In this document: piece by piece, positions 1 through 64,000 of the stretch | Position numbering within the stretch: position 1 is the stretch's first letter | Layout: the number at the start of each line of letters is the position of its first letter | Source: a phage | DNA length: 64,000 nucleotides | Sequence record: MZ956761.1 | Reading direction: 5' to 3' (one strand) | The notes under the pieces: generated by a model | What the model was told of the DNA's origin: nothing | Databases searched by the model: none | The model's input: the letters and a program-made list of their open reading frames with translations, nothing else | Position numbers and translations under genes: made by a program

Positions 1-249
1 GTTGAGCGTAACATTGAAAGCGCAGTAAGAAACTACGAGCCACGTATTGATAAATTAGCAGTTAATGTAATACCAGTTTATGATGATTATACTCTGATAG
101 TAGAAATACGCTTTTCAGTCATCGATAATCCTGATGATATTGAGCAGATAAAACTACAACTGGCTTCCAGTAACAGAGTATAATGCTTCACGTATAAACG
201 TGGTATAATGAATCTAAGTCCATCCAATAACAATTGAATAGAGAACAAT

Positions 250-663
250 ATGAAATTAGAAGATCTTCAAGAAGAATTGAAGAAAGATGTGTTTATAGAT
301 TCGACTAAATTACAGTATGAAGCAGCTAATAATGTGATGTTATATAGTAAATGGCTCAATAAGCATTCAAGTATTAAAAAGGAAATGCTTAGAATTGATG
401 CGCAGAAAAAAGTTGCTCTTAAAGCTAAATTAGACTACTACTCGGGACGAGGAGATGGTGATGAATTTAGTATGGACCGTTATGAGAAATCAGAAATGAA
501 GACAGTTCTATCAGCTGATAAGGATGTTTTAAAAGTTGATACTTCATTACAATATTGGGGAATTTTATTGGATTTCTGTAGCGGAGCTCTTGATGCTATT
601 AAATCACGCGGATTTGCTATTAAGCATATTCAAGACATGCGAGCATTTGAGGCTGGAAAATAA
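250..663 (+). CDS. uvsY: UvsY recombination mediator protein
   Basis: 137-aa ORF, same length as T4 UvsY; uvsY-uvsW-inh-hoc synteny. Confidence 0.85.
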   Translation: MKLEDLQEELKKDVFIDSTKLQYEAANNVMLYSKWLNKHSSIKKEMLRIDAQKKVALKAKLDYYSGRGDGDEFSMDRYEKSEMKTVLSADKDVLKVDTSLQYWGILLDFCSGALDAIKSRGFAIKHIQDMRAFEAGK

Positions 664-887
664 TGAAATATAGCATTGATGATGCTTTTAATTATGAAGA
701 AGAATTCGAAACGGAAATTCAATTCTTAATGAAAAAGTATAATCTCAAGCGTCAGGATATTCGTATCCTGGCCGACCACCCATGCGGTGAAGATGTACTT
801 TATGTTAAAGGAAAATTTGCTGGATATCTTGATGAATATTTTTATTCTAAAGATATGGGCATTGATATGCATATGAGAGTTATATAA
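663..887 (+). CDS. hypothetical protein (position of T4 uvsY.-1)
   Basis: 74-aa ORF; TAATG overlap with uvsY stop. Confidence 0.55.
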   Translation: MKYSIDDAFNYEEEFETEIQFLMKKYNLKRQDIRILADHPCGEDVLYVKGKFAGYLDEYFYSKDMGIDMHMRVI

Positions 888-890
888 ATA
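883..890 (+). promoter_or_regulatory. T4-type late promoter (TATAAATA)
   Basis: Exact TATAAATA about 25 bp upstream of the ATG at 916. Confidence 0.5.
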
Positions 891-915
891 GATATATAAT
901 TTAGAGGAGACAATC

Positions 916-1083
916 ATGTCAGATAAGATTTGCGTTGTCTGTAAAACTCCAATCGATTCTGCATTGGTTGTTGAAACAGACAAAGGTCCTGTACATCCTG
1001 GGCCTTGTTATAATTACATTAAAGAACTACCAGTTTCAGAAAGTTCGGAAGAACAATTAAATGAAACACAACTTTTGCTATAG
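916..1083 (+). CDS. small Cys-rich protein (position of T4 uvsY.-2)
   Basis: 55-aa ORF below the 60-aa track cutoff; GAGGAG SD; CVVC...C motif. Confidence 0.5.
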   Translation: MSDKICVVCKTPIDSALVVETDKGPVHPGPCYNYIKELPVSESSEEQLNETQLLL

Positions 1084-1106
1084 TGTGACCTTTAGTCTAT
1101 AGTTTT

Positions 1107-1135
1107 GGCCCTTCCTTTTTGGTTGGGCCTTTTTT
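1107..1135. terminator. hairpin plus T-run between convergent genes
   Basis: GGCCC/GGGCC stem followed by TTTTTT. Confidence 0.35.
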
Positions 1136-1138
1136 AAT

Positions 1139-1381
1139 TTAAAAGCTTTCTTCTACTTCATCGTCTGAATCTTCTAATTCAGCTCTTTTTCCTGCCAAAG
1201 CATCTCTCACAGAGATGTCATCAGTATCTTTTAATTCAGTTTCTTTAACTCTTTTCTTATAATAAGCTTCAAGTTCTTCTAGACCTTCTATCGTTTGACA
1301 AGAGGCAATTTTACCCATAAATTCATCAATAGAAGCTTCATAAAGAAATTGTTTAAATTCTAGTAACATCTTTTTCTCCAA
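1139..1381 (-). CDS. uvsW.1: UvsW.1 small ORF downstream of uvsW
   Basis: 80-aa ORF directly after uvsW on the same strand. Confidence 0.65.
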   Translation of the reverse strand: MEKKMLLEFKQFLYEASIDEFMGKIASCQTIEGLEELEAYYKKRVKETELKDTDDISVRDALAGKRAELEDSDDEVEESF

Positions 1382-1394
1382 AGGGCCGAAGCCC

Positions 1395-2906
1395 TTATAA
1401 ATTAACTGTTTTCATTACGTAATTAAATTTTTCATCTGCGTAGCGCTGAATACGATCAATGCCGTGTTTTAAAAGATAGTTCAAATGAACGTATTTCTTT
1501 TTCGTATTAGCAGATTTTGGCTTAACACCGCAATCATCTATGAGGTCCCAGACTGTTGCGATTGTTTTGGAACCATGCTTACGTAATACGCGACCTATTG
1601 TTTGCAATACAATAATTTTAGATTTAACACCGTGTGCTAAAACAACGTGATGCAGATTTTTAACTGAAATACCGGTAGAAAATACACCATAACTAGCTAC
1701 TATAATTATTCCTTTACCGTTTTCAGCTAAGGTTTTCATTATATTGCGGGTTTCGGTATCAACTTCCCCTGATACGTAATAAACTTTATCGTATTCATTT
1801 TTAATTAAATCGAAAATAGCTTTACCGTGCGATACGTGTTTAAACATGACAAAAGCGTTTTCATCTTTTTGTGCAAGCTTAATAGCTAATTTAGCGATCC
1901 ATTTATTTCTTTTACTGAGTCCAGTGATAATTTTTATTTCTTCTTGGTAAGTTTTTCCCTTTAATTTAGTAGTGAACTCATCGGGATAGCGAAGAAAAAT
2001 ACTATTAATTTTTAGCTCAGTTACTTGTCCATCTTCCATTAATTTAGAAGTCGTTACTGGCTTAAATATTTCGCCAAACATTCCAACATACTGCATGATA
2101 TTAGCTTTGCCATCACGTAATGAACCAGACAAACCAAATTTAAACATACAGTTATTTAAACCTGATATGATAGATGAAATACTTTTTCCTGTAGCAAGAT
2201 GACATTCATCATTCATCATCATTCCAAACTGTGAGAACCATTCTTTCGGTTGTTTTACTACAGTTTGCCATGTACCAACAACGACTGGTGCATCATTTTT
2301 ATATTTATCATCTTTTGATGCTCCGCCGCCAATTTTCTTTATCATTGCATGACTGAATAAACGATAGTCGACGAAGTCATCAGCCATCTGAGTTGTCAGA
2401 GCAGTTGTTGGAACAATGATAAGAATTTTACCTTCATAATTTTCCAAATAATACCGCGCAAGCAAAGCTTGAATTAAAGATTTACCTGCGGATGTTGGAA
2501 GATTAAGAATTCTACGACGATTAACTAATCCTTCGAACACTGCATCTTTTTGATACCAGTGTGGTTCAATTCTTTTATTTCCTGAATAGATTTCTAATTT
2601 AGAAAGCCATTCATCAAAATCTTTTCTTGATAATTCTTCTTTTTCGTTAATCTGTGGGTCAATCCAGGCTTTATAGCCAAAGTTATCACAGAACTTTTTA
2701 ATTTGCCCGACTAAGCCGAATGGAAGAAGACGATTATAATCTAAAAGACGGATTCGTCCATCCCAGTGACCATATTTGTACTTCGGATTAAAACGATACC
2801 CATCAGCTTCAAAGCTAAAGAAATCACGGAGTTCATGAAATGTACTTTCTTCACAATCAATTCTCACGTGACTAAAATCATAAAAATGTACTTTAATGTC
2901 AGTCAT
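1395..2906 (-). CDS. uvsW: UvsW SF2 helicase
   Basis: 503 aa; Walker A LPTSAGKS and DECH box (MNDECH). Confidence 0.92.
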   Translation of the reverse strand: MTDIKVHFYDFSHVRIDCEESTFHELRDFFSFEADGYRFNPKYKYGHWDGRIRLLDYNRLLPFGLVGQIKKFCDNFGYKAWIDPQINEKEELSRKDFDEWLSKLEIYSGNKRIEPHWYQKDAVFEGLVNRRRILNLPTSAGKSLIQALLARYYLENYEGKILIIVPTTALTTQMADDFVDYRLFSHAMIKKIGGGASKDDKYKNDAPVVVGTWQTVVKQPKEWFSQFGMMMNDECHLATGKSISSIISGLNNCMFKFGLSGSLRDGKANIMQYVGMFGEIFKPVTTSKLMEDGQVTELKINSIFLRYPDEFTTKLKGKTYQEEIKIITGLSKRNKWIAKLAIKLAQKDENAFVMFKHVSHGKAIFDLIKNEYDKVYYVSGEVDTETRNIMKTLAENGKGIIIVASYGVFSTGISVKNLHHVVLAHGVKSKIIVLQTIGRVLRKHGSKTIATVWDLIDDCGVKPKSANTKKKYVHLNYLLKHGIDRIQRYADEKFNYVMKTVNL

Positions 2907-2935
2907 GTCTAAATACCATGTAATAAATATATCTA

Positions 2936-2943
2936 TATTTATA
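2936..2943 (-). promoter_or_regulatory. T4-type late promoter (TATAAATA on minus strand)
   Basis: TATTTATA on plus strand about 30 bp upstream of uvsW start. Confidence 0.5.
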
Positions 2944-2956
2944 CTGAGGAAATATT

Positions 2957-3637
2957 ATGATAGATAAAGATTATATTGCAGAGCTGAAGGCTCTTGATGA
3001 TAATAAAGAAGCTAAAGCTAAATTAGCTGAATATGCTGAACAGTTTGGTATAAAGGTCAAAAAGAATAAATCTTTTGATAATATCGTTAATGATATTGAA
3101 GAAGCCCTCCAGAAGCTCGCTAGTGAACCTATGCCAGAGACTGATGGGTTATCTATTAAAGACTTAATTGATGCTGCTGATGCTGCAGACGGATTAAAAT
3201 ATGACGATGAAGAAGTCAATCCAGAGGCAGCACTTCTGATTGATTCTCCGGTTAAATCTGACATTAAAATTGAAGTAGTAGAAACGGATAAAATTCTTGA
3301 AAATACCGATGTTTTGATTGAAGATACTCCTTTTGTTGAAGAAAAATTCGAGCAGGCTGTAGCTGAGATTATTGAATCTGAAAAGCCGTCTGTATTTACT
3401 CTTCCGGAAAACTTTAGTCCGAATCTTCAGCTGATTGGAAAAAATCCAGGATTCTGCACTGTTCCTTGGTGGATTTACCAGTGGATTGCTGAAACTCCGG
3501 ATTGGAAATCTCACCCAACTAGTTTTGAACATGCGTCGGCACACCAAACTTTATTTAGCTTAATTTACTACATTAATCGTGACGGATCAGTTCTAATTCG
3601 TGAAACACGTAATTCTTCTTTCGTAACATTAAAATAA
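2957..3637 (+). CDS. inh: Inh, inhibitor of prohead protease
   Basis: 226 aa, matches T4 Inh length and position next to hoc. Confidence 0.75.
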   Translation: MIDKDYIAELKALDDNKEAKAKLAEYAEQFGIKVKKNKSFDNIVNDIEEALQKLASEPMPETDGLSIKDLIDAADAADGLKYDDEEVNPEAALLIDSPVKSDIKIEVVETDKILENTDVLIEDTPFVEEKFEQAVAEIIESEKPSVFTLPENFSPNLQLIGKNPGFCTVPWWIYQWIAETPDWKSHPTSFEHASAHQTLFSLIYYINRDGSVLIRETRNSSFVTLK

Positions 3638-3646
3638 GGATAACTT

Positions 3647-4777
3647 ATGGCTTTTACAGTTGATATAACTCCTAAAACACCTACTGGAGTTATAGATCAG
3701 ACTCAGCAGTTTACTGCTACACCCAGTGGTCAAACTGGAGATGGACCTATTACATATGCTTGGACTGTAGACGACGCTCCGCAGGAAGAAACGTCAGCAA
3801 CTTTTAGTTATGTACTAAAAGGACCTGCCGGTCAAAAGACTATTAAAGTCGTTGCAACCAATCAAGTTGCAGAATCTGAACCTGAAACAGCTGAAATTAG
3901 TACAACTATCACGGTTCAAAATAAAACACAGACAACTACCTTAGCAGTAACTCCTGATAGTCCTTCAGCTGGAGTAATTGGAACCCCAGTTCAATTTACT
4001 GCTGCCTTAGCTTCACAGCCGCCAGGTGCATCTGCTACGTATCAATGGCACGTTGACGGTTCTCCTGTAAGCGAAGCAACTGACGCTACATTCAATTACA
4101 CTCCTGACACAAGCGGAGTTAAAACAATTAAGTGTGTAGCTCAAGTAACCGCGACAGATTATGATACAAAGGAAGTTACTTCCAATGAAGTGTCACTGAC
4201 TGTTAATAAGAAGACAATGAATCCACAAGTTACATTGACTCCTCCTTCTATTAACGTTCAGCAAGATGCTTCGGCTACATTTACTGCTAATGTTACGGAT
4301 GCTCCAGAAGAAGCACAAATCGAATATTCATGGAAGAAAGATTCTTCTCCAGTAGAAGGGTCAACTAATGTATACACGGTTGATACATCATCTATTGGAA
4401 GTCAAACTATTGAAGTTACTGCAACTGTTACTGCTACTGATTATGATAGCAAAACTATCACAGCAGAAGGTCAAGTTCAGGTAACTGATAAAGTTGCTCC
4501 AGAACCAGAAGGTGAATTGCCTTATGTTCATCCTCTTCCACATCGTACTTCAGCTTATATCTGGTGCGGTTGGTGGGTTATGGATGAAATCCAAAAAATG
4601 ACCGAAGAAGGTAAAGATTGGAAAACTGAAGATCCAGATAGTAAATACTACCTGCATCGTTACACCCTTCAGAAGATGATGAAAGACTATCCAGAAGTTG
4701 ATGTTCAAGAATCACGTAATGGATACATCATTCATAAAACTGCTTTAGAAACTGGTATCATCTATACCTATCCATAA
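3647..4777 (+). CDS. hoc: Hoc outer capsid decoration protein
   Basis: 376 aa; tandem Ig-like repeats with recurring (V)TATDYD(T/S)K motif. Confidence 0.85.
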   Translation: MAFTVDITPKTPTGVIDQTQQFTATPSGQTGDGPITYAWTVDDAPQEETSATFSYVLKGPAGQKTIKVVATNQVAESEPETAEISTTITVQNKTQTTTLAVTPDSPSAGVIGTPVQFTAALASQPPGASATYQWHVDGSPVSEATDATFNYTPDTSGVKTIKCVAQVTATDYDTKEVTSNEVSLTVNKKTMNPQVTLTPPSINVQQDASATFTANVTDAPEEAQIEYSWKKDSSPVEGSTNVYTVDTSSIGSQTIEVTATVTATDYDSKTITAEGQVQVTDKVAPEPEGELPYVHPLPHRTSAYIWCGWWVMDEIQKMTEEGKDWKTEDPDSKYYLHRYTLQKMMKDYPEVDVQESRNGYIIHKTALETGIIYTYP

Positions 4778-4782
4778 TCATA

Positions 4783-4805
4783 AGGGGCTTCGGCCCCTTT
4801 CTTCA
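4783..4805 (+). terminator. intrinsic terminator after hoc
   Basis: GGGGC-TTCG-GCCCC hairpin followed by T-rich tract. Confidence 0.55.
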
Positions 4806-4866
4806 TTTTGAAAGCACACAAAACACACTCAGAAAATGATGTATATAATGGCACCAACTCGATAAC

Positions 4867-5082
4867 ATGAGATTGATTATGAGAACTGAGGTTGTGGTGT
4901 TTACTCTTCATGAGTCTGGAAAGTCATTCATTGAAATTGCTCGTGAATTGAACTTACAGGCAAAGGAAGTGGCTGTATTATGGGCTCGAGCTATGACTGC
5001 TAAGAATAAATTTGAAACTCGAGAAAAAGTTGTCTATAGAAAAAGGCATATTAATAAAAAGGTGAAAAATGGAACAGTATGA
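4867..5082 (+). CDS. hypothetical protein (position of T4 24.3)
   Basis: 71-aa ORF; true start may be the internal Met at 4879. Confidence 0.45.
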   Translation: MRLIMRTEVVVFTLHESGKSFIEIARELNLQAKEVAVLWARAMTAKNKFETREKVVYRKRHINKKVKNGTV

Positions 5083-5347
5083 TCTTTATGAAAATGAATC
5101 TTTTGCTAATCAATTACGTGAAAAAGCACTTAAAAGTAAACAGTTTAAACTAGAGTGTTTTATTAAAGATTTTTCGGAACTTGCTAATAAAGCAGCTGAA
5201 CAAGGTAAAACATATTTTAGTTATTATTGTACTGCTCGCGATAAATTGATTACTGAAGAAATTGGTGATTGGCTGAGAAAAGAAGGATTTAGCTTTAAAG
5301 TCAATAGTGATCAGCGTGATGGTGATTGGTTAGAAATTACATTTTGA
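5069..5347 (+). CDS. hypothetical protein (position of T4 24.2)
   Basis: 92-aa ORF overlapping the previous stop. Confidence 0.5.
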   Translation: MEQYDLYENESFANQLREKALKSKQFKLECFIKDFSELANKAAEQGKTYFSYYCTARDKLITEEIGDWLRKEGFSFKVNSDQRDGDWLEITF

Positions 5348-5356
5348 GGATTAATT

Positions 5357-6361
5357 ATGTTTAAAAAGTATAGCAGTCTTGAAAATCATTACAACTCTAA
5401 ATTTATTGAAAAACTTTACAGTTTAGGATTGACTGGCGGCGAATGGGTAGCTCGTGAAAAGATTCATGGTACAAATTTCTCGCTAATTATTGAGCGTGAT
5501 AAAGTAACTTGTGCTAAACGTACTGGTCCTATTCTTCCTGCTGAAGATTTCTTTGGGTATGAAATTATTTTGAAGAATTACGCTGATTCCATTAAAGCAG
5601 TACAAGAAATTATGGAAACTTCAGCGGTTGTATCTTATCAAGTCTTTGGTGAATTCGCCGGACCTGGCATTCAGAAGAATGTCGATTATGGTGATAAAGA
5701 TTTTTATGTATTTGACATTATTGTTACTACCGAAAGTGGTGATGTGACTTATGTCGATGATTATATGATGGAATCATTCTGTAATAAATTTAAATTTAAA
5801 ATGGCTCCACTTTTAGGTCGCGGTAAATTTGAAGAGCTGATTAAATTGCCAAATGATTTAGATTCTGTCGTACAGGATTATAATTTTACGGTAGACAATG
5901 CTGGATTAGTTGATGCAAATAAATGCATTTGGAATGCCGAAGCAAAAGGCGAAGTATTTACCGCTGAAGGATATGTATTGAAACCTTGCTATCCTTCTTG
6001 GATGCCTAATGGTAATCGCGTAGCTATCAAATGCAAGAACTCTAAATTCAGTGAAAAGAAAAAGTCTGATAAGCCTATTAAAGCTAAAGTTGAGTTGTCA
6101 GAAGCTGATAATAAATTGCTGGGAATTTTAGCTTGTTACGTTACACTGAACCGAGTAAATAACGTTATTTCTAAAATTGGCGAAATTGGTCCAAAAGATT
6201 TTGGAAAGGTGATGGGACTAACGGTTCAAGATATTTTGGAAGAAACTTCTCGTGAAGGTATTACTCTAACTCAAGCGGATAATCCTTCTTTGATTAAGAA
6301 GGAATTAGTTAAAATGGTACAAGATGTACTTCGTCCGGCTTGGATTGAATTGGTAAGTTAA
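5357..6361 (+). CDS. rnlB: RNA ligase 2
   Basis: 334 aa; nucleotidyltransferase motif I KIHGTN. Confidence 0.9.
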
Positions 6362-6368
6362 ATAAAAA

Positions 6369-6392
6369 GGGACCTTTCGGTCCCTTTGTTTT
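6369..6392. terminator. bidirectional hairpin terminator between rnlB and gene 24
   Basis: GGGACC-TTTC-GGTCCC stem-loop flanked by A-run and T-run. Confidence 0.55.
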
Positions 6393-7674
6393 ATTCATCA
6401 ATGATAATTTTTGGTAGTTTAACACCTAATAAAACAGACAAATCTGAACGACCCGCCATTTTATCCATGTCTCCACCGTCAATTACTCTTGCTTCTTTTT
6501 CATCTTTTGCTACAGTGTAAGGATTTGCAGATAAAGCATATCTAACTAATAAACCGATAGATGGCTGCAAACTTTCTGGATCGACTACAACTTTAAATGC
6601 ACCTACATGTTCAGGGTCATCTAAGTCAAGACCTTCTGTATACGGAGCATAGAAAATTGACCCAACAATTTCTTTTTCACCGATATTTTCTACTACGCCA
6701 ACGATTACATAATCTAATGGGCTGTTGGTATCGCAATAAAGTGGTAAACCATTAGCTAAGAACCCGTAGGCATTTTGTGAAAGATATTTGTCATCTTCTG
6801 GTTTATGTTTTAACCAACCTGATGCAGCAAGAATCGCAGCAGCACGAGCTGAAGCAACACAGAACGTTGCAGTATAAGTTGATTCTTTTTGGATATGCGA
6901 AACCATTTCACATACCATTCGGTATAATGAACGACCAGCTTCAGGCGCAGATGCATAACTCAAATCAATGAATCCAGTATCAGTAATTCCTGTAACTTTA
7001 TAGCGTTTTGACACTGTAATCAAAGACTGCAGAATATCTTTATTGATTTCATCTGCCATTTCGGTTGCAAGCAAATCTTCCAAGAAATTAGGAGCATCGA
7101 ATCCGTTTGCTTCTAAATCTTGTGCTAATTCAACTGTGATGCCAGTTTTAAGTTTACGAGATTTAACTGCGGTTTGCCATTTATTAATCTGGAATCTAGC
7201 ATCCGCAATTTCACTATCAGAGCTTTCAAATTTGCTTGTTACTGCAGCATCAGAAAATAGACGAACCTTTAAAAGAACAATTGCAATCTGAAGAGCTAAT
7301 TCTAAATCACTTTCTTCAATATCAGCAAATGGTGTATCTTCTAATACTTTATAAACGATATTATTATATTTGAATAAATCGCCTTTATTGAGAGTTAATT
7401 TAGACTCTTCTGTTAATTCTGTGATTTGTTCTCGGTCTACGTATCCAGCTTCGCCGGCGTAAGTAGCACCAGTTTTAAATGTAAATTCGTTATCTGGGTT
7501 AAGGTATTTGATACCATAAAAAGCAGCAACAGGTTGATTAGTTCTTTGCGTTGCTACAATGTCAGAATATATTAATTTAGTGGTAGCGCGAGTCAAAGCA
7601 ACGAGATTTGGGCGACCGATTGAGTTGCTATTCGTTGTGGTTGATTCGCGCAGAAGTTCGTTGATTTTAGCCAT
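6391..7674 (-). CDS. 24: gp24 capsid vertex protein
   Basis: 427 aa; next to gene 23. Confidence 0.9.
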   Translation of the reverse strand: MAKINELLRESTTTNSNSIGRPNLVALTRATTKLIYSDIVATQRTNQPVAAFYGIKYLNPDNEFTFKTGATYAGEAGYVDREQITELTEESKLTLNKGDLFKYNNIVYKVLEDTPFADIEESDLELALQIAIVLLKVRLFSDAAVTSKFESSDSEIADARFQINKWQTAVKSRKLKTGITVELAQDLEANGFDAPNFLEDLLATEMADEINKDILQSLITVSKRYKVTGITDTGFIDLSYASAPEAGRSLYRMVCEMVSHIQKESTYTATFCVASARAAAILAASGWLKHKPEDDKYLSQNAYGFLANGLPLYCDTNSPLDYVIVGVVENIGEKEIVGSIFYAPYTEGLDLDDPEHVGAFKVVVDPESLQPSIGLLVRYALSANPYTVAKDEKEARVIDGGDMDKMAGRSDLSVLLGVKLPKIIIDE

Positions 7675-7701
7675 TGCGCTTTCCTTTTGGTTTATATGAT
7701 T

Positions 7702-7709
7702 TATTTATA
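7702..7709 (-). promoter_or_regulatory. T4-type late promoter for gene 24
   Basis: TATTTATA on plus strand about 28 bp upstream of gene 24 start. Confidence 0.5.
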
Positions 7710-7725
7710 CCATAAAAACAACTAA

Positions 7726-7743
7726 AGGGACCCGAAGGTCCCT
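7726..7743 (-). terminator. hairpin after gene 23
   Basis: AGGGACC-CGAA-GGTCCCT inverted repeat just downstream of the gene 23 stop. Confidence 0.5.
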
Positions 7744-7757
7744 TAAATCGTCAAAGA

Positions 7758-9323
7758 TTAGATACCTTTAACATATACACGGCGGAAGTAAGCGTTTTTA
7801 CCAAGGCTATTCAGAATAGAAGGCATACCGCTCTGGATGCGAGAAGCCGGAGCCTGAGCAGCGGATTCTGCAAATGGGTTGATACCGATACCGTAACGAG
7901 TTTTGAATCCCATTACTGGTTGGAAGTTCTTCGGATCGGAACCACGCAGCGGAGTCAGAGCTACATATGGAGCGTAGTAAATACCAGCATCCATTTCGTT
8001 CGGACCTTTATAACCTACAGTGAAATAATCCTGTTTAGCATACTGGTCGATATATACACGGTATTTACCACCCAGAACACCAGCAAATACTGACTTGGTA
8101 GTATCAGTGTTAAAGCCGGTAGCCAGACCCTGTGCAGCATAAGAAATGCCAGTATCAACTGAAGCCAGAACGTTAACTACGTTACGGGAAGCGATAATGA
8201 AGTTACCTTCACCACGACCGGTCTGACGAGCAATTTCAACTGCTTCTTTGTCAATCTGGAACAACAGAGCTTTAAAGGATTCACCCGCCCAGCGAGCACC
8301 ACGAATATCAATCGGATCCTGGAAGTCAAATACACCAGCTTTAGAACCCGGAGTCAGGGTCATACCAGATTTACCAACCTGAGCTGAGTAGTTAATCCAA
8401 TCAACAACTTCACGGTTGATTTCCAGCATGATTTCGGTAGCCAGAATACCAGACAGTTCAGCATCAGCATCCATACCGTGAACAGCGCGGAGGTCTTGTG
8501 CTAATTCGATAGAGTAAGCAGCTTTCAGCTGACGAGATTTAGCTTCGATAACTTGTTTATCAATACGGAAGCCCATTTCATTCCATGGGTTATCGGTAGA
8601 ACCGTTGAAACCTTCCTGAAGTTCAGCGATAGAAGTAGCCATACCTTCAGCGATTTCTACCAGTACACCAGCTTCCATTTGTTTCTTAATTTCAGCATCT
8701 AATTTAGCTGCGTCATCTGCAGTAGAACTAATTGTTACTTGAGCAGAAGCTTGCAGATACACAGTACCAGTGTCCTGGAAGAAGTGAGTATAGATATCAC
8801 CTACTGTAGTTTGCGTGCTAGCAGCCAGAGCTGGGAATTTCTTAGCAGCACCCTGACCAGAGAACATTGCATCTGGACCATACATTGGGTGGAATGCTTC
8901 TTTAGCACCGGCAGCGATTGGGTCTTTACCATATACTGCGCGCAGTGCGAATACCTGGCCAGTCGGGCTGTTCATCGGCTGAACACCGCAAATATCGAAA
9001 GCAATCAGGTTAGGAATAGCACGACGTACCATACCCATAACAGCTGGGCCAATCTGAGTTACTGCGCCAGAAGTCTGACCAGCAGCGATGTTAGTAGCGT
9101 TGTAACCGTGGTCACCACCGATTTCAGCTTCTGTTAAGAAAGAACCAAACGCCTGAGCGATTTTTTCGTCTTTGTATTCTGGAGCTGTCTGGAAATCTTT
9201 TTCCTGGTTTTCAAAGATTTTAGCGATAATCGCTTGTTTGCTATTAGCAATTTCCGGTAAACCTTCACCTTCCAGTAATGGCTTCCATTTGTTCAAAAGT
9301 TCAGCTTTAGTTTTGATAGTCAT
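7758..9323 (-). CDS. 23: gp23 major capsid protein
   Basis: 521 aa; MTIKTKAELLNKWKPLLEGEG N-terminus recognised as T4 gp23. Confidence 0.95.
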   Translation of the reverse strand: MTIKTKAELLNKWKPLLEGEGLPEIANSKQAIIAKIFENQEKDFQTAPEYKDEKIAQAFGSFLTEAEIGGDHGYNATNIAAGQTSGAVTQIGPAVMGMVRRAIPNLIAFDICGVQPMNSPTGQVFALRAVYGKDPIAAGAKEAFHPMYGPDAMFSGQGAAKKFPALAASTQTTVGDIYTHFFQDTGTVYLQASAQVTISSTADDAAKLDAEIKKQMEAGVLVEIAEGMATSIAELQEGFNGSTDNPWNEMGFRIDKQVIEAKSRQLKAAYSIELAQDLRAVHGMDADAELSGILATEIMLEINREVVDWINYSAQVGKSGMTLTPGSKAGVFDFQDPIDIRGARWAGESFKALLFQIDKEAVEIARQTGRGEGNFIIASRNVVNVLASVDTGISYAAQGLATGFNTDTTKSVFAGVLGGKYRVYIDQYAKQDYFTVGYKGPNEMDAGIYYAPYVALTPLRGSDPKNFQPVMGFKTRYGIGINPFAESAAQAPASRIQSGMPSILNSLGKNAYFRRVYVKGI

Positions 9324-9341
9324 TTGTGTTAACCTTTAAAA

Positions 9342-10151
9342 TTAGAAACGAGATGCGACTTTCGCATATACACTTACAATATCTTCTGCACCAGGTGCAG
9401 CTTTATCTTCTACAGCTTCAGTGACGAAATTCAGTCCGGCTGCTTCAGTATCAGGAGTATTTATACCCTCAGTAATAGTGCTTTCATCTTTATTAGACTT
9501 CTTCACCATTTCTACGATGGCACTCAATTTACTTGAGAATGCATCTGAATAATCCATACCTTCGACCAGAGCAGAGACTTTTTCTTTTTGAGACTCAGTC
9601 AGATCTTTAGTACTTTCGCTCAATGCCACTTCACGCTGCACATAATTGATATATGCGTCGCGCATATTGAGTTCTTCGAACAGACGAGCTGATTCTTCTT
9701 TATGTTCTTGCAGCTCTTCTTCCATTTCAGCTACAACATCAACTGATTCTTCTGGAACAACAACGTTGTGTTCAACAAAGAGCTCTTTTAATCCACCAAG
9801 CATGGATTCAAACAGTTCGGCTTTGATGCCTTTATCAACTGCTAATTTATTTTCAGCGAGCCATTCTTTCGCAAGATGGTCGATGAATTTAGAAGCTTGC
9901 TCAGCGATTTTCTTCTCAGCTTTTTCTTCGGCTTCTTCTTTATTTTTTTCTACTTCTTCTTCTGCTTTTTCAGCAATTTTAGCGATATGAGATTCAGCTA
10001 ATTTAACGGCGTGCTGCTTGACGGTAGCTTCGAATACAGTGCCGAAAGTTTCTTTTGCTTCCGGAGAAATATTAACTGATTCGAAAATACTATCAAGAGC
10101 AACGGAAGCATCAATTTTTTGCGCTTCAGCAATCAGTTGTTCTTTAAGCAT
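9342..10151 (-). CDS. 22: gp22 prohead core scaffold protein
   Basis: 269 aa, acidic and helical; between genes 21 and 23. Confidence 0.85.
   Translation of the reverse strand: MLKEQLIAEAQKIDASVALDSIFESVNISPEAKETFGTVFEATVKQHAVKLAESHIAKIAEKAEEEVEKNKEEAEEKAEKKIAEQASKFIDHLAKEWLAENKLAVDKGIKAELFESMLGGLKELFVEHNVVVPEESVDVVAEMEEELQEHKEESARLFEELNMRDAYINYVQREVALSESTKDLTESQKEKVSALVEGMDYSDAFSSKLSAIVEMVKKSNKDESTITEGINTPDTEAAGLNFVTEAVEDKAAPGAEDIVSVYAKVASRF
9458..9465 (-). promoter_or_regulatory. T4-type late promoter inside 3' end of gene 22 (P23)
   Basis: TATTTATA on plus strand about 135 bp upstream of gene 23 start. Confidence 0.45.
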
Positions 10152-10178
10152 TTTGTAGTCCTGTTGTTTAGATAATAA

Positions 10179-10186
10179 TATTTATA
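10179..10186 (-). promoter_or_regulatory. T4-type late promoter for gene 22
   Basis: TATTTATA on plus strand about 28 bp upstream of gene 22 start. Confidence 0.5.
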
Positions 10187-10820
10187 ACGCTTTTTTCATG
10201 GCCTCTGCGAGAGCCATATAGGCGTCATCGGCACTTGTATCGGCTTCCGCCGTCTGTGATTCGGTAATTTCCTTAGGAGTTACCCATGCATCTGGAGCAC
10301 TTGGACCCCATACTGCATCAACACCTACAGTTAATTTGAATCCTTCGTTTACGATACGATAACCTTTATTTGTGTCAGTCAATGAACCTAATCCACGAGA
10401 AGAAACTCCTGGAATCCATCCGGCACGAATATTAGCTGCTAATTTATCTCCAGGACCATGGTCACCTTCAATAACACGAGCTCGTCCGTATACGTCATTT
10501 CCTTTCCACCACATATCTTCTATAATGATAGCGGCTTGCATCGGGTCAACATTAGCGCGTGGAGGATGATTTAATTCTCCGAGAGCTTGTTTAGTTAAAA
10601 CTTGCTCATTGATATAGTCTTTTACCGCTTTTTCTAATATGCGTTTTGGATAAAGACGTTTATTTCTATTGACGACTTCCGCTTGCATGAATATTCCTTC
10701 GATGTATAAACCAGGTTTTAAACCTAGGTCTTTTCCATCATGAGATTCAAGCATTGGCACGCCATCAATAATTTCGCCAGGTTGACCCCAAGTTTCAATT
10801 AGTAATTGGGGTTCATTCAT
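10182..10820 (-). CDS. 21: gp21 prohead core protease
   Basis: 212 aa; synteny. Confidence 0.9.
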   Translation of the reverse strand: MNEPQLLIETWGQPGEIIDGVPMLESHDGKDLGLKPGLYIEGIFMQAEVVNRNKRLYPKRILEKAVKDYINEQVLTKQALGELNHPPRANVDPMQAAIIIEDMWWKGNDVYGRARVIEGDHGPGDKLAANIRAGWIPGVSSRGLGSLTDTNKGYRIVNEGFKLTVGVDAVWGPSAPDAWVTPKEITESQTAEADTSADDAYMALAEAMKKAL

Positions 10821-11245
10821 TAGCTTAATCCTAATGCTTTACGGCGTTTAAGAGCTTTTTTACGCTTACGCTGAGCACGAGATTGACCTGCTGGGTTGGC
10901 AATCTTCGTTTTGGTAGCTTTGCGAGCAATTTGTCTACGTTTTGCTTTAGACAGCCCGGTGGTTTGAAATGCATTACGTTCACGCGTTTTGCGGTCTTTG
11001 GTACGTGTAATTTCACCACGAGCAGAAACATGTTTAACGATGAATTCGTTTAGCGGCATATCTTCATTAATAGAAGCTAATGCAATTGCTAAATCAGTTT
11101 CATCATCAAGCATATTCTCGACAATTGTATTTATATCGTCTTTATTTAAAGCAGAAGACAATTCGTCAAAGCGACCCTGTGCTTCAGGAATAAGTGCTTC
11201 GACATTCTCGAGAACTAATTCATGAGTTTCAGGGATCAGAAGCAT
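10820..11245 (-). CDS. 68: gp68 prohead core protein
   Basis: 141 aa; basic C-terminus; synteny. Confidence 0.75.
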
Positions 11246-11501
11246 TATTCATCATCCTCGTCTTCGTCATCTTCGTCAGAGTCTTTGTCTTTTTTGTCGT
11301 CTTTATCATCGCTATCTTCGTCATCATCCTCGTCTTCATCATCCTCATCATCGGGTTCTTCACCTTCGATTAAGAAATTACGAGCGATAGCGATTTTTTC
11401 TTCTTTAATTAAATCAATCGTTCTTGCAGCCATGGCTTCAGCAAAGAATTTACGAGCGGCTACGAGGTCGTTTGATTTAATAGCTTCAATTAAACCTTCC
11501 A

Positions 11502-11502
<1 letters not shown>
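11245..11502 (-). CDS. 67: gp67 prohead core protein
   Basis: 85 aa with poly-acidic D/E tail; synteny. Confidence 0.7.
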
Positions 11503-13154
<1,652 letters not shown>

Positions 13155-13159
13155 TCATT

Positions 13160-13651
13160 TTATTCCCAATAATCGAGAGCAAGAGTTACTTCAAATGTTT
13201 GGATTTCATTGTTTGAATCCCAATCTAATTGAAGTTCACCCACGTTAGTAGGCCACAGGCCTTTAATTTCGACTTCTTTTGTTACAGTTTTAGCGTCACG
13301 AGCATATTGGCGAACAACAGCGCTCTTTTTATATTCTGCTGGTTTTCCACCAGTAATTTCGTTCCCTTGCCCAGCAGCAATGCTTTGCCAATCAACAAAC
13401 TTCTGGCGAGCATCATGTGCCTCATCGTTCATTACTGTAACAGTCCAGTCATCGAATGTACGATCGCCTGCTACGTTAATTTTACGGTTCATGAATCCGA
13501 CTGGAATTTTTTCTACAATACCAGCTGGTAAAGCAGTGGCTTTACATTGAAACGTAAAATTTTGTCCAAGATAAGAAATTTCTACTTGGAATAAGTTAGG
13601 TCGAGCAAAATCACCAGATTCAAACGCTCGTGTTACATCATCTACAAACAT
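13160..13651 (-). CDS. 19: gp19 tail tube protein
   Basis: 163 aa; synteny. Confidence 0.9.
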   Translation of the reverse strand: MFVDDVTRAFESGDFARPNLFQVEISYLGQNFTFQCKATALPAGIVEKIPVGFMNRKINVAGDRTFDDWTVTVMNDEAHDARQKFVDWQSIAAGQGNEITGGKPAEYKKSAVVRQYARDAKTVTKEVEIKGLWPTNVGELQLDWDSNNEIQTFEVTLALDYWE

Positions 13652-13665
13652 ATTAGCCTCTGTAG

Positions 13666-13673
13666 TATTTATA
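13666..13673 (-). promoter_or_regulatory. T4-type late promoter (proximal copy) upstream of gene 19
   Basis: TATTTATA on plus strand 15 bp upstream of gene 19 start. Confidence 0.4.
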
Positions 13674-13724
13674 TCCCTATGTTTAACCTAGGGCATATAG
13701 AATTAAAGAATTAAGGATATAGTG

Positions 13725-13732
13725 TATTTATA
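13725..13732 (-). promoter_or_regulatory. T4-type late promoter (distal copy) upstream of gene 19
   Basis: Second TATTTATA about 75 bp upstream of gene 19, adjacent to a hairpin. Confidence 0.45.
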
Positions 13733-13758
13733 TGGCCTGCCGAAACAGGCCTTTAGAA

Positions 13759-14376
13759 TCATTCTAGTAAATCCCAAAGATCTACACTATTTCTTTTTGA
13801 TTTTTCTCGGTTAGATTCCCAAGTGATTATTTCTAAATTATTAATACCACCAATTATTTTAGCAGGAATTAAATTATCAAAACCGTATTTGATAGATACC
13901 TTATGATCAAGTTGGTAAGCACCTTTTGTACCGCACACTCCTATTTTATCAGCATTTGGCCATTTTGACCAAATTTTCTTATGCTTACGAGTTTCTTTAT
14001 ATACCAATGAAATATATTCACGCATTTCAGATTTATTTGGGTTCCATCTTGGATGATTTACGCCATGCATACATTCTACTGTTTTTCCTTTATTCGCGGA
14101 ACCATATGAATTATTGCGCATTTTATCTTTATGACGGCAATCACGACAAATATCAGTGTTTCTTCCAATGCGTTGGTTATATTCAATTCCACATTTATCG
14201 CAACGGCATTTTACATACGCGGTACTACCTTTAATGTCTTCAACTTTAACATCAATTTCATAATACCTAAATCCATGTTTAACCGCTCCAAGAGGTGTTA
14301 ATTTATAACCCTTTGATTGATAATGTTTAAAATTTGATGGTACAATTTTCACTTTAACAAACTTAGAAATAATCAC
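13759..14376 (-). CDS. free-standing HNH homing endonuclease with N-terminal zinc ribbon
   Basis: CRCDKCG...CRDCRH Cys4 cluster and HNH motif QLDHKVSIKYG...GGINNLEIITWESNREK; start taken as GTG with GAGGAA SD (track ORF extends to 14415). Confidence 0.6.
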   Translation of the reverse strand: MIISKFVKVKIVPSNFKHYQSKGYKLTPLGAVKHGFRYYEIDVKVEDIKGSTAYVKCRCDKCGIEYNQRIGRNTDICRDCRHKDKMRNNSYGSANKGKTVECMHGVNHPRWNPNKSEMREYISLVYKETRKHKKIWSKWPNADKIGVCGTKGAYQLDHKVSIKYGFDNLIPAKIIGGINNLEIITWESNREKSKRNSVDLWDLLE

Positions 14377-14392
14377 TTGTTTCCTCGAGAAT

Positions 14393-14408
14393 AGGGGCCG
14401 AAGCCCCA
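14393..14408 (-). terminator. hairpin directly after gene 18 stop
   Basis: GGGGC-TTCG/CGAA-GCCCC stem-loop. Confidence 0.4.
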
Positions 14409-14415
14409 TAATCAA

Positions 14416-16395
14416 TTAACCTGCAAGACCAGTTAACTCATCGAAATCTGCACCAGTAGCAGTTGCGACGAAATTCAAAGTAATATAATTTATACTGCGC
14501 GCCGGTTGGATGTAGAATGTTGCAACAAACTCATTTCTATCAATTACTGACGGAGTGTTATTTGTTGTATCGCAAACTACACGATATTCATAAATTCCAC
14601 CGAGAGCTTTAATTCCCTGCAAGTACTGGGAAGTTTCTGTGCGGAATGATGAACGAGTAAACGCGTTGTTTAATTCGAACAAACGATATTTTGAACTACG
14701 TCCAATATTCGTTTTCAACATATTAAACAGACGACGAACGTTAATACGATCAAATGGAGAAGGAACAGAAGTAGCTGTTTTATCACCATACAATACGTAA
14801 CCATCACCACCTGTACCAGTTACTGGGTTGATAGCTTCTTGGTATAAACGATCGCGCTGCGCCTGGCGAGTTTCAATAGCAAGTTTAATAACGTTCAAAA
14901 TTTGGCCACGATTATAACCAGCTGGGGACATCCAAGTCTGAGAAACGTTATCTGTTCTCGCGCATAAACCAGCAATATCAGCTGCTAATGGAACCCAACG
15001 ATTCACATCATTATATTTGTCATACTGATACTTGTAGTTACCATCAATTGCTGCGTAGGTTGAACTGATATTAAAGTTATTATCAGTGTATGAACCTGCT
15101 GCAGTTCTCCAATTGACTAAGTTATCAACAGCACGAGTTACAGGAATTCCAACTACAGTTTCACGCGGTGGTGAGCACAGTACTAAGCAATCTTGGCGAG
15201 CATCCCCAATTGAAACGACGTGTTTTTGGACAGTAGATGCTGTTTCTAAAGATTCACCGGCACAAGAACCCGCAATAAACAACTGAACATCAACAGATTC
15301 ACGGTCAGCAAAGAAGTCCCAAGCTTCCATCAAATCTCCTGCTGTCACTTCAGCATTTGATGATAAACCACCAGACAGAGTTAAAATTCCAGAGAAGCCT
15401 TCTGGCCAGTTTTGTGCAGTTGCGAAAATATATTCTGAACCACCTTTTGCGAAAAAGTCATCAATATAGATGTTACTATCGTAAATATCTTTTTCACCAC
15501 GCTTTGTTGAAAGAACAACGCTTTGAACAATAGCATCATTGCGACGAACTATAATAGCGTATTGTGAATCAGTTTGTGGTCCATATCCAAACACTGCTTT
15601 GGCAGTAGATGCGCGTGTGCCGCCGCCTGGATAAATTGGAAGTAATGCAGAAGCACCTTTTGCGTAGTCAGCTTTAGATACGATTTCAATTTCGATTTTA
15701 TCGCCCAACTCGCCTGGATAAAGAGCTACTACTCCTGGAATTCCATATTTTTCGAGATTTGCTTGAAAGTCAACAGCTGTCATGGCAGCTTCGGCATTTT
15801 CAATTTCAGCTAATAAAATACCAGAATCGGTAATAATTTTTCCAAGAGTTATTACTGCAGCTAAACCAGAGGAAGACGAAGAAATTTCCGCGGTCCAGTT
15901 AGAACCTAATTCTGGATATTCGCCTACTTCTTTCGCTTTAGCGATAATTTTTGCGGTAGGAATATTAATTTTCTTAATTTTTCCATCAGCATCTACTTCG
16001 GTAACTTTACATTCTGTTTCAACATCTTCTGAAACATACTTAACCGTGATTTTATCTCCAACCGCGTAGTTACTACCTGGGGTAGAAATAGTGTATTCAA
16101 TATTACCGGCAATCGGAGATGAGTTTTTAGCGGTATCTCTATCGACAACACGCACAACTCGCAAATCATTTCCGTATTGTAAGAAATTCATTGCAGACAT
16201 AAAATAGTCAGCAGTTTCAGCTGTAGGTTGACCAAAAGTATTAACTAAATCTACTTCATTCGTAACCTGTTTAATTTGAAAAGCAGGACCCCACTGGAAT
16301 TTACCGGCCAAAGCTGCTGTACCAGTAGAGTTATTAACCACGGTGCTTTGAACCGTAGTTTCTTTGAGCTCAATGCCCGGAGATAATAAAGTCAT
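14416..16395 (-). CDS. 18: gp18 contractile tail sheath protein
   Basis: 659 aa; synteny. Confidence 0.92.
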   Translation of the reverse strand: MTLLSPGIELKETTVQSTVVNNSTGTAALAGKFQWGPAFQIKQVTNEVDLVNTFGQPTAETADYFMSAMNFLQYGNDLRVVRVVDRDTAKNSSPIAGNIEYTISTPGSNYAVGDKITVKYVSEDVETECKVTEVDADGKIKKINIPTAKIIAKAKEVGEYPELGSNWTAEISSSSSGLAAVITLGKIITDSGILLAEIENAEAAMTAVDFQANLEKYGIPGVVALYPGELGDKIEIEIVSKADYAKGASALLPIYPGGGTRASTAKAVFGYGPQTDSQYAIIVRRNDAIVQSVVLSTKRGEKDIYDSNIYIDDFFAKGGSEYIFATAQNWPEGFSGILTLSGGLSSNAEVTAGDLMEAWDFFADRESVDVQLFIAGSCAGESLETASTVQKHVVSIGDARQDCLVLCSPPRETVVGIPVTRAVDNLVNWRTAAGSYTDNNFNISSTYAAIDGNYKYQYDKYNDVNRWVPLAADIAGLCARTDNVSQTWMSPAGYNRGQILNVIKLAIETRQAQRDRLYQEAINPVTGTGGDGYVLYGDKTATSVPSPFDRINVRRLFNMLKTNIGRSSKYRLFELNNAFTRSSFRTETSQYLQGIKALGGIYEYRVVCDTTNNTPSVIDRNEFVATFYIQPARSINYITLNFVATATGADFDELTGLAG

Positions 16396-16423
16396 TTTTA
16401 ATCCTCTTTAATATGCTTTAATA

Positions 16424-19564
<3,141 letters not shown>

Positions 19565-19605
19565 GATTTCTCCTAATCTGGGCTTTAATTAGTTTATAAT
19601 ATTTA

Positions 19606-21307
<1,702 letters not shown>

Positions 21308-21319
21308 TTAAAATCCTTT

Positions 21320-21335
21320 GGGGCCTTGCGGCCCC
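21320..21335 (-). terminator. hairpin after wac
   Basis: GGGGCC-TTGC-GGCCCC palindrome between wac stop and gene 13 start. Confidence 0.45.
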
Positions 21336-21338
21336 ATG

Positions 21339-22802
21339 TTATGCTGGTGATAAAAAGGTAGAAAGCAATACCCATTCGCCGTCTTTACGAACGTAAGCTT
21401 GCCCATCTCTTGGAGCTTCAGGAATATAACCGGCTTCTTGGAGAGCTTGAACATCACCTTGTAAAGAAGATATATTGCCTTTGGCTGTATTCACTTCTTG
21501 TGTAACTGATGCAATGTTGGTTTCGTTAGCTTTTATTGAATTGGTTAATCCGCGTTCTTCAACAGTTGAGCCGTTTGGATTAGTTCCATTTACTAAAGTA
21601 TTTAACGCTACAACTTGCCCTTTAATTCCTGTGCTGTTATTACCAATCTCTACTTGTAGGTTTTGAACATCATTATTCAAGCCTGAAACAGAAGTTTCAA
21701 TTGCAGAAACTCGGTTTAAAAGAGACCCAGGAGGAGAAGGTTGTCCACCGCTAGAATCAGTTCCAACAATTTGGTTTAACCATGAAACATTCGCTCTTAA
21801 ACCAGATGAAGTGTTTTCACCGACGATTCCATTTAGAGATTCGATTGAAGTTGTATTATCTTTGATTTGACCTTTAATACTCGAAGGAATATCATCTGAT
21901 CCAATAGAAGTTTCAATAACGGTTAAACGCTGTTTAATACCTCCACTTTGATTTAGTTCTAAATTAATAGATGCAATATTATCAGTGTTTGTATTAACAC
22001 TCGTGATAATCGAATTATTTCCTGGATATCCTATTGAGGTCTTAATAGCACTAATGTCAGACTCAACTGTTGTCTGTTTAGTGTCAATTTCATTTAAACG
22101 ACTGTAAACGTTCTGCGAAAATGACGGCGGTTTTGGTCCAAGCTCTTCGCGAAGATTACCAACTTCAATAGTCAAAGAACCTACATCAGATTCAATAAAT
22201 TTTGTTTCTAATTCGCTTAAACGTATTCCCTGTGAAGTAATGACATCAGTATTATTAATAATGCGATGCTTCATTCCACTACTAGGATTTCCTACAACAG
22301 GAAGACCATTAATATCTTGACCTGTGTATTGTCCAAGTTCACGCTTTATCCATAGTAAATCATTTCTGATCGTTCTGTATACAGAGTTGGCCTCGGAGTT
22401 AAATGGACCAATATCAGCAAGAATGCTGTCAACTGTACTATTAGTCCCATTTAATATTTCTGTATGTTCACTGGTTAGCGTTTTAAGGTCAGAAATATCA
22501 TTTTTATTGATACTTATTTGGGCCAAAGCTTCAATATCACCAGATACATCTAAGATGCCCTGAATTGTTTTAATATCACTATTTGCGGTTTCTAAAGATG
22601 TTTTAAGTATTCCAATGTTTTTATCAAGAACTTCAACATTTCTTAGTACAGAAACTGTAGGTCTATTCATTGAACCTTCACTTCCATACTGTGTGTCAGC
22701 TCCTAATATTTCTTCGCCGTTTTTAATCCAGGAAATGCGGCTCTGGCCCTCTGCAGGAGGGCCGTCAACGAATGGTAAGTCATTCAGTACAATATCTGTC
22801 AT
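21339..22802 (-). CDS. wac: fibritin (whisker antigen control)
   Basis: 487 aa; C-terminal foldon [27 protein letters not shown]. Confidence 0.93.
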
Positions 22803-24382
22803 TCTTTTACCTTAATTATGTAGTTTAAAGAAATGTTCCATGGACGTGTTTCATTTCCAATTAATTCAGGACGATTTAGTGTATATTTGGAATTTCGTTG
22901 TGATGCCGGGTCAATTTCATATCCGTCATTGGTGAAGTATGAACGGTTATCCCAGTCAAGTCCTTTACGTGTACCAACAAAATTTGATCTGCGGGTATTA
23001 CCGAATGCTCCAGAATCATCATGCTCACCAAATCCGCCAGCGTGTTTATGATAAGACATCTGCTGTTTTTGTACTTCGCCAACATATCCACCGGTACAAC
23101 CTACGCCTAATCTAGGCTTACCAAATTGGTCATTACCATTAACATTTGGATTTGTTAAGTGAGAGCCACGACCAGAGCCACGAACAAAAAGGCCACGCAT
23201 ATCAGGTAATCCAGGATTTGATGAACTTCCGCCGTATCTTGTTCCAATTCTAGAAGCATATAATGGACAATCTGATGCTGAAACAGTTCCGCCATGACAG
23301 AAGCGCCAAGCATCACTAGGAAGGCTATCAGCCGCCCACATCATAATAGCTCCGACAGGAATAGTTCTATCTATTTCATTCTGCGTTACAACACGCTTAC
23401 CTTGAATATAACCACCGGTCATGTTAACTGTTCCGGTAATGTTTGCTCCGCCTGAAGCTATTGTGAGCGTATTATTAATGCGAAGTGTTCCATTAATCGT
23501 TTGACCACCTCTTTGGTGGATAACGTCAGCATTCCAAGCTAGTGCTGATGAAGCATCGCCTCCACTCTGTGAGCCGGCGGTTGTAGTTAATTTAACTACG
23601 CCTCTCATTGACGTTGTAGAACCACGACCATTAAGAGTTGCGCCAGTAACCGCAACAGAAGCATTATTCGAGTTAACTTCTGATTGTGTTCCTAATTTAA
23701 TTACGCCTTTATATTCTTCAGTAGCAGTAGAATTCATTAGCGTATAAGGAGAAATTGCATAGCCTTCTCTTAAGGTTCCTTGACGAACTTGAGCTACTGT
23801 CGCCAATTGAACAACACCTTGGTCCGATTCGGTAGCTGTGGTTTCAGAAGGAGCGATTTGCGCAATTAATTTAATAGCTAACTGCTGTGTTTTTAACGGA
23901 GTCATTGCAGTAGTATCATCTGCGCCAGCTAATGCTTGCGGTAGAGATGAAATTTTAATAACTCCATTTGATGATTCAGTTGAAACACGAGTTTCAAAGG
24001 CATTATTAAGGGCAACAGTAAATTTAGCGGGAGTTATAGAAGATTCATTATTAACTCCGGCAATTGCTTCATCATTGGTTGAATATCTTGTTAATCCGTA
24101 AACAGTTTCAGTTGCGTTTGGATAAGATAATCTTGTTGCCAACGTTGCTGGTGTAACTGCTTTGGTATTATCAGTTCCGTCGATAACTTCCTGTTCAGTG
24201 GCAAGAAACAAAATTCCCTTTGTTGTTGATGATGCGTCAGGAACTCCATTTACGCCAGCAGGAGAAATGGCTGCTATAGCAGCCTGAACATCAGTAATCT
24301 CTGCCGGAAAATTTGTACCAGTTGGATCAAATTTTACATAACGAGATTCATTAGAAACGTGTTGATATGTATTATTACTCAT
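22799..24382 (-). CDS. 12: gp12 short tail fiber
   Basis: 527 aa; synteny. Confidence 0.9.
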
Positions 24383-25038
24383 GCTGTTCTCTCAAAATGA
24401 TAAAATACTGTAGGAGTCTGCTGATTATCTAAAGTTACAGTTTGTGCGCCTAATAAATTCCATGTACCATAGCCAGGTTTAGACTCAGAAATAATTTCCT
24501 GCGAAATAGTTATTCCATATGTAGAATATGTGCTTAATACATGTTTTTGATTATCTAAATAAGTAACTTCTAATTTACTACCATCTGTTGGATGGTCTTT
24601 ATATGAATTGATAGCAGTAAATGACGCAATAGCTTCTTGTAGTGCAACACGAACTTTGGCAACAAACTCGATAGCTGTCATTCCGGTTGTTGCTGAAACT
24701 GGAAGACCAAATACTAATACCGTAACAGGAGAACCAGGAGGAAGAGAATCGTCTGTTACAGTTCCAGAAAATGCCCAATAATCAGTTTGAGAAACGCCCT
24801 CAGGAGAAACACCAGTTTTATTAGTAATAATTGTACCAACGTCTTTTATAGAAAAATTATGAACATCATTAATAGCTGATTCTACGTTTGGTTCATAAAA
24901 TCCTTTCGCTAATTGAGAAATTGTCACTGACCCAACTGATTGACGATTCATTACATCTATATTACCAGCTTTAGGTCTAAAACCAAGAAAATCGGCTAAG
25001 CGGGAAATAACTCCCGCTTTATTATTAAGTAAACTCAT
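24379..25038 (-). CDS. 11: gp11 baseplate wedge / short-fiber attachment
   Basis: 219 aa from internal Met (MSLLNNKAG), TAATG overlap with gene 10 stop; track ORF is 6 codons longer. Confidence 0.8.
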
Positions 25039-26846
25039 TATGCAATCCTTATCCAACGATAAACTGTAATATATGGTTGAATGTTAGTTATTGATGTTGG
25101 CGGAGTGTGAGCAGAGTTAGTAGATGCTTTAGCTTCACGGTATTTCGTGTAAATTGGACCAGATTCATCTGGATCGTATTGACATCCACCAACAATGACT
25201 GATCCATTTTCATCAACTATTAGAACTTCTTCATCTGTCTCAGTTGCAGGAAGATTAGCATTTTCCAGTGTAACAGAAGTAGAACCACCTGTTCCACCTG
25301 CAGTATGTGAAGGATTTCCACCCGAATCTAAATCGTTGTTATTTAGAGCAAAGTTAGGGTCTGAAATATCTTCATTCCATCCAACTAAAACTTTTCCTTG
25401 CCCAAATAATTTCCATGAGCCGAATCCCATATATGTAACAGGGTTATTTGGATTAACGGCGTTTTCATATATAGTTCCAATAGGATAAATCGTATCAAAG
25501 ATATTTGAAACAGCATTAAATTCGCGTTGATAAGATTGAACTGCTTCTACATTTGGCCAACCAATTTTATCGAAGTCTGTTAAATTTACATCACCGGAAA
25601 TATCTACTCCTGGTCCTTGTGATACATAGAGATTATCAGTTTCATCAATAATCTCATCTTTTGTTAATAATGTACCCAAATCATTATTAAACCAGGTGAT
25701 ATTGATAATGTCACCATGCTCAAATACTCTATCGAAATGTAAAATTTCCGGTATGCCGTTTTCATCAGTTTCAACTGAATAATCGGTATGAGATTGTTCC
25801 CAAGTTCCACCTAAAACAGAGCATTCTACTTCATCGTCTGAATCAGCACCAACACAATGAAATAATGGCATTCCAACTGTTCCAGCCAATTCCTGCAAAA
25901 TCCCGTTAAAACGAACCTCAAGAGAATTAGGATTAATAGGTTCTCCTGGAATTAATCCAAAAGCAGAAAATGGAATTGATTTCATTGTTGATAAATCAGC
26001 AACGTAAATACTTCCTTCTAGAGAAGTTTTTGACGTTAATTTTGAATCTAACAATCTAATTTGACGTCTTGTATATGAACTTCTCCACTGCGATACACCA
26101 TCCATAAATGTTTCAATTTGAACAGTGTCACCAATATTACAAGGCTGTCTTAATCGAATATTAAATCCATCAAGAGGAACTAGTTCTCCTTCATTTTCGC
26201 CCGGAGAGCCAAAATCGCTGTTTTCGCTAAATACATCACCGTAATACAATTCGTTACCACGATGTTTTACTCTGATGTTATTTACATTATAACTAGTTCC
26301 ACGGAAAACATCTAAAAAGTCTGTTTGCCCTTGGACTTCGACTAAAAATTCTTTACGAGCTACATTACTAATGTCTGAACTGGTAATTTTGTCAATTTGT
26401 TTATTTTTGACATATTCCCAACGTCCTGGGGCACAATACACTAGTTCTAAATCGCTGAATTGAACATTAATTTCAACTGGTACTGCAGATCCTTTAATCG
26501 TATCGCCGGAAGCAGCTACTAGTGTAACTGGGTTGACGTTCCATGTAGCAAATACGTCTCTAGCTCTAATTACCTTGTTGTAATCATTAACTGTACCCTT
26601 TGGAAGATTTATAGTCACTCTTCCAGAAGATGTATTAATAGCGTATGATTTTCCCCATTCTGCTGTTAATGTTTGTCCTGATGAAGCATTATAAGTTTTC
26701 CAGGCACCGGCTGAATATGGAACATCACCATCACCGAGTTCATAATAAAGCTCATCAAAGTTTTCATTTATTTTTATACCACCTTTACGCAGGTAGTCAC
26801 CGGTACCATCATCTACAACATTACCGATATTAATATTTTGTTTCAT
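25038..26846 (-). CDS. 10: gp10 baseplate wedge protein
   Basis: 602 aa; synteny. Confidence 0.9.
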
Positions 26847-27712
26847 TATTGAGCCACCCCGATTTTCTGCGTAGCGATAACTTTAACTGCTGCTCTCATA
26901 CCGACAGTTGAAGAACTTATAGTCGCCGTTACATAATTTTCTTTAATACTAAATGCAATATTAGCGATTTCGTCTTCTTCGGTTTCATTCCCAACTCGCA
27001 TGACAGCATATTCAGAAGAAATTACCTCTGAATTAACAGTATCCACAAGAATATTTATTTCTGCTGTTTTAATTTTTCTTCCATCTACCGATTGGCACGT
27101 AACTAGCAATTTAGCCATATTATATTCAGTGCGATGAAATAGTGGAATATCAACTGATCCGGATGTAGAAATATTCCATGTACCTTCAGCTGGTGATTCC
27201 TTTTGTCCAAACATACTTTCAATAGAATAATTCCAAACCGAAGTAGAATTATCAGATGAAATACAGCGTAAAGTAACTTTACTATATGGGCTAGTTACTA
27301 CTAAATTACCCGAAACACCTTTAATTGAATCAATAGCTTGAATTGTTAAAGGATTAGTAACTGATATTGATCCATTTGAGTTAATGAATTCAACACAATC
27401 GCCGAGTTCGCCTCTTTCAATGATAACTTTAACACCTACAGTAGAGGTATCAATATCATGCCTAGTGCCAACTTTCACTGGAGTTGCATACTCTGTAATA
27501 GAGTGTTTTTGATAATATCCAGTAGCATGGATAATTTGACCATCTGCTCCAGTGCCATTTGCTACTGCCATTTTACGCTGATCGCCAAACGCATTATAAA
27601 TTGCGTTAAAATCACTATTAATTTTATTACCACCGTCGAATAAGATATCACCAGTAGAAGCGTTACCAATTTCGCCGGTATCAATCAATTTCTTTGGTTC
27701 TTGAATGAACAT
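26846..27712 (-). CDS. 9: gp9 baseplate wedge / long-fiber socket
   Basis: 288 aa; synteny. Confidence 0.9.
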   Translation of the reverse strand: MFIQEPKKLIDTGEIGNASTGDILFDGGNKINSDFNAIYNAFGDQRKMAVANGTGADGQIIHATGYYQKHSITEYATPVKVGTRHDIDTSTVGVKVIIERGELGDCVEFINSNGSISVTNPLTIQAIDSIKGVSGNLVVTSPYSKVTLRCISSDNSTSVWNYSIESMFGQKESPAEGTWNISTSGSVDIPLFHRTEYNMAKLLVTCQSVDGRKIKTAEINILVDTVNSEVISSEYAVMRVGNETEEDEIANIAFSIKENYVTATISSSTVGMRAAVKVIATQKIGVAQ

Positions 27713-27736
27713 AGCGGTTTCCTTATGAGTTTATAG

Positions 27737-27744
27737 TATTTATA
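27737..27744 (-). promoter_or_regulatory. T4-type late promoter for gene 9
   Basis: TATTTATA on plus strand about 25 bp upstream of gene 9 start. Confidence 0.5.
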
Positions 27745-27752
27745 AAGAAAAA

Positions 27753-27770
27753 GGGAGCCCATGGGCTCCC
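27753..27770 (-). terminator. perfect palindrome after gene 8
   Basis: GGGAGCCCATGGGCTCCC 18-bp palindrome. Confidence 0.45.
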
Positions 27771-27775
27771 TTAAT

Positions 27776-28780
27776 TTAAAATGTAAACAGAATATTGATT
27801 TCTTCTGTTTGATCCATTGCCATAATAATAGGTGGCCTATTTTCCATATAAATCATTTCACCCGAATGCCTCATTAAATCTTCTGGGTCATAATAATCCT
27901 TTTCAGCTTTAACGTTTGGGTCATTTGGATGAGCTTTAGCTTCAAGAGGATTCGTGATTATTGATATTTGTCTAAATCCTTTATTTCCTGGCAATGCAGC
28001 TTCAGGAAAATAAACTGAATCTAAATATGCTTTAAAACGGATAGTATTTGCCTTAACACGGTAAATTAATCCAAAATCATCTTGTTGCCAAGTGAGATTA
28101 TCTTCATACCCCCATCTGGTCGGGTCTTCTTTTAATTCCTCAGGCCAAGGAACCACGATATATTCATTCGTGCATCTATTTATAGATACATCAGGCGGAA
28201 TCTCAAATAGATATTCCCACACATACCCGTCTCCGGGTTCAATTGTTCCTTCAGCATCTCCTCGACCTTCAGGCGGAGTCATTGACCTAGCAGAAGGAGT
28301 CCATTTTCCACCTAACTTAAGGCATTCATCTTTATCAGTTAAAGATGCTATTGAACACATTCCGGTATCAGGAACATCTAAACAACGATACACTAACCAA
28401 CCAGCGCCTGATTCAGTAGCGTTGTAAGGAGCTGAGTTACACACTACAATATCGTTAATTCTAAATGTGTATGGATCAGGATATCTAGTATCTCCCCAAT
28501 CTCGACGAGGAATAACTGCGTCAAGCATTGATGGAAGAACTTTTACCGTTCCCATCATATGCGTCCACATGTCAGTTACGCCTAATACAGAATCGGTTGG
28601 ATAAGGTGGGGCAAAGCCCACCTCATTTTCATTTGATGACCACGGTTCTGATCTTCCAAATGTGATAAAGATAGTGTTTTTATCCGGACCACTTCCAATT
28701 GAATTATAAAAATTCAACATTTTTTCTGTTCTAAATTTTGAAGTAACTATCGCACGATAGATAACACTTGAATCATTCAT
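27776..28780 (-). CDS. 8: gp8 baseplate wedge protein
   Basis: 334 aa; synteny. Confidence 0.9.
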   Translation of the reverse strand: MNDSSVIYRAIVTSKFRTEKMLNFYNSIGSGPDKNTIFITFGRSEPWSSNENEVGFAPPYPTDSVLGVTDMWTHMMGTVKVLPSMLDAVIPRRDWGDTRYPDPYTFRINDIVVCNSAPYNATESGAGWLVYRCLDVPDTGMCSIASLTDKDECLKLGGKWTPSARSMTPPEGRGDAEGTIEPGDGYVWEYLFEIPPDVSINRCTNEYIVVPWPEELKEDPTRWGYEDNLTWQQDDFGLIYRVKANTIRFKAYLDSVYFPEAALPGNKGFRQISIITNPLEAKAHPNDPNVKAEKDYYDPEDLMRHSGEMIYMENRPPIIMAMDQTEEINILFTF

Positions 28781-31700
28781 CTATTTTAACCTGTGTTGGA
28801 TTTTCAGGGTCTCTTGGATTTCCTATATTATCTTTTAGACGTTTATCAACTAAATCTCTAAATTGCGCAAATGTTGTTCCAGATGCATCAAATAAAGGAC
28901 TCATTAATTTACGTCGTTCAGACGGCAATTGACCTTGAAATATTGAATTATTATTTTCAGCATTATAGTCATCAGGAAGAGGATATTTTACACCAGCCAT
29001 TGGGCCAGGCTCATAAATTGCTTCGCCTGTTACTGAATCATGCTCAATTTCACCAGTTGGAGTTAATTTAGCTACTCTATCAGCATATTCAGTAGGCAAT
29101 CCAGAATCCCATTTATAGTTTTTGTATTTATTAATTATAGTCTCTGTATGTTTAAGAGTTAAACCAACATTAATAAACATCGTTAAAAGAGTAATTGCTA
29201 TAAATCCAAATCCTACTGGATGAACAAAACGAATAACGTCAGATTTCCAACGAGAAGAAGGTAAATTGGATTTAATTTTCATTACATAGTATGATCTACT
29301 TCTATTAATATAGTCTATATTGTTTTGAAGCAAATCCTTTCCTTTAACGCCACGAATAATTTCGCCTTCAAAACTAGGGAGTCTTTCTGCTTTAACTTCT
29401 TGACCAGCAATTAATCTTCCCAAAAGATTATGAATAGTTACGGTCCATTGCAATTTACCATTAGAATAGCTTCTTTCTATATAAGTAACATTACATCTTC
29501 CTGTGGCTGTATAAATCGTTTGTCCTACTAAGTCTTCAGTCAAAGAATCAGATTGAACGATTATATCATATTCAGTACCAGCCCCAGATTCAATTTCAAT
29601 TTCAACTTCTTCATTATAAAGAACTTTAAAAAGAAATTTGTATGATGCTTCAATTCCTTTAGTAGAATAAAAATCATAGCTACGCGATTCAAAGAATCTC
29701 GCAACAGCATCACGTTTATCAGCATTTAAATAAATGTTTCTTTTATATATCTCTGACCACAAATATTCCCATGCATGCTCTTCTCGTGGATATTGGTTAC
29801 GAATTAAATTTCGTAAATTGTTATACTGAGTTCCATATCCATCAGAAAGATATTGAATATATGCTTCGCAAAATGCCTCAAAATTCGAATCCTGTAACAA
29901 ATAAGAATCAGGCATCATTGTGCCAATTAATGGTCTTAAATCAGGGTCAGCTAATCCACGCTCTTCTTCTGGTGACCAAGGAGTCTCATGCTCTTGGTTT
30001 TGTAAAAATGCTTTTAAAAATACTTCAGTTGGCTTCCAAATAATTTCTACTGTATCTCTCACACGATAGTTAAAATCATAGTAAGAAATTATTTCACCGG
30101 AGGCTTTATAGAAAAGCATTCCTGATGCGTATTTTTTAAATCCAGTGAATTTAACATTTGGCATTACTATAGTACAATCGCCATCATCCCAATATTCATG
30201 AACTAATCTATCTGGTGATGTTTCCGGAATATTTTCTATAACTTTAGTGTATTTTAAATCAGCATAAACTACTACAGCTCTATCAGAGTTGTTTATCCAA
30301 CAACGTGTGTTAGATTTTTTAGACCAGTTAAAGAACGGTTCTGCGTAGTATTTCATTGGTTGAGGAGTAAAAGTCTCCCAATCAGATTTTTCATCCGCTA
30401 TAAATGCCATCATATGATAATGCTTATCAGCTAACCATTCACGAGGAAATTCATATTTAACAGCGCCAATTAACTGATATTTTGCTGCAGTTTCAGGGTC
30501 ATTAACAACATTATCACTTAAAAATTTAAAATTACTCGAAGACAGAGAAACTAATTTACCGTCAGTTGACATATTCGCATATCCGGGTTGAATACGTCTT
30601 CTTTCTTCTTCGGTATTACCAAAAACTCTTTTCCATGTTTTTTCGTCATGATTTAAAACATATATTCCTTTATCAGCGGAATCAATTATTTTTGATGTTC
30701 TCGGATTGGCATTTAATGTTTCAACTTCTCCAATAATAAGAGCAAAAACTTTATCACCGATAGAATCCATTTTATAGCATACTGCTTTAGGATTTCCGGT
30801 TATAGTCATAGTATCAGGTTCAAAAAGTCTTTCCGAATATGTTGGAGATAATGGATCAGAATCTATAGGTGCATTACTCGTTTTTATGTATCTAACTTTG
30901 TCTCTGGCGACAACGTAAATGTAATCATCGGTGCAAGTAATAGCTTCTGCAATGCGGTATACATTCGCTGGCAAAGTCGCGTAAGTGGCAAAAATTTCTA
31001 CATCAAATCCTAGATGTAATTGGTCGCCAAGTTTAGCAAATGTTATATCCTGAGAACTAAATCTGACATCATCGGCTGACCATCTAACATCAGTAGATTT
31101 GCGGCCATAGAAAATCTTGTCGTATCCTAGAACGTATGTTGTGTTCGCAGATTGGTAATATACTGTCTTAGATAAAGGATATCCTACACGGTCATTGAAG
31201 AGCTTCACAGCTTTCCAGGTTTGTCCTTTATCATTAGATACTTTAACTACGGGTTGATAGCGCTCAAAAAGATATAGAATCCCTTCTGATTCCATCAAAT
31301 AAACACGGTTAATATCCTTACATACTTGCTGAATAGAACCTTGTATTTCATGATATTCATTTTCACCAATAATAAAATTACTTATTGATGAAACATCAAC
31401 ATATGATGGGCTGAATTGGAACGATTCATTCATCAATGCAGCCATTATAGTGTCATTATTAAAATTAACATAATCAGAATTATTAAGAGTAAATTTTTCC
31501 TGAATGAATTTATTGGCTAATTGCATTTCAATCATGTTTTGAAATGTATAAGCATTTGTAGCAAAAGTTTCAAACTCTTCAGTATAAATCCAATCAGACT
31601 GCTCAAAATCTTGCGCAGCTGTAGCTACCCTAATAATGTATGATGTCAATGGATCAGCATCATCAAAAAAGAAGCTGTTATTTGCAGTATATCCTAAGTT

Positions 31701-31871
31701 AATCCATCTGTATTGATTACTCGGGAGATTTTCCCCCGAGTTTGTTTTTGTCTCAGCGATTTCTACAAAATAGTAGAAATTAGCACCAACGTCATCCCAG
31801 CGTACTTGCACCTGATTTGCGGATAACTTGGAAATTCTGAGACTAGTGACTGAAGGTGCTTTTACTGTCAT
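28773..31871 (-). CDS. 7: gp7 baseplate wedge initiator
   Basis: 1032 aa; synteny. Confidence 0.9.
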   Translation of the reverse strand: MTVKAPSVTSLRISKLSANQVQVRWDDVGANFYYFVEIAETKTNSGENLPSNQYRWINLGYTANNSFFFDDADPLTSYIIRVATAAQDFEQSDWIYTEEFETFATNAYTFQNMIEMQLANKFIQEKFTLNNSDYVNFNNDTIMAALMNESFQFSPSYVDVSSISNFIIGENEYHEIQGSIQQVCKDINRVYLMESEGILYLFERYQPVVKVSNDKGQTWKAVKLFNDRVGYPLSKTVYYQSANTTYVLGYDKIFYGRKSTDVRWSADDVRFSSQDITFAKLGDQLHLGFDVEIFATYATLPANVYRIAEAITCTDDYIYVVARDKVRYIKTSNAPIDSDPLSPTYSERLFEPDTMTITGNPKAVCYKMDSIGDKVFALIIGEVETLNANPRTSKIIDSADKGIYVLNHDEKTWKRVFGNTEEERRRIQPGYANMSTDGKLVSLSSSNFKFLSDNVVNDPETAAKYQLIGAVKYEFPREWLADKHYHMMAFIADEKSDWETFTPQPMKYYAEPFFNWSKKSNTRCWINNSDRAVVVYADLKYTKVIENIPETSPDRLVHEYWDDGDCTIVMPNVKFTGFKKYASGMLFYKASGEIISYYDFNYRVRDTVEIIWKPTEVFLKAFLQNQEHETPWSPEEERGLADPDLRPLIGTMMPDSYLLQDSNFEAFCEAYIQYLSDGYGTQYNNLRNLIRNQYPREEHAWEYLWSEIYKRNIYLNADKRDAVARFFESRSYDFYSTKGIEASYKFLFKVLYNEEVEIEIESGAGTEYDIIVQSDSLTEDLVGQTIYTATGRCNVTYIERSYSNGKLQWTVTIHNLLGRLIAGQEVKAERLPSFEGEIIRGVKGKDLLQNNIDYINRSRSYYVMKIKSNLPSSRWKSDVIRFVHPVGFGFIAITLLTMFINVGLTLKHTETIINKYKNYKWDSGLPTEYADRVAKLTPTGEIEHDSVTGEAIYEPGPMAGVKYPLPDDYNAENNNSIFQGQLPSERRKLMSPLFDASGTTFAQFRDLVDKRLKDNIGNPRDPENPTQVKIDE

Positions 31872-33850
31872 TGTGATATAGGCTCCAAATCGATAGTTAA
31901 GTATTGCGGACGTAAGTCATTTTCAAATACAATCAGTGAACCATCGCGAGTAAAGATAACATCATCGGTTGGGTCAGAATATAATTCAATAGTCTGAACT
32001 TCAAATTTTTCAGATGTTAAATTAATTTTAGCGATATTCCAATAAATCATGTCAGCCGGATAATTTATTTCACCGATAACATAGTATTTGTCACGTCCAT
32101 CAGAATTTGCTAATTTATTAAAATCATTGCCTGTATACGGCTGAATGTTTTCATTTTCTGTAACATCGCCAGAAGCAAATGGACCAATAATAACTTTACC
32201 AATTCCTTTAGAATCTCGGTCTGTTGATACTATACGAACGTCATATAATACATCTTCTTCTAAACCAGTATTAGGATTTACAACCTTTCGTCCAGAATTA
32301 AATGAAAACGTATTAGATTCCATAGAACGGTCTTTTATTTGATTATTGTATTTAATACCCGCTTCAGGCGTTTTATAGAAGTTTTGTACTTCACGAACCA
32401 TTTGAATAGTCGCTGATGAACCAATGACAGAATGATCTGCATCATCTACATATGTCAACATCTTAGATTTAGCGAAAGACGAGTTAAAAATTTCTACATC
32501 TTCGGTATAATAGCGATCAATTTTATCAATTATTTGACCTTCAAGCCACTGTTCGGATTCTTGCAGTTTATTTAAAGCATATGTGACTTTTAAATTAGTC
32601 TTAATAAAAAGATAATTAGGAGAAATAATTGATGGCGTAATAGGAGCTAAATTATAGTCTTTGAGATAATTTTTAATATCTTCACGCTGTACGGTAGTTA
32701 AATACAGACCTGATTTAGGTTTAGCAGCAATGAATGCATACCCAGGTTTAGTAGAATCAGTGAAAGTTTGAACAGCTTGAATAATAGAACCAAATCTCTC
32801 TGAAACGAATGTATCATAGTCAGTTGCAGTTACGCAGCGTTGCTGGGTTTCGCGTTTAATAGTACCCAATTCGCGAATACGCTCAATATCTTCTGGATCA
32901 CCGCCGCCATCTGCCCCAACAAAATCTGGGTCATCGTTTGGATTTTCATTAATATTGATGACAGTTATATTTGTTAATGTATCTGCGTATGAAAATCCGA
33001 CTGCTCCGTTCGCGTCAGCACCATTAGTACTGATGTACTCAATGACAATCGTAGAGTTCTGAGTAGGTTTAAGACCTCCGATATAATTAGCGGTCAAAGC
33101 TCCTTCAGAAGCATTAACAGAAATTTCACCTTCACCAAAATAGAATTCAGTGTTTCCATCAATAGTTTCACGCATATAGTAAATCGTTGATGTTGAACCA
33201 GCATGAACCATTGACTTTCTCGTCCAGTTAATCCATTCCGCTCCATCAACATATAATTTAACCTGGTTTCTATCAATATTTTTATCATAAATGATAATAG
33301 GTGTTAATTTATCATAAATGATTTCAGTTCTTACTATACGTCCCTGGGCCAATTTTAAACGCGGAAAATATTGGTTATTTTTATCACGAATAGCAATAAC
33401 GTCTTCGGTAGAAACGAAGTTATATGGATTAACAGAAGTATCTTTTGCATATGCTAAAAAGCGAGTTCCGCGAGGAATAGTAATGTAATTCCTATTCAAT
33501 GCGTCGGTGCATGTTAACATAATTTCGGTCTGCGCAGCGGATTTTGAAGTAGGTAAATATCCGTTATCTTGCGCAGCTTGAACAACTGAACTTCGTAAGT
33601 TAGCAGTACGCATAAAGCTTTCATACACAGCAGCATTACCAAACTGCTGAATGTATAATGTATTATAAGCTAAAAGGTCACACAGAACGTTTAATCTTGA
33701 GCCTTCAAAATCATAATCCAAAAATTCATTTTGGCCATTAAGCCATTCAATGAGGTTTTGTTTTATTTCAGCAAACGTACCCCCGACGAATATCTCGGGA
33801 ATAGCATTTGCTGTTCTTGTTAATTGATAATTTACAGGGGTATTTGCCAT
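31868..33850 (-). CDS. 6: gp6 baseplate wedge protein
   Basis: 660 aa; synteny. Confidence 0.9.
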   Translation of the reverse strand: MANTPVNYQLTRTANAIPEIFVGGTFAEIKQNLIEWLNGQNEFLDYDFEGSRLNVLCDLLAYNTLYIQQFGNAAVYESFMRTANLRSSVVQAAQDNGYLPTSKSAAQTEIMLTCTDALNRNYITIPRGTRFLAYAKDTSVNPYNFVSTEDVIAIRDKNNQYFPRLKLAQGRIVRTEIIYDKLTPIIIYDKNIDRNQVKLYVDGAEWINWTRKSMVHAGSTSTIYYMRETIDGNTEFYFGEGEISVNASEGALTANYIGGLKPTQNSTIVIEYISTNGADANGAVGFSYADTLTNITVININENPNDDPDFVGADGGGDPEDIERIRELGTIKRETQQRCVTATDYDTFVSERFGSIIQAVQTFTDSTKPGYAFIAAKPKSGLYLTTVQREDIKNYLKDYNLAPITPSIISPNYLFIKTNLKVTYALNKLQESEQWLEGQIIDKIDRYYTEDVEIFNSSFAKSKMLTYVDDADHSVIGSSATIQMVREVQNFYKTPEAGIKYNNQIKDRSMESNTFSFNSGRKVVNPNTGLEEDVLYDVRIVSTDRDSKGIGKVIIGPFASGDVTENENIQPYTGNDFNKLANSDGRDKYYVIGEINYPADMIYWNIAKINLTSEKFEVQTIELYSDPTDDVIFTRDGSLIVFENDLRPQYLTIDLEPISQ

Positions 33851-33858
33851 TTTAAATC

Positions 33859-34152
33859 CTATTTAATGAATACTTTAGATGATGCCTGAGCCACAGTATC
33901 ACCGCATGATATTGGATCAGCCATTTGAACAGCTTTCTTTCCAGTGACATATACCTTAGAAGTTCGAGGTTGTGTCACTCCGCCATGTGTTTCATACGGC
34001 TTTTTAATTTCTGTATGTTCTGTAATTGGATCGCCTGCTACGAGAACAGCAATTCCTCCAGTGAATACTTTACTTTGCGTAGCATTCACAACTGTTGGAG
34101 GCCACGCTTCATGGCCAGCAGTAACACACTTATCATAACTTAATCCTGACAT
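33859..34152 (-). CDS. 5.4: gp5.4 PAAR-type spike tip protein
   Basis: 97 aa, Gly-rich; between genes 5 and 6. Confidence 0.8.
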
Positions 34153-34710
34153 TTATGGCCTCTCATACACATAGCTTCTTAATTTATTAGCCCAACGACT
34201 CCAATTTCCAACTATAGTTTTAGTATAATTTTTAACTAGAGCTTTTCTCACTGGAGCAGGAGGATCTGTCGGTTCAGTAGTATCAGAAGATGACCTAGAA
34301 TTACTGCCAGAACCACCGGATTCACTTTGTTCTTGGTAGTCATATATTAATGTTACTTCGTAAGTGAATGTCTTCTGGAGATTTTGAGGAGCTTTCCACA
34401 AATACAACTGAGTATCAGAATCAGTAGGAAGTTCTTCCCATGAAGCAGCAGTTTTAAATTCATCGCCTAAACGATATTTCAACGCGTCATTTCCGAAACC
34501 AAATACAGATTCATATGTTCCATATAAGCGATTTTCTTCTACTAAAACCCCAGGAGTTTCTTCGTAACTAGTTATATTTATAGATACTAACGTTTCACCT
34601 GTTTCTAATTGAGCGGTAAAGGTGACGTCGATAGAAGAACCTTCCATGGATTCTCCTAAATCAGCGCTCATTGGAAGTATATTAGCCAATGTCAATCCTC
34701 GATCCATCAA
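34153..34710 (-). CDS. hypothetical protein (position of T4 5.1)
   Basis: 185-aa ORF between gene 5 and 5.4. Confidence 0.55.
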
Positions 34711-36409
34711 TTGTGTATTGACCAGATGAAATAGAATTCATAGATGCCATTTTTTCTGTCCAATCACCACCAACGTCCCAATCAACTGTCCCAGCAACTT
34801 TCCAAGAAAGATTTCCATTTACTGTGTTAGTTTGATTTCCTTCAACTAAAGTGGTAGCATCTCCTTTAACTGTAATGTCAGCATTACCTTCAACTATAAT
34901 AGTAACATTACCTTTAACTAGGATAGTTCCATTACCTTCAACAGTTTTCGTTTCGTCGCCGCGCACAAATATTGTATTGCTTCCATCTATTTGGTGAAGA
35001 CGATTATCCATGTTGTAATAAATTTCTGATCCACCGACGTTAGTCTTTTTATCACCGGCTACCAAAAAATTACCATCAGCATTTGTTATATCATACAAAT
35101 TATCAACAGTTTTTCTTGTTCTTCTTCCTGACGGTGATACTTCTTCATAAGTTCCAGTTGGATGAACTAATCTGTATCGTTCTTGCCCAGGGGTATCATC
35201 AAATTCCTGAATATGTCCGCTTTCAGTTTCCATTGTATGCACATAAGGATATTCGCCTTTATATGAAGAAACTGGTTCTTTGAATAAAATTCTCGAGTCA
35301 TTTGGAATAGGAGGATCAGCAGGGTCAGAAGATTTAGCTACAGTAGCAGCCATTGCAGATAAAGACCTAGCTGGTGTTTTCACTTCAACACCATATGATT
35401 CCAAATTTCCCGTAAGAATAATCATGGTAACACGGGATGCACGACCTTTTGTTTGTTGATACCACAATGAATCACGACCGGCTTTATATGCTTTTTCCCA
35501 ATCTCCTGCTAACATAGCAGTTAACATTGTGTTAAATTTAGCGACACCACCAACACCCATCTGAAATGCCATATTTTCTAATGCCATTTGACGAGAACGG
35601 TTGACAGCTTGCCAGACTGGTCCTACTTTAGAATGTGATTTAATGTCACGTTGCATATCAGCCAAATCACGCTCAAATAAAGCTGTCGCTTCTTCCATTG
35701 TAATAGAACCTGGATTTCCTGTAATTTCACGACCAACTTGTTTTGATAAAACTTTATTAATTTGAGCCATATCACGAACTGGCTGCTTCATGATAAGATG
35801 ACCAATACCAATTGTCGGATATCCTTCGGTATCCCAATAAACTTTTAGTCTTAATCCTTCATCACGGCGAAGCATTTCAGCCATTGACATATTTGGATTA
35901 TCATCGGTTGGAATCTCTGATAGTGGTCTATCATCGGGATTTATTGCGGTGTCTAAGTTACTATCTTGGATAATGTTAGAAGACGAATCATATCCTACTT
36001 CTCCGCCTTGGTTTAGTACGTTCGTATCATTTCCTAAACGTCTAGGATACTGCCCAGTTGGGTCAGAAAATCCTTCAAGTCTATTCGGTTTTTCGCGAAC
36101 TATTCCACCATACGTGCCAAGGACAATTCCGTTAGTTTTCCATTTGTCTAAAAAATGACCATAAACTCTAGTTCCTTCTACTGGCCCTGTAACAGAACCT
36201 CCAATTCCTGACATTGCTGCAGAAGTTATAGGTTGAATAACTGACATCCATGGTAATTTTTCAGTTGGAATACCCATTACATCACCTTGTGCTCTTTGAG
36301 GTGGATGCAAACCAACCACACGAACACGAACACGACCTAATTTTAATGGGTCCATTCTATCTTCAACAACACCAACAAACCAATTAAGGTTATTACTTAT
36401 CATTTCCAT
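34682..36409 (-). CDS. 5: gp5 baseplate hub with tail lysozyme domain
   Basis: 575 aa; internal lysozyme block EGLRLKVYWDTEGYPTIGIGHLI paralogous to gene e. Confidence 0.92.
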   Translation of the reverse strand: MEMISNNLNWFVGVVEDRMDPLKLGRVRVRVVGLHPPQRAQGDVMGIPTEKLPWMSVIQPITSAAMSGIGGSVTGPVEGTRVYGHFLDKWKTNGIVLGTYGGIVREKPNRLEGFSDPTGQYPRRLGNDTNVLNQGGEVGYDSSSNIIQDSNLDTAINPDDRPLSEIPTDDNPNMSMAEMLRRDEGLRLKVYWDTEGYPTIGIGHLIMKQPVRDMAQINKVLSKQVGREITGNPGSITMEEATALFERDLADMQRDIKSHSKVGPVWQAVNRSRQMALENMAFQMGVGGVAKFNTMLTAMLAGDWEKAYKAGRDSLWYQQTKGRASRVTMIILTGNLESYGVEVKTPARSLSAMAATVAKSSDPADPPIPNDSRILFKEPVSSYKGEYPYVHTMETESGHIQEFDDTPGQERYRLVHPTGTYEEVSPSGRRTRKTVDNLYDITNADGNFLVAGDKKTNVGGSEIYYNMDNRLHQIDGSNTIFVRGDETKTVEGNGTILVKGNVTIIVEGNADITVKGDATTLVEGNQTNTVNGNLSWKVAGTVDWDVGGDWTEKMASMNSISSGQYTIDGSRIDIG

Positions 36410-36983
36410 AAGATTTCTCCATTATACGTATAAGGTCGTTCATAAATGAATTGATGTCTGATTTTGCTATTATTTTTATTTGACGAAGTTTTTCATTTTC
36501 AAGAACAGCCGCTTCATACGTATCGACCGCAGCAAGTGCTCCTTCATATTGAGGATATTTTCTAGCTTTATCGCCTTTATCATACCAAACATATGGATTA
36601 TCATCGTATGATATTAAATTATAAAATTTTTCACCGTTCTCATTCACATGATATACTATCTGGTCTCCACCCACATTTTTGTATTTTTGTATAGATGCTT
36701 GATAAGCTGCTTCTTGTGAAGTAATCCATCCATAATATGGATCATAATTATCATTACACATCAATAAAACCCAATACAGCTGTGGATTTCCATATATAGT
36801 ATTTGCTAATTCTTCCGGGCGTGGTGAACCTTTAATATAGTAAGTACGTAAGCGGTATCCCGCAAGAGCGCGTTTAAAATAGTCTTTATAGTTTCTAAAA
36901 ATATCTGTCATAGGAATAGTCGGCGCGTTTTTATTCACCGTTTTGGCCGCATATTCAATCGGATCAAAAAATGTAAAGAGCAT
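36393..36983 (-). CDS. 53: gp53 baseplate wedge protein
   Basis: 196 aa; synteny. Confidence 0.85.
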   Translation of the reverse strand: MLFTFFDPIEYAAKTVNKNAPTIPMTDIFRNYKDYFKRALAGYRLRTYYIKGSPRPEELANTIYGNPQLYWVLLMCNDNYDPYYGWITSQEAAYQASIQKYKNVGGDQIVYHVNENGEKFYNLISYDDNPYVWYDKGDKARKYPQYEGALAAVDTYEAAVLENEKLRQIKIIAKSDINSFMNDLIRIMEKSYGNDK

Positions 36984-36996
36984 GGGCCCTCCTGTT

Positions 36997-37004
36997 TATA
37001 AATA
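36997..37004 (+). promoter_or_regulatory. T4-type late promoter for gene 4
   Basis: TATAAATA about 27 bp upstream of gene 4 ATG. Confidence 0.5.
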
Positions 37005-37011
37005 TATTATC

Positions 37012-37019
37012 TATTTATA
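37012..37019 (-). promoter_or_regulatory. T4-type late promoter for gene 53
   Basis: TATTTATA on plus strand about 29 bp upstream of gene 53 start. Confidence 0.5.
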
Positions 37020-37030
37020 AGGAGAATCCA

Positions 37031-37483
37031 ATGGCATATTCTGGAAAATGGGTTCCTAAAAATATATCAAAATATAGAGGTGACCCTAAAAAAATTACGT
37101 ATAGATCAAATTGGGAAAAATTCTTTTTTGAATGGTTAGATAAAAATCCAGAAATTATTGCATGGGGTAGTGAAACAGCAGTAATTCCTTATTTTTGTAA
37201 TGCAGAAGGGAAAAAACGTAGATACTTCATGGATATTTGGATGAAAGATTCTTCTGGACAAGAATTTTTTATTGAAATAAAACCTAAAAAAGAAACACAA
37301 CCACCAGTTAAACCAGCACATCTAACAACTGCAGCGAAGAAAAGATTTATGAATGAAATTTATACCTGGTCTGTGAACACTGACAAATGGAAAGCAGCAC
37401 AATCTTTAGCTGAAAAGCGTGGAATAAAATTTAGAATTTTAACAGAAGATGGATTACGAGCTCTTGGCTTTAAGGGGGCATAA
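37031..37483 (+). CDS. 4: gp4 head completion protein
   Basis: 150 aa; synteny. Confidence 0.85.
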
Positions 37484-38307
37484 TGGCTATTTTTCAAATA
37501 ATTAATGAAAGCACTCCCAAAGTTCCAAAGGTTAAGCAATCATTAAACGAAAAGAAATGGATTCAGATAGGTCTTGAATATAAAAAGGCCAAAGCAAAAG
37601 GAATGACAGGAAAGCAATTTGCTGAAGAAAGAGGAATCAAATACTCTACGTTTACTTCGGCAATGTCAAAATATGCTTCAGGAATTAAAACGGCTGAAAA
37701 GATTCAAAAGCTTGAATCAAAACCAATGAATAAACTCAATAAGCAAGAAAGACAACTGCTTATGATAAATTCATTCAGACAAACATTGCGCGATAAAATT
37801 CGTAATGAAGGTGCAGCAATTAATAATAAAACCAGAAAGTGGTTTGCTGAAACTATTAAGCAAGTAAAAGGACATAAAGTTGTTCGCCCGCAGCCGGGAC
37901 GAATATATGCTTTTGCTTATGATGCTAAGCACAAGGAAACTCTTCCTTACTGGGATAAATTTCCTTTGATAATTTACCTTGGTTTAGGTAAGCATAATTT
38001 AATGTACGGATTAAACTTGCACTATATTCCACCTAAAGCTCGTCAGCAATTCCTAGAAGAGCTTTTAAAGCAATATGCAAATACACCGACTATTACTAAT
38101 AAAACGAAATTAAAAATTGATTGGAGTCAAGTGAAAGGATTTAGGGGTGCAGACCAAATGATTAAGGCATATATACCTGGTAATATTATGGGTAGCCTTG
38201 TTGAAATCGCCCCGAAAGACTGGGCGAACGTTGTGTTGATGCCACTTCAGCAGTTCGTTTCAAAAGGAAAACGTTTCTCTGCAAACAAAGTCTGGTCAAA
38301 TATCTAA
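37483..38307 (+). CDS. 2: gp2 DNA end protector protein
   Basis: 274 aa; overlaps gene 4 stop. Confidence 0.85.
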
Positions 38308-38413
38308 TTCTATTATCTTCCATTCTTTTCTATTGTTTGTTCTAATTGGAATTGAATGGAAGGGACTTAGACCCATTATACCACCAACATTTATGAAGCA
38401 TTATGAGGAATAT

Positions 38414-38944
38414 ATGTCGCAAGCACTACAACAAATTTTTAACCAAGCAAATACAACTAACTTTGTAGTATCAATACCGCATAGTAATACTACATCTGCT
38501 TTTACTTTAAATGCTCAGTCAGTTCCTATTCCGGGAATTAGGATACCTGTTACTGATACCGTGACTGGGCCGTTTGGACTAGGCCGAGCACAACGTCCAG
38601 GTGTTACATTTGAGTACGACCCACTCATCGTGAGATTTATAGTTGATGAAGAGCTTAAGTCATGGATAGGAATGTATGAATGGATGCTAGGAACTAGTAA
38701 CTATCTTACAGGCGAAAATACTGCCCAAAAAACAGGTCCTGAATACATTACGCTTTACATTTTAGATAATAGTAAAACTGAAATTGTGATGTCAATAAAT
38801 TTTTATAAGCCTTGGGTTTCTGACCTCTCTGAAGTAGAATTTAGCTACACGGAAGATTCAGACCCAGCCTTAGTATGCACAGCAACGATTCCTTATACGT
38901 ATTTTCAAGTAGAAAAAGATGGCAAAATTATAGCAGAAGTTTAA
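38414..38944 (+). CDS. 3: gp3 tail tube terminator
   Basis: 176 aa from Met of MSQALQQ with GAGGAA SD; track ORF is 27 codons longer. Confidence 0.8.
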   Translation: MSQALQQIFNQANTTNFVVSIPHSNTTSAFTLNAQSVPIPGIRIPVTDTVTGPFGLGRAQRPGVTFEYDPLIVRFIVDEELKSWIGMYEWMLGTSNYLTGENTAQKTGPEYITLYILDNSKTEIVMSINFYKPWVSDLSEVEFSYTEDSDPALVCTATIPYTYFQVEKDGKIIAEV

Positions 38945-38993
38945 TGCTTCAGTTTCATGTGTTATAATCTTAACTAAATTTGAGGAGAAACAT

Positions 38994-39706
38994 ATGAAAC
39001 TAATCTTTTTAAGCGGTGTAAAGCGTAGTGGAAAAGATACTACTGCTGATTTTATCATGAGCAATTATTCTGCAGTTAAATACCAACTTGCTGGTCCTAT
39101 TAAGGATGCATTGGCTTATGCATGGGGAGTATTTGTAGCAAACACTGACTATCCTTGTTTAACTCGTAAAGAGTTTGAAGGAATTGACTATGATCGTGAA
39201 ACTAATTTAAATCTGACTAAATTAGAAGTAATTACGATTATGGAACAAGCATTTTGCTATCTTAATAGTAAAAGCCCAATTAAAGGTGTGTTTGTTTTTG
39301 ATGACGCAGTTAATTTCGTAGCATTTAACAAGATTGCTGACGTTATAAATAATATTGAAGATCAATGGTCAGTCCGTCGTCTGATGCAAGCCCTAGGTAC
39401 GGATTTGATTGTTAATAACTTCGACCGCATGTATTGGGTAAAATTATTTGCTTTAGATTATCTTGATAAATTTAACTCAGGTTATGATTATTATATCGTT
39501 CCTGATACTCGTCAAGATCATGAAATGGATGCGGCTAGGGCGATGGGTGCTACAGTAATTCATGTAGTTCGTCCTGGTCAAAAATCCAATGATACTCATA
39601 TTACAGAAGCTGGATTGCCAATTCGTGATGGCGATTTAGTAATTACAAACGATGGTTCTCTTGAAGAACTTTTTTCTAAAATTAAAAATACACTAAAGGT
39701 ACTATA

Positions 39707-39707
<1 letters not shown>
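38994..39707 (+). CDS. 1: gp1 dNMP kinase
   Basis: 237 aa; P-loop GVKRSGKDT. Confidence 0.85.
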
Positions 39708-40404
<697 letters not shown>

Positions 40405-40416
40405 TTTCACAAAGTT

Positions 40417-40455
40417 GTTTACATGCTGATGAGGTAGTGATACTATTACCTCATC
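40417..40455 (+). promoter_or_regulatory. early promoter with stem-loop (PeSL-like), copy 1
   Basis: GTTTAC, 18-nt spacer, TGaTACTAT; -10 sits inside inverted repeat GATGAGGTA/TACCTCATC. Confidence 0.5.
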
Positions 40456-40476
40456 AAAATTAATTAGGAAAATAAA

Positions 40477-40734
40477 ATGAAAACTTTCAAAGAGTTTGCT
40501 ACAAAAACTATTATCACTGAATCTTCTCATGGTATGGAAGTAAAGCTTGGAATGGCTTTAGCTGAAGCTGAGCGTCTTTTCTCTCGTATTAAAGAACTTG
40601 CTGCTGCAGTCGATCCTTCATCTTTTAAAGGAGACCAAACGAAAGTTAAAGCGCTTTTAGCATTATGCTCTGATGCAGGCGAAATCGCTAAGAACGGTTC
40701 TAAGATGAAGAAACGATTAGAAGATTTAAAATAA
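40477..40734 (+). CDS. internal-protein-like small protein with capsid-targeting tag
   Basis: 85 aa; N-terminus MKTFKEFATKTIITE resembles the T4 IP tag with gp21-type (L/I)xE cleavage site. Confidence 0.55.
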   Translation: MKTFKEFATKTIITESSHGMEVKLGMALAEAERLFSRIKELAAAVDPSSFKGDQTKVKALLALCSDAGEIAKNGSKMKKRLEDLK

Positions 40735-40746
40735 TTTCACAAAGTT

Positions 40747-40785
40747 GTTTACACGGGGTTTTAGTAGTGATACTATTACCCTATC
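40747..40785 (+). promoter_or_regulatory. early promoter with stem-loop (PeSL-like), copy 2
   Basis: Near-identical 40-bp repeat of copy 1, offset 330 bp. Confidence 0.5.
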
Positions 40786-40812
40786 AAAACAAATGTGAGA
40801 TTGGAGAATAAA

Positions 40813-41046
40813 ATGAAAACTTATCAAGAATTTATTGCTGAAACTGCTGATGTAAAAGTTGAGTTTATTTATACTGACAAGAAAGATAAAATGGGTGAAA
40901 TGCCTCATGGAGTTCTTCGCGATGCATTAGATAATTTCGGTCAACTCGCTGCAGAAGATTACGGTGATAAAATTGTTGTTACTGGTCCTGCTGCAGTTAT
41001 TGAAAAATGGGCAGCAGAAAATAAATCAATTTTTCGTAAAAAATAA
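40813..41046 (+). CDS. internal protein (IPI-like) with MKTYQEFIAE tag
   Basis: 77 aa from the Met of MKTYQEFIAE; track ORF starts 6 codons earlier at GTG. Confidence 0.6.
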   Translation: MKTYQEFIAETADVKVEFIYTDKKDKMGEMPHGVLRDALDNFGQLAAEDYGDKIVVTGPAAVIEKWAAENKSIFRKK

Positions 41047-41085
41047 GTTTACTTTTAGATAGGGTAGTGATACTATTACCCTATC
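41047..41085 (+). promoter_or_regulatory. early promoter with stem-loop (PeSL-like), copy 3
   Basis: GTTTAC-N18-TACTAT with inverted repeat GATAGGGTA/TACCCTATC around the -10. Confidence 0.5.
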
Positions 41086-41104
41086 AACTACTGAGGAGAA
41101 TAAA

Positions 41105-41290
41105 ATGAAACGTTGTGAATTAATTCGAAATGTTGCTATTGCAATTTCTGCTTCTGCTTTTAGTTTTTCAATGTTTGTTGGATTTATATGCGGATTATTG
41201 ACTACAGCAGAAAATGTTTTTTCACTTGTAGTAGCATTTTTAATTGGTTTAATTGCTATCGTTATGGATAAAATTTCTAAAGGTGAATAG
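41105..41290 (+). CDS. small two-helix membrane protein
   Basis: 61 aa, two hydrophobic stretches; GAGGAG SD. Confidence 0.45.
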   Translation: MKRCELIRNVAIAISASAFSFSMFVGFICGLLTTAENVFSLVVAFLIGLIAIVMDKISKGE

Positions 41291-41701
41291 ATGAGTATTA
41301 ACGAATATTATGTTTATGCTGGGGATTATGCAAATCCTTCTCATTTTGAAGGTAATTTAATACCTGATAAAGTTTTTAATACTCCTTTTGAAGCGTGGAG
41401 TTGGATTGAAAGTAAAAATGGATTTTCTTACCGTTATGTTGAAGTAACTGATTGGAGAGGAACTAAATATCCTAAAGACCATTATTACGTAAATCCATCT
41501 AAGGTAAATTTTCTTTTATTCGCAGGTGATAATTATTACCCTTGTGGTGGATATGATGATTTAATTGCGTATGCTGAAACAGAAGATAAACTGCGTGATA
41601 TCATTAAAGAAAATGAAAATAAACCAGATTATGGTTCTAATCGCTTTGACTGGTGGCAAATCGTAAATGCCCATACTCATGCTATTGTTGATAGAGGTTG
41701 A
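41291..41701 (+). CDS. hypothetical protein
   Basis: 136-aa ORF, start overlaps previous stop. Confidence 0.5.
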   Translation: MSINEYYVYAGDYANPSHFEGNLIPDKVFNTPFEAWSWIESKNGFSYRYVEVTDWRGTKYPKDHYYVNPSKVNFLLFAGDNYYPCGGYDDLIAYAETEDKLRDIIKENENKPDYGSNRFDWWQIVNAHTHAIVDRG

Positions 41702-41991
41702 TAATGATACTTTATGCGAAAGTATCGTCCATTGAAAATGGATATAAATATGATCAAGAAGCAGCTAAAGCCTTGATTGATGATTATGGCATTTTAACAT
41801 GTTTTGAAGTTGAAAAGGTTTACATTGATCGTTCATCTTCTCAAGTTAAATTAGTGAAGGAAGACCGTAAATTTAATACAGTAAATTTTGATTTCTTTAT
41901 TGAAACAGAAAAAGGTCCTCTTGAATATGATATTTTCAAGAATCCTTTGAGTCTTGAATGTATCGTAAATACGTATCATCATAAATGGTAA
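41698..41991 (+). CDS. hypothetical protein
   Basis: 97-aa ORF, ATGA overlap with previous gene. Confidence 0.5.
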   Translation: MIMILYAKVSSIENGYKYDQEAAKALIDDYGILTCFEVEKVYIDRSSSQVKLVKEDRKFNTVNFDFFIETEKGPLEYDIFKNPLSLECIVNTYHHKW

Positions 41992-42088
41992 ATATGCTTT
42001 AAGAATTATTTGTTATTATTAACTCATACCACACTGATTAATACCCTCTATCATCAAGGGTTCTTGTTAGAGAGCCTTTGTTAATAAT

Positions 42089-42161
42089 TGGGAATTAGCC
42101 AAGTTGGTAAGGCATAGCACTTTGACTGCTAGATGCAAAGGTTCGAGTCCTTTATTCCCAG
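42089..42161 (+). tRNA. tRNA-Gln (anticodon TTG)
   Basis: Hand-folded cloverleaf: acceptor TGGGAAT/ATTCCCA, T-loop TTCGAGT, anticodon loop CTTTGAC. Confidence 0.7.
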
Positions 42162-42162
42162 C

Positions 42163-42249
42163 GCGAGAATGGTCAAATTGGTAAAGGCACAGCACTTAAA
42201 ATGCTGCGGAATGATTTCCTTGTGGGTTCGAGTCCCACTTCTCGCACCA
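42163..42249 (+). tRNA. tRNA-Leu (anticodon TAA)
   Basis: Acceptor GCGAGAA/TTCTCGC, long variable arm, encoded CCA. Confidence 0.75.
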
Positions 42250-42254
42250 AATTT

Positions 42255-42328
<74 letters not shown>

Positions 42329-42338
42329 ATTTAATCTA

Positions 42339-42412
42339 CTCCGTGTAGCTCAGTTTGGTAGAGCGCCTGATTTGGGATCAGGAGGTCCAAGGTTCAAATC
42401 CTTGTATGGAGA
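42339..42412 (+). tRNA. tRNA-Pro (anticodon TGG)
   Basis: D-arm TAGCTCAGTTTGGTAGAGC, anticodon loop TTTGGGA, T-loop TTCAAAT. Confidence 0.7.
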
Positions 42413-42414
42413 CT

Positions 42415-42504
42415 GGAGGCGTGGCAGAGTGGTTTAATGCACCGGTCTTGAAAACCGGCAGTCGCTCCGGCGACTCATAGGTTCAAATCCTATCGCCTCC
42501 GCCA
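42415..42504 (+). tRNA. tRNA-Ser (anticodon TGA)
   Basis: Acceptor GGAGGCG/CGCCTCC, long variable arm, anticodon loop CTTGAAA, CCA. Confidence 0.75.
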
Positions 42505-42509
42505 GTTTT

Positions 42510-42585
42510 GCTGATTTAGCTCAGTAGGTAGAGCAACTCACTTGTAATGAGAAGGTCGGCGGTTCGATTCCGTCAATCAGCACCA
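42510..42585 (+). tRNA. tRNA-Thr (anticodon TGT)
   Basis: Acceptor GCTGATT/AATCAGC, anticodon loop CTTGTAA, CCA. Confidence 0.75.
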
Positions 42586-42586
42586 A

Positions 42587-42661
42587 GGCCCTGTAGCTGG
42601 AAGGTTCAAGCAAGCGACTCATAATCGCCAGATGGTGGTTCAATTCCACCCAGGGCCACCA
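42587..42661 (+). tRNA. tRNA with CAT anticodon (Ile2-type or Met)
   Basis: Acceptor GGCCCTG/CAGGGCC, anticodon loop CTCATAA, CCA. Confidence 0.65.
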
Positions 42662-42674
42662 AATTAAGAATTAA

Positions 42675-42761
42675 GGGGAGTTATCCCGTAGAGGTAGCGG
42701 TGTGGACTGTAAATCCATTGTCATTGCGACTCGGGTGGTTCGACTCCATCACTCCCCACCA
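42675..42761 (+). tRNA. tRNA-Tyr (anticodon GTA), type II
   Basis: Perfect 7-bp acceptor GGGGAGT/ACTCCCC, anticodon loop CTGTAAA, long variable arm, T-loop TTCGACT, CCA. Confidence 0.6.
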
Positions 42762-42765
42762 ATTT

Positions 42766-42840
42766 GGATGTGTAGCTCAATGGCAGAGCGATCGCCTGTT
42801 AAGCGATTGGTTATAGGTTCGAATCCTATCACGTCCGCCA
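42766..42840 (+). tRNA. tRNA-Asn (anticodon GTT)
   Basis: Acceptor GGATGTG/CACGTCC, anticodon loop CTGTTAA, T-loop TTCGAAT, CCA. Confidence 0.65.
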
Positions 42841-42954
42841 AATTTGTGACAACTGTCACATTAATATCTACTTGACGCGATTATAGGGGTTGAACTGATC
42901 ACTCTTCTCTTAATTTCGTGTGAAGACATCTTGATTGTTGGAGTAGGTATTAAT

Positions 42955-43030
42955 GTGGCCGTAGTTCAGTTGGTAGAACTCGAGATTGTGATTCTCGTAG
43001 TCATGGGTTCGACTCCCATCGGTCACCCCA
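42955..43030 (+). tRNA. tRNA-His (anticodon GTG)
   Basis: Acceptor GTGGCCG/CGGTCAC, anticodon loop TTGTGAT, T-loop TTCGACT, CCA. Confidence 0.6.
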
Positions 43031-43034
43031 ATTA

Positions 43035-43110
43035 CGGGGCATAGCTCAGAAGGAAGAGCAAGGACCTTCTAAGTCCTAGGTCGTAGGTTCGATCCCTACT
43101 GCCTCGACCA
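43035..43110 (+). tRNA. tRNA-Arg (anticodon TCT)
   Basis: D-arm TAGCTCAGAAGGAAGAGC, anticodon loop CTTCTAA, T-loop TTCGATC, CCA. Confidence 0.7.
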
Positions 43111-43126
43111 ATTAAGTGAGGAAAAT

Positions 43127-43477
43127 ATGAAAGGTAATGTTTATTTAGTAGTTCATGATTTAACATTCTATTTTAATCATAATGACACTGTTATTTCTGA
43201 ACGTGTAATTAATTTGCTTTATCAGCACGCAGATTATGTTTATGTCGAAAACGAATATGGTCATTGGCAATTTCTTAAAAATCGTTCATTTGGCTTAGAT
43301 GGTTACGAATACTTTGAACGTAAAGACCTTTTAGATAAAATTCCGTTATCTACACAATATCAAAATCACAAATCTTTATATAAATGCCGACCAATTCGAA
43401 ATGTTGAATCCGCGTATGAAGCAATTGATTTATGGCGTAAACGCCGTGAACAGATTGATGCTTTAAAAGAATATTAA
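43127..43477 (+). CDS. hypothetical protein downstream of tRNA cluster
   Basis: 116-aa ORF with GAGGAAAA SD. Confidence 0.5.
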   Translation: MKGNVYLVVHDLTFYFNHNDTVISERVINLLYQHADYVYVENEYGHWQFLKNRSFGLDGYEYFERKDLLDKIPLSTQYQNHKSLYKCRPIRNVESAYEAIDLWRKRREQIDALKEY

Positions 43478-43479
43478 GA

Positions 43480-43785
43480 AACCGGGTCGCTACCGGTAAG
43501 TCGTCGGACTGATGTTCCCTGAGTAAGGAATTGTGTTAATAAATCTTTATGATTTGTTGATGCCCTCTTACATCACAGCAGAAACGGCGCACCGAATTAT
43601 CGATTCGAGGAAATATCTTTGCCATAAGCCGAGTAGCGTTTTTGACGGAACGTTCGGATATGGTCGAGATATGGCCTTTTAAAAATATTGAGTAGCGTCA
43701 ACTACTTAATAACCGGGTTCGAATCCCGGCGTTTCGTACAAACACTTGCCTTAGCAGGTGGAACCCCGACAAGGTTGCCGCAAGG
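43480..43785 (+). ncRNA. putative small stable RNA(s) (T4 species 1/2-like), tRNA-like elements
   Basis: About 300 bp without ORF; canonical T-arm-like CCGGG-TTCGAAT-CCCGG; ends at a terminator hairpin. Confidence 0.3.
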
Positions 43786-43816
43786 CTTAGCCCCGACCGA
43801 AAGGTTGGGGCTTTTT
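43786..43816 (+). repeat. 31-bp direct repeat with terminator hairpin (left copy)
   Basis: CTTAGCCCCGACCGAAAGGTTGGGGCTTTTT, identical to the copy at 44341. Confidence 0.7.
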
Positions 43817-43818
43817 AG

Positions 43819-43826
43819 TATAAATA
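43819..43826 (+). promoter_or_regulatory. T4-type late promoter (TATAAATA)
   Basis: Exact TATAAATA about 37 bp upstream of the ATG at 43863. Confidence 0.45.
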
Positions 43827-43862
43827 AGTATATTAAAACCACGAATTAAAACAGGAAATAAG

Positions 43863-44336
43863 ATGAAATCATATGCTCAATTTTTAAATGAAGCGGTGTT
43901 AAATGAAGCATCTAGCACCGAAATTCAAGCTGTTGCAAAAGCTGCCATTGCCGCGGGTAAATATTCCTATAAGGATGCTTCCGATGAATCACGATTCCAA
44001 TTTGCTCGTGATATGAAAGCCGAAGGATTTACAGGGAATGCAGTTAGTATGGCTTGGAAAAGTTTAGTTGCTACTGGAGCTGCTTTTGCAAAGGCTTCAG
44101 GTAAACCTGCTCCTAAGGCTGACCCTAAAGCAGCACAAGAAAAAAATATTGCTAAAGGAATTATCTCTAGGTATGAAGCAATTCTTAAAGAACTTTTGAT
44201 AATTAAGACCGAAGGCCAGAAACTTGCGCGAGCTCATAGTTTCAAAGATAATCCACATGCTCATGACCTAGAGTATGTTGAAGACATCCAAAAAATTATT
44301 AAAGACCGCATTTGGTCTGCTAAACAAATCAAATAA
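43863..44336 (+). CDS. capsid-targeting-tag protein (internal-protein-like), 157 aa
   Basis: N-terminus MKSYAQFLNE resembles the IP tag MKTYQEFIAE; late promoter upstream; flanked by identical 31-bp repeats. Confidence 0.5.
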   Translation: MKSYAQFLNEAVLNEASSTEIQAVAKAAIAAGKYSYKDASDESRFQFARDMKAEGFTGNAVSMAWKSLVATGAAFAKASGKPAPKADPKAAQEKNIAKGIISRYEAILKELLIIKTEGQKLARAHSFKDNPHAHDLEYVEDIQKIIKDRIWSAKQIK

Positions 44337-44340
44337 CATT

Positions 44341-44371
44341 CTTAGCCCCGACCGAAAGGTTGGGGCTTTTT
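44341..44371 (+). repeat. 31-bp direct repeat with terminator hairpin (right copy)
   Basis: Identical 31-mer immediately after the stop of the 43863 ORF. Confidence 0.7.
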
Positions 44372-44503
44372 GGTATCTAGGCCTTTCCGGGCCTCTCTAG
44401 GCATCATTTAGTTTATACCCTTTATAATATATTATCCTACCTTTTAATTGCCCCTCCTGACCCTAGAATTCCCTAAAAATTTTTAAAATTTTTTCACAAA
44501 ACG

Positions 44504-44546
44504 GTTTACATCCCCGTTCTTCCATGGTACTATACAACTATCAACT
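44504..44546 (+). promoter_or_regulatory. T4-type early promoter
   Basis: GTTTAC-N18-TGgTACTAT followed by conserved ACAACTATCAACT; AT-rich upstream element. Confidence 0.5.
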
Positions 44547-44576
44547 ACTGATATAGAAAACAACTTGGAGAACGAA

Positions 44577-44840
44577 ATGGATAATTACGGCGAACTGTTC
44601 AACTTCTTTATGAAATGCGTTTCAGAAGATTTCGGTCGTACAGTGAATGATATTAAAGTTATCGGTCCTGATCATCCGATGTTTGAAACTTACGCAGTAA
44701 TGGGTAATGAAGATGGTCAGTGGTATACTGTAAAGGTTGTGATTAATATGTTCACGGCAGAAGGTTATGTTAAACTGTCTTCTAAAGTTTACCATGATAA
44801 CGATGAAATCGCAGAAGAATATTTCAATAATATGAAATAA
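44577..44840 (+). CDS. hypothetical early protein
   Basis: 87 aa from ATG with GGAG SD (track ORF begins at TTG 44565). Confidence 0.5.
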   Translation: MDNYGELFNFFMKCVSEDFGRTVNDIKVIGPDHPMFETYAVMGNEDGQWYTVKVVINMFTAEGYVKLSSKVYHDNDEIAEEYFNNMK

Positions 44841-44842
44841 TT

Positions 44843-44872
44843 GTGTACAAACACCAAGGACGGTGTTATTAT
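44843..44872 (+). promoter_or_regulatory. early-promoter-like element (variant -35)
   Basis: GTGTAC-N18-TATTAT followed by AGACTTATCA box shared with the 45062 copy. Confidence 0.35.
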
Positions 44873-44908
44873 AGACTTATCAAAACAAATACAGAAACGG
44901 AGAAATAA

Positions 44909-45073
44909 ATGACTACTTTAATTATTTGGTTTGACGAAAATGAAGAAACATACTGCGTGAACATTGGCGAAAGCCCAATGCCAGAATTTGAATCTTCGGA
45001 TAAAAACTCGGTTGTATCTTGGGCTGAAGGTTATAAAGCAGCAAAAGGCGATGTTGAAATAGTTTACAACTAA
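44909..45073 (+). CDS. small hypothetical protein
   Basis: 54-aa ORF with GGAG SD, below the track cutoff. Confidence 0.4.
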   Translation: MTTLIIWFDENEETYCVNIGESPMPEFESSDKNSVVSWAEGYKAAKGDVEIVYN

Positions 45074-45091
45074 GTATGAAGGCGTTACTAT
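45062..45091 (+). promoter_or_regulatory. T4-type early promoter
   Basis: GTTTAC-N18-TACTAT followed by AGACTTATCA. Confidence 0.45.
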
Positions 45092-45117
45092 AGACTTATC
45101 ATCACAAGGAAAACATT

Positions 45118-45453
45118 ATGAAACGTAACTTTAGTAAAGCTTTTTGTAATAGAAATGATTATCCTGAAGAGCTTTTTGAATCTAAGGAATTTAAAGAGTT
45201 TAACGAACGTTCTCAAAACATGCCTATACAGTGGGTATTGGATTATGCTAACCGTATCTTTGAAGGCGTACGTTTCGTTGGCCCCGATGATGAAGCTCCT
45301 TATTTTAAAAAGGCTTGGGAACTCGCCAACCAAGCATATATCAATGCTTTAGAATCTTCTAAAGGTACTGACGATGATTTTATTTTATTGGCTATCAATG
45401 ATGCCGTTGTCGAGGCCATCGACGCCTTTATCGACGAGCTAGACGAAGAATAA
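45118..45453 (+). CDS. hypothetical acidic protein
   Basis: 111-aa ORF with AGGA SD. Confidence 0.5.
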   Translation: MKRNFSKAFCNRNDYPEELFESKEFKEFNERSQNMPIQWVLDYANRIFEGVRFVGPDDEAPYFKKAWELANQAYINALESSKGTDDDFILLAINDAVVEAIDAFIDELDEE

Positions 45454-45483
45454 GTTTACAATCTATTAGAAACGTGATATTAT
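45454..45483 (+). promoter_or_regulatory. T4-type early promoter
   Basis: GTTTAC-N18-TGaTATTAT. Confidence 0.45.
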
Positions 45484-45510
45484 CTAATTATACCAACCTA
45501 AGGAAATACT

Positions 45511-46104
45511 ATGAACACACTGAAGAAAATTGTTGAGTTTATTCGCACTAAACTTGGTTCTGCTATGGCTAAAAATTTATCTGTTGAAGAACAGTATACT
45601 GCTGCGGCAGCAAAACTGCTTGATAAAATTAAAGATCTAAAAACTGCTTCTGTTAAATCTATTAATGAAGAAAAGCGTATTCGTGAACTTATTGTCGAAA
45701 AGAATAAGCAGGCCGAATCAAAAGAGCGTGAAATTCGCAAGCTTCTTTCCGAAGGTCAAGATGTAACAATGCATGCTAAACTCGGCTTGCTATATCGTCG
45801 AACAGCTGAGCAGTTGACTACTAAAGCTGATGGTTATGCTGAAATGCGAATTGAAATCGCTAAGAAAGTAGTTGAATTGGATGATGCACGCCAAGAACTT
45901 GCGGTTAAATTGGAATATATCCGTGAAACTCGTGCAGCAAATGCCCTTGGAATTAGTACTGCTGATGATGTAGTTGAAATTGCAGCACTGACTAAGGTTG
46001 ATATTGAAGATACTCTTGCTCGAGTTGAAACCTTTAACGGTAATATTTCTGGGGTTGAAACTACTTCTGCTGATGTTCAGGAATACATTAATTCTCTGAA
46101 ATAA
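45511..46104 (+). CDS. coiled-coil protein, possibly PspA/IM30-like
   Basis: 197 aa, heptad-rich helical sequence; family assignment is impression only. Confidence 0.45.
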
Positions 46105-46109
46105 TGATA

Positions 46110-46125
46110 AGGGGCTTCGGCCCCT
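46110..46125 (+). terminator. hairpin terminator
   Basis: AGGGGC-TTCG-GCCCCT after the stop at 46104. Confidence 0.5.
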
Positions 46126-46145
46126 ATTACTTGGAGTAAATAGGA

Positions 46146-46754
46146 ATGAAAATGCAAAGTGATTTCAATTCAATGTTTGAAGAGTTCCAAAGACAGGTTG
46201 ATGTTCCAGACCAATTACTAAATGCTCTTAAACGTATGGCAGAAGGACGTAATTATTATTGGGGTTCTTCATATGAAACTGATGAAAGTCTTTCTGGAAG
46301 ATTTTCCAGAGGTAAAAAGTCTTTAATACGTCCTGGAATACTTATTAACAGTATTGAATCAATTCATTCATTGACATGTGATTTTGATGTTGAATTTACT
46401 GATTTCATTTCTCCTGAATGGTCAGTTTGTTATTTAAACGACGATTTTGATTATCTCGGTGTTTATAGTTTAAGTGACGCATGGTTTAAACGTAACTTAC
46501 AAAAGTCAAATTTATTTTATATTGATACTACGGTAAAATTTCAGGGCAAGAAATATTTTTTTACTCTTATAGTTGATTCTGAAACGAAGTATGAAAATAA
46601 ACGTATTCTTAGTAAAAAGAATATCTTAACTATTGTTGATGATCTTTTTGATAAATTCGTAGAAAATCCCAATTTTGAAAGCGATTTATTACTAGAAAAA
46701 TTTGTGAAGGAATGTAGAGAATATGTCAAAGCCATCAATGTATCTTCCAAGTAA
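46146..46754 (+). CDS. hypothetical protein, first of four coupled genes
   Basis: 202 aa; C-terminal FVKECREYVK overlaps next gene start. Confidence 0.5.
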   Translation: MKMQSDFNSMFEEFQRQVDVPDQLLNALKRMAEGRNYYWGSSYETDESLSGRFSRGKKSLIRPGILINSIESIHSLTCDFDVEFTDFISPEWSVCYLNDDFDYLGVYSLSDAWFKRNLQKSNLFYIDTTVKFQGKKYFFTLIVDSETKYENKRILSKKNILTIVDDLFDKFVENPNFESDLLLEKFVKECREYVKAINVSSK

Positions 46755-47115
46755 ACCGTTGAAGTATGAATTAAAGCGCCAGCTAATTTCTACTGATGTA
46801 TTAATAGGTCCTGTAATAGCTGTATCATTTGTAATTCTACTGGGGGTTGGAATAGTTATAGATGTTATGACTGATATTGAATCTAATATAATATTTGCGT
46901 CAACATTAATTCTTCCAATGATAGTTCCATTTTTATTAGTACCTGTAAATTGGGTAGGATACTGGTATCAAGGAAGGCATTATCGTAAACGCGTACGTGA
47001 TTGGAAAGCACAGTGTAAAAAGATTAAAAAGGAACATCAGCTTAAACTTGCTGCGTATGAATTTGATGAAATTATGAAATTTGTTAAGGAATCACGATGC
47101 AAAAGCCAAAACTAA
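46723..47115 (+). CDS. small membrane protein
   Basis: 130 aa with hydrophobic segments; C-terminal FVKESRCK. Confidence 0.5.
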   Translation: MSKPSMYLPSKPLKYELKRQLISTDVLIGPVIAVSFVILLGVGIVIDVMTDIESNIIFASTLILPMIVPFLLVPVNWVGYWYQGRHYRKRVRDWKAQCKKIKKEHQLKLAAYEFDEIMKFVKESRCKSQN

Positions 47116-47459
47116 ATAAAGTCAAATATTCGCTTCCTGAGTCATTTTTAATTTTTGCTGTGGCGTTGGCTGCAGCTCTTGCGGGTAGTCTTTTTGGATT
47201 GTTAATTGACTGTCTTATTTTAAACATTGACGGCACAGTAAATATAATAGAAGTTTGGAGTGAACTTCACTATACTAAAATTATTTCATTATTTTCATTC
47301 TTTGGTACCATGTTATATTTTCATTATGATAATTTTAAAATAAATTGGCAAAGAAAAAAAGATTACAAAATACAATTAAAAGAATATAATAGCTACATGT
47401 CTTATATTGAAAAAGAATCAATGGAAGAGTTTGTGAGTGATTGTAGGAAAATTAAATGA
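47097..47459 (+). CDS. small membrane protein
   Basis: 120 aa, two hydrophobic segments; C-terminal FVSDCRKIK. Confidence 0.5.
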   Translation: MQKPKLNKVKYSLPESFLIFAVALAAALAGSLFGLLIDCLILNIDGTVNIIEVWSELHYTKIISLFSFFGTMLYFHYDNFKINWQRKKDYKIQLKEYNSYMSYIEKESMEEFVSDCRKIK

Positions 47460-47944
47460 TTTTAAAAACTCGCTGGTATGATTTAGATGATGGGGATGAT
47501 GGCATTTCAGTTGATAGAGTTGACTGGAATGGTTGTTCCGAAGATATGAAAAATTTGTTGATTAGGGAGTTTAGAATGGGATATCAAGCAGCTAAGCCAT
47601 TTACTGTAACAGATGATAAGTTCGTATGTATTCAAAACGGTCGCGCTAAGTTAACGAATGCTGATTGGTTCACAGATAAGAAGGTTCTTCTGTGGTATAT
47701 CATTAGTCTTCCTATATCATCGTTCGTATTTTACTTTTTTATAAAAAATCCAATGGACAGAATAGGAGATTGGGTTCTTTTAACTATACTTGTTAATATT
47801 TTTACAGCAGCAGTATTATCAGGAATATGGTACATGTTCATTGAAATGCCATGGCGGTTACGCAGACAGCAAAAGATTTTTGATGAAAAGAAATATACTC
47901 AAAATTTAAATAACTTTATCACTGAATGCAGGAAATTAAAATGA
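47456..47944 (+). CDS. small membrane protein
   Basis: 162 aa, hydrophobic segments; C-terminal FITECRKLK. Confidence 0.5.
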   Translation: MILKTRWYDLDDGDDGISVDRVDWNGCSEDMKNLLIREFRMGYQAAKPFTVTDDKFVCIQNGRAKLTNADWFTDKKVLLWYIISLPISSFVFYFFIKNPMDRIGDWVLLTILVNIFTAAVLSGIWYMFIEMPWRLRRQQKIFDEKKYTQNLNNFITECRKLK

Positions 47945-48381
47945 AAACACTATCAGCTGGTATTATCTTTATGACAGAAGATAAAGATTTATTTATGGGT
48001 CGGGTTACTGGTTCTCGTAAGCCTGGAATGATGGCACACCGCTGGGATATTCCAAAGGGCCGTGTAGAAAATTCTGATTTAAGCGCATTAGATGCAGCAC
48101 GAAGAGAATGTTTAGAAGAGACTGGTTTTAGCAATTATAATCCAGACCTTCTAGAAGACCTAGGTGTATTTAAATATTCTAGTAATAAAGACCTACAGTT
48201 ATTTTATTATACGATTCCAGTAGAGCATGAGATGTTTAGAAATTGCCATTGCGAGTCTTATTTTGAAAATAAAGACGGTGTTATGATTCCAGAGATGGAC
48301 GCTTTTGCTCTTATTCCTCGTACTCAGTGGCAATATGTGATGGGTCCTTCACTTTACCGAATAATGAACAACCTCTTTTAA
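47926..48381 (+). CDS. nudE: NudE Nudix hydrolase
   Basis: 151 aa; Nudix box GRVENSDLSALDAARRECLEETGF; start could also be the Met at 47941. Confidence 0.8.
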   Translation: MQEIKMKTLSAGIIFMTEDKDLFMGRVTGSRKPGMMAHRWDIPKGRVENSDLSALDAARRECLEETGFSNYNPDLLEDLGVFKYSSNKDLQLFYYTIPVEHEMFRNCHCESYFENKDGVMIPEMDAFALIPRTQWQYVMGPSLYRIMNNLF

Positions 48382-48912
<531 letters not shown>

Positions 48913-48916
48913 AGTT

Positions 48917-48946
48917 GTTTACTTTCTCCTAGAATTGTGATAGTAT
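48917..48946 (+). promoter_or_regulatory. T4-type early promoter
   Basis: GTTTAC-N18-TGaTAGTAT upstream of the internal-protein gene. Confidence 0.45.
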
Positions 48947-48983
48947 ATTCACAGTTACTAATTAAAATATTTAAAGGAAACAC

Positions 48984-49301
48984 ATGAAAACGTATAAAGA
49001 ATTTATTGCAGAATCTGCTGCAGGACAACGTGTAGAAGGCGGTTATATCTGGATTGAACAAGTTGAGCCGCCGAGTCGCACTTCTACGGGTAAATGGAAA
49101 ATCACTGTTGATGGTCCTGGTGGTAAACGTAGGACTCTTAAAGAAATTAACGGGTACTATGAAGAAGCTCTTTCTGACGCGGGTACTTATATGATGCAAA
49201 TCATGATTAAAAACCCAGAAAATCGTTTTGCGGCTAGAGTTTTCCGCCGTATTGGAAATAAGCTTTATGATGCATATTCTAAAAACTTTCCTAAAGAATA
49301 A
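48984..49301 (+). CDS. internal head protein (IPII/IPIII-type)
   Basis: 105 aa; N-terminal MKTYKEFIAE capsid-targeting tag. Confidence 0.7.
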   Translation: MKTYKEFIAESAAGQRVEGGYIWIEQVEPPSRTSTGKWKITVDGPGGKRRTLKEINGYYEEALSDAGTYMMQIMIKNPENRFAARVFRRIGNKLYDAYSKNFPKE

Positions 49302-49317
49302 AAATTAAAGGATACAC

Positions 49318-49791
49318 ATGAAAACATATCAAGAATTTATTACTGAAGCAGCTATTAATTCTCAAATTATTGCTGAATCTTTTACTGATCTTTTGAAATT
49401 TAAAAAAGGTCAAAAAATCACTGCTGTATTGGATGATGGTACAGAAGTTGAGATGGATGTACAGGGATATAATTATGCAGTAGATGGAAAACTGTATAAT
49501 AAATCTCATGCTAAATTTGATTCATTTGACGACTTTGTTAATACAGTTGAAGATGAAAAAACTCGTAGATCCATTGCAACTGGTGATGCTAAGGTTCTTA
49601 TGGCACATGGTCATGAACGCATTCGCGCTAAACAGAATAAAATGGGTGAAGATAATTTTGCATTAGTTGGTTATCAATCTGGTAAACAAACTTATGGCTA
49701 TCAGCGTACTGCTACCATGTATAACAAAAATGGTAAAATCGCTTTCGTGAATAGCAAAGGCTCTATTCAGTACGTCAAATCATTCAAATAA
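49318..49791 (+). CDS. internal head protein (IPII/IPIII-type)
   Basis: 157 aa; N-terminal MKTYQEFITE capsid-targeting tag. Confidence 0.7.
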   Translation: MKTYQEFITEAAINSQIIAESFTDLLKFKKGQKITAVLDDGTEVEMDVQGYNYAVDGKLYNKSHAKFDSFDDFVNTVEDEKTRRSIATGDAKVLMAHGHERIRAKQNKMGEDNFALVGYQSGKQTYGYQRTATMYNKNGKIAFVNSKGSIQYVKSFK

Positions 49792-49944
49792 GCAAATAAG
49801 AAATATGGGAACAAGCTGGACCTCATGATTCTATGAGGGATTCCCGCCAACCTGTAATAAGGTCGAGCCCAAGCGCGGTAATGGGTAAATACAGAAATGG
49901 ACAATTCATGCGCCATGGAATGGCCCAAATTTAGAGAGAATAAA

Positions 49945-50484
49945 ATGAGAACATTTTTAACTGGTCCTTATCTATCCCTGATGAATGCTTTTACACACCA
50001 TTCTGATGCTAGAGTAGAAGAAATTTGTAAAAACGAATATATCCCGCCATTTGAAGACTTACTCAAACAGTACTGCACACTTCGCATAGATGGTGGACGT
50101 CAATCCGGCAAATCAATTGCTGTGACTAACTTTGCTGCTAATTGGCTGTATGATGGCGGAACAGTTATTGTTCTTTCTAATACTTCAGCTTACGCTAAAA
50201 TTTCTGCAAATAACATCAAAAAGGAATTTTCGCGTTATTCTAATGATGATATACGTTTTCGTTTATTTACTGATTCTGTGCGCAGTTTTATTGGTAATAA
50301 AGGAAGCAAGTTCAGAGGTTTATCGCTTTCGCGAATTTTGTATATAATTGATGAGCCTGTCAAATCTCCTGATATGGATAAGATTTATAGTGTCCATATT
50401 GACACTGTACACTACTGCTGTAATAGTAAATGTTGCATTGGTGGTATTACTCGTCCGCAGTTTTTCGTAATCGGAATGCAATGA
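49945..50484 (+). CDS. small P-loop NTPase-like protein
   Basis: 179 aa from ATG with GAGAG SD; Walker A-like GGRQSGKS and Walker B-like ILYIIDEP. Confidence 0.5.
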   Translation: MRTFLTGPYLSLMNAFTHHSDARVEEICKNEYIPPFEDLLKQYCTLRIDGGRQSGKSIAVTNFAANWLYDGGTVIVLSNTSAYAKISANNIKKEFSRYSNDDIRFRLFTDSVRSFIGNKGSKFRGLSLSRILYIIDEPVKSPDMDKIYSVHIDTVHYCCNSKCCIGGITRPQFFVIGMQ

Positions 50485-50810
50485 TGACAGATACACAGCT
50501 TTTCGAATATCTCTATTTTTCGCCAAAAACTATTAAAAATAAATTGGTAAATCATTTTGAAATTTTGGCAAATAACAACATTTTGAGCGAATTTTATCCC
50601 AAGCAATACAAATTACAAAAAGGTGTATTCAAAGGATGCAGAGTTTTGTGCACTGCTCCTAATGCACGGCTAATGAATAAAATTCCATATTTTACCATGG
50701 AATTTATTGATGGACCTTTTAAAGGATTAATTACGCAAAGTTTAATGGCATATGATTCTGAGCCGTTTTTAATTAAAGAACAATCTTGGATAAATTTATT
50801 TTCTAATTGA
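50481..50810 (+). CDS. hypothetical protein coupled to the P-loop ORF
   Basis: About 110 aa; ATGA start/stop overlap. Confidence 0.45.
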
Positions 50811-50817
50811 GGTTTAT

Positions 50818-51180
50818 ATGAAAGCATATCAAATTCTTGAAGGCACACATAAAGGTACTATTTATTTTGAAGATGGTATTCAGGCACGAATTATTGTCTC
50901 TAAAACCTTTAAAGAGGACTCTTTTGTAGACCCAGAAATTTTCTATGGTTTGCACGCCCGTGAAATTGAAATTGAAACACAACCTACAGTTAAAATTGAA
51001 GGTGGTCAGCACCTGAACGTTAACGTTCTGCGTCGTGAAACTTTGGAAGATGCAGTTAAGCATCCGGAAAAATATCCGCAGCTGACCATCCGTGTATCCG
51101 GTTATGCAGTTCGCTTTAACTCTCTGACTCCGGAACAGCAGCGCGACGTTATCGCTCGTACCTTTACTGAGAGTCTGTAA
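50818..51180 (+). CDS. autonomous glycyl-radical cofactor (GrcA/YfiD-like; T4 Y06I type)
   Basis: 120 aa; C-terminus [29 protein letters not shown] carries the glycyl-radical motif and matches E. coli GrcA as recalled. Confidence 0.85.
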
Positions 51181-51401
51181 TGGCAAAGATAATTATTGAA
51201 GGTTCTAAAGATGTGCTAAATGCTTTCGCAGAATGGTTTAGTAATTCAGGCGAACAGCAATTTAATGAAGCGTGGAATATGGGTGATATTAGTGGAATTT
51301 ATCCTACGACAGAAATTTCTGTTCAGGGATATGGCATTCATGAACCTATTCGTTTAGTTGAATATGATTTATGTACTGGTGAGGAAGTCAAATATGATTG
51401 A
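51180..51401 (+). CDS. hypothetical small protein (vs.5 position)
   Basis: 73-aa ORF, start overlaps previous stop. Confidence 0.5.
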   Translation: MAKIIIEGSKDVLNAFAEWFSNSGEQQFNEAWNMGDISGIYPTTEISVQGYGIHEPIRLVEYDLCTGEEVKYD

Positions 51402-51660
51402 AGATATTAAAGGTTATAAGCCACATACTGAAGAGAAAATCGGTAAAGTAAATGCTATTAAAGACGCTGAAGTTCGTTTAGGACTTATCTTTGATGCTTT
51501 ATACGATGAATTTTGGGAAGCATTTGATAGCTGTGAAGATGATGAACTCGCGAAGAATTATGCCGAAAGCCTCGATCAGTTAACTATTGCTAAAACGAAA
51601 CTCAAAGAAGCCAGTATGTGGGCTTGTCGTGCAGTGTTCCAACCAGAGGAAAAATACTAA
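51394..51660 (+). CDS. hypothetical small protein (vs.4 position; candidate Acb2-type)
   Basis: 88 aa from Met of MIEDIKG with GAGGAAG SD; position corresponds to T4 vs.4 by gene counting. Confidence 0.45.
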
Positions 51661-51938
51661 TGGCTCAATTAAGTGCAGGGTTTGGTTATGAGTATTATAC
51701 TGCACCTCGTCGTGTATCTGCCGCTCCTAAGAAAATTCAAAGTCTTGATGACTTCCAGGAAGTAGTCCGTAAAGCTTTCCAAGACTATGCACGTTATCTT
51801 AAAGAAGATTCACAGGACTGTCTCGAAGAAGATGAAATTGCTTACTATGAGCAGCGTCTTGAACAGCTTAAAAACTTACATGAGGTTCGTGCAGAAGTTT
51901 CAAAGTCTATGAATAAATTGATTAGATTTAAAGAATAA
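51660..51938 (+). CDS. hypothetical small protein (vs.3 position)
   Basis: 92 aa from Met of [13 protein letters not shown] overlap. Confidence 0.5.
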
Positions 51939-51940
51939 CT

Positions 51941-51989
51941 GTTTACTTTTCCTCTTGACTGTGGTATAATTTTTCTATCAGTTAAGAGG
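51941..51989 (+). promoter_or_regulatory. T4-type early promoter with flanking inverted repeat
   Basis: GTTTAC-N18-TGgTATAAT; CCTCTTGAC/GTTAAGAGG arms around the -10. Confidence 0.55.
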
Positions 51990-51997
51990 AGAATAAC

Positions 51998-52459
51998 ATG
52001 ACTATCAATACAGAAGTTTTTATCCGTCGAAATAAGCTTCGTCGTCACTTTGAGTCGGAGTTTCGTCAAATTAACAATGAGATTCGTGAGGCATCAAAAG
52101 CAGCAGGGGTCTCATCGTTTCATCTAAAATATTCTCAGCATCTTCTTGATCGCGCAATTCAACGGGAGATTGATGAGACATATGTTTTTGAATTATTCCA
52201 TAAAATAAAAGACCATGTTTTAGAAGTTAATGAATTCCTGAGTATGCCTCCGCGTCCTGACATTGACGAGGATTTTATTGATGGGGTTGAATATCGTCCT
52301 GGACGTTTAGAAATCACAGATGGAAATCTTTGGCTTGGATTTACAGTTTGTAAACCTAATGCGAAGTTCAAAGACCCGTCACTTCAATGTAGGATGGCAA
52401 TTATCAACAGTCGTCGTTTACCAGGAAAGGCTTCTAAAGCAGTAATTAAAACTCAATGA
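51998..52459 (+). CDS. regB: RegB endoribonuclease
   Basis: 153 aa, same length as T4 RegB; own early promoter; position between the vs cluster and vs.1. Confidence 0.7.
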   Translation: MTINTEVFIRRNKLRRHFESEFRQINNEIREASKAAGVSSFHLKYSQHLLDRAIQREIDETYVFELFHKIKDHVLEVNEFLSMPPRPDIDEDFIDGVEYRPGRLEITDGNLWLGFTVCKPNAKFKDPSLQCRMAIINSRRLPGKASKAVIKTQ

Positions 52460-52466
52460 GGTAAGC

Positions 52467-53012
52467 ATGAGAAAAGCACTACTCGCTGGTCTATTGGCCA
52501 TTTCAATGATGGCACATAGCTCCGAGCATACTTTCAGTAATGTCCAACTCGATAACATGCGTTACGCGTATCAATTCGGGGAACAATTTTCTAAGGATGG
52601 AAAATATAAAACACACAAAAATATCCACAAGAGCGGATTAGGTCATATAATGGCAGCCATTTTATGGCAAGAAAGCTCTGGCGGAGTTAATTTAAAATCT
52701 AAACCAAAGCATCACGCCTACGGAATGTTCCAAAATTATTTGCCTACTATGCGAGCAAGAGTTAAGGAACTTGGTTATAATATGACCGATGCTGAAATAA
52801 AAAGAATGTTGAATAAACGATCCAATTCAGCTTCCTGGGCGTACATTGAACTTTATTATTGGTTAAATATACATAAGGGCGATATAAGAAAGGCGATATC
52901 CTCTTATAATTCGGGATGGAATGTTAAAGCAGGTTCTAAATATGCTTCTGAAGTCCTAGAAAAGGCTAATTACCTTAAAAATAATAAACTTTTGGAAATA
53001 GTAAATGACTAA
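52467..53012 (+). CDS. secreted lytic transglycosylase-like protein (SLT domain)
   Basis: 181 aa; signal peptide; SLT motifs ILWQESSGG and YGMFQ. Confidence 0.55.
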   Translation: MRKALLAGLLAISMMAHSSEHTFSNVQLDNMRYAYQFGEQFSKDGKYKTHKNIHKSGLGHIMAAILWQESSGGVNLKSKPKHHAYGMFQNYLPTMRARVKELGYNMTDAEIKRMLNKRSNSASWAYIELYYWLNIHKGDIRKAISSYNSGWNVKAGSKYASEVLEKANYLKNNKLLEIVND

Positions 53013-53352
53013 AATTTTGGTTTTATGTATAGGATTAATTTCATTTTCTGCTTCTGCGTCAGCAGATACATCATATACTGAAATTAGAGAATATGTAAAC
53101 CGCACTGCGGCAGATTATTGTGGGAAAAATAAAGCATGCCAAGCTGAATTTGCACAGAAATTAATATATGCATATAAAGACGGAGAAAGAGATAAATCAA
53201 GCAGATACAAAAACGATACATTATTAAAACGATATGCTAAAAAGTGGAATACATTAGAATGTTCAGTTGCGGAGGAGAAAGATAAAGCCGCTTGTCATTC
53301 AATGGTTGACCGTTTGGTAGATTCTTATAATCGAGGATTGAGTACTAGATGA
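53005..53352 (+). CDS. small secreted Cys-containing protein
   Basis: 115 aa; Sec-type signal peptide MTKILVLCIGLISFSASASA; four Cys. Confidence 0.5.
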   Translation: MTKILVLCIGLISFSASASADTSYTEIREYVNRTAADYCGKNKACQAEFAQKLIYAYKDGERDKSSRYKNDTLLKRYAKKWNTLECSVAEEKDKAACHSMVDRLVDSYNRGLSTR

Positions 53353-53816
53353 TTGTAAAATATATCAAGGGCGATATTGTCGCCCTTTTCGCTGAAGGTA
53401 AAAATATTGCGCATGGATGCAATTGTTTTCATACTATGGGTTCAGGCGTAGCGGGTCAATTAACCAAAGCTTTCCCTAAAATTTTGGAAGCTGATAAATT
53501 ACAGACTGAATGGGGTGATGTGACTAAACTTGGTTCTTATTCAGTCTATGAAAAATACTTTAGGACTCATAAAGCGTATTGCTTCAACCTTTATACTCAA
53601 TTTCAGCCAGGGCCAAATTTTGAGTATTCCGCTTTAATGAATTGTATGTTAGAATTAAATGAGTTTGGTGAAAATAAACTAATTAAACCTACAATCTATA
53701 TGCCTAGGATTGGTGCAGGCATAGGTAAAGGGAACTGGGATATTATTGAGGGGATTTTAGATGCATATTCCTCTAAATTAGAAATTGTGATTGTTGATTG
53801 GGAACCATTATTATGA
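53349..53816 (+). CDS. macrodomain-like protein (ADP-ribose binding/processing)
   Basis: 155 aa; N-terminal IKGDIV...IAHGCNCFHTMGSGVAGQL matches the macrodomain ligand-binding pattern. Confidence 0.55.
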   Translation: MIVKYIKGDIVALFAEGKNIAHGCNCFHTMGSGVAGQLTKAFPKILEADKLQTEWGDVTKLGSYSVYEKYFRTHKAYCFNLYTQFQPGPNFEYSALMNCMLELNEFGENKLIKPTIYMPRIGAGIGKGNWDIIEGILDAYSSKLEIVIVDWEPLL

Positions 53817-54025
53817 ATATACATTATCCACATCCGTTTGATCCTAAAAACAAAGCAGTAATTATTCGTCAATGGGAACGCATTTGCCGTACTAAATGTC
53901 CAATTAATAGTCAACATGATGTAAATAAAGACTATATTGGAACATTCGTTGAATATACCTTTATTGATAAGAAAGGTCGTAAACAGCATGTAGAAGAATA
54001 TTGCTTAAAGGTTACATGGTTATGA
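53813..54025 (+). CDS. hypothetical small protein
   Basis: 70 aa; ATGA overlap with previous gene. Confidence 0.45.
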   Translation: MNIHYPHPFDPKNKAVIIRQWERICRTKCPINSQHDVNKDYIGTFVEYTFIDKKGRKQHVEEYCLKVTWL

Positions 54026-54228
54026 GCCAAACTAGTATTCTTAAAAATGCCCATTGTGAAAAGTGTAAATGGCCTGTTGTTTTTGCTTTATGTAATGATG
54101 AAATGGCTTGTGATTTCGATTATTGGTGCTATTGTTCTAATAAAGGATGCATCAATCATAAAGGTGAAGGATTTTATTCGGGATTTTATCCTTATCCTGA
54201 TTTCGTTAAAGAAGGTAAACCAAAATGA
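54016..54228 (+). CDS. small Cys-rich (zinc-ribbon-like) protein
   Basis: About 70 aa with CEKC...C...C...CYC...C; start Met at 54016 or 54022. Confidence 0.45.
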   Translation: MVMSQTSILKNAHCEKCKWPVVFALCNDEMACDFDYWCYCSNKGCINHKGEGFYSGFYPYPDFVKEGKPK

Positions 54229-54401
54229 ATGATGATTTAAAATATCAATTATTACGTGAACTTGATGTTTTGATTGAACTTTCTGCACAAAAAGGATTTA
54301 TAATTGGATCGGGTCAAAAAGACCCTAACGGTCATTCAATCGTAGCGGTTATGAATCAGAAACGAGTCATTTTAAAACTTTTGGGGATTGACATACTGTG
54401 A
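54225..54401 (+). CDS. hypothetical small protein
   Basis: 58-aa ORF below track cutoff; ATGA overlap upstream and GTGA overlap downstream. Confidence 0.4.
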   Translation: MNDDLKYQLLRELDVLIELSAQKGFIIGSGQKDPNGHSIVAVMNQKRVILKLLGIDIL

Positions 54402-54583
54402 GTCTAAGCAAAGAACAAAAAGATAAATTGTTTGAGCTTATCCATGAACTTCTAGATGAGCATACAGAAGCAAACACCTTTTATGATGAATACGGCCCGC
54501 TATCTCCCGAACAGCAGGAAGAATTTGCTGATCGGTTTGATAAGAAAGAAAATGAATTAATAGCTTATGTGAATACGCTTTAA
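54398..54583 (+). CDS. small acidic helical protein
   Basis: 61 aa, GTG start; resembles the small paralog family at 56402-57315. Confidence 0.45.
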   Translation: MSLSKEQKDKLFELIHELLDEHTEANTFYDEYGPLSPEQQEEFADRFDKKENELIAYVNTL

Positions 54584-54592
54584 GAAGGTGAT

Positions 54593-55174
54593 ATGGCGAG
54601 TTTAATTTTTACTTATGCAGCAATGAATGCTGGAAAATCTGCTTCTCTTTTGACTGCTGCACATAATTATAAAGAACGTGGAATGAGTGTATTAGTTCTT
54701 AAGCCTGCTATTGATACTCGCGATTCTGTCTGTGAAGTCGTTTCTCGCATTGGAATTAAGCAGGAAGCGAATATTATTACAGATGATATGGATATTTTCG
54801 AGTTCTATAAATGGGCTGAAGCACAAAAAGATATTCATTGCGTATTTGTAGATGAAGCTCAGTTTTTAAAAACTGAACAGGTGCATCAATTGAGCCGAAT
54901 TGTTGATACATATAATGTTCCTGTTATGGCTTATGGGCTAAGGACTGATTTCGCTGGAAAATTATTTGAAGGTTCTAAAGAACTTTTAGCGATTGCAGAT
55001 AAACTTATTGAACTAAAGGCAGTTTGTCATTGTGGTAAAAAAGCGATTATGACAGCTCGATTAATGGAAGATGGAACACCAGTTAAAGAAGGTAATCAAA
55101 TCTGTATTGGTGATGAAATTTATGTTTCTTTGTGTAGAAAACATTGGAATGAATTAACTAAAAAGCTCGGTTAG
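54593..55174 (+). CDS. tk: thymidine kinase
   Basis: 193 aa; P-loop YAAMNAGKS and C-terminal Cys zinc site. Confidence 0.9.
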   Translation: MASLIFTYAAMNAGKSASLLTAAHNYKERGMSVLVLKPAIDTRDSVCEVVSRIGIKQEANIITDDMDIFEFYKWAEAQKDIHCVFVDEAQFLKTEQVHQLSRIVDTYNVPVMAYGLRTDFAGKLFEGSKELLAIADKLIELKAVCHCGKKAIMTARLMEDGTPVKEGNQICIGDEIYVSLCRKHWNELTKKLG

Positions 55175-55216
55175 TGCAAAAGTTATAAATAGGTTTATCT
55201 AACTAAAGGGGTATAT

Positions 55217-55429
55217 ATGCTACAATTAACTGAAAAGCAACTTCGCAATCTTACTGTGCTTCAATTAGATGAAATTCGTAGGGAAGTTGGAAATATCATT
55301 TCAGCTTTGCGTCGAGAAGTATCACTCAACCAATCTCCGGCAGACTATACTAGATTGCGAAATTTTGAAAAATACCTTGATAAAGTTAAGGCCGTGCATC
55401 GGCATAAAGTAAATACAGGACAAAAATGA
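55217..55429 (+). CDS. hypothetical protein (position of T4 rI.1)
   Basis: 70-aa ORF between tk and rI. Confidence 0.5.
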
Positions 55430-55441
55430 TAGGAGGCCTTT

Positions 55442-55735
55442 ATGGCCTTAAAAGCAACGGCACTATTTGCCATGCTAGGATTGTCATTTGTTTTATCTCC
55501 ACCGATTGAAGCGAATGTCGATCCTCATTTTGATAAATTTATGGAATCTGGTATTAGGCACGTTTATATGCTTTTTGAAAATAAAAGCGTAGAATCGTCT
55601 GAACAATTCTATAGTTTTATGAGAACGACCTATAAAAATGACCCGTGCTCTTCTGATTTTGAATGTATAGAGCGAGGCGCGGAGATGGCACAATCATACG
55701 CTAGAATTATGAACATTAAATTGGAGACTGAATGA
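55442..55735 (+). CDS. rI: RI lysis-inhibition regulator (antiholin)
   Basis: 97 aa with N-terminal signal-anchor MALKATALFAMLGLSFVLS; matches T4 RI length and position. Confidence 0.8.
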   Translation: MALKATALFAMLGLSFVLSPPIEANVDPHFDKFMESGIRHVYMLFENKSVESSEQFYSFMRTTYKNDPCSSDFECIERGAEMAQSYARIMNIKLETE

Positions 55736-56118
55736 AATTCAGCGACTTTTCACAAAGTGGAAAACCTTCAAAGGCAGATGAATACTTAGGTTTATTAATG
55801 GCTGCACAAGCTTATTTTCATTCTGCACATTTTGAAACTAAAAGTTATGCTAGACACAAAGCATACGATTTTATTTTCTCTGAGTTACCAGATTTGATTG
55901 ATAAATTTGGTGAGCAATATTTGGGGTATTCTGGTAGAAAATACACACCTTCAATTCCAGATGCCAGTAAACTTCCTACCGACACAATTAAAATGATTGA
56001 TCGCATACTAGACCAATCTAACAGCATTTATAAAGAAATGCCTCCAGCCATCCAAAGCACGATAGATGATATTACTGGAATGTTTTACCAAAGTAAGTAT
56101 CTTCTTTCCCTCGAATAA
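55732..56118 (+). CDS. hypothetical protein (position of T4 rI.-1)
   Basis: 128-aa ORF, ATGA overlap with rI. Confidence 0.5.
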
Positions 56119-56122
56119 CATT

Positions 56123-56146
56123 AGTCTCCTTCGGGAGACTTTTTTC
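56123..56146 (+). terminator. intrinsic terminator
   Basis: AGTCTCC-TTCG-GGAGACT hairpin followed by TTTTT. Confidence 0.6.
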
Positions 56147-56155
56147 ATTTTACCG

Positions 56156-56185
56156 GTTTACTTTCCGTTTGAGCTGTGGTACTAT
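56156..56185 (+). promoter_or_regulatory. T4-type early promoter
   Basis: GTTTAC-N18-TGgTACTAT. Confidence 0.5.
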
Positions 56186-56213
56186 ACAACCATCGGATAA
56201 AGAGGAGAACATC

Positions 56214-56402
56214 ATGAAAATTGAAGCACTTAATCAAGAAGGAAATATCTACGTCATCATTAATGGTGATTTTTTCGTCGACATGGATGAAGTTACTAGT
56301 GAAGAACTTGTAGAACTTCTTAAGAAACGCTATAATATGTGTGATGAAGTTGCAACTCGCATGGCATGTGCAATATTCTCTCTTTCATATGTGGTGGAAT
56401 AA
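56214..56402 (+). CDS. hypothetical small protein
   Basis: 62 aa from ATG with GAGGAG SD (track ORF is 5'-extended). Confidence 0.5.
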
Positions 56403-56605
56403 TGATTAGTATCGAACAAGCGGATAAAATTAAGGAATTGGTAGCTTTAATTCGTAAAGCAGATGAGGAACTTAGTGACTTTGCTTGGTTTTCATCAGGC
56501 ATTGCAAATAAAGGTATTGAAGAATTTGAAGCTAAAGTTGATAATGCTTTAGAAGCGTTAGATATGTTTCTTGATGAAATTATCGATCATAATACGAGAG
56601 TTTAA
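56402..56605 (+). CDS. small helical protein, paralog family member
   Basis: 67 aa; TAATG overlap. Confidence 0.5.
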   Translation: MISIEQADKIKELVALIRKADEELSDFAWFSSGIANKGIEEFEAKVDNALEALDMFLDEIIDHNTRV

Positions 56606-56607
56606 GT

Positions 56608-56802
56608 ATGCTAACACGTGAACAGTTTGAAAAAATCATTAAATTAGCACGTGATATTGAAATAGATTCATATCAATTAGCAGTTGAGCATTGTGAAGGA
56701 TATTCATACGACGGTATAGAAGCAGCTAAAAGAGATTTGGATAAATCCAAAGCTAAGTTAGTTCAATATCTTGAAATGATTAGGTGGAATAATGAAAACT
56801 GA
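56608..56802 (+). CDS. small helical protein, paralog family member
   Basis: 64 aa. Confidence 0.5.
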   Translation: MLTREQFEKIIKLARDIEIDSYQLAVEHCEGYSYDGIEAAKRDLDKSKAKLVQYLEMIRWNNEN

Positions 56803-56965
56803 AAAGCAGATGTTTTTAATGAAGCTAATTGAAGAATATGCTAATGCAGTTTCTGACTATGAGTATTCTGCTCGGGAAAGAGGTACGGCTTTCGCTAAAG
56901 AAGAATTGAAAATCATGGTTGATGCTCATACAAAGCTTCAGAATTTTATCGAAAATGTCATTTAA
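56792..56965 (+). CDS. small helical protein, paralog family member
   Basis: 57-aa ORF below track cutoff, overlapping previous stop. Confidence 0.4.
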   Translation: MKTEKQMFLMKLIEEYANAVSDYEYSARERGTAFAKEELKIMVDAHTKLQNFIENVI

Positions 56966-56967
56966 TG

Positions 56968-57010
56968 GTTTACAAGTTGACAAGGTTATGGTATAGTAAT
57001 CTTGTCAACT
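56968..57010 (+). promoter_or_regulatory. T4-type early promoter with flanking inverted repeat
   Basis: GTTTAC-N18-TGgTATAGT; AGTTGACAAG/CTTGTCAACT arms around the -10. Confidence 0.5.
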
Positions 57011-57129
57011 GCCAAGGAGAAGAGAATGAAAGTTTTGTTTGTTGTGTATGTGATGATTCAATATAATTACCCAATGTTTACTTATAATTTGGTAAACAAC
57101 ATTATTGATATGATTCAGAGGAGTATGTA

Positions 57130-57315
57130 ATGACAAGTGAGCAGGCTTTTAAATTAAGAGAATTAATTGAGACGTATAGTAAAGCTGTTCATACATCAAC
57201 AATTATTGATGAATCAGCTTTCTCCGGACATGCTAACAAGATTAAATACAAAACTCTTATGGAAGAAGCTAAAGTAAATCTTGATTCTTATATTGAAACT
57301 TTAATTGGTAAATAA
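57130..57315 (+). CDS. small helical protein, paralog family member
   Basis: 61 aa. Confidence 0.5.
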   Translation: MTSEQAFKLRELIETYSKAVHTSTIIDESAFSGHANKIKYKTLMEEAKVNLDSYIETLIGK

Positions 57316-57316
57316 T

Positions 57317-57859
57317 ATGAAAGCTGTAATTGAAACAACTGATTTGTTCGGTGACCTGGTTATCGAAAAACGTGATAATGTATACGTTCTGACGCAGGAA
57401 GACGATAGTATTACTATTCTTCCTATGGAATTGCCTGCGATTTTATCTTATGCTCCCTCAGGAGTTACCGGTGTAACTAATATTACAGACGACCTCCAAG
57501 TTCGTTTTTATCGTGGCACTCACGGTGGTAATATTGAAACTGAACTTGCGTGTCTTTCTATCAACAATTGGGCAACATTCGTTGCCAAGGTGAAAGAATT
57601 CTTGGAATCTGAAACAGTCGAAACACCCGAAAAGGCTAAACTTCAATGGGCTAAAGATCGCGGTGCTAGCATTATTAATCCAGTAGCTGCAAATTATACT
57701 ACGACTTTGGATGTCAAGACTTCTTATGAAGATGGCGATGTCGTACTTGTTCGCCAAATTGATGATTCTCGAGCACATATTGTCACATTTACCAAAGACG
57801 AAGCTATTGCACTAAAGACTTATCTTGATTCTGTTATTCCAACTATGATTTCAAAGTGA
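57317..57859 (+). CDS. hypothetical protein, tandem paralog A
   Basis: 180 aa from Met of MKAVIET; C-terminus AIALKTYLDSVIPTM. Confidence 0.5.
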   Translation: MKAVIETTDLFGDLVIEKRDNVYVLTQEDDSITILPMELPAILSYAPSGVTGVTNITDDLQVRFYRGTHGGNIETELACLSINNWATFVAKVKEFLESETVETPEKAKLQWAKDRGASIINPVAANYTTTLDVKTSYEDGDVVLVRQIDDSRAHIVTFTKDEAIALKTYLDSVIPTMISK

Positions 57860-57865
57860 GGAAAT

Positions 57866-58387
57866 ATGTTTATTTCAAGTGGAAGTGGTTTAATTCGTGT
57901 TGAATTTAAAAATGACATCTTCCTTAGTCAAGGAGATGATATTATTAAAATGAGTTATGACGAAATCAAGAAAATTTGTCATGCTCTTGAAAGTCATGGA
58001 AAAGTGAACGCTGTTATTGATATTGGCGATTTATGGGTGACACTTTATGAAGTATCCGAAGGATTTAACATTGAAGATGAAAATAACATTTTAGCTATTG
58101 ATAAAAGAAGTGATTTGTTTGATGTATTAAAAGTTTATGAACAGTCAAATGGCGGAAGAAAAGCTGCATTGATTTATCAAAAACCGCATTCATGTGGAAC
58201 TGCTTCAATCATTTCAAATATTGAAGATGAAGTTGATACTTATATGTGTGTTTTAAAAGCTGGTGGTGACCGTCATCCGGATTTTATTTCTATTCGTCAA
58301 AACAATGGAGAAATTTCATTATCAAAATCAGAAGCTGAAGCTATGATTAAGTATTTAACAACTGTTACGCCTTCAATGAAAGGATAA
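57866..58387 (+). CDS. hypothetical protein, tandem paralog B
   Basis: 173 aa; C-terminus AEAMIKYLTTVTPSM. Confidence 0.5.
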   Translation: MFISSGSGLIRVEFKNDIFLSQGDDIIKMSYDEIKKICHALESHGKVNAVIDIGDLWVTLYEVSEGFNIEDENNILAIDKRSDLFDVLKVYEQSNGGRKAALIYQKPHSCGTASIISNIEDEVDTYMCVLKAGGDRHPDFISIRQNNGEISLSKSEAEAMIKYLTTVTPSMKG

Positions 58388-58389
58388 TT

Positions 58390-58851
58390 ATGATTATTAA
58401 TGAAAACTCTTGGCATTATAAATTATTCAAATTGTTTAACGATGAATGGCAACGACCTAAGACACTATGCGCATATTTTTGGTCTATTGTCATTCCTACA
58501 TTTTTCGTTTCTATTTTTGGGTGTGCTATACTCGTAGGGCTAACAATTATTTGTGCAGAAAGCCTACAACGTTGGCTTATTTTCGGTAGTTTATGGACTC
58601 TTCTTCCATCGGCATTTATACTTGCGCTTTTGGTTGTTTTACTTATTATCGGTTCATTTGTTATTCCTGCACATTTGCGTGAAAAATATAAAGATTATAA
58701 ATGGAAAAAGGATTATGCTTTACACGTAGAAAATATTGATAGAGCGTATAAAGGTTTACCTCCTATTCAACCCAAGAAATCGGTTATCGTTGAATTTTTA
58801 AAAGCTCGTAAAGCTAAAGTATGTCCTGTTATTGAATATAAGGCTGAATGA
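58390..58851 (+). CDS. two-TM inner-membrane protein
   Basis: 153 aa; two long hydrophobic helices and a basic C-terminal tail. Confidence 0.5.
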   Translation: MIINENSWHYKLFKLFNDEWQRPKTLCAYFWSIVIPTFFVSIFGCAILVGLTIICAESLQRWLIFGSLWTLLPSAFILALLVVLLIIGSFVIPAHLREKYKDYKWKKDYALHVENIDRAYKGLPPIQPKKSVIVEFLKARKAKVCPVIEYKAE

Positions 58852-59861
58852 TGAAAACAGTAATGAAAAGCTATTTTGGTAGTCATCTTTATGGAACTTC
58901 TACCCCAGAATCTGATGTAGATTTTAAAGAAATTTTTGTTCCTCCTGCTCGCGATATTCTTATCGGAAATGTTAAAGAGCACATGAGTAAAAACACCAAC
59001 AACACATCATCTAAAAACACTAAAGATGATATTGACCATGAACTATACAGTCTTAAGTATTTCTTTAAATTAGCAGCAGATGGTGAAACTGTAGCATTGG
59101 ATATGCTCCACACTCCACCTGAACTAGTGGTTAAATCTGATTTACCTGATGTATGGAAATTTATCCAAGACAATCGTTCACGGTTTTATACAACTAACAT
59201 GAAATCCTATTTAGGATATGTCCGCAAGCAAGCTTCTAAATACGGTGTCAAGGGTTCTCGTTTGGCCGCATTACGTGATGTATTGAAAGTAGTTAATCAA
59301 ATCCCTGACCAGTGGGTTGATTATCAAGAAGACGGTTCTATTAAGCAGCGTCGCACTAAAGTTGAAGATATTAAGCATCGTCTTCCAGAGAACGAATTCT
59401 GTGAATGGGTATTCCATAATCATGAGAAAACCGGTCCACAAACGTTCTACACTGTGTTGGGTCGTAAATATCAGACAACACTTTCTCTTATTGAGCTTAA
59501 GCAGTCACTGAACAAATTAGATGCTGAATACGGCGAACGTGCTCGTAAGGCTGAAGCGAATGAGGGCATTGACTGGAAAGCTCTGAGTCATGCTTGTCGT
59601 GGTGGACTCCAACTATTGGAAATTTACAAAACTGGTGACTTAGTCTATCCACTTCAAGACGCTCCATTTATTCTCGACGTGAAGCTGGGTAAACACCCAT
59701 TTAAAACTGTTCAAGAGTTTTTGGAAGATGTGGTCGATCAAGTAGAAGCAGCATCCATTGAAGCTTCTAAGAACGGTATGCAGCAAAAAGTAGACATGGG
59801 TTTTTGGGATGACTTCCTTGAGAGGGTTTATCTTGAAAACCACCGAAGTTATTATAAATGA
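58848..59861 (+). CDS. Pol-beta-superfamily nucleotidyltransferase
   Basis: 337 aa; N-terminal motif FGSHLYGTSTPESDVDF (hG[GS]-x10-DhD); ATGA overlap with the upstream membrane protein. Confidence 0.55.
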   Translation: MMKTVMKSYFGSHLYGTSTPESDVDFKEIFVPPARDILIGNVKEHMSKNTNNTSSKNTKDDIDHELYSLKYFFKLAADGETVALDMLHTPPELVVKSDLPDVWKFIQDNRSRFYTTNMKSYLGYVRKQASKYGVKGSRLAALRDVLKVVNQIPDQWVDYQEDGSIKQRRTKVEDIKHRLPENEFCEWVFHNHEKTGPQTFYTVLGRKYQTTLSLIELKQSLNKLDAEYGERARKAEANEGIDWKALSHACRGGLQLLEIYKTGDLVYPLQDAPFILDVKLGKHPFKTVQEFLEDVVDQVEAASIEASKNGMQQKVDMGFWDDFLERVYLENHRSYYK

Positions 59862-59864
59862 TAA

Positions 59865-59888
59865 GGGAGCCTTCGGGCTCCCTTTTTT
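59865..59888 (+). terminator. intrinsic terminator
   Basis: GGGAGCC-TTCG-GGCTCCC hairpin followed by TTTTTT. Confidence 0.6.
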
Positions 59889-59912
59889 ATTTCAAAAATT
59901 TTTCACAAAACT

Positions 59913-59955
59913 GTTTACAAGCATAAAGCTTTATGGTACTATACAACTATCAACT
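59913..59955 (+). promoter_or_regulatory. T4-type early promoter
   Basis: GTTTAC-N18-TGgTACTAT plus ACAACTATCAACT; palindrome CATAAAGCTTTATG in the spacer. Confidence 0.5.
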
Positions 59956-59976
59956 GATACGGATTTGGAGAATAAA

Positions 59977-60945
59977 ATGAAAACTGTAACTATCAATAAG
60001 GGTATCTACTTCGGTAAAGAAATCTCTGGAACTTTTGAGCTCTTAGGTGAATGGTTCCCAGATAATGCTCCGGTAGATGCACAAGGAGATGGTAAAGTTT
60101 TTGTTGAAATTGACGGTAAACGTCGCGGTGTTTGGGTTTACAAATCAGACATTTCATATGATGGTGTAAAAGTTGAAGAAGTTAAAGAATCATATGAAGA
60201 TATGAAAACCCGCATTAATAAAAGATTTAATGTTATGGGAATGATGACGAATGGTATTATTAACGGAAACATTCGTTCATTAATTATCTCTGGTGCGGCA
60301 GGTATTGGTAAAACGTATTCTTTAGATAAAGCTTTAAATAAAGCAAATGATATTGGATACATTGAGTATAAAAGCATTAATGGTAAAATCTCTGGTATCG
60401 GTCTTTATGAACAGCTCTGGAATAATCGTGAAGAGAATTCTGTCCTTTTGATTGATGATGTGGATGTTTTCTCTGATATGGACATTCTTAATCTTCTGAA
60501 AGCTGCTTTGGACACTGGAGAGACCCGTAAAGTCTGCTGGAGCACTGCATCTTCTTACTTAGAAGAAAAAGGCATTGAGCGTGAGTTTGAATTTAAAGGA
60601 ACGATTGTTTTTATCACAAACGTTGATATTGACCGCGAATTAGACCGTGGTACTAAACTTGCTCCACATTTACAAGCATTAGTGTCCCGCTCAGTTTATT
60701 TAGATTTGGGTGTTCACACTAATGAAGAAATTATGGTCAGGGTTGAAGATGTTATTCTTTCAACCGACATGATGCAAAAGCGCGGTCTTTCTGATGAAGA
60801 AACTTATAAAGCATTATCATGGATGAAAGTCAATGTTAACCGTTTACGCAATGTTTCACTGCGTACTGCTCTTTATCTTGCTGACTTTATTATGACCGAC
60901 AAAAATGGTTGGGAAGAAATCGCTGAGGTTACTCTTCTGAAATAA
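59977..60945 (+). CDS. P-loop ATPase (AAA-like)
   Basis: 322 aa from Met of MKTVTINKG; Walker A SGAAGIGKT and Walker B VLLIDDVD. Confidence 0.55.
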   Translation: MKTVTINKGIYFGKEISGTFELLGEWFPDNAPVDAQGDGKVFVEIDGKRRGVWVYKSDISYDGVKVEEVKESYEDMKTRINKRFNVMGMMTNGIINGNIRSLIISGAAGIGKTYSLDKALNKANDIGYIEYKSINGKISGIGLYEQLWNNREENSVLLIDDVDVFSDMDILNLLKAALDTGETRKVCWSTASSYLEEKGIEREFEFKGTIVFITNVDIDRELDRGTKLAPHLQALVSRSVYLDLGVHTNEEIMVRVEDVILSTDMMQKRGLSDEETYKALSWMKVNVNRLRNVSLRTALYLADFIMTDKNGWEEIAEVTLLK

Positions 60946-61046
60946 TTCATAAGAGGACTTCTATGACAAAAAGGCAGTTCAGAAATAGATTATATGGACT
61001 GCCATCAAAAAGATGACTAGAATTAAACTGGTAAATGGAGGTAGTG

Positions 61047-61349
61047 ATGTTATACTCAAAGGCTCGTGAAATTTACGAAACTAAAATTAAAGAAGCTGTA
61101 CTTCAATTCGCAACAACGATGCGATGGACAAATGATTGGGAGTATTCAAAAAATCATAAGAAGCCCATGGTGACAAGAAAGGCTCATATGTTAGTGTTAA
61201 TAGACCGTGAGCAGATTAAAGCCCGAGAAGCCCTCCAGAATCATAAAAAGGCTGCTTTTGAATGGTTTATGGATAACACTGCTCCTGAGACTAAGAAAGC
61301 GGTGAGCGCGTGGTTCAGTGGAAAAAATTGTGAAAGAAGTTTCTTTTAG
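61047..61349 (+). CDS. hypothetical protein
   Basis: 100 aa from Met with GGAGG SD (track ORF starts 4 codons earlier). Confidence 0.45.
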   Translation: MLYSKAREIYETKIKEAVLQFATTMRWTNDWEYSKNHKKPMVTRKAHMLVLIDREQIKAREALQNHKKAAFEWFMDNTAPETKKAVSAWFSGKNCERSFF

Positions 61350-61351
61350 TG

Positions 61352-61394
61352 GTTTACAAGACTGTTCCTTTGTGGTACTATACAACTATCAACT
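61352..61394 (+). promoter_or_regulatory. T4-type early promoter
   Basis: GTTTAC-N18-TGgTACTAT plus ACAACTATCAACT. Confidence 0.5.
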
Positions 61395-61409
61395 ACGGAG
61401 GAACACAAA

Positions 61410-61937
61410 ATGAACGCTAAAGATATTTTCAACCTGGTAAATTACAATGATGGTAAATTTAAATCTGAAGCACAAAGCAAGTTCTTTAACGACATCTCAA
61501 TCGGAGGTGAAATCACAGTTGATGGAGGACAAATTTACAAATCCCGCTGGAATTGGATCGTTATTATTGATGAGATTGGTATTGTAGAAATTTACAAAAA
61601 TACGAATAAAAATCGTACATTACACTGGTCTCGTGATACTAACGAACAGTACAAAAAGGATAAAGCATCTAAATTATCTCGTGTAACTCAAGAAGATATT
61701 GAGTTCATCAAGAAAGATATTTTAATGTATGATAACTTAATTGCTGAAGAGCAAGCTGTTATTGATAAATTTGATGAGATTAAAGCTTCTCGTGAAATTC
61801 CTGATTTTATGAAAGAATCAGTAAATGAACGATACTCTCTCATTTCAGAGCGTATTGAAACTTACAAAAAGCAAAGAGCTGAACGCCAAAATACTCTTCG
61901 GAAGTTTGAAGAACGGTTAAAGACGGTACTCGCATAA
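61410..61937 (+). CDS. hypothetical protein
   Basis: 175-aa ORF with GGAGG SD; charged helical C-terminus. Confidence 0.5.
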   Translation: MNAKDIFNLVNYNDGKFKSEAQSKFFNDISIGGEITVDGGQIYKSRWNWIVIIDEIGIVEIYKNTNKNRTLHWSRDTNEQYKKDKASKLSRVTQEDIEFIKKDILMYDNLIAEEQAVIDKFDEIKASREIPDFMKESVNERYSLISERIETYKKQRAERQNTLRKFEERLKTVLA

Positions 61938-61992
61938 CCGCTTTATACCAAGGATGGTATAATGGTTCTAAGCCCTTTTAATTGAGATTATT

Positions 61993-62400
61993 ATGAAACA
62001 GTTGATAATTAAAAGATTGAATTTATTGATATGTTGTTTATGTGTAGTAGTTGCATATGGTTATTACGCAATTAATGATTATATGCATTATAAAGATTAT
62101 GATGTTACTGTAGTTAATACTATTACAGGAACACAAGGAAAGGGGTCTAGTTTATCGTTTATTGCCGTATATGAACTCAAAGACGGTTATAGATTTAGTG
62201 AATATATTTCCCCAGAGATGTATTCTTCAATAGAAAAAGGTGATAATATTACTGTAAGTTTACGTCCTTTCGACGTAAAACAGACATTGTTTGATAATAT
62301 TGTTTGGTTCTTTGGAATGGTATTAGTTCAATCTGTATGCGGTGCTTATATAGTCTGTTCCATCTTATTCTGTATATTTAGTAAAATTGAAATTGAGTGA
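61993..62400 (+). CDS. membrane protein
   Basis: 135 aa; N- and C-terminal hydrophobic helices. Confidence 0.5.
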   Translation: MKQLIIKRLNLLICCLCVVVAYGYYAINDYMHYKDYDVTVVNTITGTQGKGSSLSFIAVYELKDGYRFSEYISPEMYSSIEKGDNITVSLRPFDVKQTLFDNIVWFFGMVLVQSVCGAYIVCSILFCIFSKIEIE

Positions 62401-62407
62401 GGAAAAT

Positions 62408-63295
62408 ATGTCAGTCGTAATTAATAATGTCAATGCAGTAATTAAATCTTTAGTTAATAAAAAATTGAATGAATGGACTGTACTTCGTCGTGGAGAGCCA
62501 GATAAATTTTTTCATAGATTTAACCCAGTACTAAATTTAAATGTTATTGACAGAGATGTTCATGCAGAAATTTTAGATAAGTTTAAAGTTGATATTGGAT
62601 TTGGATTAGAAAAACATTTACAGCGAACAAATGGGTCTGGAATGGGTTTATCTAATCGCATCATGAAAGCCCTTAATAAAATTGGAGCATTGTCTCATAT
62701 TAATGCAAGTGAAATTCTTCGCAATTATAATAAAGGCTATGATCTTTACGGTCGACTAATGCCGAAATTATCATTCGACCAAATGATTACGGATTTGTGG
62801 GAAAATCAACGACGATTATTAGCATTAGGCGCTCGATTGGCTAAAGGTCTAGATAAACAAATGATTTTTAAAACTAATAATACAGAAGACCTTAAATGCT
62901 TTAAATTTAGTACACGCGGAATTGATTATTATATCAGAGCTCACTCTACAGATTATGTTAATATGGGGCATCATCTCTGTTTAGCTTTTGAAATTTTAAA
63001 AGAAGCTGGAACATTAGAATATGTGTCTGGTGCTAAATGCCCGATTGGTTCAAATTGCATTTTAATTTATCGCCCGGATGAATCCAGTTCAACTAAATTG
63101 CCTACAAAACCTGTACCAGTTCGTAGTAACGAAAAACATTCTGAACAAATTGATTATTTTAATAAACAGATTGAAGAGCTGAATATTTCTATTCAACAAT
63201 ATGATGATGAAATTTTCAGACTATCTGGACTGAGTAGTAAAGCTAAATCTGAGCGTGAAAAGTTAATTAAAATTGTCGATTTACTTAAATCTTAA
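62408..63295 (+). CDS. hypothetical protein
   Basis: 295 aa from Met of MSVVINN with GAGGAAAA SD. Confidence 0.5.
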   Translation: MSVVINNVNAVIKSLVNKKLNEWTVLRRGEPDKFFHRFNPVLNLNVIDRDVHAEILDKFKVDIGFGLEKHLQRTNGSGMGLSNRIMKALNKIGALSHINASEILRNYNKGYDLYGRLMPKLSFDQMITDLWENQRRLLALGARLAKGLDKQMIFKTNNTEDLKCFKFSTRGIDYYIRAHSTDYVNMGHHLCLAFEILKEAGTLEYVSGAKCPIGSNCILIYRPDESSSTKLPTKPVPVRSNEKHSEQIDYFNKQIEELNISIQQYDDEIFRLSGLSSKAKSEREKLIKIVDLLKS

Positions 63296-63303
63296 GGAAC
63301 ACC

Positions 63304-64000
63304 ATGAAAACTCGTTCTCAAATTGAAGATATGGTTCGTAATGCCAGCTATACTCGTGATGTTATGACATTTTTGTGCCAAAATAATTTAGACCCTGATA
63401 AAGTTAATCGTGATATTCACTTTAAATATATGAATAGCAGTGAATGGTTACGTCATTTTAGTAAAGCGGGGTATATTACACAAATGACGGCTCGTGAGCA
63501 GCTCACCGATTTCTGTAAAACTATTGATTATAAAAATCCTCTATTTGTTCAAGGCGTTGGTCAGAGTAAGGTTGATTTATCATCTGGATTTTTTAATCCA
63601 AATCATTATCGTATTGAATGGAGATTTATTGCTCTATTCCGTAAACAATTAAAGCAAATTTTGTCGACGGCTAGTCGATTAAAAGGTTCTGACATTAACT
63701 TAAAGAACCTGAAATTTGATGGTTATACTCTTCAGATGGAAGTAAGACCATTAAAAGAAAATAACAGAACTGCACGAATTAGCTTTAAACCTAATACAAA
63801 AAATTCTCTTTCAATTTGCGAATGCCTTAAATCGCAGTTGACAGAAGCATTTAAGTATATGGATGTTGTTGCCGCTGTTCAGTCTAAGATTTTACCTCGT
63901 TTTGAGCGATTTAAATTAGACACAACAACATATGAACTTGATATGATCGTTTCATTTAAATACGATTTTTTGAGAAAGGACGAAGTCCCGCAAGAGAAAA
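63304..64000 (+). CDS. hypothetical protein (3'-truncated by window end)
   Basis: Open frame from ATG at 63304 with AGGAA SD, running to the window edge. Confidence 0.45.
   Translation, partial: MKTRSQIEDMVRNASYTRDVMTFLCQNNLDPDKVNRDIHFKYMNSSEWLRHFSKAGYITQMTAREQLTDFCKTIDYKNPLFVQGVGQSKVDLSSGFFNPNHYRIEWRFIALFRKQLKQILSTASRLKGSDINLKNLKFDGYTLQMEVRPLKENNRTARISFKPNTKNSLSICECLKSQLTEAFKYMDVVAAVQSKILPRFERFKLDTTTYELDMIVSFKYDFLRKDEVPQEK

Follow-up and report, generated by a model that had tools for sequence, protein, structure and literature searches.

The DNA analysed here, called the window in the following, is a stretch of 64,000 nt of phage sequence (record MZ956761.1), and between two conserved genes in it lies a short region in which the same promoter-like unit with an inverted repeat is found before each of several small genes. 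This raises three questions: what kind of locus this is, what its small proteins may do, and whether the inverted repeats are maintained by selection and for what. The locus, its cassettes and the genes ip5 and ip6 are already described in the literature. The reading to which we give a probability of roughly 0.85, the mechanism set out below included, is that a T6/PST-like Tequatrovirus has its first internal-protein (IP) locus here, with ip5 and ip6 in place of the ipI of T4 and with a cassette of the 'promoter-early stem-loop' kind (PeSL-like) before each of ip5, ip6 and trna.4. The genes and the leaders of their products are the following.

39949..40404, plus strand: gene 57B (Acb1, anti-CBASS phosphodiesterase); Pfam Acb1, E = 2.6e-60, annotated in phage ADUt as anti-CBASS protein
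40477..40734, plus strand: ip5 ('ipV' in PST), 85 aa; phrog_3499, E = 8e-50, UniRef Ip5 in RB70 and T2
40477-40521, plus strand: leader of ip5, IPI-type MKTFKEFATKTIITE, predicted gp21 cleavage after E15
40813..41046, plus strand: ip6 ('ipVI' in PST), 77 aa; phrog_8111, E = 2e-51, named Ip6
40813-40842, plus strand: leader of ip6, canonical MKTYQEFIAE, predicted cleavage after E10
41105..41290, plus strand: trna.4 homologue, 61 aa, predicted membrane protein with no targeting leader; phrog_1692, PST note 'tRNA.4'

Escherichia phage ADUt matches the window at 100% identity; for T6 and Yersinia phage PST the identity over the whole query is 96.5-96.7%. Compared with T6, Ip5 is identical at 84 of 85 residues (I12 for T12 in the leader) and Ip6 at 75 of 77, both differences being in the body. 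The PHROG families of the two genes are labelled 'internal head protein' and 'internal virion protein' (E about 1e-50), and the names Ip5 and Ip6 are in use in UniRef and GenBank for RB70, T2, VR26 and PST; Pfam and NCBIfam hold no family for either protein. The variable locus is bordered by 57B on the left and trna.4 on the right, both of them conserved. At the same position T4 has ipI only, with trna.4 likewise in place, which agrees with the sequence-only reading of this DNA, where IPI had been named as the single T4 protein at the locus. Ip5 and Ip6 are present in hundreds of sequenced phages, and about 800 Tevenvirinae records in GenBank match the locus.

The cassettes, and the longer repeats of which two of them form a part, are located as follows.

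40389..40497, plus strand: direct repeat copy A, with the end and stop of 57B, A/T-rich region, cassette 1, Shine-Dalgarno sequence and codons 1-7 of ip5
40417..40457, plus strand: cassette 1, predicted early promoter with -35 element GTTTAC at 40417-40422 and extended -10 TGATACTAT at 40438-40446
40427-40436 and 40447-40456, plus strand: stem arms of cassette 1, from inverted-repeat and folding analysis
40719..40833, plus strand: direct repeat copy B, running from the end and stop of ip5 over cassette 2 and the Shine-Dalgarno sequence into the first codons of ip6
40747..40787, plus strand: cassette 2, predicted promoter as in cassettes 1 and 3, stem-loop degenerate and shifted
40755-40759/40778-40782 plus 40762-40766/40771-40775, plus strand: stem arms of cassette 2, from RNA folding
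41047..41087, plus strand: cassette 3, predicted early promoter, stem of 9 bp without mismatch, arms 41058-41066 / 41077-41085

These are three direct-repeat copies of a 41-nt unit with 78-80% mutual identity, each followed 47-57 nt downstream by an ATG (40477, 40813 and 41105) with a Shine-Dalgarno sequence. Copies 1 and 2 are included in a longer direct repeat of 76 nt with 84% identity, which grows to about 110 nt with the first 7 codons and also takes in the last codons of the upstream gene (DLK, stop). The sequence-only reading had placed a three-copy unit at 40417, 40747 and 41047, each before a small gene, and so much of it is correct. Its literal pattern, GTTTAC with an 18-nt spacer to TGATACTAT, had 0 matches and was rejected: the spacer to TGATACTAT is 15 nt, and 18 nt is the distance from GTTTAC to the hexamer TACTAT (17 nt in the form TTTACA...TACTAT). 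The corrected pattern, GTTTAC-N15-TGATACTAT, occurs exactly three times in the 64 kb, whereas in 100 shuffles the count was 0.00. Each copy has the form TTTAC(A/T)-N17-TACTAT, with TG upstream, and fits the T4/PST early-promoter consensus TTTACW-N17-TAYWAT (PMC4122927). Upstream of the cassettes the region is A/T-rich (AAAATAATTTCACAAAGTT, TTTTTCGTAAAAAATAA). The T4 ipI promoter region is practically identical to cassette 1, almost base for base, and in the annotation of Yersinia phage fPS-65 early promoters are predicted at the three corresponding sites. This supports the prediction that the three units are T4-type early promoters, with a probable transcription start of cassette 1 near 40453. 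Judged by the consensus, host sigma-70 RNA polymerase would fire each cassette immediately after infection, making each gene an autonomous early unit, including trna.4 behind the third cassette.

Comparison with relatives shows how such a locus changes. Among 37 related genomes, the interval from 57B to trna.4 contains anything from no leader-bearing gene to at least 4 of them, altogether 61 genes with 17 families of bodies. The relative L035 has no ip5, and both of the window's repeats, 40389-40497 and 40719-40833, map by blastn to its single cassette. In L034 one unrelated body of 102 aa replaces ip5 and ip6 together; identity to the window is lost after codon 7 (40497) and resumes exactly at 41047. 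In the T4 cassette preceding trna.4, the 5' half is that of cassette 2 and the 3' half that of cassette 3, and chimeric cassettes with mismatched arms were found. A relative of the Ip5 body (54% identity) occurs in a Mosigvirus, with a standard leader, at the other IP locus. The cassettes are intergenic elements of a hyperplastic region, and in these sequence alignments the breakpoints against close relatives (L035, L034 and T4) are seen to fall exactly at cassettes and leader codons. Cassette and conserved leader codons together amount to 40-110 nt of shared sequence, and it is by way of these that gene bodies are inserted, deleted and replaced between phages.

The second question concerns the products. 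Both had been noted to begin with the capsid-targeting tag of T4 internal proteins, and this is well founded: MKTFKEF, with which Ip5 starts exactly as T4 IPI does, and MKTYQEFIAE of Ip6 match the leader consensus of the 61 genes at the locus, M-K-T-Y/F-x-E-F-I/L-x-E, in which E10 is present in 56 of the 61. Targeting by such leaders depends on residues 4 and 7, and their processing on residues 8 and 10 (PMC9026906); Ip5 and Ip6 both carry a capsid-targeting sequence with the targeting residues at 4 and 7. Both also possess the gp21 motif (Ile/Leu-x-Glu) that ends a propeptide of 10-19 residues, as I8-A9-E10 in Ip6 and as I13-T14-E15 in Ip5, the latter matching the I-T-E of T4 IPI at residue 19. 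Members of the Ip5 family differ in the leader, a 5-aa indel among the differences, while from T14-E15-S16 onward the sequence is nearly invariant. By homology with T4 IPI-III, the leader would target both proteins to the prohead core, the prohead protease gp21 would cut it after Glu (E15 in Ip5, E10 in Ip6), and some hundreds of copies would be injected with the DNA. From these features we infer that Ip5 and Ip6 are packaged and processed.

The predicted mature proteins differ in character, Ip5 having 70 aa and being basic (pI 9.2), Ip6 having 67 aa and being acidic (pI 5.7). Structure prediction, which the sequence-only reading had proposed as a check, did deliver AlphaFold models, a helical hairpin for Ip5 (AF2, pLDDT 74) and a small alpha/beta fold for Ip6 (pLDDT 71), built on shallow alignments of 5 and 8 sequences, respectively. 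However, Foldseek against the PDB returned for these models only generic helical-hairpin or ferredoxin-like matches with E above 0.03, from which no function was inferred. A PDB sequence search with both proteins at E up to 10 gave unrelated proteins only. Neither in these searches nor in the models at pLDDT 71-74 did mature Ip5 or Ip6 show a likeness in sequence or fold to IPI* or to another protein of solved structure.

What the proteins would do once injected is suggested by an analogy. The specificity of Ip1, Ip2 and Ip3 is strictly one-to-one, each of them blocking a GmrSD enzyme of its own, and Silas et al. 2025 (PMC12373910) put forward variants of type IV restriction enzymes as the targets of Ip-locus proteins. 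The sequence-only reading had likewise seen in the alleles found here candidates for anti-restriction functions. As for Ip1-3, injected Ip5 and Ip6 would neutralise a host defence, most plausibly a variant of type IV restriction. The strongest competing explanation, which we consider the less probable one but take seriously, is that Ip5 and Ip6 are not anti-restriction proteins and act instead in DNA-associated packing or ejection, or in another defence or host function outside type IV restriction. Indeed, T6 and T2 carry Ip5/Ip6 and are nevertheless restricted by GmrSD-ECOR21 and GmrSD-ECOR17, and ip4-10, assayed against further GmrSD variants, gave no reproducible inhibition (PMC12373910), so that the target of Ip5/Ip6 may not be a GmrSD enzyme at all. 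Moreover, IPIII also contributes to head assembly (PMC9026906), and the product of the neighbouring gene 57B counters CBASS, another kind of defence. On the other hand, each of the three T4 Ips that have been characterised is an inhibitor of GmrSD enzymes, a family of great diversity (PMC12373910). Since Ips act strictly one-to-one in the face of such diversity, negatives on a handful of variants are weak evidence. The acidic character of mature Ip6 is, furthermore, a poor fit to a DNA-condensing role.

The third question is that of the inverted repeats. Cassette 1 holds a perfect 10-bp inverted repeat, TGATGAGGTA/TACCTCATCA, and cassette 3 a perfect 9-bp one, GATAGGGTA/TACCCTATC; in both, 10 nt containing most of the extended -10 separate the arms. 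RNA folding yields -17.4 kcal/mol (z = -5.7) for copy 1 and -16.4 kcal/mol (z = -4.5) for copy 3. Their stems differ at two adjacent pairs, both compensated. Cassette 2 has the same 3' arm as cassette 3 (TACCCTATC) but nothing on the 5' side that would pair with it in that register, and its fold is another, interrupted stem (GGGGU/ACCCU plus UAGUA/UACUA, -14.6 kcal/mol). In T4, T6, L035 and other relatives this cassette has an intact ATAGGGT...ACCCTAT, 6 nt further upstream, and in the window two uncompensated changes at that place have produced ACGGGGT. An inverted repeat with compensated arms, as claimed from the sequence, is thus present in copies 1 and 3 and absent from copy 2.

The claim that the stem is selected is borne out by a larger set. 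In 39 unselected cassettes from the locus, 63.8% of cells pair in the register proposed by the sequence-only reading, compared with 31-48% after a shift of the 3' partner by 1-3 columns; changes on both sides occur at 9 of the 10 stem pairs, and not one of 500 shuffles reached the observed pairing or covariation score. A Watson-Crick run of at least 6 is found in 27 of 50 cassettes, against 6.3 in shuffles. Examples of covarying arms, each with a matching 3' arm, are GATGAGGTA, GATAGGGTA, GGTAGGACTA, GAGGGCTA and TAGGGATA, and the stem occupies at least three registers relative to the promoter. Further covarying stems exist in other T4-like contigs: a scan of IMG/VR with the exact promoter pattern gave mostly chance matches on unrelated contigs with Watson-Crick runs of at most 5, used as an informal control, and a minority of matches that are additional T4-like cassettes with new compensated stems. 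A search of Rfam with 40200-41300 had no match. Selection on the stem acts on base pairing and not on sequence. The stem is poor in cassette 2 of this phage, as it also is in several chimeric cassettes found elsewhere, which makes it dispensable at least in the short term.

Regarding its role, the geometry of promoter and stem is informative. The 5' arm lies within the promoter spacer and the 3' arm would span about -6 to +4. As transcription would start within the 3' arm, only read-through transcripts from upstream, or DNA, can fold into the stem. As the hairpin is absent from the cassette's own transcript, an effect on promoter activity, for which the sequence-only reading had proposed a test, is not its most likely role. 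The stem would rather attenuate or end-stabilise transcripts coming from upstream and so insulate the units from each other. We regard this as the most likely function, and it is the least certain step of the whole reading.

Three other roles for the stem were weighed. That it acts in DNA, as a hairpin or cruciform serving as a structure-specific substrate for recombination or mini-circle excision in the manner of attC, is unlikely. It would agree with the conservation of pairing without conservation of sequence, with the breakpoints at the cassettes, the chimeric junctions lying inside the shared TGATACTAT core, and with the PeSL mini-circles detected in RB49 and phi1 (PMC2839356). But homologous recombination across the 40-110 nt of shared sequence accounts for the same breakpoints, and we know of no dedicated recombinase. 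In addition, G.T outnumbers A.C among the interruptions of good stems (9 vs 4 overall, 5 vs 0 in the two main registers), which in so small and non-independent a sample is only a hint towards plus-strand RNA, where G.T is tolerated. Even less likely, in our estimate, is the far-reaching version, by which the covarying stem is an attC-like structure-specific recombination site and the IP loci are an integrase-less cassette system capturing injected anti-defence genes, with Ip5 or Ip6, separately, countering a defence that lies outside the GmrSD family.

We also think it improbable that the stems are strong transcription terminators like the G+C-rich PeSLs of RB49 and phi1, in one of which the stem-loop lowered lacZ expression to an extent comparable with the rrnB T1 terminator (PMC2839356). 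The cassette stems are stable enough (-16 to -17 kcal/mol), but no U-tract follows them, the downstream sequences being AAAATTAATT and AACTACTGAG, and a terminator scan found none at the cassettes, which makes a classical intrinsic terminator unlikely. Even Arbiol et al. regard the elements that accompany T-even IP genes as weaker analogues and not as homologues (PMC2839356). Furthermore, internal proteins are needed late in infection at roughly 360 copies per head (PMC9026906), and the nearest upstream late-promoter-like TATAAATA is at 39344; late expression may thus depend on read-through across the stems.

Finally, the stem could be an operator, at which a dimeric phage or host protein would bind the palindrome and shut the early promoters off. 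Repressor sites classically have their inverted repeat centred on the -10 box, as here, and T4 early promoters are indeed shut off within minutes, but we rejected this idea as highly improbable because a protein site would conserve sequence and position and not pairing, whereas the arms here change between copies yet stay complementary, in at least three registers.

Attenuation or end-stabilisation of upstream transcripts by an RNA stem is kept as part of the preferred reading, which adds no new kind of system to those known. The locus was reportedly described in 1994, its shuffling by PeSLs was formalised in 2010-2014, and a functional basis was reportedly supplied in 2007 and, by Silas et al., in 2025. 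PeSL cassettes of T4-type phages were treated by Arbiol et al. 2010 (PMC2839356) and by Comeau et al. 2014 (PMC4122927), the latter including an analysis of PST, which has the same locus at 96.5% identity. The likeness extends to the order of elements, an A/T-rich region, an early promoter, a stem-loop between or over its boxes, and then Shine-Dalgarno sequence and start codon, as well as to their repetition in a hyperplastic region adjoining insertions, deletions and replacements. A stable stem-loop adjoining or overlapping the promoter boxes is found in copies 1 and 3, and copy 2 has only its shifted, interrupted stem. In RB49 and phi1 the PeSLs have sigma-70 boxes that are close to perfect, and terminator activity has been demonstrated for their G+C-rich stems, whereas the window's stems, known here from their sequence, are A/T-richer and have no U-tract.

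With the polymorphic IP loci of T-even phages, including ip5 and ip6 (Repoila et al. 1994, EMBO J 13:4181, as cited in PMC2839356, PMC3012670 and PMC12373910), the window shares the same locus, the same conserved leader and unrelated bodies, and as far as these citing papers describe them nothing substantive differs here. Like IPI*, Ip2 and Ip3 of T4, Ip5 and Ip6 are small leader-targeted proteins encoded at the same two loci, and Ip5 has the IPI-type long leader ending in ITE. The mature bodies differ from IPI* in having no similarity of sequence or fold, and of the three GmrSD enzymes that have been characterised, two restrict T6 in spite of its Ip5 and Ip6. To integron attC cassettes there is an analogy only, in small unrelated adaptive genes, imperfect palindromes with conserved pairing and a variable number of genes; the IP locus has no integrase, each unit has its own promoter, and exchange is adequately explained by homologous recombination. 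The locus is a phage anti-defence hotspot of the textbook kind: thanks to a conserved promoter cassette and a conserved targeting leader, small proteins without relation to one another can pass from phage to phage, and the internal proteins so exchanged would enter the cell along with the DNA.

The region around the first internal-protein (IP) locus has a T4-like gene order on the plus strand, and behind the last ORF listed here two more small ORFs lead to a tRNA cluster:

38994–39707, plus strand, gene 1
39707–39949, plus strand, 57A
39949–40404, plus strand, 57B (Pfam Acb1, E = 2.6e-60)
40477–40734, plus strand, ip5, an ORF of 85 aa
40813–41046, plus strand, ip6, an ORF of 77 aa
41105–41290, plus strand, trna.4 homologue, a membrane protein of 61 aa

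Escherichia phage ADUt is 100% identical over 39949–41300 (1352 nt), T6 and Yersinia phage PST align over its full length at 96.5–96.7% identity, and at least 80% of it is covered in 235 of the 793 matching GenBank phage records. The tRNA cluster at 42081–43110 (ADUt annotation; 5641–6659 of locus L001) holds 11 tRNA genes and lacks the homing-endonuclease gene segB, which in T4 accompanies 8 tRNA genes at the equivalent position.

A repeat finder returned a 41-nt family with three copies, at 40417, 40747 and 41047, upstream of ip5, ip6 and the trna.4 homologue, respectively. These are the positions given by the sequence-only reading for its promoter unit, but the spacer to TGATACTAT is 15 nt and not 18: the pattern with 18 nt before TGATACTAT has no match in the window, while GTTTAC-N15-TGATACTAT matches exactly three times, against none in 100 shuffles. 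With three mismatches allowed, 15 matches were found where 3.3 are expected, and the surplus are the window's other early promoters. The Shine-Dalgarno sequences of ip6 (40803–40806) and trna.4 (41095–41098) include GGAG, at which the T4 endoribonuclease RegB cleaves early mRNAs; that of ip5 (AGGAAA) is without it.

Copy 1 forms a perfect stem of 10 bp (RNA fold -17.4 kcal/mol, z = -5.7) and copy 3 one of 9 bp (-16.4 kcal/mol, z = -4.5), both with 10 nt between the arms, around the -10 box. The two stems are distinguished by two neighbouring pairs, each with compensating changes in both arms. Complementary arms with compensated differences, as originally claimed, are thus found in copies 1 and 3, but not in copy 2, whose stem is shifted and interrupted (-14.6 kcal/mol): its 3' arm is the one of copy 3, but the 5' partner lies out of place and pairs imperfectly. 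T4, T6 and two metagenomic relatives read ATAGGGT...ACCCTAT at this position, compared with which ACGGGGT in this phage carries two uncompensated changes. The spacers of cassettes 2 (40753–40767) and 3 (41053–41067) show an apparent exchange of two hexamers, TTTTAG+ATAGGG in cassette 3 and ATAGGG+TTTTAG in the intact cassette 2 of T4, T6 and the related locus L035, which puts the identical 5' arm 6 nt further upstream in the latter. Elsewhere, an early-promoter-like site at 56968–57017, preceding a small ORF that starts MKVLFVVYVM, has a perfect 10-bp stem (GTTGACAAGGTTATGGTATAGTAATCTTGTCAAC, -19.6 kcal/mol) in the register of cassettes 1 and 3, a register that none of the other early-promoter-like sites in the window (11 in all) shares.

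Selection acts on the pairing of the cassette stem. From 36 IMG/VR loci encoding 57B relatives (74–100% identity, plus one distant match) and the window, every early-promoter-like site just 3' of 57B was extracted regardless of pairing, which yielded 50 unique cassettes. Of these, 27 have six or more consecutive Watson-Crick pairs around the -10 box (shuffled mean 6.3, maximum 12), and the runs cluster in few registers: 13 cassettes share the one first described, the commonest, and 5 the next, which is displaced by 6 nt upstream. To count pairing and covariation, the 39 cassettes whose spacing is 15 nt were aligned without gaps, and the 10 pairs of the first-described register were scored. There, 63.8% of cells are paired, compared with 31–48% when the 3' partner is slid by 1–3 columns; two-sided changes occur at 9 of 10 pairs, and none of 500 shuffles reached the observed pairing or covariation score. 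The arms GATGAGGTA, GATAGGGTA, GGTAGGACTA, GAGGGCTA and TAGGGATA all differ, each with its own complement. Therefore, the view that the stem is selected holds, and since selection is on pairing, a protein operator is ruled out as its role. Scanning IMG/VR with the promoter pattern gave further stems in T4-like contigs, and in unrelated contigs it hit chance matches, whose runs mostly do not exceed 5.

In cassette 1 the -10 hexamer ends at 40446. Transcription by sigma-70 starts about 7 nt downstream of this hexamer, which would place the start near 40453, within the 3' arm; the cassette's own mRNA would thus lack the 5' arm, and a hairpin could form solely in DNA or on transcripts arriving from upstream. 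The stems lack a downstream U-tract, and a terminator scan gave no match at the cassettes. Interruptions within good stems are G.T rather than A.C in 9 versus 4 cases (5 versus 0 in the two main registers), a weak hint of plus-strand RNA structure. We favour a hairpin that would act as attenuator or 3'-end stabiliser and so insulate the units. Arbiol et al. (PMC2839356) demonstrated terminator activity for the promoter-early stem-loops (PeSLs) of RB49 and phi1, of which they regard the T-even IP-associated elements as weaker, A/T-richer analogues.

The IP locus is a hotspot of gene shuffling: from 0 to at least 4 genes separate 57B from the trna.4 homologue in the window and its 36 relatives. 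Nearly all of these genes start M-K-T-Y/F-x-E-F-I/L-x-E, and the 61 captured belong to 17 body families unrelated to one another. Cassette copies 1 and 2 form part of a longer direct repeat, spanning the final codons and stop of the upstream gene up to codons 1–7 of the downstream one. L035 is without ip5, and 40389–40497 and 40719–40833 both align to its single cassette; therefore ip5 is a unit of 330 bp between direct repeats of about 110 nt. In another relative, L034, one unrelated gene of 102 aa replaces ip5 and ip6: identity to the window (97.5%) ends after codon 7 (40497) and restarts (98.8%) precisely where cassette 3 begins, at 41047. T4 carries ipI alone, as had been stated; the first of its cassettes is nearly the same as cassette 1, and the second is a hybrid whose 5' half is that of cassette 2 and whose 3' half is that of cassette 3. 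Further chimeric cassettes in related phages (L027 at 4823 and 4490, L020 at 5195 and 4864) combine arms from different cassette types, so that the arms are unpaired and the stem is broken, with the junction inside the shared TGATACTAT core.

That ip5 and ip6 are tag-bearing internal-protein genes is borne out by their leaders and by matches to phrog_3499 'internal head protein' (Ip5, 8e-50; ipV in PST) and phrog_8111 'internal virion protein' (Ip6, 2e-51; ipVI in PST). The Ip5 body occurs in 495 GenBank phage records (269 at 90% identity or more), that of Ip6 in 231; the mature forms have a pI of 9.2 and 5.7, respectively. Structure prediction, suggested earlier as a check, gave AlphaFold models of a helical hairpin for Ip5 (pLDDT 74) and of a small beta-alpha-beta-beta-alpha-beta fold for Ip6 (pLDDT 71), but neither matches IPI* or anything specific. 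Propeptides of internal proteins comprise 10–19 residues, of which 4 and 7 serve targeting and 8 and 10 processing (review of Black's work, PMC9026906). Ip6 starts MKTYQEFIAE. The Ip5 leader has 15 residues, ends ITE and resembles the 19-residue leader of T4 IPI, MKTFKEFTSTTTPVSTITE; within the family it is variable, including a 5-aa indel, and the sequence from T14-E15-S16 onward is almost invariant, which fits a predicted cleavage after E15.

A relative of the mature Ip5 body (54% identity, annotated hypothetical) lies at 1438–1719 of L162, from the Mosigvirus Escherichia phage vB_EcoM_G53, where it occupies the other IP locus, flanked by lysozyme e and denV, and has a standard 10-residue leader, MKTYSEFLSE. 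Thus, this body family occurs at both IP loci with different leaders. Ip5-body matches below 60% identity come from 226 phage records, and those sampled are at about 54%. The window's own second IP locus (48917–49791), directly 3' of lysozyme e (48418–48912), has an early-promoter-like site at 48917 and two leader-bearing genes:

48984–49301, first leader-bearing gene, 105 aa, MKTYKEFIAES...
49318–49791, second leader-bearing gene, 157 aa, MKTYQEFITEA...

Furthermore, a 157-aa ORF at 43863–44336 (phrog_2280, a family of unknown function) starts MKSYAQFLNEAVLNEA, similar to the targeting leader, and is preceded by a late-promoter-like TATAAATA at 43819. Its product may also be packaged, as a protein encoded away from both classical IP loci.

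PeSLs were defined by Arbiol et al. 2010 (PMC2839356), who credit Repoila et al. 1994 with having noticed PeSL-like sequences at both of the variable IP loci in T-even phages. In PST itself, Comeau et al. 2014 (PMC4122927) described PeSLs whose promoters follow the consensus TTTACW-N17-TAYWAT, and reported five differences from T4 in the IPs. T-even internal proteins are diverse defence proteins with only the targeting sequence in common (Rao and Black 2010). The anti-restriction candidacy put forward from the sequence resembles the proposal of Silas et al. 2025 (PMC12373910) that variants of one immune family are the targets of proteins from both Ip loci. In their work, Ip1, Ip2 and Ip3 inhibited one GmrSD enzyme each, a different one in every case, and ip4–10 gave no reproducible inhibition of further GmrSD variants. 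T6 encodes Ip5 (84 of 85 residues identical) and Ip6 (75 of 77), yet is restricted by GmrSD-ECOR21 and GmrSD-ECOR17 in the same study; therefore neither protein protects against these two. Summarizing, the sequence-only reading is real in its observations except for the spacer count and the copy 2 stem, and sound in its interpretation, of which every element is already published; both genes are already named. What Ip5 and Ip6 target and what the hairpin does merit experiments, but the locus is not a new kind of system.

Follow-up and report, generated by a model that had tools for sequence, protein, structure and literature searches.

The question raised by this locus is whether a structured interval near the tRNA genes of a phage (record MZ956761.1, of which a stretch of 64,000 nt, hereafter the window, was analysed) encodes a tRNA-like RNA, and what such an RNA might do. 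An earlier note had described positions 43480-43785 as one such region, at the site where T4 encodes two small stable RNAs. Comparison with T4 bore out this placement. Positions 43474-43816 exhibited ~96% nucleotide identity to T4 70908-71171, which spans rnaD, rnaC, a trailer and a terminator, and the same interval is labelled rnaC/rnaD in the annotations of T2L and RB10. It is practically certain that the interval contains this phage's orthologues of T4 rnaD (i.e. species 2 RNA) and rnaC (i.e. species 1 RNA). As these RNAs have been known in T4 for ~50 years, the feature is real but already known, and no discovery is involved. This analysis established what the two RNAs are, where they begin and end, which strand they occupy, their conserved secondary structures and their distribution. 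The unit was found to consist, in order, of the following parts:

43474-43593, + strand: rnaD (species 2 RNA) orthologue, 120 nt, mapping onto T4 rnaD (NC_000866 71053-71171)
43594-43599, + strand: 6-nt spacer from rnaD to rnaC, matching the spacing of 5-8 nt between an upstream tRNA and rnaC elsewhere
43600-43738, + strand: rnaC (species 1 RNA) orthologue, 139 nt, mapping onto T4 rnaC (70908-71046)
43739-43788, + strand: 3' trailer containing three small hairpins, at 43743-43760, 43762-43776 and 43777-43786
43789-43816, + strand: intrinsic terminator of the tRNA/rnaD/rnaC transcription unit, a hairpin followed by a T-run

The T4 unit is alike in its order (rnaD, 6-nt spacer, rnaC, trailer, terminator) and in lying on the strand of the tRNAs. 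The two rnaC genes, both of 139 nt, aligned over 139 of 139 nt with two substitutions, and rnaC closed the series of RNA genes in the tRNA unit, being located between rnaD and the terminator on the tRNA strand. The rnaD gene (120 nt here, 119 nt in T4) matched T4 71053-71171 immediately 5' of rnaC, with a few point differences in the apex. Our own covariance models, R1 for rnaC and R2 for rnaD, gave scores of 168 and 136.9 bits, respectively, as compared to 167.3 and 115.5 bits for the T4 genes. The 3' trailer was conserved in T4, T2L and RB10; in JS98 it stands directly 3' of rnaD because rnaC is missing from that phage. Strong folding on the + strand was confirmed for 43474-43816 by a z-score of -6.2, as compared to -3.25 for the reverse strand, with scores of -5.2 for rnaC and -3.1 for rnaD taken singly. 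The terminator at 43789-43812 exhibited the features of an intrinsic terminator, with a 10-bp stem containing seven G-C pairs, a GAAA loop and a following TTTTT; the region therefore does end at a terminator, as had been noted, slightly beyond 43785. Two elements of the earlier description required correction. The true unit is 43474-43816 and comprises two independent RNAs rather than one, and it does not adjoin the tRNAs. A 116-aa ORF (43127-43477; T2L 'trna.2' type, PHROG 3355) intervenes between tRNA-Arg, which ends at 43110, and rnaD, and the stop codon of this ORF overlaps the first bases of rnaD, whereas in T4 rnaD begins 1 nt past tRNA-Arg. A late-promoter consensus (TATAAATA) was observed at 43819, immediately past the unit.

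The interval had also been described as containing no ORF. This was right in substance, although two mechanical ORFs do occur, one of 49 aa (43533-43682) and one of 53 aa (43688-43849), and many deposited T4-like genomes carry hypothetical CDSs under the match. That the interval encodes such small proteins is nevertheless barely credible. The start codon of the 49-aa ORF is GTG here but GCG in T4, length changes do not occur in threes (rnaD varies from 115 to 122 nt between phages), and the substitutions are pairwise-compensatory in the manner of an RNA. T4, T2L and RB10 are, moreover, annotated with RNAs at this place.

The structure of rnaC was examined by comparison of some 28 distinct homologues that represent nine or more genera of Tevenvirinae. 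This comparison indicates that rnaC very probably adopts a tRNA-shaped four-way junction, with the same confidence being attached jointly to the secondary structure of rnaD. The predicted parts of rnaC are as follows:

43601-43607, + strand: 5' strand (CGAUUCG) of an acceptor-like stem, pairing with 43730-43736
43608-43677, + strand: long arm of 70 nt that takes the place of the D-arm and contains a GUA bulge of 3 nt
43642-43647, + strand: loop UUGACG at the tip of the long arm, candidate kissing partner 1
43686-43711, + strand: 10-bp hairpin in the anticodon-arm position, with compensatory changes in 9 of 10 pairs
43696-43701, + strand: loop CGUCAA of the 10-bp hairpin, candidate kissing partner 2
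43713-43729, + strand: T-arm CCGGG/UUCGAAU/CCCGG (5 bp, 7-nt loop), abutting the 3' strand of the acceptor-like stem
43730-43736, + strand: 3' strand (CGUUUCG) of the acceptor-like stem, followed by U-A at 43737-43738

Compensatory changes were detected in 12 of 46 pairs on a MAFFT alignment of rnaC. For the 28 distinct sequences, 97.2% of cells were paired and 30 of 51 pairs were compensatory, with pairing falling to 35-48% when the partners were slid; because A5 and A8 are alignments that had been fitted to the models, pair counts taken from them are biased towards the structures. In the long arm (helices 3 and 4), 18 of 22 pairs were compensatory, and a second sequence type of this arm, with the topology kept, was observed in Kanagawavirus, Gelderlandvirus and Klebsiella phages. 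One covarying pair was found in each of the two tRNA-like helices: the third pair of the 7-bp acceptor-like stem, which consists of five Watson-Crick pairs and two conserved U.U mismatches, was A-U in 12 sequences and G-C in 16, and the middle pair of the T-stem was G-C in 13 and U-A in 13. The T-loop consensus is lost in the IME523 clade, where the loop reads UGCAUGC. A reading of the GUA bulge of rnaC and the internal loop of rnaD as K-turn or loop-E motifs was dropped as the sequences were off consensus and, for rnaD, also because the internal loop is not conserved across genera.

The canonical T-arm-like element on which the earlier note had been built (CCGGG-TTCGAAT-CCCGG) was located at 43713-43729 on the + strand, within rnaC. 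It was the sole match in the window even when two mismatches were allowed, and occurred in none of 100 shuffles. The T-loop core GGTTCRANTCC was found outside the tRNA genes at the rnaC site and at one other position, 17331 (GGTTCAAATCC), which was rejected as a T-arm and is a chance match because it is stemless and falls within an ORF of 610 aa. The suggestion that a tRNA-like RNA might be encoded here was sustained, the T-arm forming part of a full acceptor/T-arm minihelix. Like a canonical tRNA, rnaC has a 7-bp acceptor stem placed without a spacer on a T-arm of 5 bp and a 7-nt loop, is a predicted four-way junction and resides within tRNA arrays at tRNA-like spacing. Unlike a tRNA, it has the 70-nt arm instead of a D-arm and D-loop, an 'anticodon' arm of 10 bp whose 6-nt loop is probably paired to another loop, the two U.U mismatches in its acceptor and, in most lineages, no CCA. 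The tail here is U-A-C-A, without a 3' CCA end, and U-CCA is encoded only in the Klebsiella-phage clade.

These differences were reflected in the database searches. No cloverleaf was recognized in 43474-43816 by RF00005 (threshold 29 bits) or ARAGORN, and the best match of rnaC in the tRNA clan, tRNA-Sec, reached 17 bits where the threshold is 47 (E = 2.2). At the gathering threshold, Rfam detected only 11 tRNAs in the whole window, while a permissive Rfam scan of 43050-43900 yielded no E-value below 0.5 besides that of a truncated tRNA-Arg. No tmRNA was found by ARAGORN in the window or by Rfam. The covariance-model search proposed in the earlier note was thus negative beyond tRNAs for Rfam families and positive for our own models R1 and R2. 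In some Enterobacter phages, the 3' two-thirds of rnaC is called a 95-nt 'tRNA-Met' by ARAGORN and by depositors.

Other non-tRNA RNAs are excised by tRNA enzymes, namely the tRNA-like domain of tmRNA, bacterial YrlA/Y RNAs and mascRNA-type elements. The concept would be the same for rnaC, with an acceptor/T-arm mimic giving access to RNase P and tRNA 3' processing and perhaps to tRNA-protein binding. There is, however, no kinship of rnaC with these RNAs in sequence or by covariance model. It has neither the tag ORF nor the pseudoknot ring of tmRNA and no Ro/Rsr-binding stem as in YrlA/Y RNAs, and its remaining architecture (i.e. the long bulged arm and candidate kissing loops) is unlike that of tmRNA, Y RNAs or mascRNA.

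The two apical loops of rnaC, UUGACG and CGUCAA, are exact reverse complements of 6 nt each. In the Klebsiella-phage clade the loops read UUGGCG and CGCCAA, a joint change from A-U to G-C, so that the six inter-loop pairs are all preserved in each of the 28 distinct sequences. Apart from this joint change, the loops were constant across two unrelated sequence types of the long arm. Complementarity by chance has a probability of about 0.003 (roughly 11 registers x 4^-6), and the computed cost of opening the loops was 0.2 kcal/mol as compared to a yield of -5.5 kcal/mol for the duplex. The exact complementarity and the co-change in the Klebsiella-phage clade suggest a kissing loop, and the apical loops probably do form one, the covariation representing one evolutionary event. 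Intermolecular dimerization would yield equal covariation of the loops, and an intramolecular contact would require the ~25-bp arm to meet the 10-bp arm. A metagenome scan for further covariation of this kind recovered only two Klebsiella-type copies, and pattern scans of IMG/VR for new loop variants of rnaC recovered none. Most gapped-pattern matches in IMG/VR were chance matches rejected by R1, and the matches of a 16-mer scan were likewise mostly due to chance. Loop-loop kissing complexes are formed by HIV TAR/TAR* (6-nt loops, 6 bp) and by ColE1 RNA I/RNA II. rnaC is similar to TAR/TAR* in having two fully complementary 6-nt hairpin loops, and differs from both systems in that the loops are in one molecule, on adjacent arms of a four-way junction.

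Loop pairing also bears on the idea that rnaC and rnaD are small regulatory RNAs that base-pair with host or phage mRNAs. Both RNAs are small, stable, structured and phage-encoded, and the term 'small regulatory RNAs' is applied to them, without data, in one review (PMC9697503). The best-conserved loops of rnaC complement each other, however, and hence would not be free; no sRNA family was matched in Rfam; and when the whole unit was compared with 5,426 E. coli genomes by BLAST, neither similarity nor an antisense match was detected, in a search that is insensitive to short seed pairing. Regulation of this type is accordingly considered very unlikely.

Comparison of homologues resolves rnaD as a separate structured RNA, with a predicted 5' hairpin and a long stem whose apex is replaceable:

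43481-43497, + strand: 5' hairpin with a 5-bp stem (ACCGG/CCGGU) and 7-nt loop (GUCGCUA)
43500-43506, + strand: 5' strand (GUCGUCG) of the basal stem P1, pairing with 43585-43592
43522-43572, + strand: variable apex, of the T4 type in this phage
43585-43592, + strand: 3' strand (CGGCGCAC) of the basal stem P1

On a MAFFT alignment (A7), 94% of cells were paired and 9 of 23 pairs were compensatory, as compared to 34-49% pairing with slid partners; 13 of the 23 pairs were compensatory on 21 distinct sequences. The CGUCG/CGGCG core of P1 was kept in 21 of 21 distinct sequences, four of which have one pair altered from G-C to C-G. The closing pair of the 5' hairpin changes from A-U to G-C in RB10, L016 and mogra, and the stem of this hairpin is UCGGG/CCCGA in W70. 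At least three unrelated apex sequences were present among the T4, T2L/BW-1, JS98/L028 and W70/Karamvirus types. A CCA-end or tRNA-like reading of rnaD was dropped, the 3' end being variable (CACC, CACA or GCC).

The genomic context of the two RNAs differed between genera. In Tequatrovirus, rnaD and rnaC are found at the 3' end of the operon, before the hairpins and terminator, while in most other genera they are located amid tRNA arrays without a terminator or trailer. In six lineages, namely EcS1, Ecl_id4496, Melville, Ursula, IME523 and kv_tblp8, rnaC follows a tRNA at a distance of 5-8 nt. Three of these (EcS1, Ecl_id4496 and Melville) have a further tRNA, which rnaC precedes by 6-11 nt. 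rnaD begins directly past a tRNA in T4, JS98, W70, Karamvirus and Jiaodavirus, and is also present in two Vequintavirinae phages. JS98 is entirely without rnaC, indicating that some lineages can do without this RNA. As modules embedded in tRNA clusters, rnaC and rnaD are widespread and independent of each other. Their distribution was phage-only among the genomes scanned: besides the E. coli search described above, an rnaC pattern scan of 185,579 species-representative genomes gave 0 matches, and the 19 matches of an rnaD-core pattern in species-representative genomes, mostly in high-GC actinobacteria, were rejected as chance because none was scored by R2 (best E about 0.2).

Expression of these RNAs has been studied in T4, where one precursor of ~1.75 kb spans eight tRNAs together with species I and II and terminates past species I (PMC2330249). 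RNAC has been seen as a T4 transcript by northern blot (PMC9697503), with a probe whose sequence equals nt 1-58 of rnaC. By homology, this blot would supply the stable transcript whose absence the earlier note had named as refuting an RNA at this place. It is highly likely that rnaD and rnaC are co-transcribed with the tRNAs and undergo tRNA-type processing. The notion of a processing substrate, also raised in the earlier note, fits both the single-transcript model (PMC2330249) and the presence of the RNAs amid tRNA genes in other genera. As the RNAs lie between tRNA genes outside Tequatrovirus, processing of the neighbouring tRNAs should release rnaC and rnaD. In the mechanism proposed here, both RNAs would arise within the long transcript of the tRNA cluster and be freed by the host tRNA-maturation machinery. 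The 7-bp acceptor-like stem of rnaC, stacked on the 5-bp T-stem with its 7-nt T-loop, may act as the handle for RNase P and 3' trimming, while rnaD would acquire its ends as its neighbours are processed and would be protected by the terminal P1 helix. Kissing of the UUGACG loop of the long arm with CGUCAA in the anticodon-position arm would then produce a closed, nuclease-resistant fold of rnaC with no free anticodon-like loop.

The region could be read as acting in cis only, as a module for 3' processing, stability and termination of the tRNA transcript or as a regulator of the downstream genes, with the excised RNAs as by-products. The unit of Tequatrovirus is at the operon 3' end with hairpins and a terminator after it, the late-promoter consensus is immediately downstream, and the locus is termed regulatory by the authors of PMC12685909. 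Such a role is improbable given the mid-array positions without terminator or trailer in most other genera and the accumulation of discrete RNAs in T4 (PMC9697503); a processing handle, moreover, has no need of conserved apical loops.

A different view would be that the RNAs are functionless leftovers, rnaC being a decayed tRNA gene and rnaD a spacer RNA, that survive as structured passengers of the operon. Both sit inside tRNA arrays, rnaC retains only the acceptor/T-arm half of a tRNA and is absent from JS98, the apex of rnaD is freely swapped, and T4 deletions of the tRNA region are viable on laboratory hosts. This is difficult to reconcile with the retention of sequences and loops over at least nine genera with many compensatory substitutions, with rnaC loops that are mutually complementary and invariant while the surrounding stems fully diverge, or with the carriage of rnaD into Vequintavirinae. 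Loss of function is quite unlikely on these grounds, and the adaptive mutation described below, which restores a base pair of rnaD (PMC12685909), points in the same direction.

The function of rnaC and rnaD is still called unknown after 50 years (PMC3014915, PMC9697503, PMC12685909). In the adaptation of BW-1 to ECOR34, a single SNP was common to three of three lines and the virulence index increased from 0.17 to 0.98 (PMC12685909). This SNP was mapped to nt 76 of rnaD (A to G), on the assumption that the coordinates in PMC12685909 are those of OR125554.1, which agrees with the identity of the base and with the ncRNA range given in that paper. The change converts a C.A mismatch of the apical hairpin into a C-G pair, reproduces the T2L sequence and makes the fold more stable, at -31.0 kcal/mol as compared to -25.9 kcal/mol. 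No other adaptive mutation is reported for the rnaD/rnaC locus, and this one restores an rnaD base pair.

Our proposal is that rnaC and rnaD, as stable RNAs without a decoding role, may act in trans and confer an advantage that depends on the host. rnaC could be a mimic that engages a factor recognizing the acceptor/T-arm face of tRNA, and rnaD could work via its conserved basal helix (CGUCG/CGGCG, UCCCUG), with the apex being replaceable. A trans-acting mimic or host-range function is the weakest step of the explanation and is put forward tentatively. More speculative still is the view that these are host-range or counter-defence RNAs of T-even phages, with rnaC as decoy, a role already raised in the earlier note, and rnaD as a second structured effector. 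If this were true, rnaC would be a closed, tRNA-shaped molecule whose acceptor/T-arm face sequesters or redirects a host factor directed at tRNA (e.g. a defence nuclease that targets tRNA, or an enzyme of maturation or modification), and correct folding of rnaD would be decisive for virulence on natural isolates of E. coli, a view suggested by the BW-1 SNP, which restores structure. Taken as a whole, the best explanation (i.e. rnaD/rnaC orthologues with tRNA-type biogenesis, a tRNA-shaped rnaC and trans-acting, non-decoding RNAs) appears somewhat likely to be correct.

The analysis provides a covariation-backed architecture of rnaC, in which a minihelix resembling that of tRNA is combined with a long arm and, probably, a kissing loop. 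In combination with the independence of the two modules and the BW-1 SNP, this architecture makes a functional question of ~50 years' standing testable by a few point mutants. Hundreds of T4-like genomes mislabel this stretch (e.g. 'hypothetical protein' or a 95-nt 'tRNA-Met') because there is no Rfam family, and covariance models such as R1 and R2 would repair the annotation of rnaC and rnaD. Phage tRNA clusters are now viewed within an arms race against tRNA-cleaving defences, and conserved non-decoding RNAs located in such clusters are evident candidates for taking part.

The earlier note had described an ORF-free, structured stretch with a T-arm-like element, ending at a terminator and lying after the tRNA cluster. 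The observation is real, since the element (CCGGG-TTCGAAT-CCCGG) occurs once in the window and in 0 of 100 shuffles with two mismatches allowed, and RNA folding of 43474-43816 gave a z-score of -6.2 on the + strand (-3.25 on the reverse strand) against shuffled controls. An intrinsic terminator was also found, closing the ORF-poor stretch. The placement held in part: the stretch is downstream of the tRNAs but a 116-aa ORF intervenes, and the natural unit is 43474-43816, split from the tRNAs by this ORF.

Features of the locus (window coordinates)
42089-43110, + strand: 11 tRNA genes (tRNA gene and Rfam scans)
43127-43477: 116-aa ORF between tRNA-Arg and rnaD
43474-43593: rnaD (pairwise alignment with T4)
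43481-43497: 5-bp/7-nt hairpin of rnaD
43500-43506 with 43585-43592: almost invariant basal helix of rnaD, GUCGUCG/CGGCG(C)AC, closing the long stem
Between rnaD and rnaC: 6-nt spacer (pairwise alignment with T4)
43600-43738: rnaC (pairwise alignment with T4)
43601-43607 with 43730-43736: acceptor-like stem of rnaC, CGAUUCG/CGUUUCG, five Watson-Crick pairs around two U.U
43608-43677: 70-nt long arm of rnaC with a 3-nt bulge (MFE fold)
43642-43647: apical loop of the long arm, UUGACG
Between long arm and 10-bp hairpin: 8-nt A/U linker (MFE fold)
43686-43711: 10-bp hairpin of rnaC (MFE fold)
43696-43701: loop of the 10-bp hairpin, CGUCAA
43713-43729: T-arm of rnaC (the T-arm-like element), one nt past the 10-bp hairpin and running, as in tRNA, straight into the acceptor 3' strand
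3' of rnaC: 78-nt trailer, terminator included (pairwise alignment with T4)
43789-43812: intrinsic terminator

BLAST against phage genomes matched >800 T4-like records, with 100% identity to Escherichia phage ADUt across the 501 nt queried. The curated labels under the match in T2L (AJ880101), RB10 and T4 (NC_000866) are rnaD (species II RNA) and rnaC (species I RNA). The rnaD-spacer-rnaC-trailer stretch aligned to T4 with about 96% identity throughout, bearing out the suggestion that an equivalent of T4's two small stable RNAs lies here. Judged by homology, synteny and lengths, all of which agreed, both RNAs belong to the T4 rnaC and rnaD families; as a feature, the pair is already known. T4 RNAC has been seen on a northern blot (probe sequence, rnaC nt 1-58; PMC9697503), and the function of both RNAs was still given as unknown in papers of 2010, 2022 and 2025 (PMC3014915, PMC9697503, PMC12685909). 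Rfam holds no family for rnaD or rnaC; only tRNAs exceeded the threshold and a permissive scan gave nothing meaningful. Many Tequatrovirus records show 'hypothetical protein' CDSs across rnaC and rnaD, and ARAGORN and deposited annotations present the 3' two-thirds of an rnaC homologue as a 95-nt 'tRNA-Met (CAT)' (L005:1554-1648; PG7, SonariX). Both labels are likely mis-annotations, and it is scarcely credible that the interval encodes small proteins.

The 116-aa ORF is of the T2L 'trna.2 protein' type (PHROG 3355, annotated unknown function), has no Pfam match, and overlaps the first bases of rnaD with its TAA stop (43475-43477); T4, RB10 and JS98 are without an ORF at this junction and rnaD begins 1-4 nt past tRNA-Arg. 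Within the cluster, tRNA-Asn and tRNA-His are separated by a 114-nt ORF-free spacer (42841-42954) containing a palindrome (TGTGACAACTGTCACA); tRNA-His and this spacer look like an insertion, because tRNA-Arg directly follows tRNA-Asn in T2L and RB10. The tRNA-Tyr (42675-42761) scored 30.2 bits against an Rfam tRNA threshold of 29, and the other ten tRNAs 59-74 bits. A T-loop-like GGTTCAAATCC at 17331-17341, inside a 610-aa minus-strand ORF and without a flanking stem, was rejected as a chance match. Downstream, a 157-aa ORF (43863-44336; PHROG 2280, annotated unknown function) is flanked by a 36-nt direct repeat (43786-43821 and 44341-44376; 97% identical) with the whole terminator hairpin in each copy. 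Downstream of the second copy, the window resumes the sequence that T4, T2L and RB10 have after their one terminator (GGTATCTAG). This ORF looks like a cassette inserted by terminator duplication or recombination at the terminator. A T4 late-promoter consensus (TATAAATA; 43819-43826) lies directly past the terminator T-run, upstream of the inserted ORF, and the 116-aa ORF contains a copy with one mismatch (TATAAATG) at 43379, ~95 nt before rnaD. The trailer has two copies of CCCCGAC (43764-43770 and 43791-43797), and as both could pair with GGUUGGGG (43804-43811), the terminator hairpin might conceivably have a competing fold.

The minimum-free-energy fold of rnaC is a four-way junction (z = -5.2). 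Homologues gathered by BLAST, IMG/VR pattern scans and a covariance model (R1) comprised 28 distinct sequences from Tequatro-, Mosig-, Gapriver-, Kagamiyama-, Karam-, Moon-, Kanagawa- and Gelderlandvirus and Klebsiella (Marfa-like) phages. Compensatory changes were present in 12/46 pairs of a MAFFT alignment of 16 sequences. When all 28 were aligned to the model (alignments A5 and A8 were fitted to the covariance models), 97.2% of cells were paired and 30/51 pairs were compensatory, as compared to just 35-48% paired after sliding partners by 1-3 columns. Every helix except the 3-bp stem at the long-arm base has at least one covarying pair, and covariation support for the structure is strong. 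In Kanagawavirus, Gelderlandvirus and Klebsiella phages the long arm has a wholly different sequence with the same topology and a purine-rich bulge. The IME523 clade has UGCAUGC as its T-loop, and the tail is U-CCA in the Klebsiella-phage clade and U-ACA in most lineages. The suggestion of a tRNA-like RNA is supported: the acceptor/T-arm of rnaC is arranged as in a tRNA, but rnaC as a whole fails tRNA models.

The UUGACG loop is the exact reverse complement of CGUCAA, and both are invariant across the two unrelated long-arm types. A compensatory substitution of G-C for A-U gives UUGGCG and CGCCAA in the Klebsiella-phage clade; as these loops change together, all six inter-loop pairs hold in 28/28 sequences. 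The probability that any two of the three loops could by chance form six Watson-Crick pairs in a row is ~0.3% (11 registers x 4^-6), and the computed loop duplex energy is -5.5 kcal/mol at a cost of 0.2 kcal/mol for freeing the loops. A kissing loop is probable; within one molecule it would require the long arm to fold over towards the 10-bp hairpin. The covariation represents one evolutionary event, and further metagenome and IMG/VR scans found no new loop variants. Intermolecular pairing would give an identical signal.

For rnaD, 94% of cells were paired and 9/23 pairs compensatory in a MAFFT alignment (34-49% paired when slid), rising to 13/23 pairs with model R2 and 21 distinct sequences. 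The second helix covaries wholesale (UGUU/ACAG, T4-like; UUUAAU/AUUAAA, Karamvirus; AGAAUU/AAUU(U)CU, Jiaodavirus), the UCCCUG segment is invariant and the apex has been replaced several times among phages. In phage BW-1, one T-to-C SNP at 164264 was common to all three ECOR34-adapted lines, whose virulence index on E. coli ECOR34 rose from 0.17 to 0.98 (PMC12685909). Mapped on OR125554.1, this SNP is A76G of rnaD (RNA strand), in the T2L-type apical hairpin: the ancestral CACAGU-UUU-ACUAUG has a C.A mismatch, and the evolved ACUGUG restores a C-G pair, is identical to T2L and stabilises the computed fold (-25.9 to -31.0 kcal/mol). The ncRNA range of that study (164080-164336) agrees with the boundaries found here; the pair-restoring reading is not the interpretation it gives. 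A76G argues that rnaD structure matters, host-dependently.

The distribution indicates that rnaD and rnaC are independent modules. In JS98 (Dhakavirus; L045:1999-2140), rnaC is precisely absent and rnaD runs straight into the trailer hairpin (CACUUGCC...GGUG). Karam-, Moon-, Kanagawa- and Jiaodavirus and Klebsiella phages have rnaD-like RNAs at other places within the tRNA cluster. In two Vequintavirinae phages, W70 and A73, rnaD directly follows a T-even-like tRNA-Met, which suggests that a tRNA and rnaD were passed horizontally, as one block, from one phage family to another. The homologue in W70 (rV5-like; L153:1118-1292) is full-length (covariance-model score, 104.9 bits), and its tRNA-Met is nearly identical to that of the window (42587-42661). 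No copies of either RNA were found in 5,426 E. coli genomes (BLAST) or in species-representative bacterial genomes (pattern scans with covariance-model check).

In six non-Tequatrovirus lineages (EcS1, Ecl_id4496, Melville, Ursula, IME523 and kv_tblp8) rnaC lies 5-8 nt past a tRNA, and in the three with a following tRNA (EcS1, Ecl_id4496 and Melville) this begins 6-11 nt beyond; these spacings are those of tRNA-tRNA junctions. Similarly, rnaD starts within a few nt of a tRNA 3' end in T4, JS98, W70, Karamvirus and Jiaodavirus. The T4 species 1 RNA precursor is processed by RNase P, and the T4 tRNA region is dispensable on laboratory hosts. An acceptor/T-arm minihelix is a minimal RNase P substrate (see PMC11143913). 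T4 transcription spans the whole cluster and stops after the species I gene, giving a ~1.75-kb precursor of eight tRNAs and both RNAs (PMC2330249). The most economical reading is that both RNAs would be released by tRNA-maturation enzymes and owe their stability to closed terminal helices. With an ORF inserted after tRNA-Arg, this phage must generate its rnaD 5' end in another way than T4 does. A purely cis-acting region, serving processing or termination, is unlikely, and it is less likely still that both RNAs are junk. A role of rnaC and rnaD as base-pairing sRNAs is highly improbable.

By analogy, rnaC resembles the tmRNA tRNA-like domain, YrlA and mascRNA-type elements, tRNA mimics that likewise borrow tRNA processing, but is a member of none of these. 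To our knowledge, relative to the literature covered here, the additions are covariation models spanning both families, a proposed kissing loop in rnaC, the finding that rnaC and rnaD are independent modules and more widely distributed, and an interpretation of the BW-1 SNP in terms of structure. The probable sequestration of the 'anticodon' loop argues against rnaC as an anticodon-nuclease decoy, and its conserved acceptor/T-arm face could engage tRNA-binding factors. This face and A76G, the one experimental hint on the function of either RNA, favour a tentative reading in which rnaC and rnaD may be tRNA-operon RNAs that do not decode but act in trans, in host range or counter-defence.

Follow-up and report, generated by a model that had tools for sequence, protein, structure and literature searches.

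A leader-tagged gene between twin terminator hairpins at the rnaC-e.8 site of Escherichia phage ADUt: a candidate internal-protein cassette

Escherichia phage ADUt, a T4-like coliphage of the genus Tequatrovirus, carries between rnaC and e.8 a small gene, here called gene A, whose product starts with an internal-protein (IP) type leader and which is bracketed by two identical copies of a terminator hairpin. Based on the arrangement of this site in ADUt and in its relatives, we consider it probable that gene A is a self-contained internal-protein cassette that recombines at its twin terminators and whose product is injected into the host. An earlier note had regarded the gene as a losable or acquired cassette for a head-packaged protein, and this interpretation as a whole is largely supported. 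The window, i.e., the whole stretch of DNA that was analyzed, is 64 kb long, and the features of the site within it are as follows.

43475-43593, plus strand: rnaD, small stable RNA (coordinates from the Aplg8 annotation, L002 2876-2994).
43600-43738, plus strand: rnaC, small stable RNA (from the Aplg8 annotation, L002 3001-3139; the match begins at window position 43600).
43786-43821, plus strand: repeat copy 1, with the stem-loop at 43789-43812 and a T-run to 43816, followed by AGTAT into the late promoter.
43819-43826, plus strand: T4-type late promoter TATAAATA, 36 nt 5' of the gene A ATG, with its first 3 nt inside the 36-nt repeat.
43853-43858, plus strand: putative ribosome-binding site AGGAAA of gene A, 4 nt 5' of the ATG, by direct reading of the sequence.
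43863-44336, plus strand: gene A, 157 aa, beginning MKSYAQFLNE; candidate internal (head-packaged, injected) protein.
43884-43913, plus strand: tandem duplication of 15 nt (TTAAATGAAGCGGTG / TTAAATGAAGCATCT), through which the LNE-A cleavage motif is present twice.
Gene A codons 1-10: leader, MKSYAQFLNE.
Gene A residues 8-10 and 13-15: L-x-E motifs, both LNE-A; downstream of the predicted cut sites, Ala11 starts AVLNEASSTEIQAVAK and Ala16 starts ASSTEIQAVAK.
Gene A residues ~18-71, helical N-domain; ~72-87, Lys/Pro/Ala linker; 88-154, C-terminal helical hairpin.
44341-44376, plus strand: repeat copy 2, with the stem-loop at 44344-44367 and a T-run to 44371, followed by GGTAT into the e.8-side flank.
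44377-44840, plus strand: right conserved flank, consisting of an intergenic part, an early-type promoter (44505-44533) and gene e.8 (44577-44840).

The sequence CTTAGCCCCGACCGAAAGGTTGGGGCTTTTT occurs exactly twice in the window, at 43786-43816 and 44341-44371, and the repeat reaches 36 nt with one A/G mismatch (43817/44372). No further copy with up to 3 mismatches was detected in the 64 kb, and 100 shuffles gave 0 matches. Each copy comprises a 10-bp stem, a GAAA loop and then five T residues. Copy 1 and the centroid structure of copy 2 both had a predicted fold energy of -20.3 kcal/mol, with a minimum of -20.5 for copy 2; the corresponding z-scores were -3.9 and -4.7, and none of the 200 shuffles was equally stable. 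A terminator scan called both copies, so that exact matching, folding and scanning all confirmed the two identical 31-bp terminator hairpins that had been proposed. Since each copy has a GC-rich stem-loop leading directly into a U-run where a transcription unit ends, both qualify as predicted rho-independent terminators. Copy 1 is the rnaC terminator, and at this place, where its tRNA/species 1 RNA unit ends, T4 has a single element with an identical hairpin and T-run; in ADUt-type phages this element is duplicated, and the second copy, located directly 3' of the stop codon, is the predicted terminator of the inserted gene A. We also considered whether the same hairpin surrounds the other IP genes of the window, an idea that was rejected given that only two copies exist in the 64 kb; the ipI-site genes are instead preceded by early-promoter/stem-loop repeats of ~76 nt.

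The late promoter of gene A was found as the earlier note had described it. Since the TATAAATA octamer occurs 22 times in the window versus 9.9 expected, its presence alone constitutes weak evidence; however, it is kept at the same position in orthologous Tequatrovirus loci. A promoter scan detected no sigma-70-like site between copy 1 and the gene A ATG. Taken from these signals, the expression of gene A is predicted to be late, as for morphogenetic genes.

The open reading frame and its leader were likewise confirmed at 43863-44336. The leader fits the pattern M-K-[TS]-[YF]-x-[EQK]-F, which a six-frame search of the window found in five ORFs, in all five at the start codon. These ORFs are all on the plus strand and are distributed over three IP-type sites (40477 and 40813; 43863; 48984 and 49318), with both canonical IP loci being separately filled in ADUt (40477-41046 and 48984-49791). 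When compared to the canonical MKTYQEFIAE, four of the ten leader positions differ (S3, A5, L8, N9), while Q6 in place of E fits the consensus given in the earlier note. In homologues with identities as low as 39-43%, alignment revealed that the leader and the L-x-E motif are kept at the extreme N-terminus while the remainder diverges. Some alleles (L022, P0004, L015) lack the five residues encoded by the 15-nt duplication, according to the protein alignment. The predicted mature product is basic and helical, with ~16 kDa and a pI of ~9.4.

Gene A is present in 512 phage records (tblastn) and belongs to PHROG 2280, its sole PHROGs match, which is listed as 'unknown function'. Pfam searches returned sub-threshold noise only, NCBIfam gave no match, and a profile search against the PDB gave 0 matches. 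The AlphaFold2 model was of moderate quality (pLDDT 72.5, pTM 0.44), all-helical and with two domains; Foldseek returned nothing below E = 1 from the PDB, and from BFVD only the uncharacterized orthologues of gene A itself, so that no structure-based functional claim is made. Database names are all uninformative ('hypothetical protein', 'Phage protein', 'gp36'), and none of them mentions an internal protein; a large protein search gave either 'hypothetical protein' or nothing. A likeness of gene A to the other tagged ORF of 157 aa (49318-49791) was considered and rejected, as the two have zero similarity. By alignment, the mature part of gene A has no resemblance to other internal proteins, and the only part shared with T4 Ip1-3 is the leader.

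Data on phage particles are available for fD1, whose Gp140 is an orthologue of 157 aa with ~95% identity. With the strict LC-MS/MS threshold, Gp140 was scored as particle-associated (PPAP), while the product of the neighboring e.8 was not detected (PMC8309999 Table S3). The fD1 particle set is low in specificity, with 113-137 of 277 gene products and 672 host proteins (PMC8309999), and the list also contains DenV, NudE and Tk (PMC8309999 Table S3); the detection of Gp140 is therefore supportive, not decisive. Together, the leader, the L-x-E motif, the late promoter and the detection of Gp140 in the particle preparation lend support to the proposal of a head-packaged protein.

The capsid targeting sequence (CTS) of internal proteins directs encapsidation (PMC3012670). 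For T4, each of the proteins Ip1, Ip2 and Ip3 is a specific inhibitor of its own GmrSD Type IV restriction enzyme (Silas et al. 2025, PMC12373910), and the three have no mutual similarity beyond the leader (PMC12373910). The gene A product resembles T4 IPI, IPII, IPIII and the T-even IP variants in its leader of ~10 residues, of the MKTYQEFIAE type and ending in L/I-x-E; like the T4 proteins it is small, basic and dissimilar beyond the leader, and its orthologue was scored as particle-associated in the low-specificity fD1 set. The gene is also non-essential, occupies a variable site and has a late promoter, as is the case for T4 internal-protein genes. In contrast to these, it has a variant leader (including Q6) and, in the ADUt allele, a doubled cleavage motif. 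Its position also differs: T-even IP genes have been described at two loci, ipI next to 57B and ipII/ipIII between denV and e, while gene A lies outside both, between rnaC and e.8, where T4 has nothing.

As the earlier note had proposed, we compared the rnaC-e.8 site across relatives. On the left, rnaD and rnaC close the tRNA transcription unit and form a conserved flank, in the same order in T4 and RB7; Rfam holds no model that matches rnaC, rnaD or the hairpin. On the right, the flank GGTATCTAGGCCTTTCC recurs at the empty sites of T4 and RB7, and in phages that carry both cassette genes it is found 3' of the gene B terminator. Hundreds of phages share the two flanks at ~93-98% identity over stretches of hundreds of bases. 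Gene B is a second tagged cassette gene of 187 aa with the same leader as gene A, and was found in 165 records.

Our comparison revealed that four occupancy states exist. The empty state, with one hairpin and no gene between the rnaC and e.8 flanks, was found in T4, RB7, BYEP01 and BCPSen_003; A alone is present in ADUt, Aplg8, fPS-2 and fD1, B alone in IME340, Pu-Krd-SF1 and RB69, and both A and B in PinkRuby, ECML-134 and JB75. Every junction lies at the hairpin/T-run. The empty state equals the A-only state minus gene A and one hairpin, and the B-only state equals A+B minus the same unit. Presence and absence thus differ precisely at the repeat, as the cassette proposal had anticipated. The cassette of gene B is closed by another hairpin (CCCTATC...GATAGGGC) but meets the same right flank at GGGCTTTTTGG; consequently, the junction of B with the right flank shares a hairpin end and a T-run, with only ~11 nt of homology. 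Among 60 evenly spaced records out of the 753 that matched, ~23 were A-only, 9 were A+B, 3 were B-only, 6 were empty and 4 had a diverged gene A. The hairpin family was found at 1316 places in 818 records, and the sampled non-Klebsiella rows had one copy in 13 cases, two in 29 and three in 6. The survey rests on INPHARED records, since IMG/VR yielded 10 related loci only.

The hairpins themselves vary between genomes. In the stem, the two-base variants GACC and AGCC have the same TT as pairing partner, via G.U, and both are therefore tolerable for an RNA hairpin; depending on the genome, either variant is found in either of the two copies. In mosigviruses, both copies bear a third variant of the stem, TTCC. 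These variants, occurring in either position or in a lineage-specific manner on both copies, indicate, at the level of sequence, exchange or conversion between the copies. BYEP02 has an additional 81-nt tandem copy of the rnaC tail and the hairpin. The earlier note had named as contrary evidence relatives that carry the gene without flanking repeats. No such case was found among the Tequatrovirus and Mosigvirus relatives examined, as all of those carrying the gene have flanking hairpins of the same family; on the other hand, the distant Jiaodavirus homologue, of Klebsiella phage KP1, is flanked left and right by unrelated terminators and is the sole case of this kind. As at the late promoter of ADUt, a hairpin is followed by TTTTTAGTATAAATA in KP1. 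The occupancy states are interspersed on trees of the left and the right flank; these trees, built on 288-494 nt, are too short and poorly resolved for independent events to be counted from them.

We propose that the cassette consists of late promoter, leader-tagged ORF and intrinsic terminator, in this order, and that its insertion point is the variable rnaC-e.8 site, directly after the terminator that ends the tRNA/rnaD/rnaC unit. Copy 1 would halt early and middle transcription from the tRNA cluster, TATAAATA would power gene A late in infection, and copy 2 would end the gene A transcript ahead of the e.8 early promoter. MKSYAQFLNE would act as a capsid targeting sequence that brings the product into the scaffolding core of the prohead, where the gp21 prohead protease would remove it by a cut after Glu10 (LNE|A), perhaps with a further cut after Glu15. 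The mature basic helical protein would then be packaged, and later injected, along with the DNA. If the T4 proteins are a guide, its role would most likely be to neutralize a host defence against the incoming glucosyl-hmC DNA, e.g., a GmrSD-type Type IV enzyme.

At the DNA level, recombination between the direct repeats of 31-36 nt would delete a 555-bp unit and leave one chimeric copy, equivalent to the T4-like empty site, while the reverse reaction, or an exchange with a co-infecting relative, would insert the unit. The rnaC-e.8 site may in this manner act as a small array of units that is empty or holds A, B or A+B. Homology of 31-36 nt is short for efficient T4 recombination. Cassettes can also be transferred between co-infecting relatives via the long, ~95% identical flanks, without the repeats. 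Most exchanges may be mediated by the repeats themselves, in preference to the long flanks, and each event may represent a gain or a loss. Part of the precision of the junctions may be due to survivorship, as modules that are not intact are unlikely to withstand selection.

It is conceivable, although in our judgement unlikely, that the repeats serve as terminators only, being identical by past duplication or conversion, and that the polymorphism arises through long-flank recombination in mixed infections. The ~93-98% identity of the flanks offers ample substrate for allelic replacement, as against just 31-36 nt of homology between the copies, and the unrelated terminators around the KP1 homologue imply that the gene does not require identical repeats. 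Nevertheless, such recombination moves existing alleles and leaves the origin of hairpin-exact junctions unexplained. Stem variants that swap copy positions, together with lineage variants on both copies, point to copies that interact, and the extra tandem rnaC tail and hairpin of BYEP02 also speaks against terminators that play no part in recombination. A recombination directed by structure or sequence at the GC-rich inverted repeat (GCCCC...GGGGC), rather than by homology, appears to us quite improbable. It could proceed by cruciform or hairpin cleavage, or by the GGGC/GCCC-associated deletion pathway proposed by Mosig, and it would make the site comparable to that of integron cassettes, albeit with no known integrase. 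In its favor are about half of the 13 T4 deletions mapped by Mosig et al., as far as cited by Arbiol et al., and the ~11-nt homology at the junction of B with the right flank; however, no candidate recombinase is encoded at the rnaC-e.8 site, and homology explains all of the A junctions equally.

With regard to the protein, gene A could be an ordinary late gene whose product is not packaged, the leader being a relic of recombination with the 5' end of an IP gene and the detection in virions a contamination. The departure of the leader from the canonical sequence, the clearly non-structural enzymes in the fD1 particle proteome and the uninformative database names, mostly 'hypothetical protein', are all compatible with this. 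We nonetheless assign it a low probability: the leader and L-x-E are maintained in homologues whose remaining sequence diverges, the adjacent cassette gene B has the same leader, the expression signals are of the late type only, the product is small and basic as in known internal proteins, and Gp140 exceeded the strict threshold while the adjacent e.8 product went undetected. As for a chance match or an assembly artefact behind the duplicate repeat, its probability is negligible: besides the shuffles, which gave no match, the same two-copy layout exists in hundreds of independently sequenced phages, by which this explanation is refuted.

The preferred reading, a cassette that recombines at its repeated terminators, has precedents. 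In T4-type phages, ORFs are lost or gained via mini-circles when the repeated regulatory motifs on either side of them recombine (Arbiol 2010, PMC2839356). Repeated elements of ~70 bp at the IP locus were reported in Repoila 1994, as described in PMC2839356, and the PeSLs are promoter-early stem-loop cassettes of RB49/phi1, PST and nt-1 (PMC2839356; Comeau 2014, PMC4122927). Like these cassettes, gene A is a small ORF between direct repeats of a regulatory motif that bears a stem-loop, with relatives that have a single motif in place of the ORF or other cassettes at the same motif; tandem arrays of units in hyperplastic regions are a further trait shared with PeSLs. However, PeSL and IP-locus elements are built on early promoters, while the rnaC-e.8 repeat consists of a terminator hairpin and T-run only, and unlike in PeSLs its promoter is of the late type, follows copy 1 only and for the most part is not included in the repeat. 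The strong GC-rich intrinsic terminator of ADUt contrasts with the weak AT-rich stem-loops of the T-even IP elements, and the ADUt repeat (31-36 nt) is shorter than PeSL and IP-locus repeats. As an analogy only, integron gene cassettes are also single-ORF units bounded by imperfect inverted repeats and stacked at one site; in contrast to those attC-bounded, promoterless cassettes, the ones at the rnaC-e.8 site have their own promoter, no integrase and no attI, and presumably use the general homologous recombination of the phage.

That IP genes are shuffled via repeated flanking regulatory elements is accordingly a known principle (Repoila 1994, as far as presented in later papers; PeSL papers PMC2839356, PMC4122927), a parallel that the earlier note had not drawn. 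Relative to the literature examined, in which Repoila 1994 is represented through later papers, the new elements are a third, candidate IP locus and its terminator/late-promoter flank. The T-even IP literature speaks of two loci, one paper noting that there are no such genes elsewhere in T-even genomes, and Petrov 2010 and Nolan 2006 contain no mention of internal proteins. We tentatively put forward, as a possibility short of our favored account, that the rnaC-e.8 site is a third, previously unreported IP hotspot in Tevenvirinae, with a position that is kept across Tequatrovirus, Mosigvirus and Jiaodavirus. Genes A and B may then encode new injected defence inhibitors, e.g., of further GmrSD/Type IV subtypes, and move by recombination at a terminator/late-promoter element that would be the late-gene counterpart of PeSLs.

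Injected internal proteins are the first countermeasure of the phage to host immunity. Genes A and B represent two widespread families that are nowhere annotated as IPs and are candidates for new anti-defence functions; since T4 is naturally without both of them, gain of function could readily be tested in it. With junctions that are precise to the base, the four occupancy states provide a clean case in nature of a cassette being gained and lost at a repeated terminator, which is directly measurable by PCR. In addition, genes A and B may help to explain host-range differences among therapeutic T4-like phages.

The window matches Escherichia phage ADUt (OQ466432.1, Tequatrovirus) at 100% identity. 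Its tagged 157-aa ORF, here called gene A, lies between rnaC and e.8 in the following gene order.

Gene order around gene A in the window
gene 1, 57A, 57B; + strand; first in the gene order
40477-40734 and 40813-41046; + strand; two internal-protein genes after 57B, at the canonical ipI site
tRNA.4, tRNA.3, tRNA.2; + strand; after the ipI-site genes and before the tRNAs
42089-43110; + strand; eleven tRNAs
43127-43477; + strand; 116-aa ORF between tRNA-Arg and rnaD
43475-43738; + strand; rnaD and rnaC (coordinates transferred from the Aplg8 annotation)
43863-44336; + strand; gene A, with its repeats, between rnaC and e.8
44577-44840; + strand; e.8, then e.6 ... nudE, e
48984-49301 and 49318-49791; + strand; two further leader-bearing genes, after e

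The tRNA-Arg/rnaD stretch is another variable spot of the same region: T4, fPS-2 and ECML-134 carry the segB homing endonuclease upstream of tRNA-Arg, a place that differs from that of the 116-aa ORF (43127-43477), and the tRNA set is not that of T4, which has 8 tRNAs where the window has 11 (Met, Tyr, Asn and His among them). A chimeric 94-aa ORF in a 2898-nt Logan contig (P0014) joins in frame a tRNA.3-like N-terminal part (window 41291-41701) to the final ~27 residues of the gene A product; a deletion of the entire tRNA cluster, rnaD/rnaC and most of A would give such a fusion. In the ADUt GenBank record, rnaD, rnaC and both terminators are without annotation, and three "hypothetical protein" CDSs, at 43533-43682 (over rnaD), 43688-43849 (over rnaC and copy 1 of the repeat) and 44275-44400 (over the end of gene A and copy 2), are very likely spurious.

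The earlier note had placed gene A between two identical 31-bp terminator hairpins, downstream of a late promoter. The 31-mer CTTAGCCCCGACCGAAAGGTTGGGGCTTTTT indeed occurs exactly twice, starting at 43786 (copy 1) and 44341 (copy 2), with no further match at ≤3 mismatches in the window and none in 100 shuffles; the repeat lengthens to 36 nt with a single A/G difference. Both copies form a 10-bp stem with a GAAA loop followed by T5 (-20.3 kcal/mol; copy 2 MFE -20.5), no shuffle folds as well as either, and both were called by a terminator scan. T4 contains a hairpin and T-run identical to copy 1, in a single occurrence after rnaC. Copy 1 is this rnaC terminator and no peculiarity of ADUt, whereas copy 2 terminates the inserted gene A. 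In the hairpin family, G.U pairs allow either of the stem variants GCCCCGACC and GCCCCAGCC to match one and the same 3' arm, which fits selection on the RNA hairpin. The proposed late promoter, TATAAATA at 43819-43826, lies 36 nt upstream of the ATG; the octamer alone is weak evidence, because 22 are present in the window versus ~10 expected. It is the sole promoter-like element from copy 1 to the ATG and is conserved in orthologous Tequatrovirus loci.

To compare relatives, the interval between the rnaC 3' end and the e.8 start was taken from 27 loci. Our analysis revealed four states, involving gene A and gene B, a separate unannotated 187-aa gene that begins MKTYAEFLTE. B has a late promoter close to consensus, AATAAATA, and a terminator of its own, CCCTATCTAAATGATAGGGCTTTTT. 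Gene B, absent from the window, is found at 1363-1926 of the PinkRuby locus (L005) and also in L017, L019, L020 and L027; in RB69 a frameshift splits it into ORF149c and ORF148c.

Occupancy of the rnaC-e.8 site
Empty: T4, RB7, BCPSen_003, BYEP01; 272 nt (BYEP01 210 nt)
A only: ADUt, Aplg8, fPS-2, fD1, others; 826-833 nt, shorter alleles 785-817 nt
B only: IME340, Pu-Krd-SF1, RB69 (frameshifted); 958-960 nt
A+B: PinkRuby, ECML-134, JB75, three IMG/VR contigs; ~1505-1520 nt

Empty genomes have one hairpin, whose right junction leads to GGTATCTA(A/G)GCCTTTCC, the sequence after copy 2 in the window, and equal the A-only order minus exactly gene A and one hairpin. By the same subtraction, the A+B order gives the B-only genomes (rnaC-hairpin-TTTTTAGTTTGAATCAC...). 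These comparisons support the earlier proposal of a cassette between repeated terminators. In an evenly spaced sample of 60 of the 753 matching records, ~23 were A only, 9 A+B, 3 B only and 6 empty, and 4 had a diverged A. Hairpin copy number in the sampled non-Klebsiella rows was 1 in 13, 2 in 29 and 3 in 6. Gene A was found by tblastn in 512 records and B in 165, and a 38-nt hairpin query gave 1316 matches spread over 818 records. When either flank is used for a neighbour-joining tree, the four states are interspersed, which argues against a single ancient event, although such trees draw on short sequences from highly recombinogenic genomes.

Klebsiella phage KP1 (Jiaodavirus) carries, in the same place directly after the tRNA cluster, a homologue that shares the N-terminal domain, with a different hairpin and TTTTTAGTATAAATA upstream and an unrelated hairpin downstream. 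This limits the rule of identical repeats: they are a Tequatrovirus/Mosigvirus feature, and the module plan of terminator, late promoter, tagged ORF and terminator predates them. In a diverged IMG/VR contig (L015), direct repeats of the hairpin variant GGCCCTTCCGAAAGGTTGGGC, ~35-1200 after the rnaC anchor, enclose an A homologue with its own different terminator and a second ORF of about 185 aa from its ATG (219 aa as listed, from an upstream in-frame start). This second ORF looks like a membrane protein and lacks the leader, so the site also takes non-internal-protein cargo.

The hairpins themselves point to exchange. The two-base stem variants GACC and AGCC occur on copy 1, copy 2, both or neither, depending on the genome, and a third, TTCC, is on both copies in Mosigviruses (JK45, KMB38 and one IMG/VR contig); the best explanation of this distribution is that copies, in one genome or in different ones, have undergone conversion or crossing-over with each other. 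In the empty BCPSen_003, TTTTTAGTATCTAGG joins a copy-1-type A to the copy-2 flank, as would be expected of a chimeric deletion product, although point mutation could alternatively have given that A. In BYEP02 (L006), the rnaC 3' tail and hairpin are repeated in tandem upstream of the cassette by an additional 81-nt copy, which brings the hairpins to three; those of the duplication (interval 39-142 after the rnaC anchor) are different stem variants, GACC then AGCC. Unequal recombination may have produced it, or it may be an artefact of assembly, the record being only 154.7 kb. The site is modular by recombination at its hairpins. By analogy, gain and loss would most simply occur through homologous recombination between the 31-36-nt direct repeats, the unit leaving or entering by way of a circle, as was shown for PeSL-flanked (promoter-early stem-loop) ORFs of RB49/phi1 (PMC2839356). 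Alternatively, the unit may be exchanged by way of the long flanks during mixed infection, or a pathway directed by the hairpins may act; the three possibilities are not mutually exclusive.

The gene A product begins MKSYAQFLNE, and this leader pattern occurs at only five ORF starts in six frames of the 64 kb. None of its database names is informative ("hypothetical protein" in most cases, "Phage protein" and "gp36" in others), its PHROGs family is one of unknown function, and no relatives were found in Pfam, NCBIfam or PDB. In the alignment, the leader is followed by a conserved N-domain (~16-75), then by a Lys/Pro/Ala linker and a helical hairpin at the C-terminus; proteins of Klebsiella and Yersinia phages share the N-domain but have another C-terminus. 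AlphaFold2 gave an all-helical model of moderate confidence, for which no informative structural neighbours were found; the predicted mature protein is ~16 kDa, pI ~9.4. Past the leader it has no resemblance to T4 IPI, IPII or IPIII, to B or to the window's other tagged ORFs, and such lack of similarity is a hallmark of Ip1-3 (PMC12373910). The leader and the L-x-E motif of the prohead protease gp21 are kept in homologues of just 39-43% identity. Just after the leader, a 15-nt tandem duplication (43884-43913, TTAAATGAAGCGGTG/TTAAATGAAGCATCT), not present in the SP21535, P0004 and L015 alleles, doubles the LNE-A motif in the ADUt allele, which might allow two alternative mature N-termini. The 157-aa orthologue adjoining e.8 in Yersinia phage fD1, Gp140, was listed as phage-particle-associated at the strict LC-MS/MS threshold and e.8 was not (PMC8309999 Table S3); the listing has limited weight, because the same proteomic data contain about half of the phage's gene products along with host proteins (PMC8309999). 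Together with the leader and L-x-E, it favours the earlier suggestion of a head-packaged protein.

The cassette consists of terminator, late promoter, RBS, tagged ORF and terminator. Following established T4 biology (PMC3012670, PMC12373910), gene A would be expressed late, its product would enter the prohead core in a CTS-dependent manner through the leader, gp21 would cut after Glu10, perhaps Glu15, and the protein would be packaged and injected. It may then act against host defence, with a GmrSD-type Type IV enzyme as the most plausible target, since Ip1, Ip2 and Ip3 each inhibit one (PMC12373910).

Repoila et al. (1994), as cited in PMC2839356, PMC4122927, PMC12373910 and Rao and Black (2010), described two hyperpolymorphic T-even IP loci of leader-bearing ORFs with repeated regulatory elements; Silas et al. 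write of "the two Ip loci" (PMC12373910), and Arbiol et al. described the elements as PeSL-like, early promoters with weak AT-rich stem-loops (PMC2839356). The ipI site of the window matches the elements so attributed: before each gene lies a ~76-nt element that resembles an early promoter (GTTTACA...TACTAT, overlapping a stem-loop). The two 76-nt repeats (40389-40464 and 40719-40794) share 84% identity, and a partial third one (41047-41087) precedes tRNA.4. The ipII/ipIII site (48984-49791) is organised unlike the rnaC-e.8 site, its genes of 105 aa and 157 aa being separated by just 16 nt that hold no terminator; past the leader, both proteins are unrelated to T4 IPII and IPIII. The rnaC-e.8 cassettes follow the same principle of leader-bearing ORFs with repeated regulatory elements. 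They differ in occupying a third site, in being flanked by a strong intrinsic terminator and late promoter instead of an early promoter with a weak stem-loop, and in carrying two gene families that have no internal-protein annotation anywhere. The site is a new locus with a variant flanking element in a known type of system, and it may have been described earlier elsewhere. In principle such a cassette would not surprise a T4 specialist; the finding is useful because it supplies, in A and B, two widespread candidates for injected anti-defence proteins that lend themselves to experiment, and because the site is a clean natural case of terminator-bounded cassette turnover.

Follow-up and report, generated by a model that had tools for sequence, protein, structure and literature searches.

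The repeated motifs spread through the early genes of this phage are strong early promoters of a T4-like coliphage, overlapped by hairpins in some cases. The window, the whole 64,000-nucleotide stretch of MZ956761.1 that was analyzed, belongs to a Tequatrovirus with ≈96–97% identity to RB18, Solly and teqhal. We are highly confident in a combined reading of the sites as sigma-70 early promoters, with cores that form subfamilies of exchanged modules, and as parts of hairpin-insulated cassettes at indel borders. Elements that combine a promoter with a stem-loop are already known, from the T4 annotation of 1985 and the PeSL papers of 2010 and 2014, and the sites described here are real but ordinary. 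The sole aspect that is possibly new is the reading of one class of hairpins (class B, below) as anti-SD structures.

Anatomy and distribution of the promoters

Each of the 13 sites combines a −35-like hexamer with a −10 hexamer, set apart by an 18-nt spacer (15 nt followed by TGn). The sites all occupy the + strand of the early-gene half, from 40.4 to 61.4 kb, and an SD and an ATG follow 56–73 nt downstream. The formula given in the first-pass annotation, GTTTAC followed by TG-N-TA(C/T)TAT, is exact at 8/13 sites and one base off at the other five: GTGTAC at 44843, CG for TG at 45062, and −10 hexamers of TAGTAT at 48917, TATAAT at 51941 and TATAGT at 56968. The 18-nt spacing is kept at 13/13 sites, GTTTAC at 12/13 and the TG of the extended −10 also at 12/13, with TACTAT and TATTAT as the further −10 hexamers. 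In the consensus, the UP region is A/T-rich, with A-rich and T-rich runs at −30 to −1 relative to the −35 hexamer, and the motif TTTCACAAA is common to four sites. From the spacing, we infer the transcription start positions. The earlier description of the sites as near-identical was overstated: the 30-nt cores have a mean pairwise identity of 61% (47–80%), and the 15-nt spacers one of 34%. About 17 consensus positions are in common between sites, and the spacers are unrelated. What the sites have in common is a consensus, not a sequence, and near-identity is confined to subfamilies.

A search for GTTTAC-N14-16-TGNTANNAT gave 10 matches, every one on the + strand, compared to 0.03 expected from shuffles. 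A one-mismatch scan of both strands of the 64-kb window found 14 + strand sites, all at 38.9–61.4 kb, and a single stray − strand match at 53100; the late-gene half (1–38 kb) yielded zero sites on both strands. The probability that the matches arose by chance in an A/T-rich genome is negligible. It is true that a generic sigma-70 consensus scan did not rise above shuffles (77 vs. 76.4 and 56 vs. 56.1), but a chance origin is ruled out by the excess of the specific motif, by a 21-mer that occurs three times where none is expected (see below), by the placement of all sites upstream of, and co-oriented with, start codons, and by the conservation of the sites in relatives.

The suggestion that these are early promoters of the T4 type was borne out. 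T4 early promoters have UP, −35, TGn and −10 elements with extra consensus regions (Hinton 2010, PMC2988021) and GTTTAC at −36 to −31 (PMC1524935), and were listed by Liebig & Rueger, by Wilkens & Rueger 1994 and by Miller et al. 2003. The present sites share the UP, GTTTAC, TGn and TAnnnT elements and the extra conserved positions near +1, and occupy the same loci (ipI, trna.4, e.8, e.7, e.6, ipIII, regB, mobD.5, mobD.2, nrdC.10 and nrdC.8), with no essential difference. Compared to T4, the phage has two extra promoters, at 40747 (second IP gene) and 44843 (orf54), and lacks the denV promoter. In the T4 record X03016.1 (1985), the orthologues of 40417 and 41047 are annotated as the early promoters PE2 and PE1, respectively, and a “pot. 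stem-loop structure” overlaps both. The regB promoter has been called “a typical early promoter” (PMC3014915).

From left to right, the promoters at 40417–40459 (PE2 orthologue) and 40747–40789 have identical UP regions and precede the internal-protein genes IPa (40477–40734) and IPb (40813–41046), respectively, and that at 41047–41089 (PE1 orthologue) precedes trna.4 (41105–41290). The e.8 promoter (44504–44546) lies upstream of e.8 (44577–44840), the orf54 promoter with its GTGTAC −35 (44843–44885) upstream of a 54-aa cassette ORF (44909–45073), the TG-less e.7 promoter (45062–45104) upstream of e.7 (45118–45453), and the e.6 promoter (45454–45496) upstream of e.6 (45511–46104). The orf105 promoter (48917–48959) follows gene e and precedes orf105 (48984–49301), and the regB promoter, with its hairpin, spans 51941–51993. 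Upstream of mobD.5, a terminator–promoter composite (56123–56198) comprises an intrinsic terminator (56123–56140, plus a T-run) and the promoter 56156. The mobD.2 promoter (56968–57010) precedes mobD.2 (57026–57130), the nrdC.10 unit (59863–59955) again combines an intrinsic terminator (59863–59884) with a promoter (59913), and the nrdC.8 promoter (61352–61405) precedes nrdC.8 (61410–61937). Outside the 13 sites, the + strand middle promoter of gene 1 (38939–38968) is PM1 in the T4 record; its early-like GTTTAA shares bases with the MotA box TAATGCTTCA and lies ahead of TGTTATAAT.

Hairpins overlapping the promoters

The inverted repeats noted around some of the −10 hexamers are real. Arms at 56975–56988 and 56997–57010 surround the −10 of the mobD.2 promoter (z = −4.7), and the 51951/51981 arms pair, with one G·U needed, in the regB hairpin (51947–51993; RNAfold z = −6.4). 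A further inverted repeat, 40427–40436/40447–40456, hugs the −10 of the IPa promoter in a unit that runs from −35 to about +7 (z = −4.8). Together with those at 41047 (about 41058–41085; z = −3.6) and 61352 (61363–61376/61392–61405; z = −3.8), these make up the strong hairpins. Weaker ones are found at 48917 and at 40747, where the hairpin is degraded, and a convincing stem-loop is present at only ≈7/13 sites. Hairpins were also looked for at 45062 and 45454, and none was found at these two sites. A hairpin in phage G8 has a compensatory TA to CG change. Canonical terminators occur upstream of 56156, 59913 and 44504.

Two classes of hairpin can be told apart. Those of class A, as at 40417, 41047 and 56968, hug the −10, while in class B (regB and nrdC.8) the SD of the gene pairs with an anti-SD, the promoter spacer. 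At regB, the spacer TTTTCCTCTTGACTG pairs with CAGTTAAGAGGAGAA, in which the regB SD lies (p = 0.005); at nrdC.8, the spacer pairs with the SD GGAGG (p = 0.005). The 44504 spacer pairs weakly with its SD (p = 0.03). Double compensatory changes are present in 6/15 pairs of the regB stem, in a fixed register, among T4-type, RB69-type and a third lineage only. The predicted accessibility of the SD was 0.02 in read-through RNA vs. 0.62 in own-promoter RNA for regB, and 0.01 vs. 0.54 for nrdC.8. The known gene e hairpin, used as a positive control, gave 0.00, and the minimum among 27 genes that lack a promoter of their own was 0.12. SD sequestration on long RNA was predicted for 2/13 promoters, with three others intermediate, and is not general, since a spacer-shuffle test gave p < 0.05 in only 6/32 promoters. 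Judging from these predicted structures, class B hairpins most likely block translation (and cleavage by RegB) when the RNA is read through from upstream, while transcripts from the gene’s own promoter would stay open.

Translational control by a promoter inside a hairpin is known from T4 genes e, soc, 49 and I-TevI (PMC3014915). As in the class B model, the SD of those genes is sequestered in long read-through transcripts, and the proximal promoter starts within the hairpin, leaving an own-promoter mRNA without the 5′ arm; the predicted accessibilities of regB and nrdC.8 equal that of gene e in the window. However, the embedded promoter in those genes is the late (gp55) TATAAATA, which delays translation until late, whereas here it is an early sigma-70 promoter, and at regB and nrdC.8 the 5′ arm is the promoter’s own spacer. 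The two sites are predicted to work like this family, yet they are not members of the described set.

We considered the possibility that the stem-loops are terminators or attenuators of the upstream genes, as in the PeSL model, and that the SD pairing in class B is incidental. This has an appreciable chance of being correct, although we lean against it. In the work of Arbiol et al. (PMC2839356), downstream lacZ expression fell as much with one RB49/phi1 PeSL stem-loop as with rrnB T1. In X03016.1, the PE1 stem-loop carries the label “pot. IpI terminator”, and canonical terminators do precede three of the promoters. On the other hand, no U-runs follow the hairpins that span the −10, and the missing U-tract sets class A apart from canonical intrinsic terminators. 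At regB, the stem pairs with the SD in a fixed register, with covariation of the SD-adjacent pairs across three lineages, and the predicted class B sequestration matches that of the gene e hairpin, a proven translational structure. It is improbable that the inverted repeats act as DNA, for instance as cruciforms at the −10 that modulate promoter opening or attract endonuclease VII. The symmetry of the arms about the −10 would suit such a role, which would also tie the stem-loops directly to recombination, but the stems at regB, nrdC.8, 56968 and the Solly 41047 variant are kept via G·T(U) pairs, which are stable in RNA and poor in DNA.

Core modules and changes in gene content

The 21-mer GGTACTATACAACTATCAACT is exact at 44526–44546, where it spans −14 to +7, and again at 59935–59955 and 61374–61394. 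A fourth site, 56156, has the first 14 nt of TGGTACTATACAAC in common. All three copies recur at their respective loci in T4 and in 4/6 other relatives, a distribution that suggests conserved, functional promoter cores rather than scars of recent recombination. Phage G8 has the exact 21-mer six times genome-wide, including one copy ≈30 nt upstream of motA. As to the proposal that these repeats serve as substrates for homologous recombination, only one of the observed junctions, that in phiC600P9, lies inside the 21-mer. Work by Singer and colleagues in 1982 is reportedly the basis for considering 21 nt short for homologous recombination in T4. The 18 promoters of RB69 are built in the same way, but around another dominant core; the 24-mer ATGTTATAGTAGTCCTATCAAAAC is identical at four of its loci. 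Orthologous loci diverge between the genera (8/19 at trna.4 and 9/19 at regB), with the exception of e.8 (18/19). Because RB69 has homogenized a different core despite having the same host polymerase, descent or module exchange is indicated, rather than convergence. The promoters would form core-module subfamilies, copied or exchanged between loci of one genome.

The gene content between copies is not invariant, the outcome that would have refuted the first-pass annotation, but varies among relatives. Indel breakpoints were determined against seven relatives and compared between 13 promoter junctions and 44 other gene junctions. A breakpoint was carried by 9/13 of the former and 14/44 of the latter (p = 0.019, odds ratio 4.8), and 14/51 breakpoint clusters fell in cassettes, which make up 6.1% of the region (4.5-fold). 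When only spacers of at least 30 nt were considered, the enrichment at promoter junctions was not significant (p = 0.16). The case for the gene-shuffling role previously ascribed to the promoters is an associative one, and the association weakens when gene boundaries and spacer length are controlled for.

The junction sequences and the break classes in the population speak for the association. Among 596 phage records, break classes were found at 44840 and 45072, each at a promoter. The promoter at 44843 is the left border of the orf54 cassette, which is missing in T4, RB18, G8 and phiC600P9; 45062 bounds this cassette on the right and, in Pinarejo, the e.7 deletion on the left, and 45454 bounds the e.7 deletion and replacement of Pinarejo and SNUABM01 on the right. 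On its left, the second variable internal-protein locus is bordered by the promoter at 48917. IP genes (40477–41046 and 48984–49791) are swapped among relatives, with borders in the promoter, leader and MKT... targeting-sequence module that they share, and there is no apparent difference from the polymorphism of this locus described for T-even phages (Repoila et al. 1994, as cited in PMC4122927). In phiC600P9, there is a 514-bp insertion at the nrdC.10 promoter site (59913), and an IP-type module of ≈55 nt drives the gene, with the upstream junction inside the 21-mer. Four of the 13 promoter junctions (regB, mobD.5, mobD.2 and nrdC.8) were without change in all seven relatives, and many indels have no promoter at their border, including segB, mobD and other homing-endonuclease insertions, intragenic patches and a terminator-flanked insert. 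The junction sequences were read directly. At most of them, the whole promoter core from the −35 to the SD was swapped, not as a simple hybrid, so that these junctions do not demonstrate crossing-over within the shared motif.

An alternative is that the sites resemble each other through convergent selection for recognition by the host RNA polymerase, that the promoters have no part in recombination, and that breakpoints meet them because a gene gain or loss is viable only when it ends at a gene boundary, where promoters lie by coincidence. The occurrence of the 21-mers at the same loci in T4 and most relatives fits this explanation, as does the e.8 core, conserved even in RB69. So do the scarcity of hybrid cores at the junctions and the way in which the enrichment shrinks from 4.5-fold, through the per-junction odds ratio, to non-significance in long spacers. 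Nevertheless, we consider it rather unlikely. RB69 homogenized its own 24-mer under the same polymerase, and orthologous loci carry different modules. In addition, an IP-type module drives nrdC.10 in phiC600P9, with the upstream junction inside the 21-mer, and PeSL mini-circles in RB49 and phi1 are described by Arbiol et al. 2010 (PMC2839356). Module exchange remains our preferred reading, and we infer both a function for the hairpins and any causal part of the promoters in recombination.

Relation to PeSL cassettes and proposed mechanism

The proposed match to the PeSL class (Arbiol et al. 2010; Comeau et al. 2014, PMC4122927) agrees with these papers, the latter of which links the cassettes to indels. 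The PST/T4 consensus given there by Comeau et al., TTTACW-N17-TAYWAT, fits the present sites. In PeSLs, too, a strong early promoter is preceded by A/T-rich DNA and accompanied by a stem-loop whose position varies and may include the −10, and they likewise cluster in hyperplastic early regions. PeSLs adjoin indels between close relatives, as many of the present promoters appear to do. They differ in that only about half of the sites in this phage have a convincing stem-loop. In the text consulted, the stem-loops are terminators or attenuators, without a separate SD-pairing class as drawn here, and the experiments on terminator or attenuator activity and on mini-circle formation concern only RB49 and phi1 (PMC2839356).

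Each promoter has an UP region rich in A/T ahead of the GTTTAC −35, and its extended −10 (TGn-TAnnAT) is followed by a start region with the conserved Y-TATCA. In the mechanism that we propose, host RNA polymerase, unmodified or Alt-modified, would fire from these sigma-70-dependent promoters straight after infection, and each would produce a 20–37 nt leader that leads into an SD and then a single early gene or a few of them. About half of the promoters are overlapped by predicted hairpins with the 5′ arm in the promoter spacer, so that only read-through transcripts from upstream could form them. Class A hairpins most likely attenuate the upstream transcripts or mark their 3′ end, while the anti-SD hairpins of class B most likely shut off translation on read-through RNA. 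Together, the promoter and hairpin features would make each gene an insulated cassette, whose borders, the −35 on the left and the SD or start codon on the right, appear to coincide with many of the places where close relatives have gained, lost or swapped genes.

Early promoters of the window

The window is from a Tequatrovirus, 96–97% identical to vB_Eco_Solly, teqhal, RB18 and RB27, and a 551-nt segment of it (44700–45250) is 100% identical to Escherichia phage ADUt (OQ466432.1). Its + strand from 38 to 64 kb corresponds to the minus-strand early region of T4, from gene 3/1 to nrdC.5. All 13 positions listed in the first-pass annotation (40417, 40747, 41047, 44504, 44843, 45062, 45454, 48917, 51941, 56156, 56968, 59913 and 61352, given as the start of the –35 element) have a –35-like hexamer that is followed by 15 nt, TGn and a –10 hexamer. 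The strict formula proposed for them, with GTTTAC and TG-N-TA(C/T)TAT, holds exactly at eight of the 13; the other five are off by one base (44843, GTGTAC; 45062, CG replacing TG; 48917, TAGTAT; 51941, TATAAT; 56968, TATAGT). The description of the cassettes as near-identical was overstated: mean pairwise identity is 61% for the 30-nt cores and 34% for the spacers, and the recurring unit is a consensus with a few tight subfamilies. Every site lies 56–73 nt upstream of a Shine-Dalgarno (SD) sequence and ATG, and the downstream genes are two internal-protein (IP) genes, trna.4, e.8, a 54-aa ORF, e.7, e.6, orf105, regB, mobD.5, mobD.2, nrdC.10 and nrdC.8.

The pattern GTTTAC-N14-16-TGNTANNAT occurred 10 times, against 0.03 expected, and on the + strand only. 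When one mismatch was allowed, a scan of both strands of the full window gave 14 sites on the + strand, all within 38.9–61.4 kb, and a lone stray match on the – strand; no early-promoter motif was found in the late-gene half (1–38 kb). A generic sigma-70 consensus scan of the window gave no enrichment over shuffles, and the signal is therefore particular to the early-promoter motif. Middle (MotA) promoter identity was ruled out for the 13 sites, in which the TGCTT box at –30 is missing; it fits only the sites at 38939 and 41992. The former (38939–38968, TAATGCTTCA ... TGTTATAAT) serves gene 1, overlaps an early-like GTTTAA and is labeled PM1 in the T4 record X03016.1, and the latter (41992–42020, ATATGCTTTA) serves the tRNA genes. 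A third MotA-type promoter is likely at ~61940–61965 (CCGCTTTATACCAAGGATGGTATAAT), preceding nrdC.7. We also noted a promoter-like GTTAAC-N15-TGGTATAAT at 48808–48837, within the 3' end of gene e and ~110 nt upstream of the 48917 promoter, which is kept in T4 at 66607. The tRNA cluster at 42089–43110 contains eleven genes (Gln, Leu, Gly, Pro, Ser, Thr, Met, Tyr, Asn, His and Arg), compared to eight in T4, and is without the segB homing endonuclease; relatives vary there by segB or HNH insertions.

Much of this is known from T4, where the orthologues of 40417 and 41047 were annotated in 1985 as early promoters PE2 and PE1 (X03016.1), each overlapped by a "pot. stem-loop structure", that of PE1 being labeled a potential ipI terminator. 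T4 early promoters have been reviewed as consisting of UP, –35, TGn and –10 elements plus additional consensus regions (PMC2988021), with GTTTAC at –36 to –31 (PMC1524935), and the papers on promoter-early stem-loops (PeSLs; PMC2839356, PMC4122927) define that class, including stem-loops overlapping the –10. The original interpretation, as T4-type early promoters matching PeSLs, is thus essentially correct by T4 orthology and by the published class. The promoter network is already known, being a rediscovery of T4 early promoters and PeSLs, and so is not new; as submitted, it is textbook T4 biology and carries little weight on its own. It does confirm that the first-pass annotation can recognize promoter networks in raw sequence, and the analysis provides a map of the promoters, terminators and hairpins in the early region of this phage.

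The 21-mer reported at three of the promoters is exact at 44526, 59935 and 61374, and runs from –14 to +7, covering the start region and the discriminator as well as the extended –10. In T4 the motif recurs at the orthologous sites, with identical 21-mers at 70674, 55362 and 53921. The loci of the three copies are shared by T4, RB18, Solly, Pinarejo and G8, indicating that they are stable functional cores rather than fresh recombination products. The G8 genome (MK373787.1) has six exact copies, all on one (early) strand. Those outside the syntenic region, at about 25416, 163909 and 167049, include copies downstream of gene 43, ~30 nt upstream of motA and in an ndd-side cluster of small ORFs.

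RB69, which has the same host and polymerase, carries 18 promoters in the syntenic region; their architecture is identical, but the dominant core differs. That core, ATGTTATAGTAGTCCTATCAAAAC, is identical at four RB69 loci (2034, 2387, 6492 and 21157), and a second subfamily, TGTTATTATAGACCTATC, is found at three neighboring promoters of the nrdC region. Orthologous modules differ between the genera, with 8/19 free positions matching for trna.4 and 9/19 for regB; e.8 is the exception, RB69 keeping the T4-type 21-mer there (18/19). Such homogenization of cores within a genome argues that the promoter modules have been copied or exchanged, beyond what convergent selection alone would give.

Hairpins at the promoters

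The inverted repeats cited at several promoters are real. RNAfold, applied from –35 to +20, gave strong hairpins at 40417 (z = –4.8), 41047 (z = –3.6), 51941 (z = –6.4), 56968 (z = –4.7) and 61352 (z = –3.8), and none at 44504, 59913, 45062 or 45454. A search of Rfam over 38–64 kb returned the 11 tRNAs only; none of its families matched at the hairpins. Two classes of hairpin can be told apart. In class A, a stem of 9–13 bp is formed around TGnTAnnAT (40417, 41047, 56968, the T4 e.7 promoter and many RB69 promoters); stem sequences vary between modules while the structure is kept, including a compensatory TA to CG change in G8, and the stems are without U-tracts. In class B, the pyrimidine-rich promoter spacer pairs with the SD of the gene (51941, regB; 61352, nrdC.8; more weakly 44504). 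The 5' arm is upstream of the inferred +1 in class A and class B alike, so that the hairpin would form only on read-through transcripts. Extrusion of the repeats as DNA cruciforms is an unlikely alternative: several of the stems are upheld through G·U pairs, which favors hairpins that act as RNA.

Gene content and breakpoints at the cassettes

Gene content differs between cassette copies among the seven relatives compared with the window (T4, RB18, Solly, phiC600P9, Pinarejo, G8 and pSe_SNUABM_01). Fourteen of the 51 breakpoint clusters fall within –45 to +75 of a promoter, a zone making up 6.1% of the region (naive binomial p = 1.5e-6). Breakpoints occur at 9/13 promoter-bearing gene junctions versus 14/44 others (odds ratio 4.8, p = 0.019), and, when only spacers of at least 30 nt are considered, at 9/13 versus 4/10 (p = 0.16). 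The breakpoint–promoter association claimed for PeSLs thus appears to be real, but is weaker once gene boundaries are controlled. The promoter junctions of regB, mobD.5, mobD.2 and nrdC.8 are invariant in all seven relatives, and promoters play no part in many of the indels, which are insertions of homing endonucleases or patches within genes.

The junction sequences usually place the left border of a cassette at a stop codon or the –35 and the right border at the SD. Simple crossover inside the shared motif was rejected as an account of the junctions, since promoter cores are usually replaced wholesale. The 54-aa ORF (44909–45073), between promoters 44843 and 45062, is missing from T4, RB18, G8 and phiC600P9, and e.7, between 45062 and 45454, is deleted in Pinarejo. 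In phiC600P9, a 514-bp two-ORF insert at 59913 has its left junction within the 21-mer, and its right promoter is an IP-type module of ~55 nt, nearly identical to that of 40747. With the 551-nt segment as a probe against 596 phage records, the main break classes were at 44840 and 45072, both promoters, and the full arrangement was kept in only 29 of the records. The cassettes mark many gene-exchange sites, and may either cause exchange or merely survive it.

Several other features were apparent in the same region. An SD/start module, TTGGAGAATAAAATGAAAAC(T/G) (MKT...), is common to the IP genes and nrdC.10 (40477–40520, 40813–40850, 48984–49020, 49318–49349 and 59977–59990) and gives the cassettes a second short homology at their right edge; the T4 ipII and ipIII starts match window 49305–49349 at 91%. 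The e-to-vs.8 interval (48912–49897) is without the ipIII, ipII and denV of T4 and instead carries orf105 (PHROG 3966) and a 157-aa internal virion protein (PHROG 3155). In this phage, denV appears to be absent from its usual locus; in Solly, a 417-nt "endonuclease" gene, probably denV, is inserted at 48959/48969. Two identical copies of a 24-nt terminator hairpin (AGCCCCGACCGAAAGGTTGGGGCT followed by a T-run), at 43789–43812 and 44344–44367, flank 43821–44342, a 520-bp insert with a 157-aa ORF (43863–44336; PHROG 2280, no assigned function) and, at 43819, a late-promoter box of its own, TATAAATA. T4 and pSe_SNUABM_01 lack the insert and have a single terminator copy each; it is a cassette bordered by terminator repeats, not promoters.

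Possible anti-SD spacers at early promoters

At the class B promoters of regB and nrdC.8, predicted SD accessibility was 0.02 and 0.01, respectively, on read-through RNA, and 0.62 and 0.54 on RNA from the gene's own promoter. The experimentally established gene e hairpin, used as a control, gave 0.00 on long transcripts, and the lowest value among 27 genes without their own promoter was 0.12. (The gene e hairpin, a classic translational hairpin, lies at 48384–48420, and its 5' arm contains late promoters, TATAAATA, at both 48384 and 48397.) Shuffling of the spacer abolished the predicted SD sequestration at both regB and nrdC.8 (p = 0.005 each). Sequestration was ruled out as a general property of the promoters, since p < 0.05 was reached at only 6 of the 32 examined across the window, T4 and RB69; it is therefore confined to a subset.

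An IMG/VR search with RegB yielded 11 regB loci in only three lineages, which limits the power to detect covariation. A MAFFT alignment of the leaders was out of structural register, and minimum free energy pairs anchored on the SD were tabulated instead. The hairpin is kept in the three lineages with different stem sequences, with double compensatory changes at 6/15 pairs and a register fixed to the –35 and the SD. By eye, the denV promoters of T4 and RB69 have the same anti-SD design in different sequences. A review of T4 translational control describes inhibitory start-region hairpins with embedded promoters only at the late-promoter genes e, soc, 49 and I-TevI (PMC3014915). In those hairpins the embedded promoter is late, and the anti-SD spacers of regB and nrdC.8 would be the early-promoter counterpart. 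No description of an early-promoter anti-SD spacer was found in the accessible literature; the older T4 literature may have one.

In T4, host sigma-70 RNA polymerase starts at the early promoters immediately after infection, and by orthology the promoters of the window would be used in the same way. The hairpins would most likely act on RNA coming from upstream. Class A hairpins may attenuate this RNA or mark its 3' end, following the PeSL and Broida–Abelson reading; class B hairpins, judging by covariation, the positive control and the predicted structures, would keep read-through RNA from being translated or cleaved by RegB. With the spacer folded onto the SD, read-through RNA would be untranslatable and RegB-resistant, and only RNA from the embedded promoter would be open. 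Together, class B and the hairpins hugging the –10 would turn every early gene into an insulated cassette that does not depend on its context, and this could account for the tolerance of shuffling. It is possible, if still rather doubtful, that in a subset of early promoters (regB, nrdC.8 and, more weakly, e.8; denV in T4 and RB69) the spacer between –35 and –10 serves as an anti-SD that silences read-through RNA and insulates the cassettes. If confirmed, the covarying anti-SD spacer of regB would show that a known design of translational control in T4 is used at early as well as late promoters, and would suggest how early gene cassettes stay insulated from upstream transcription.
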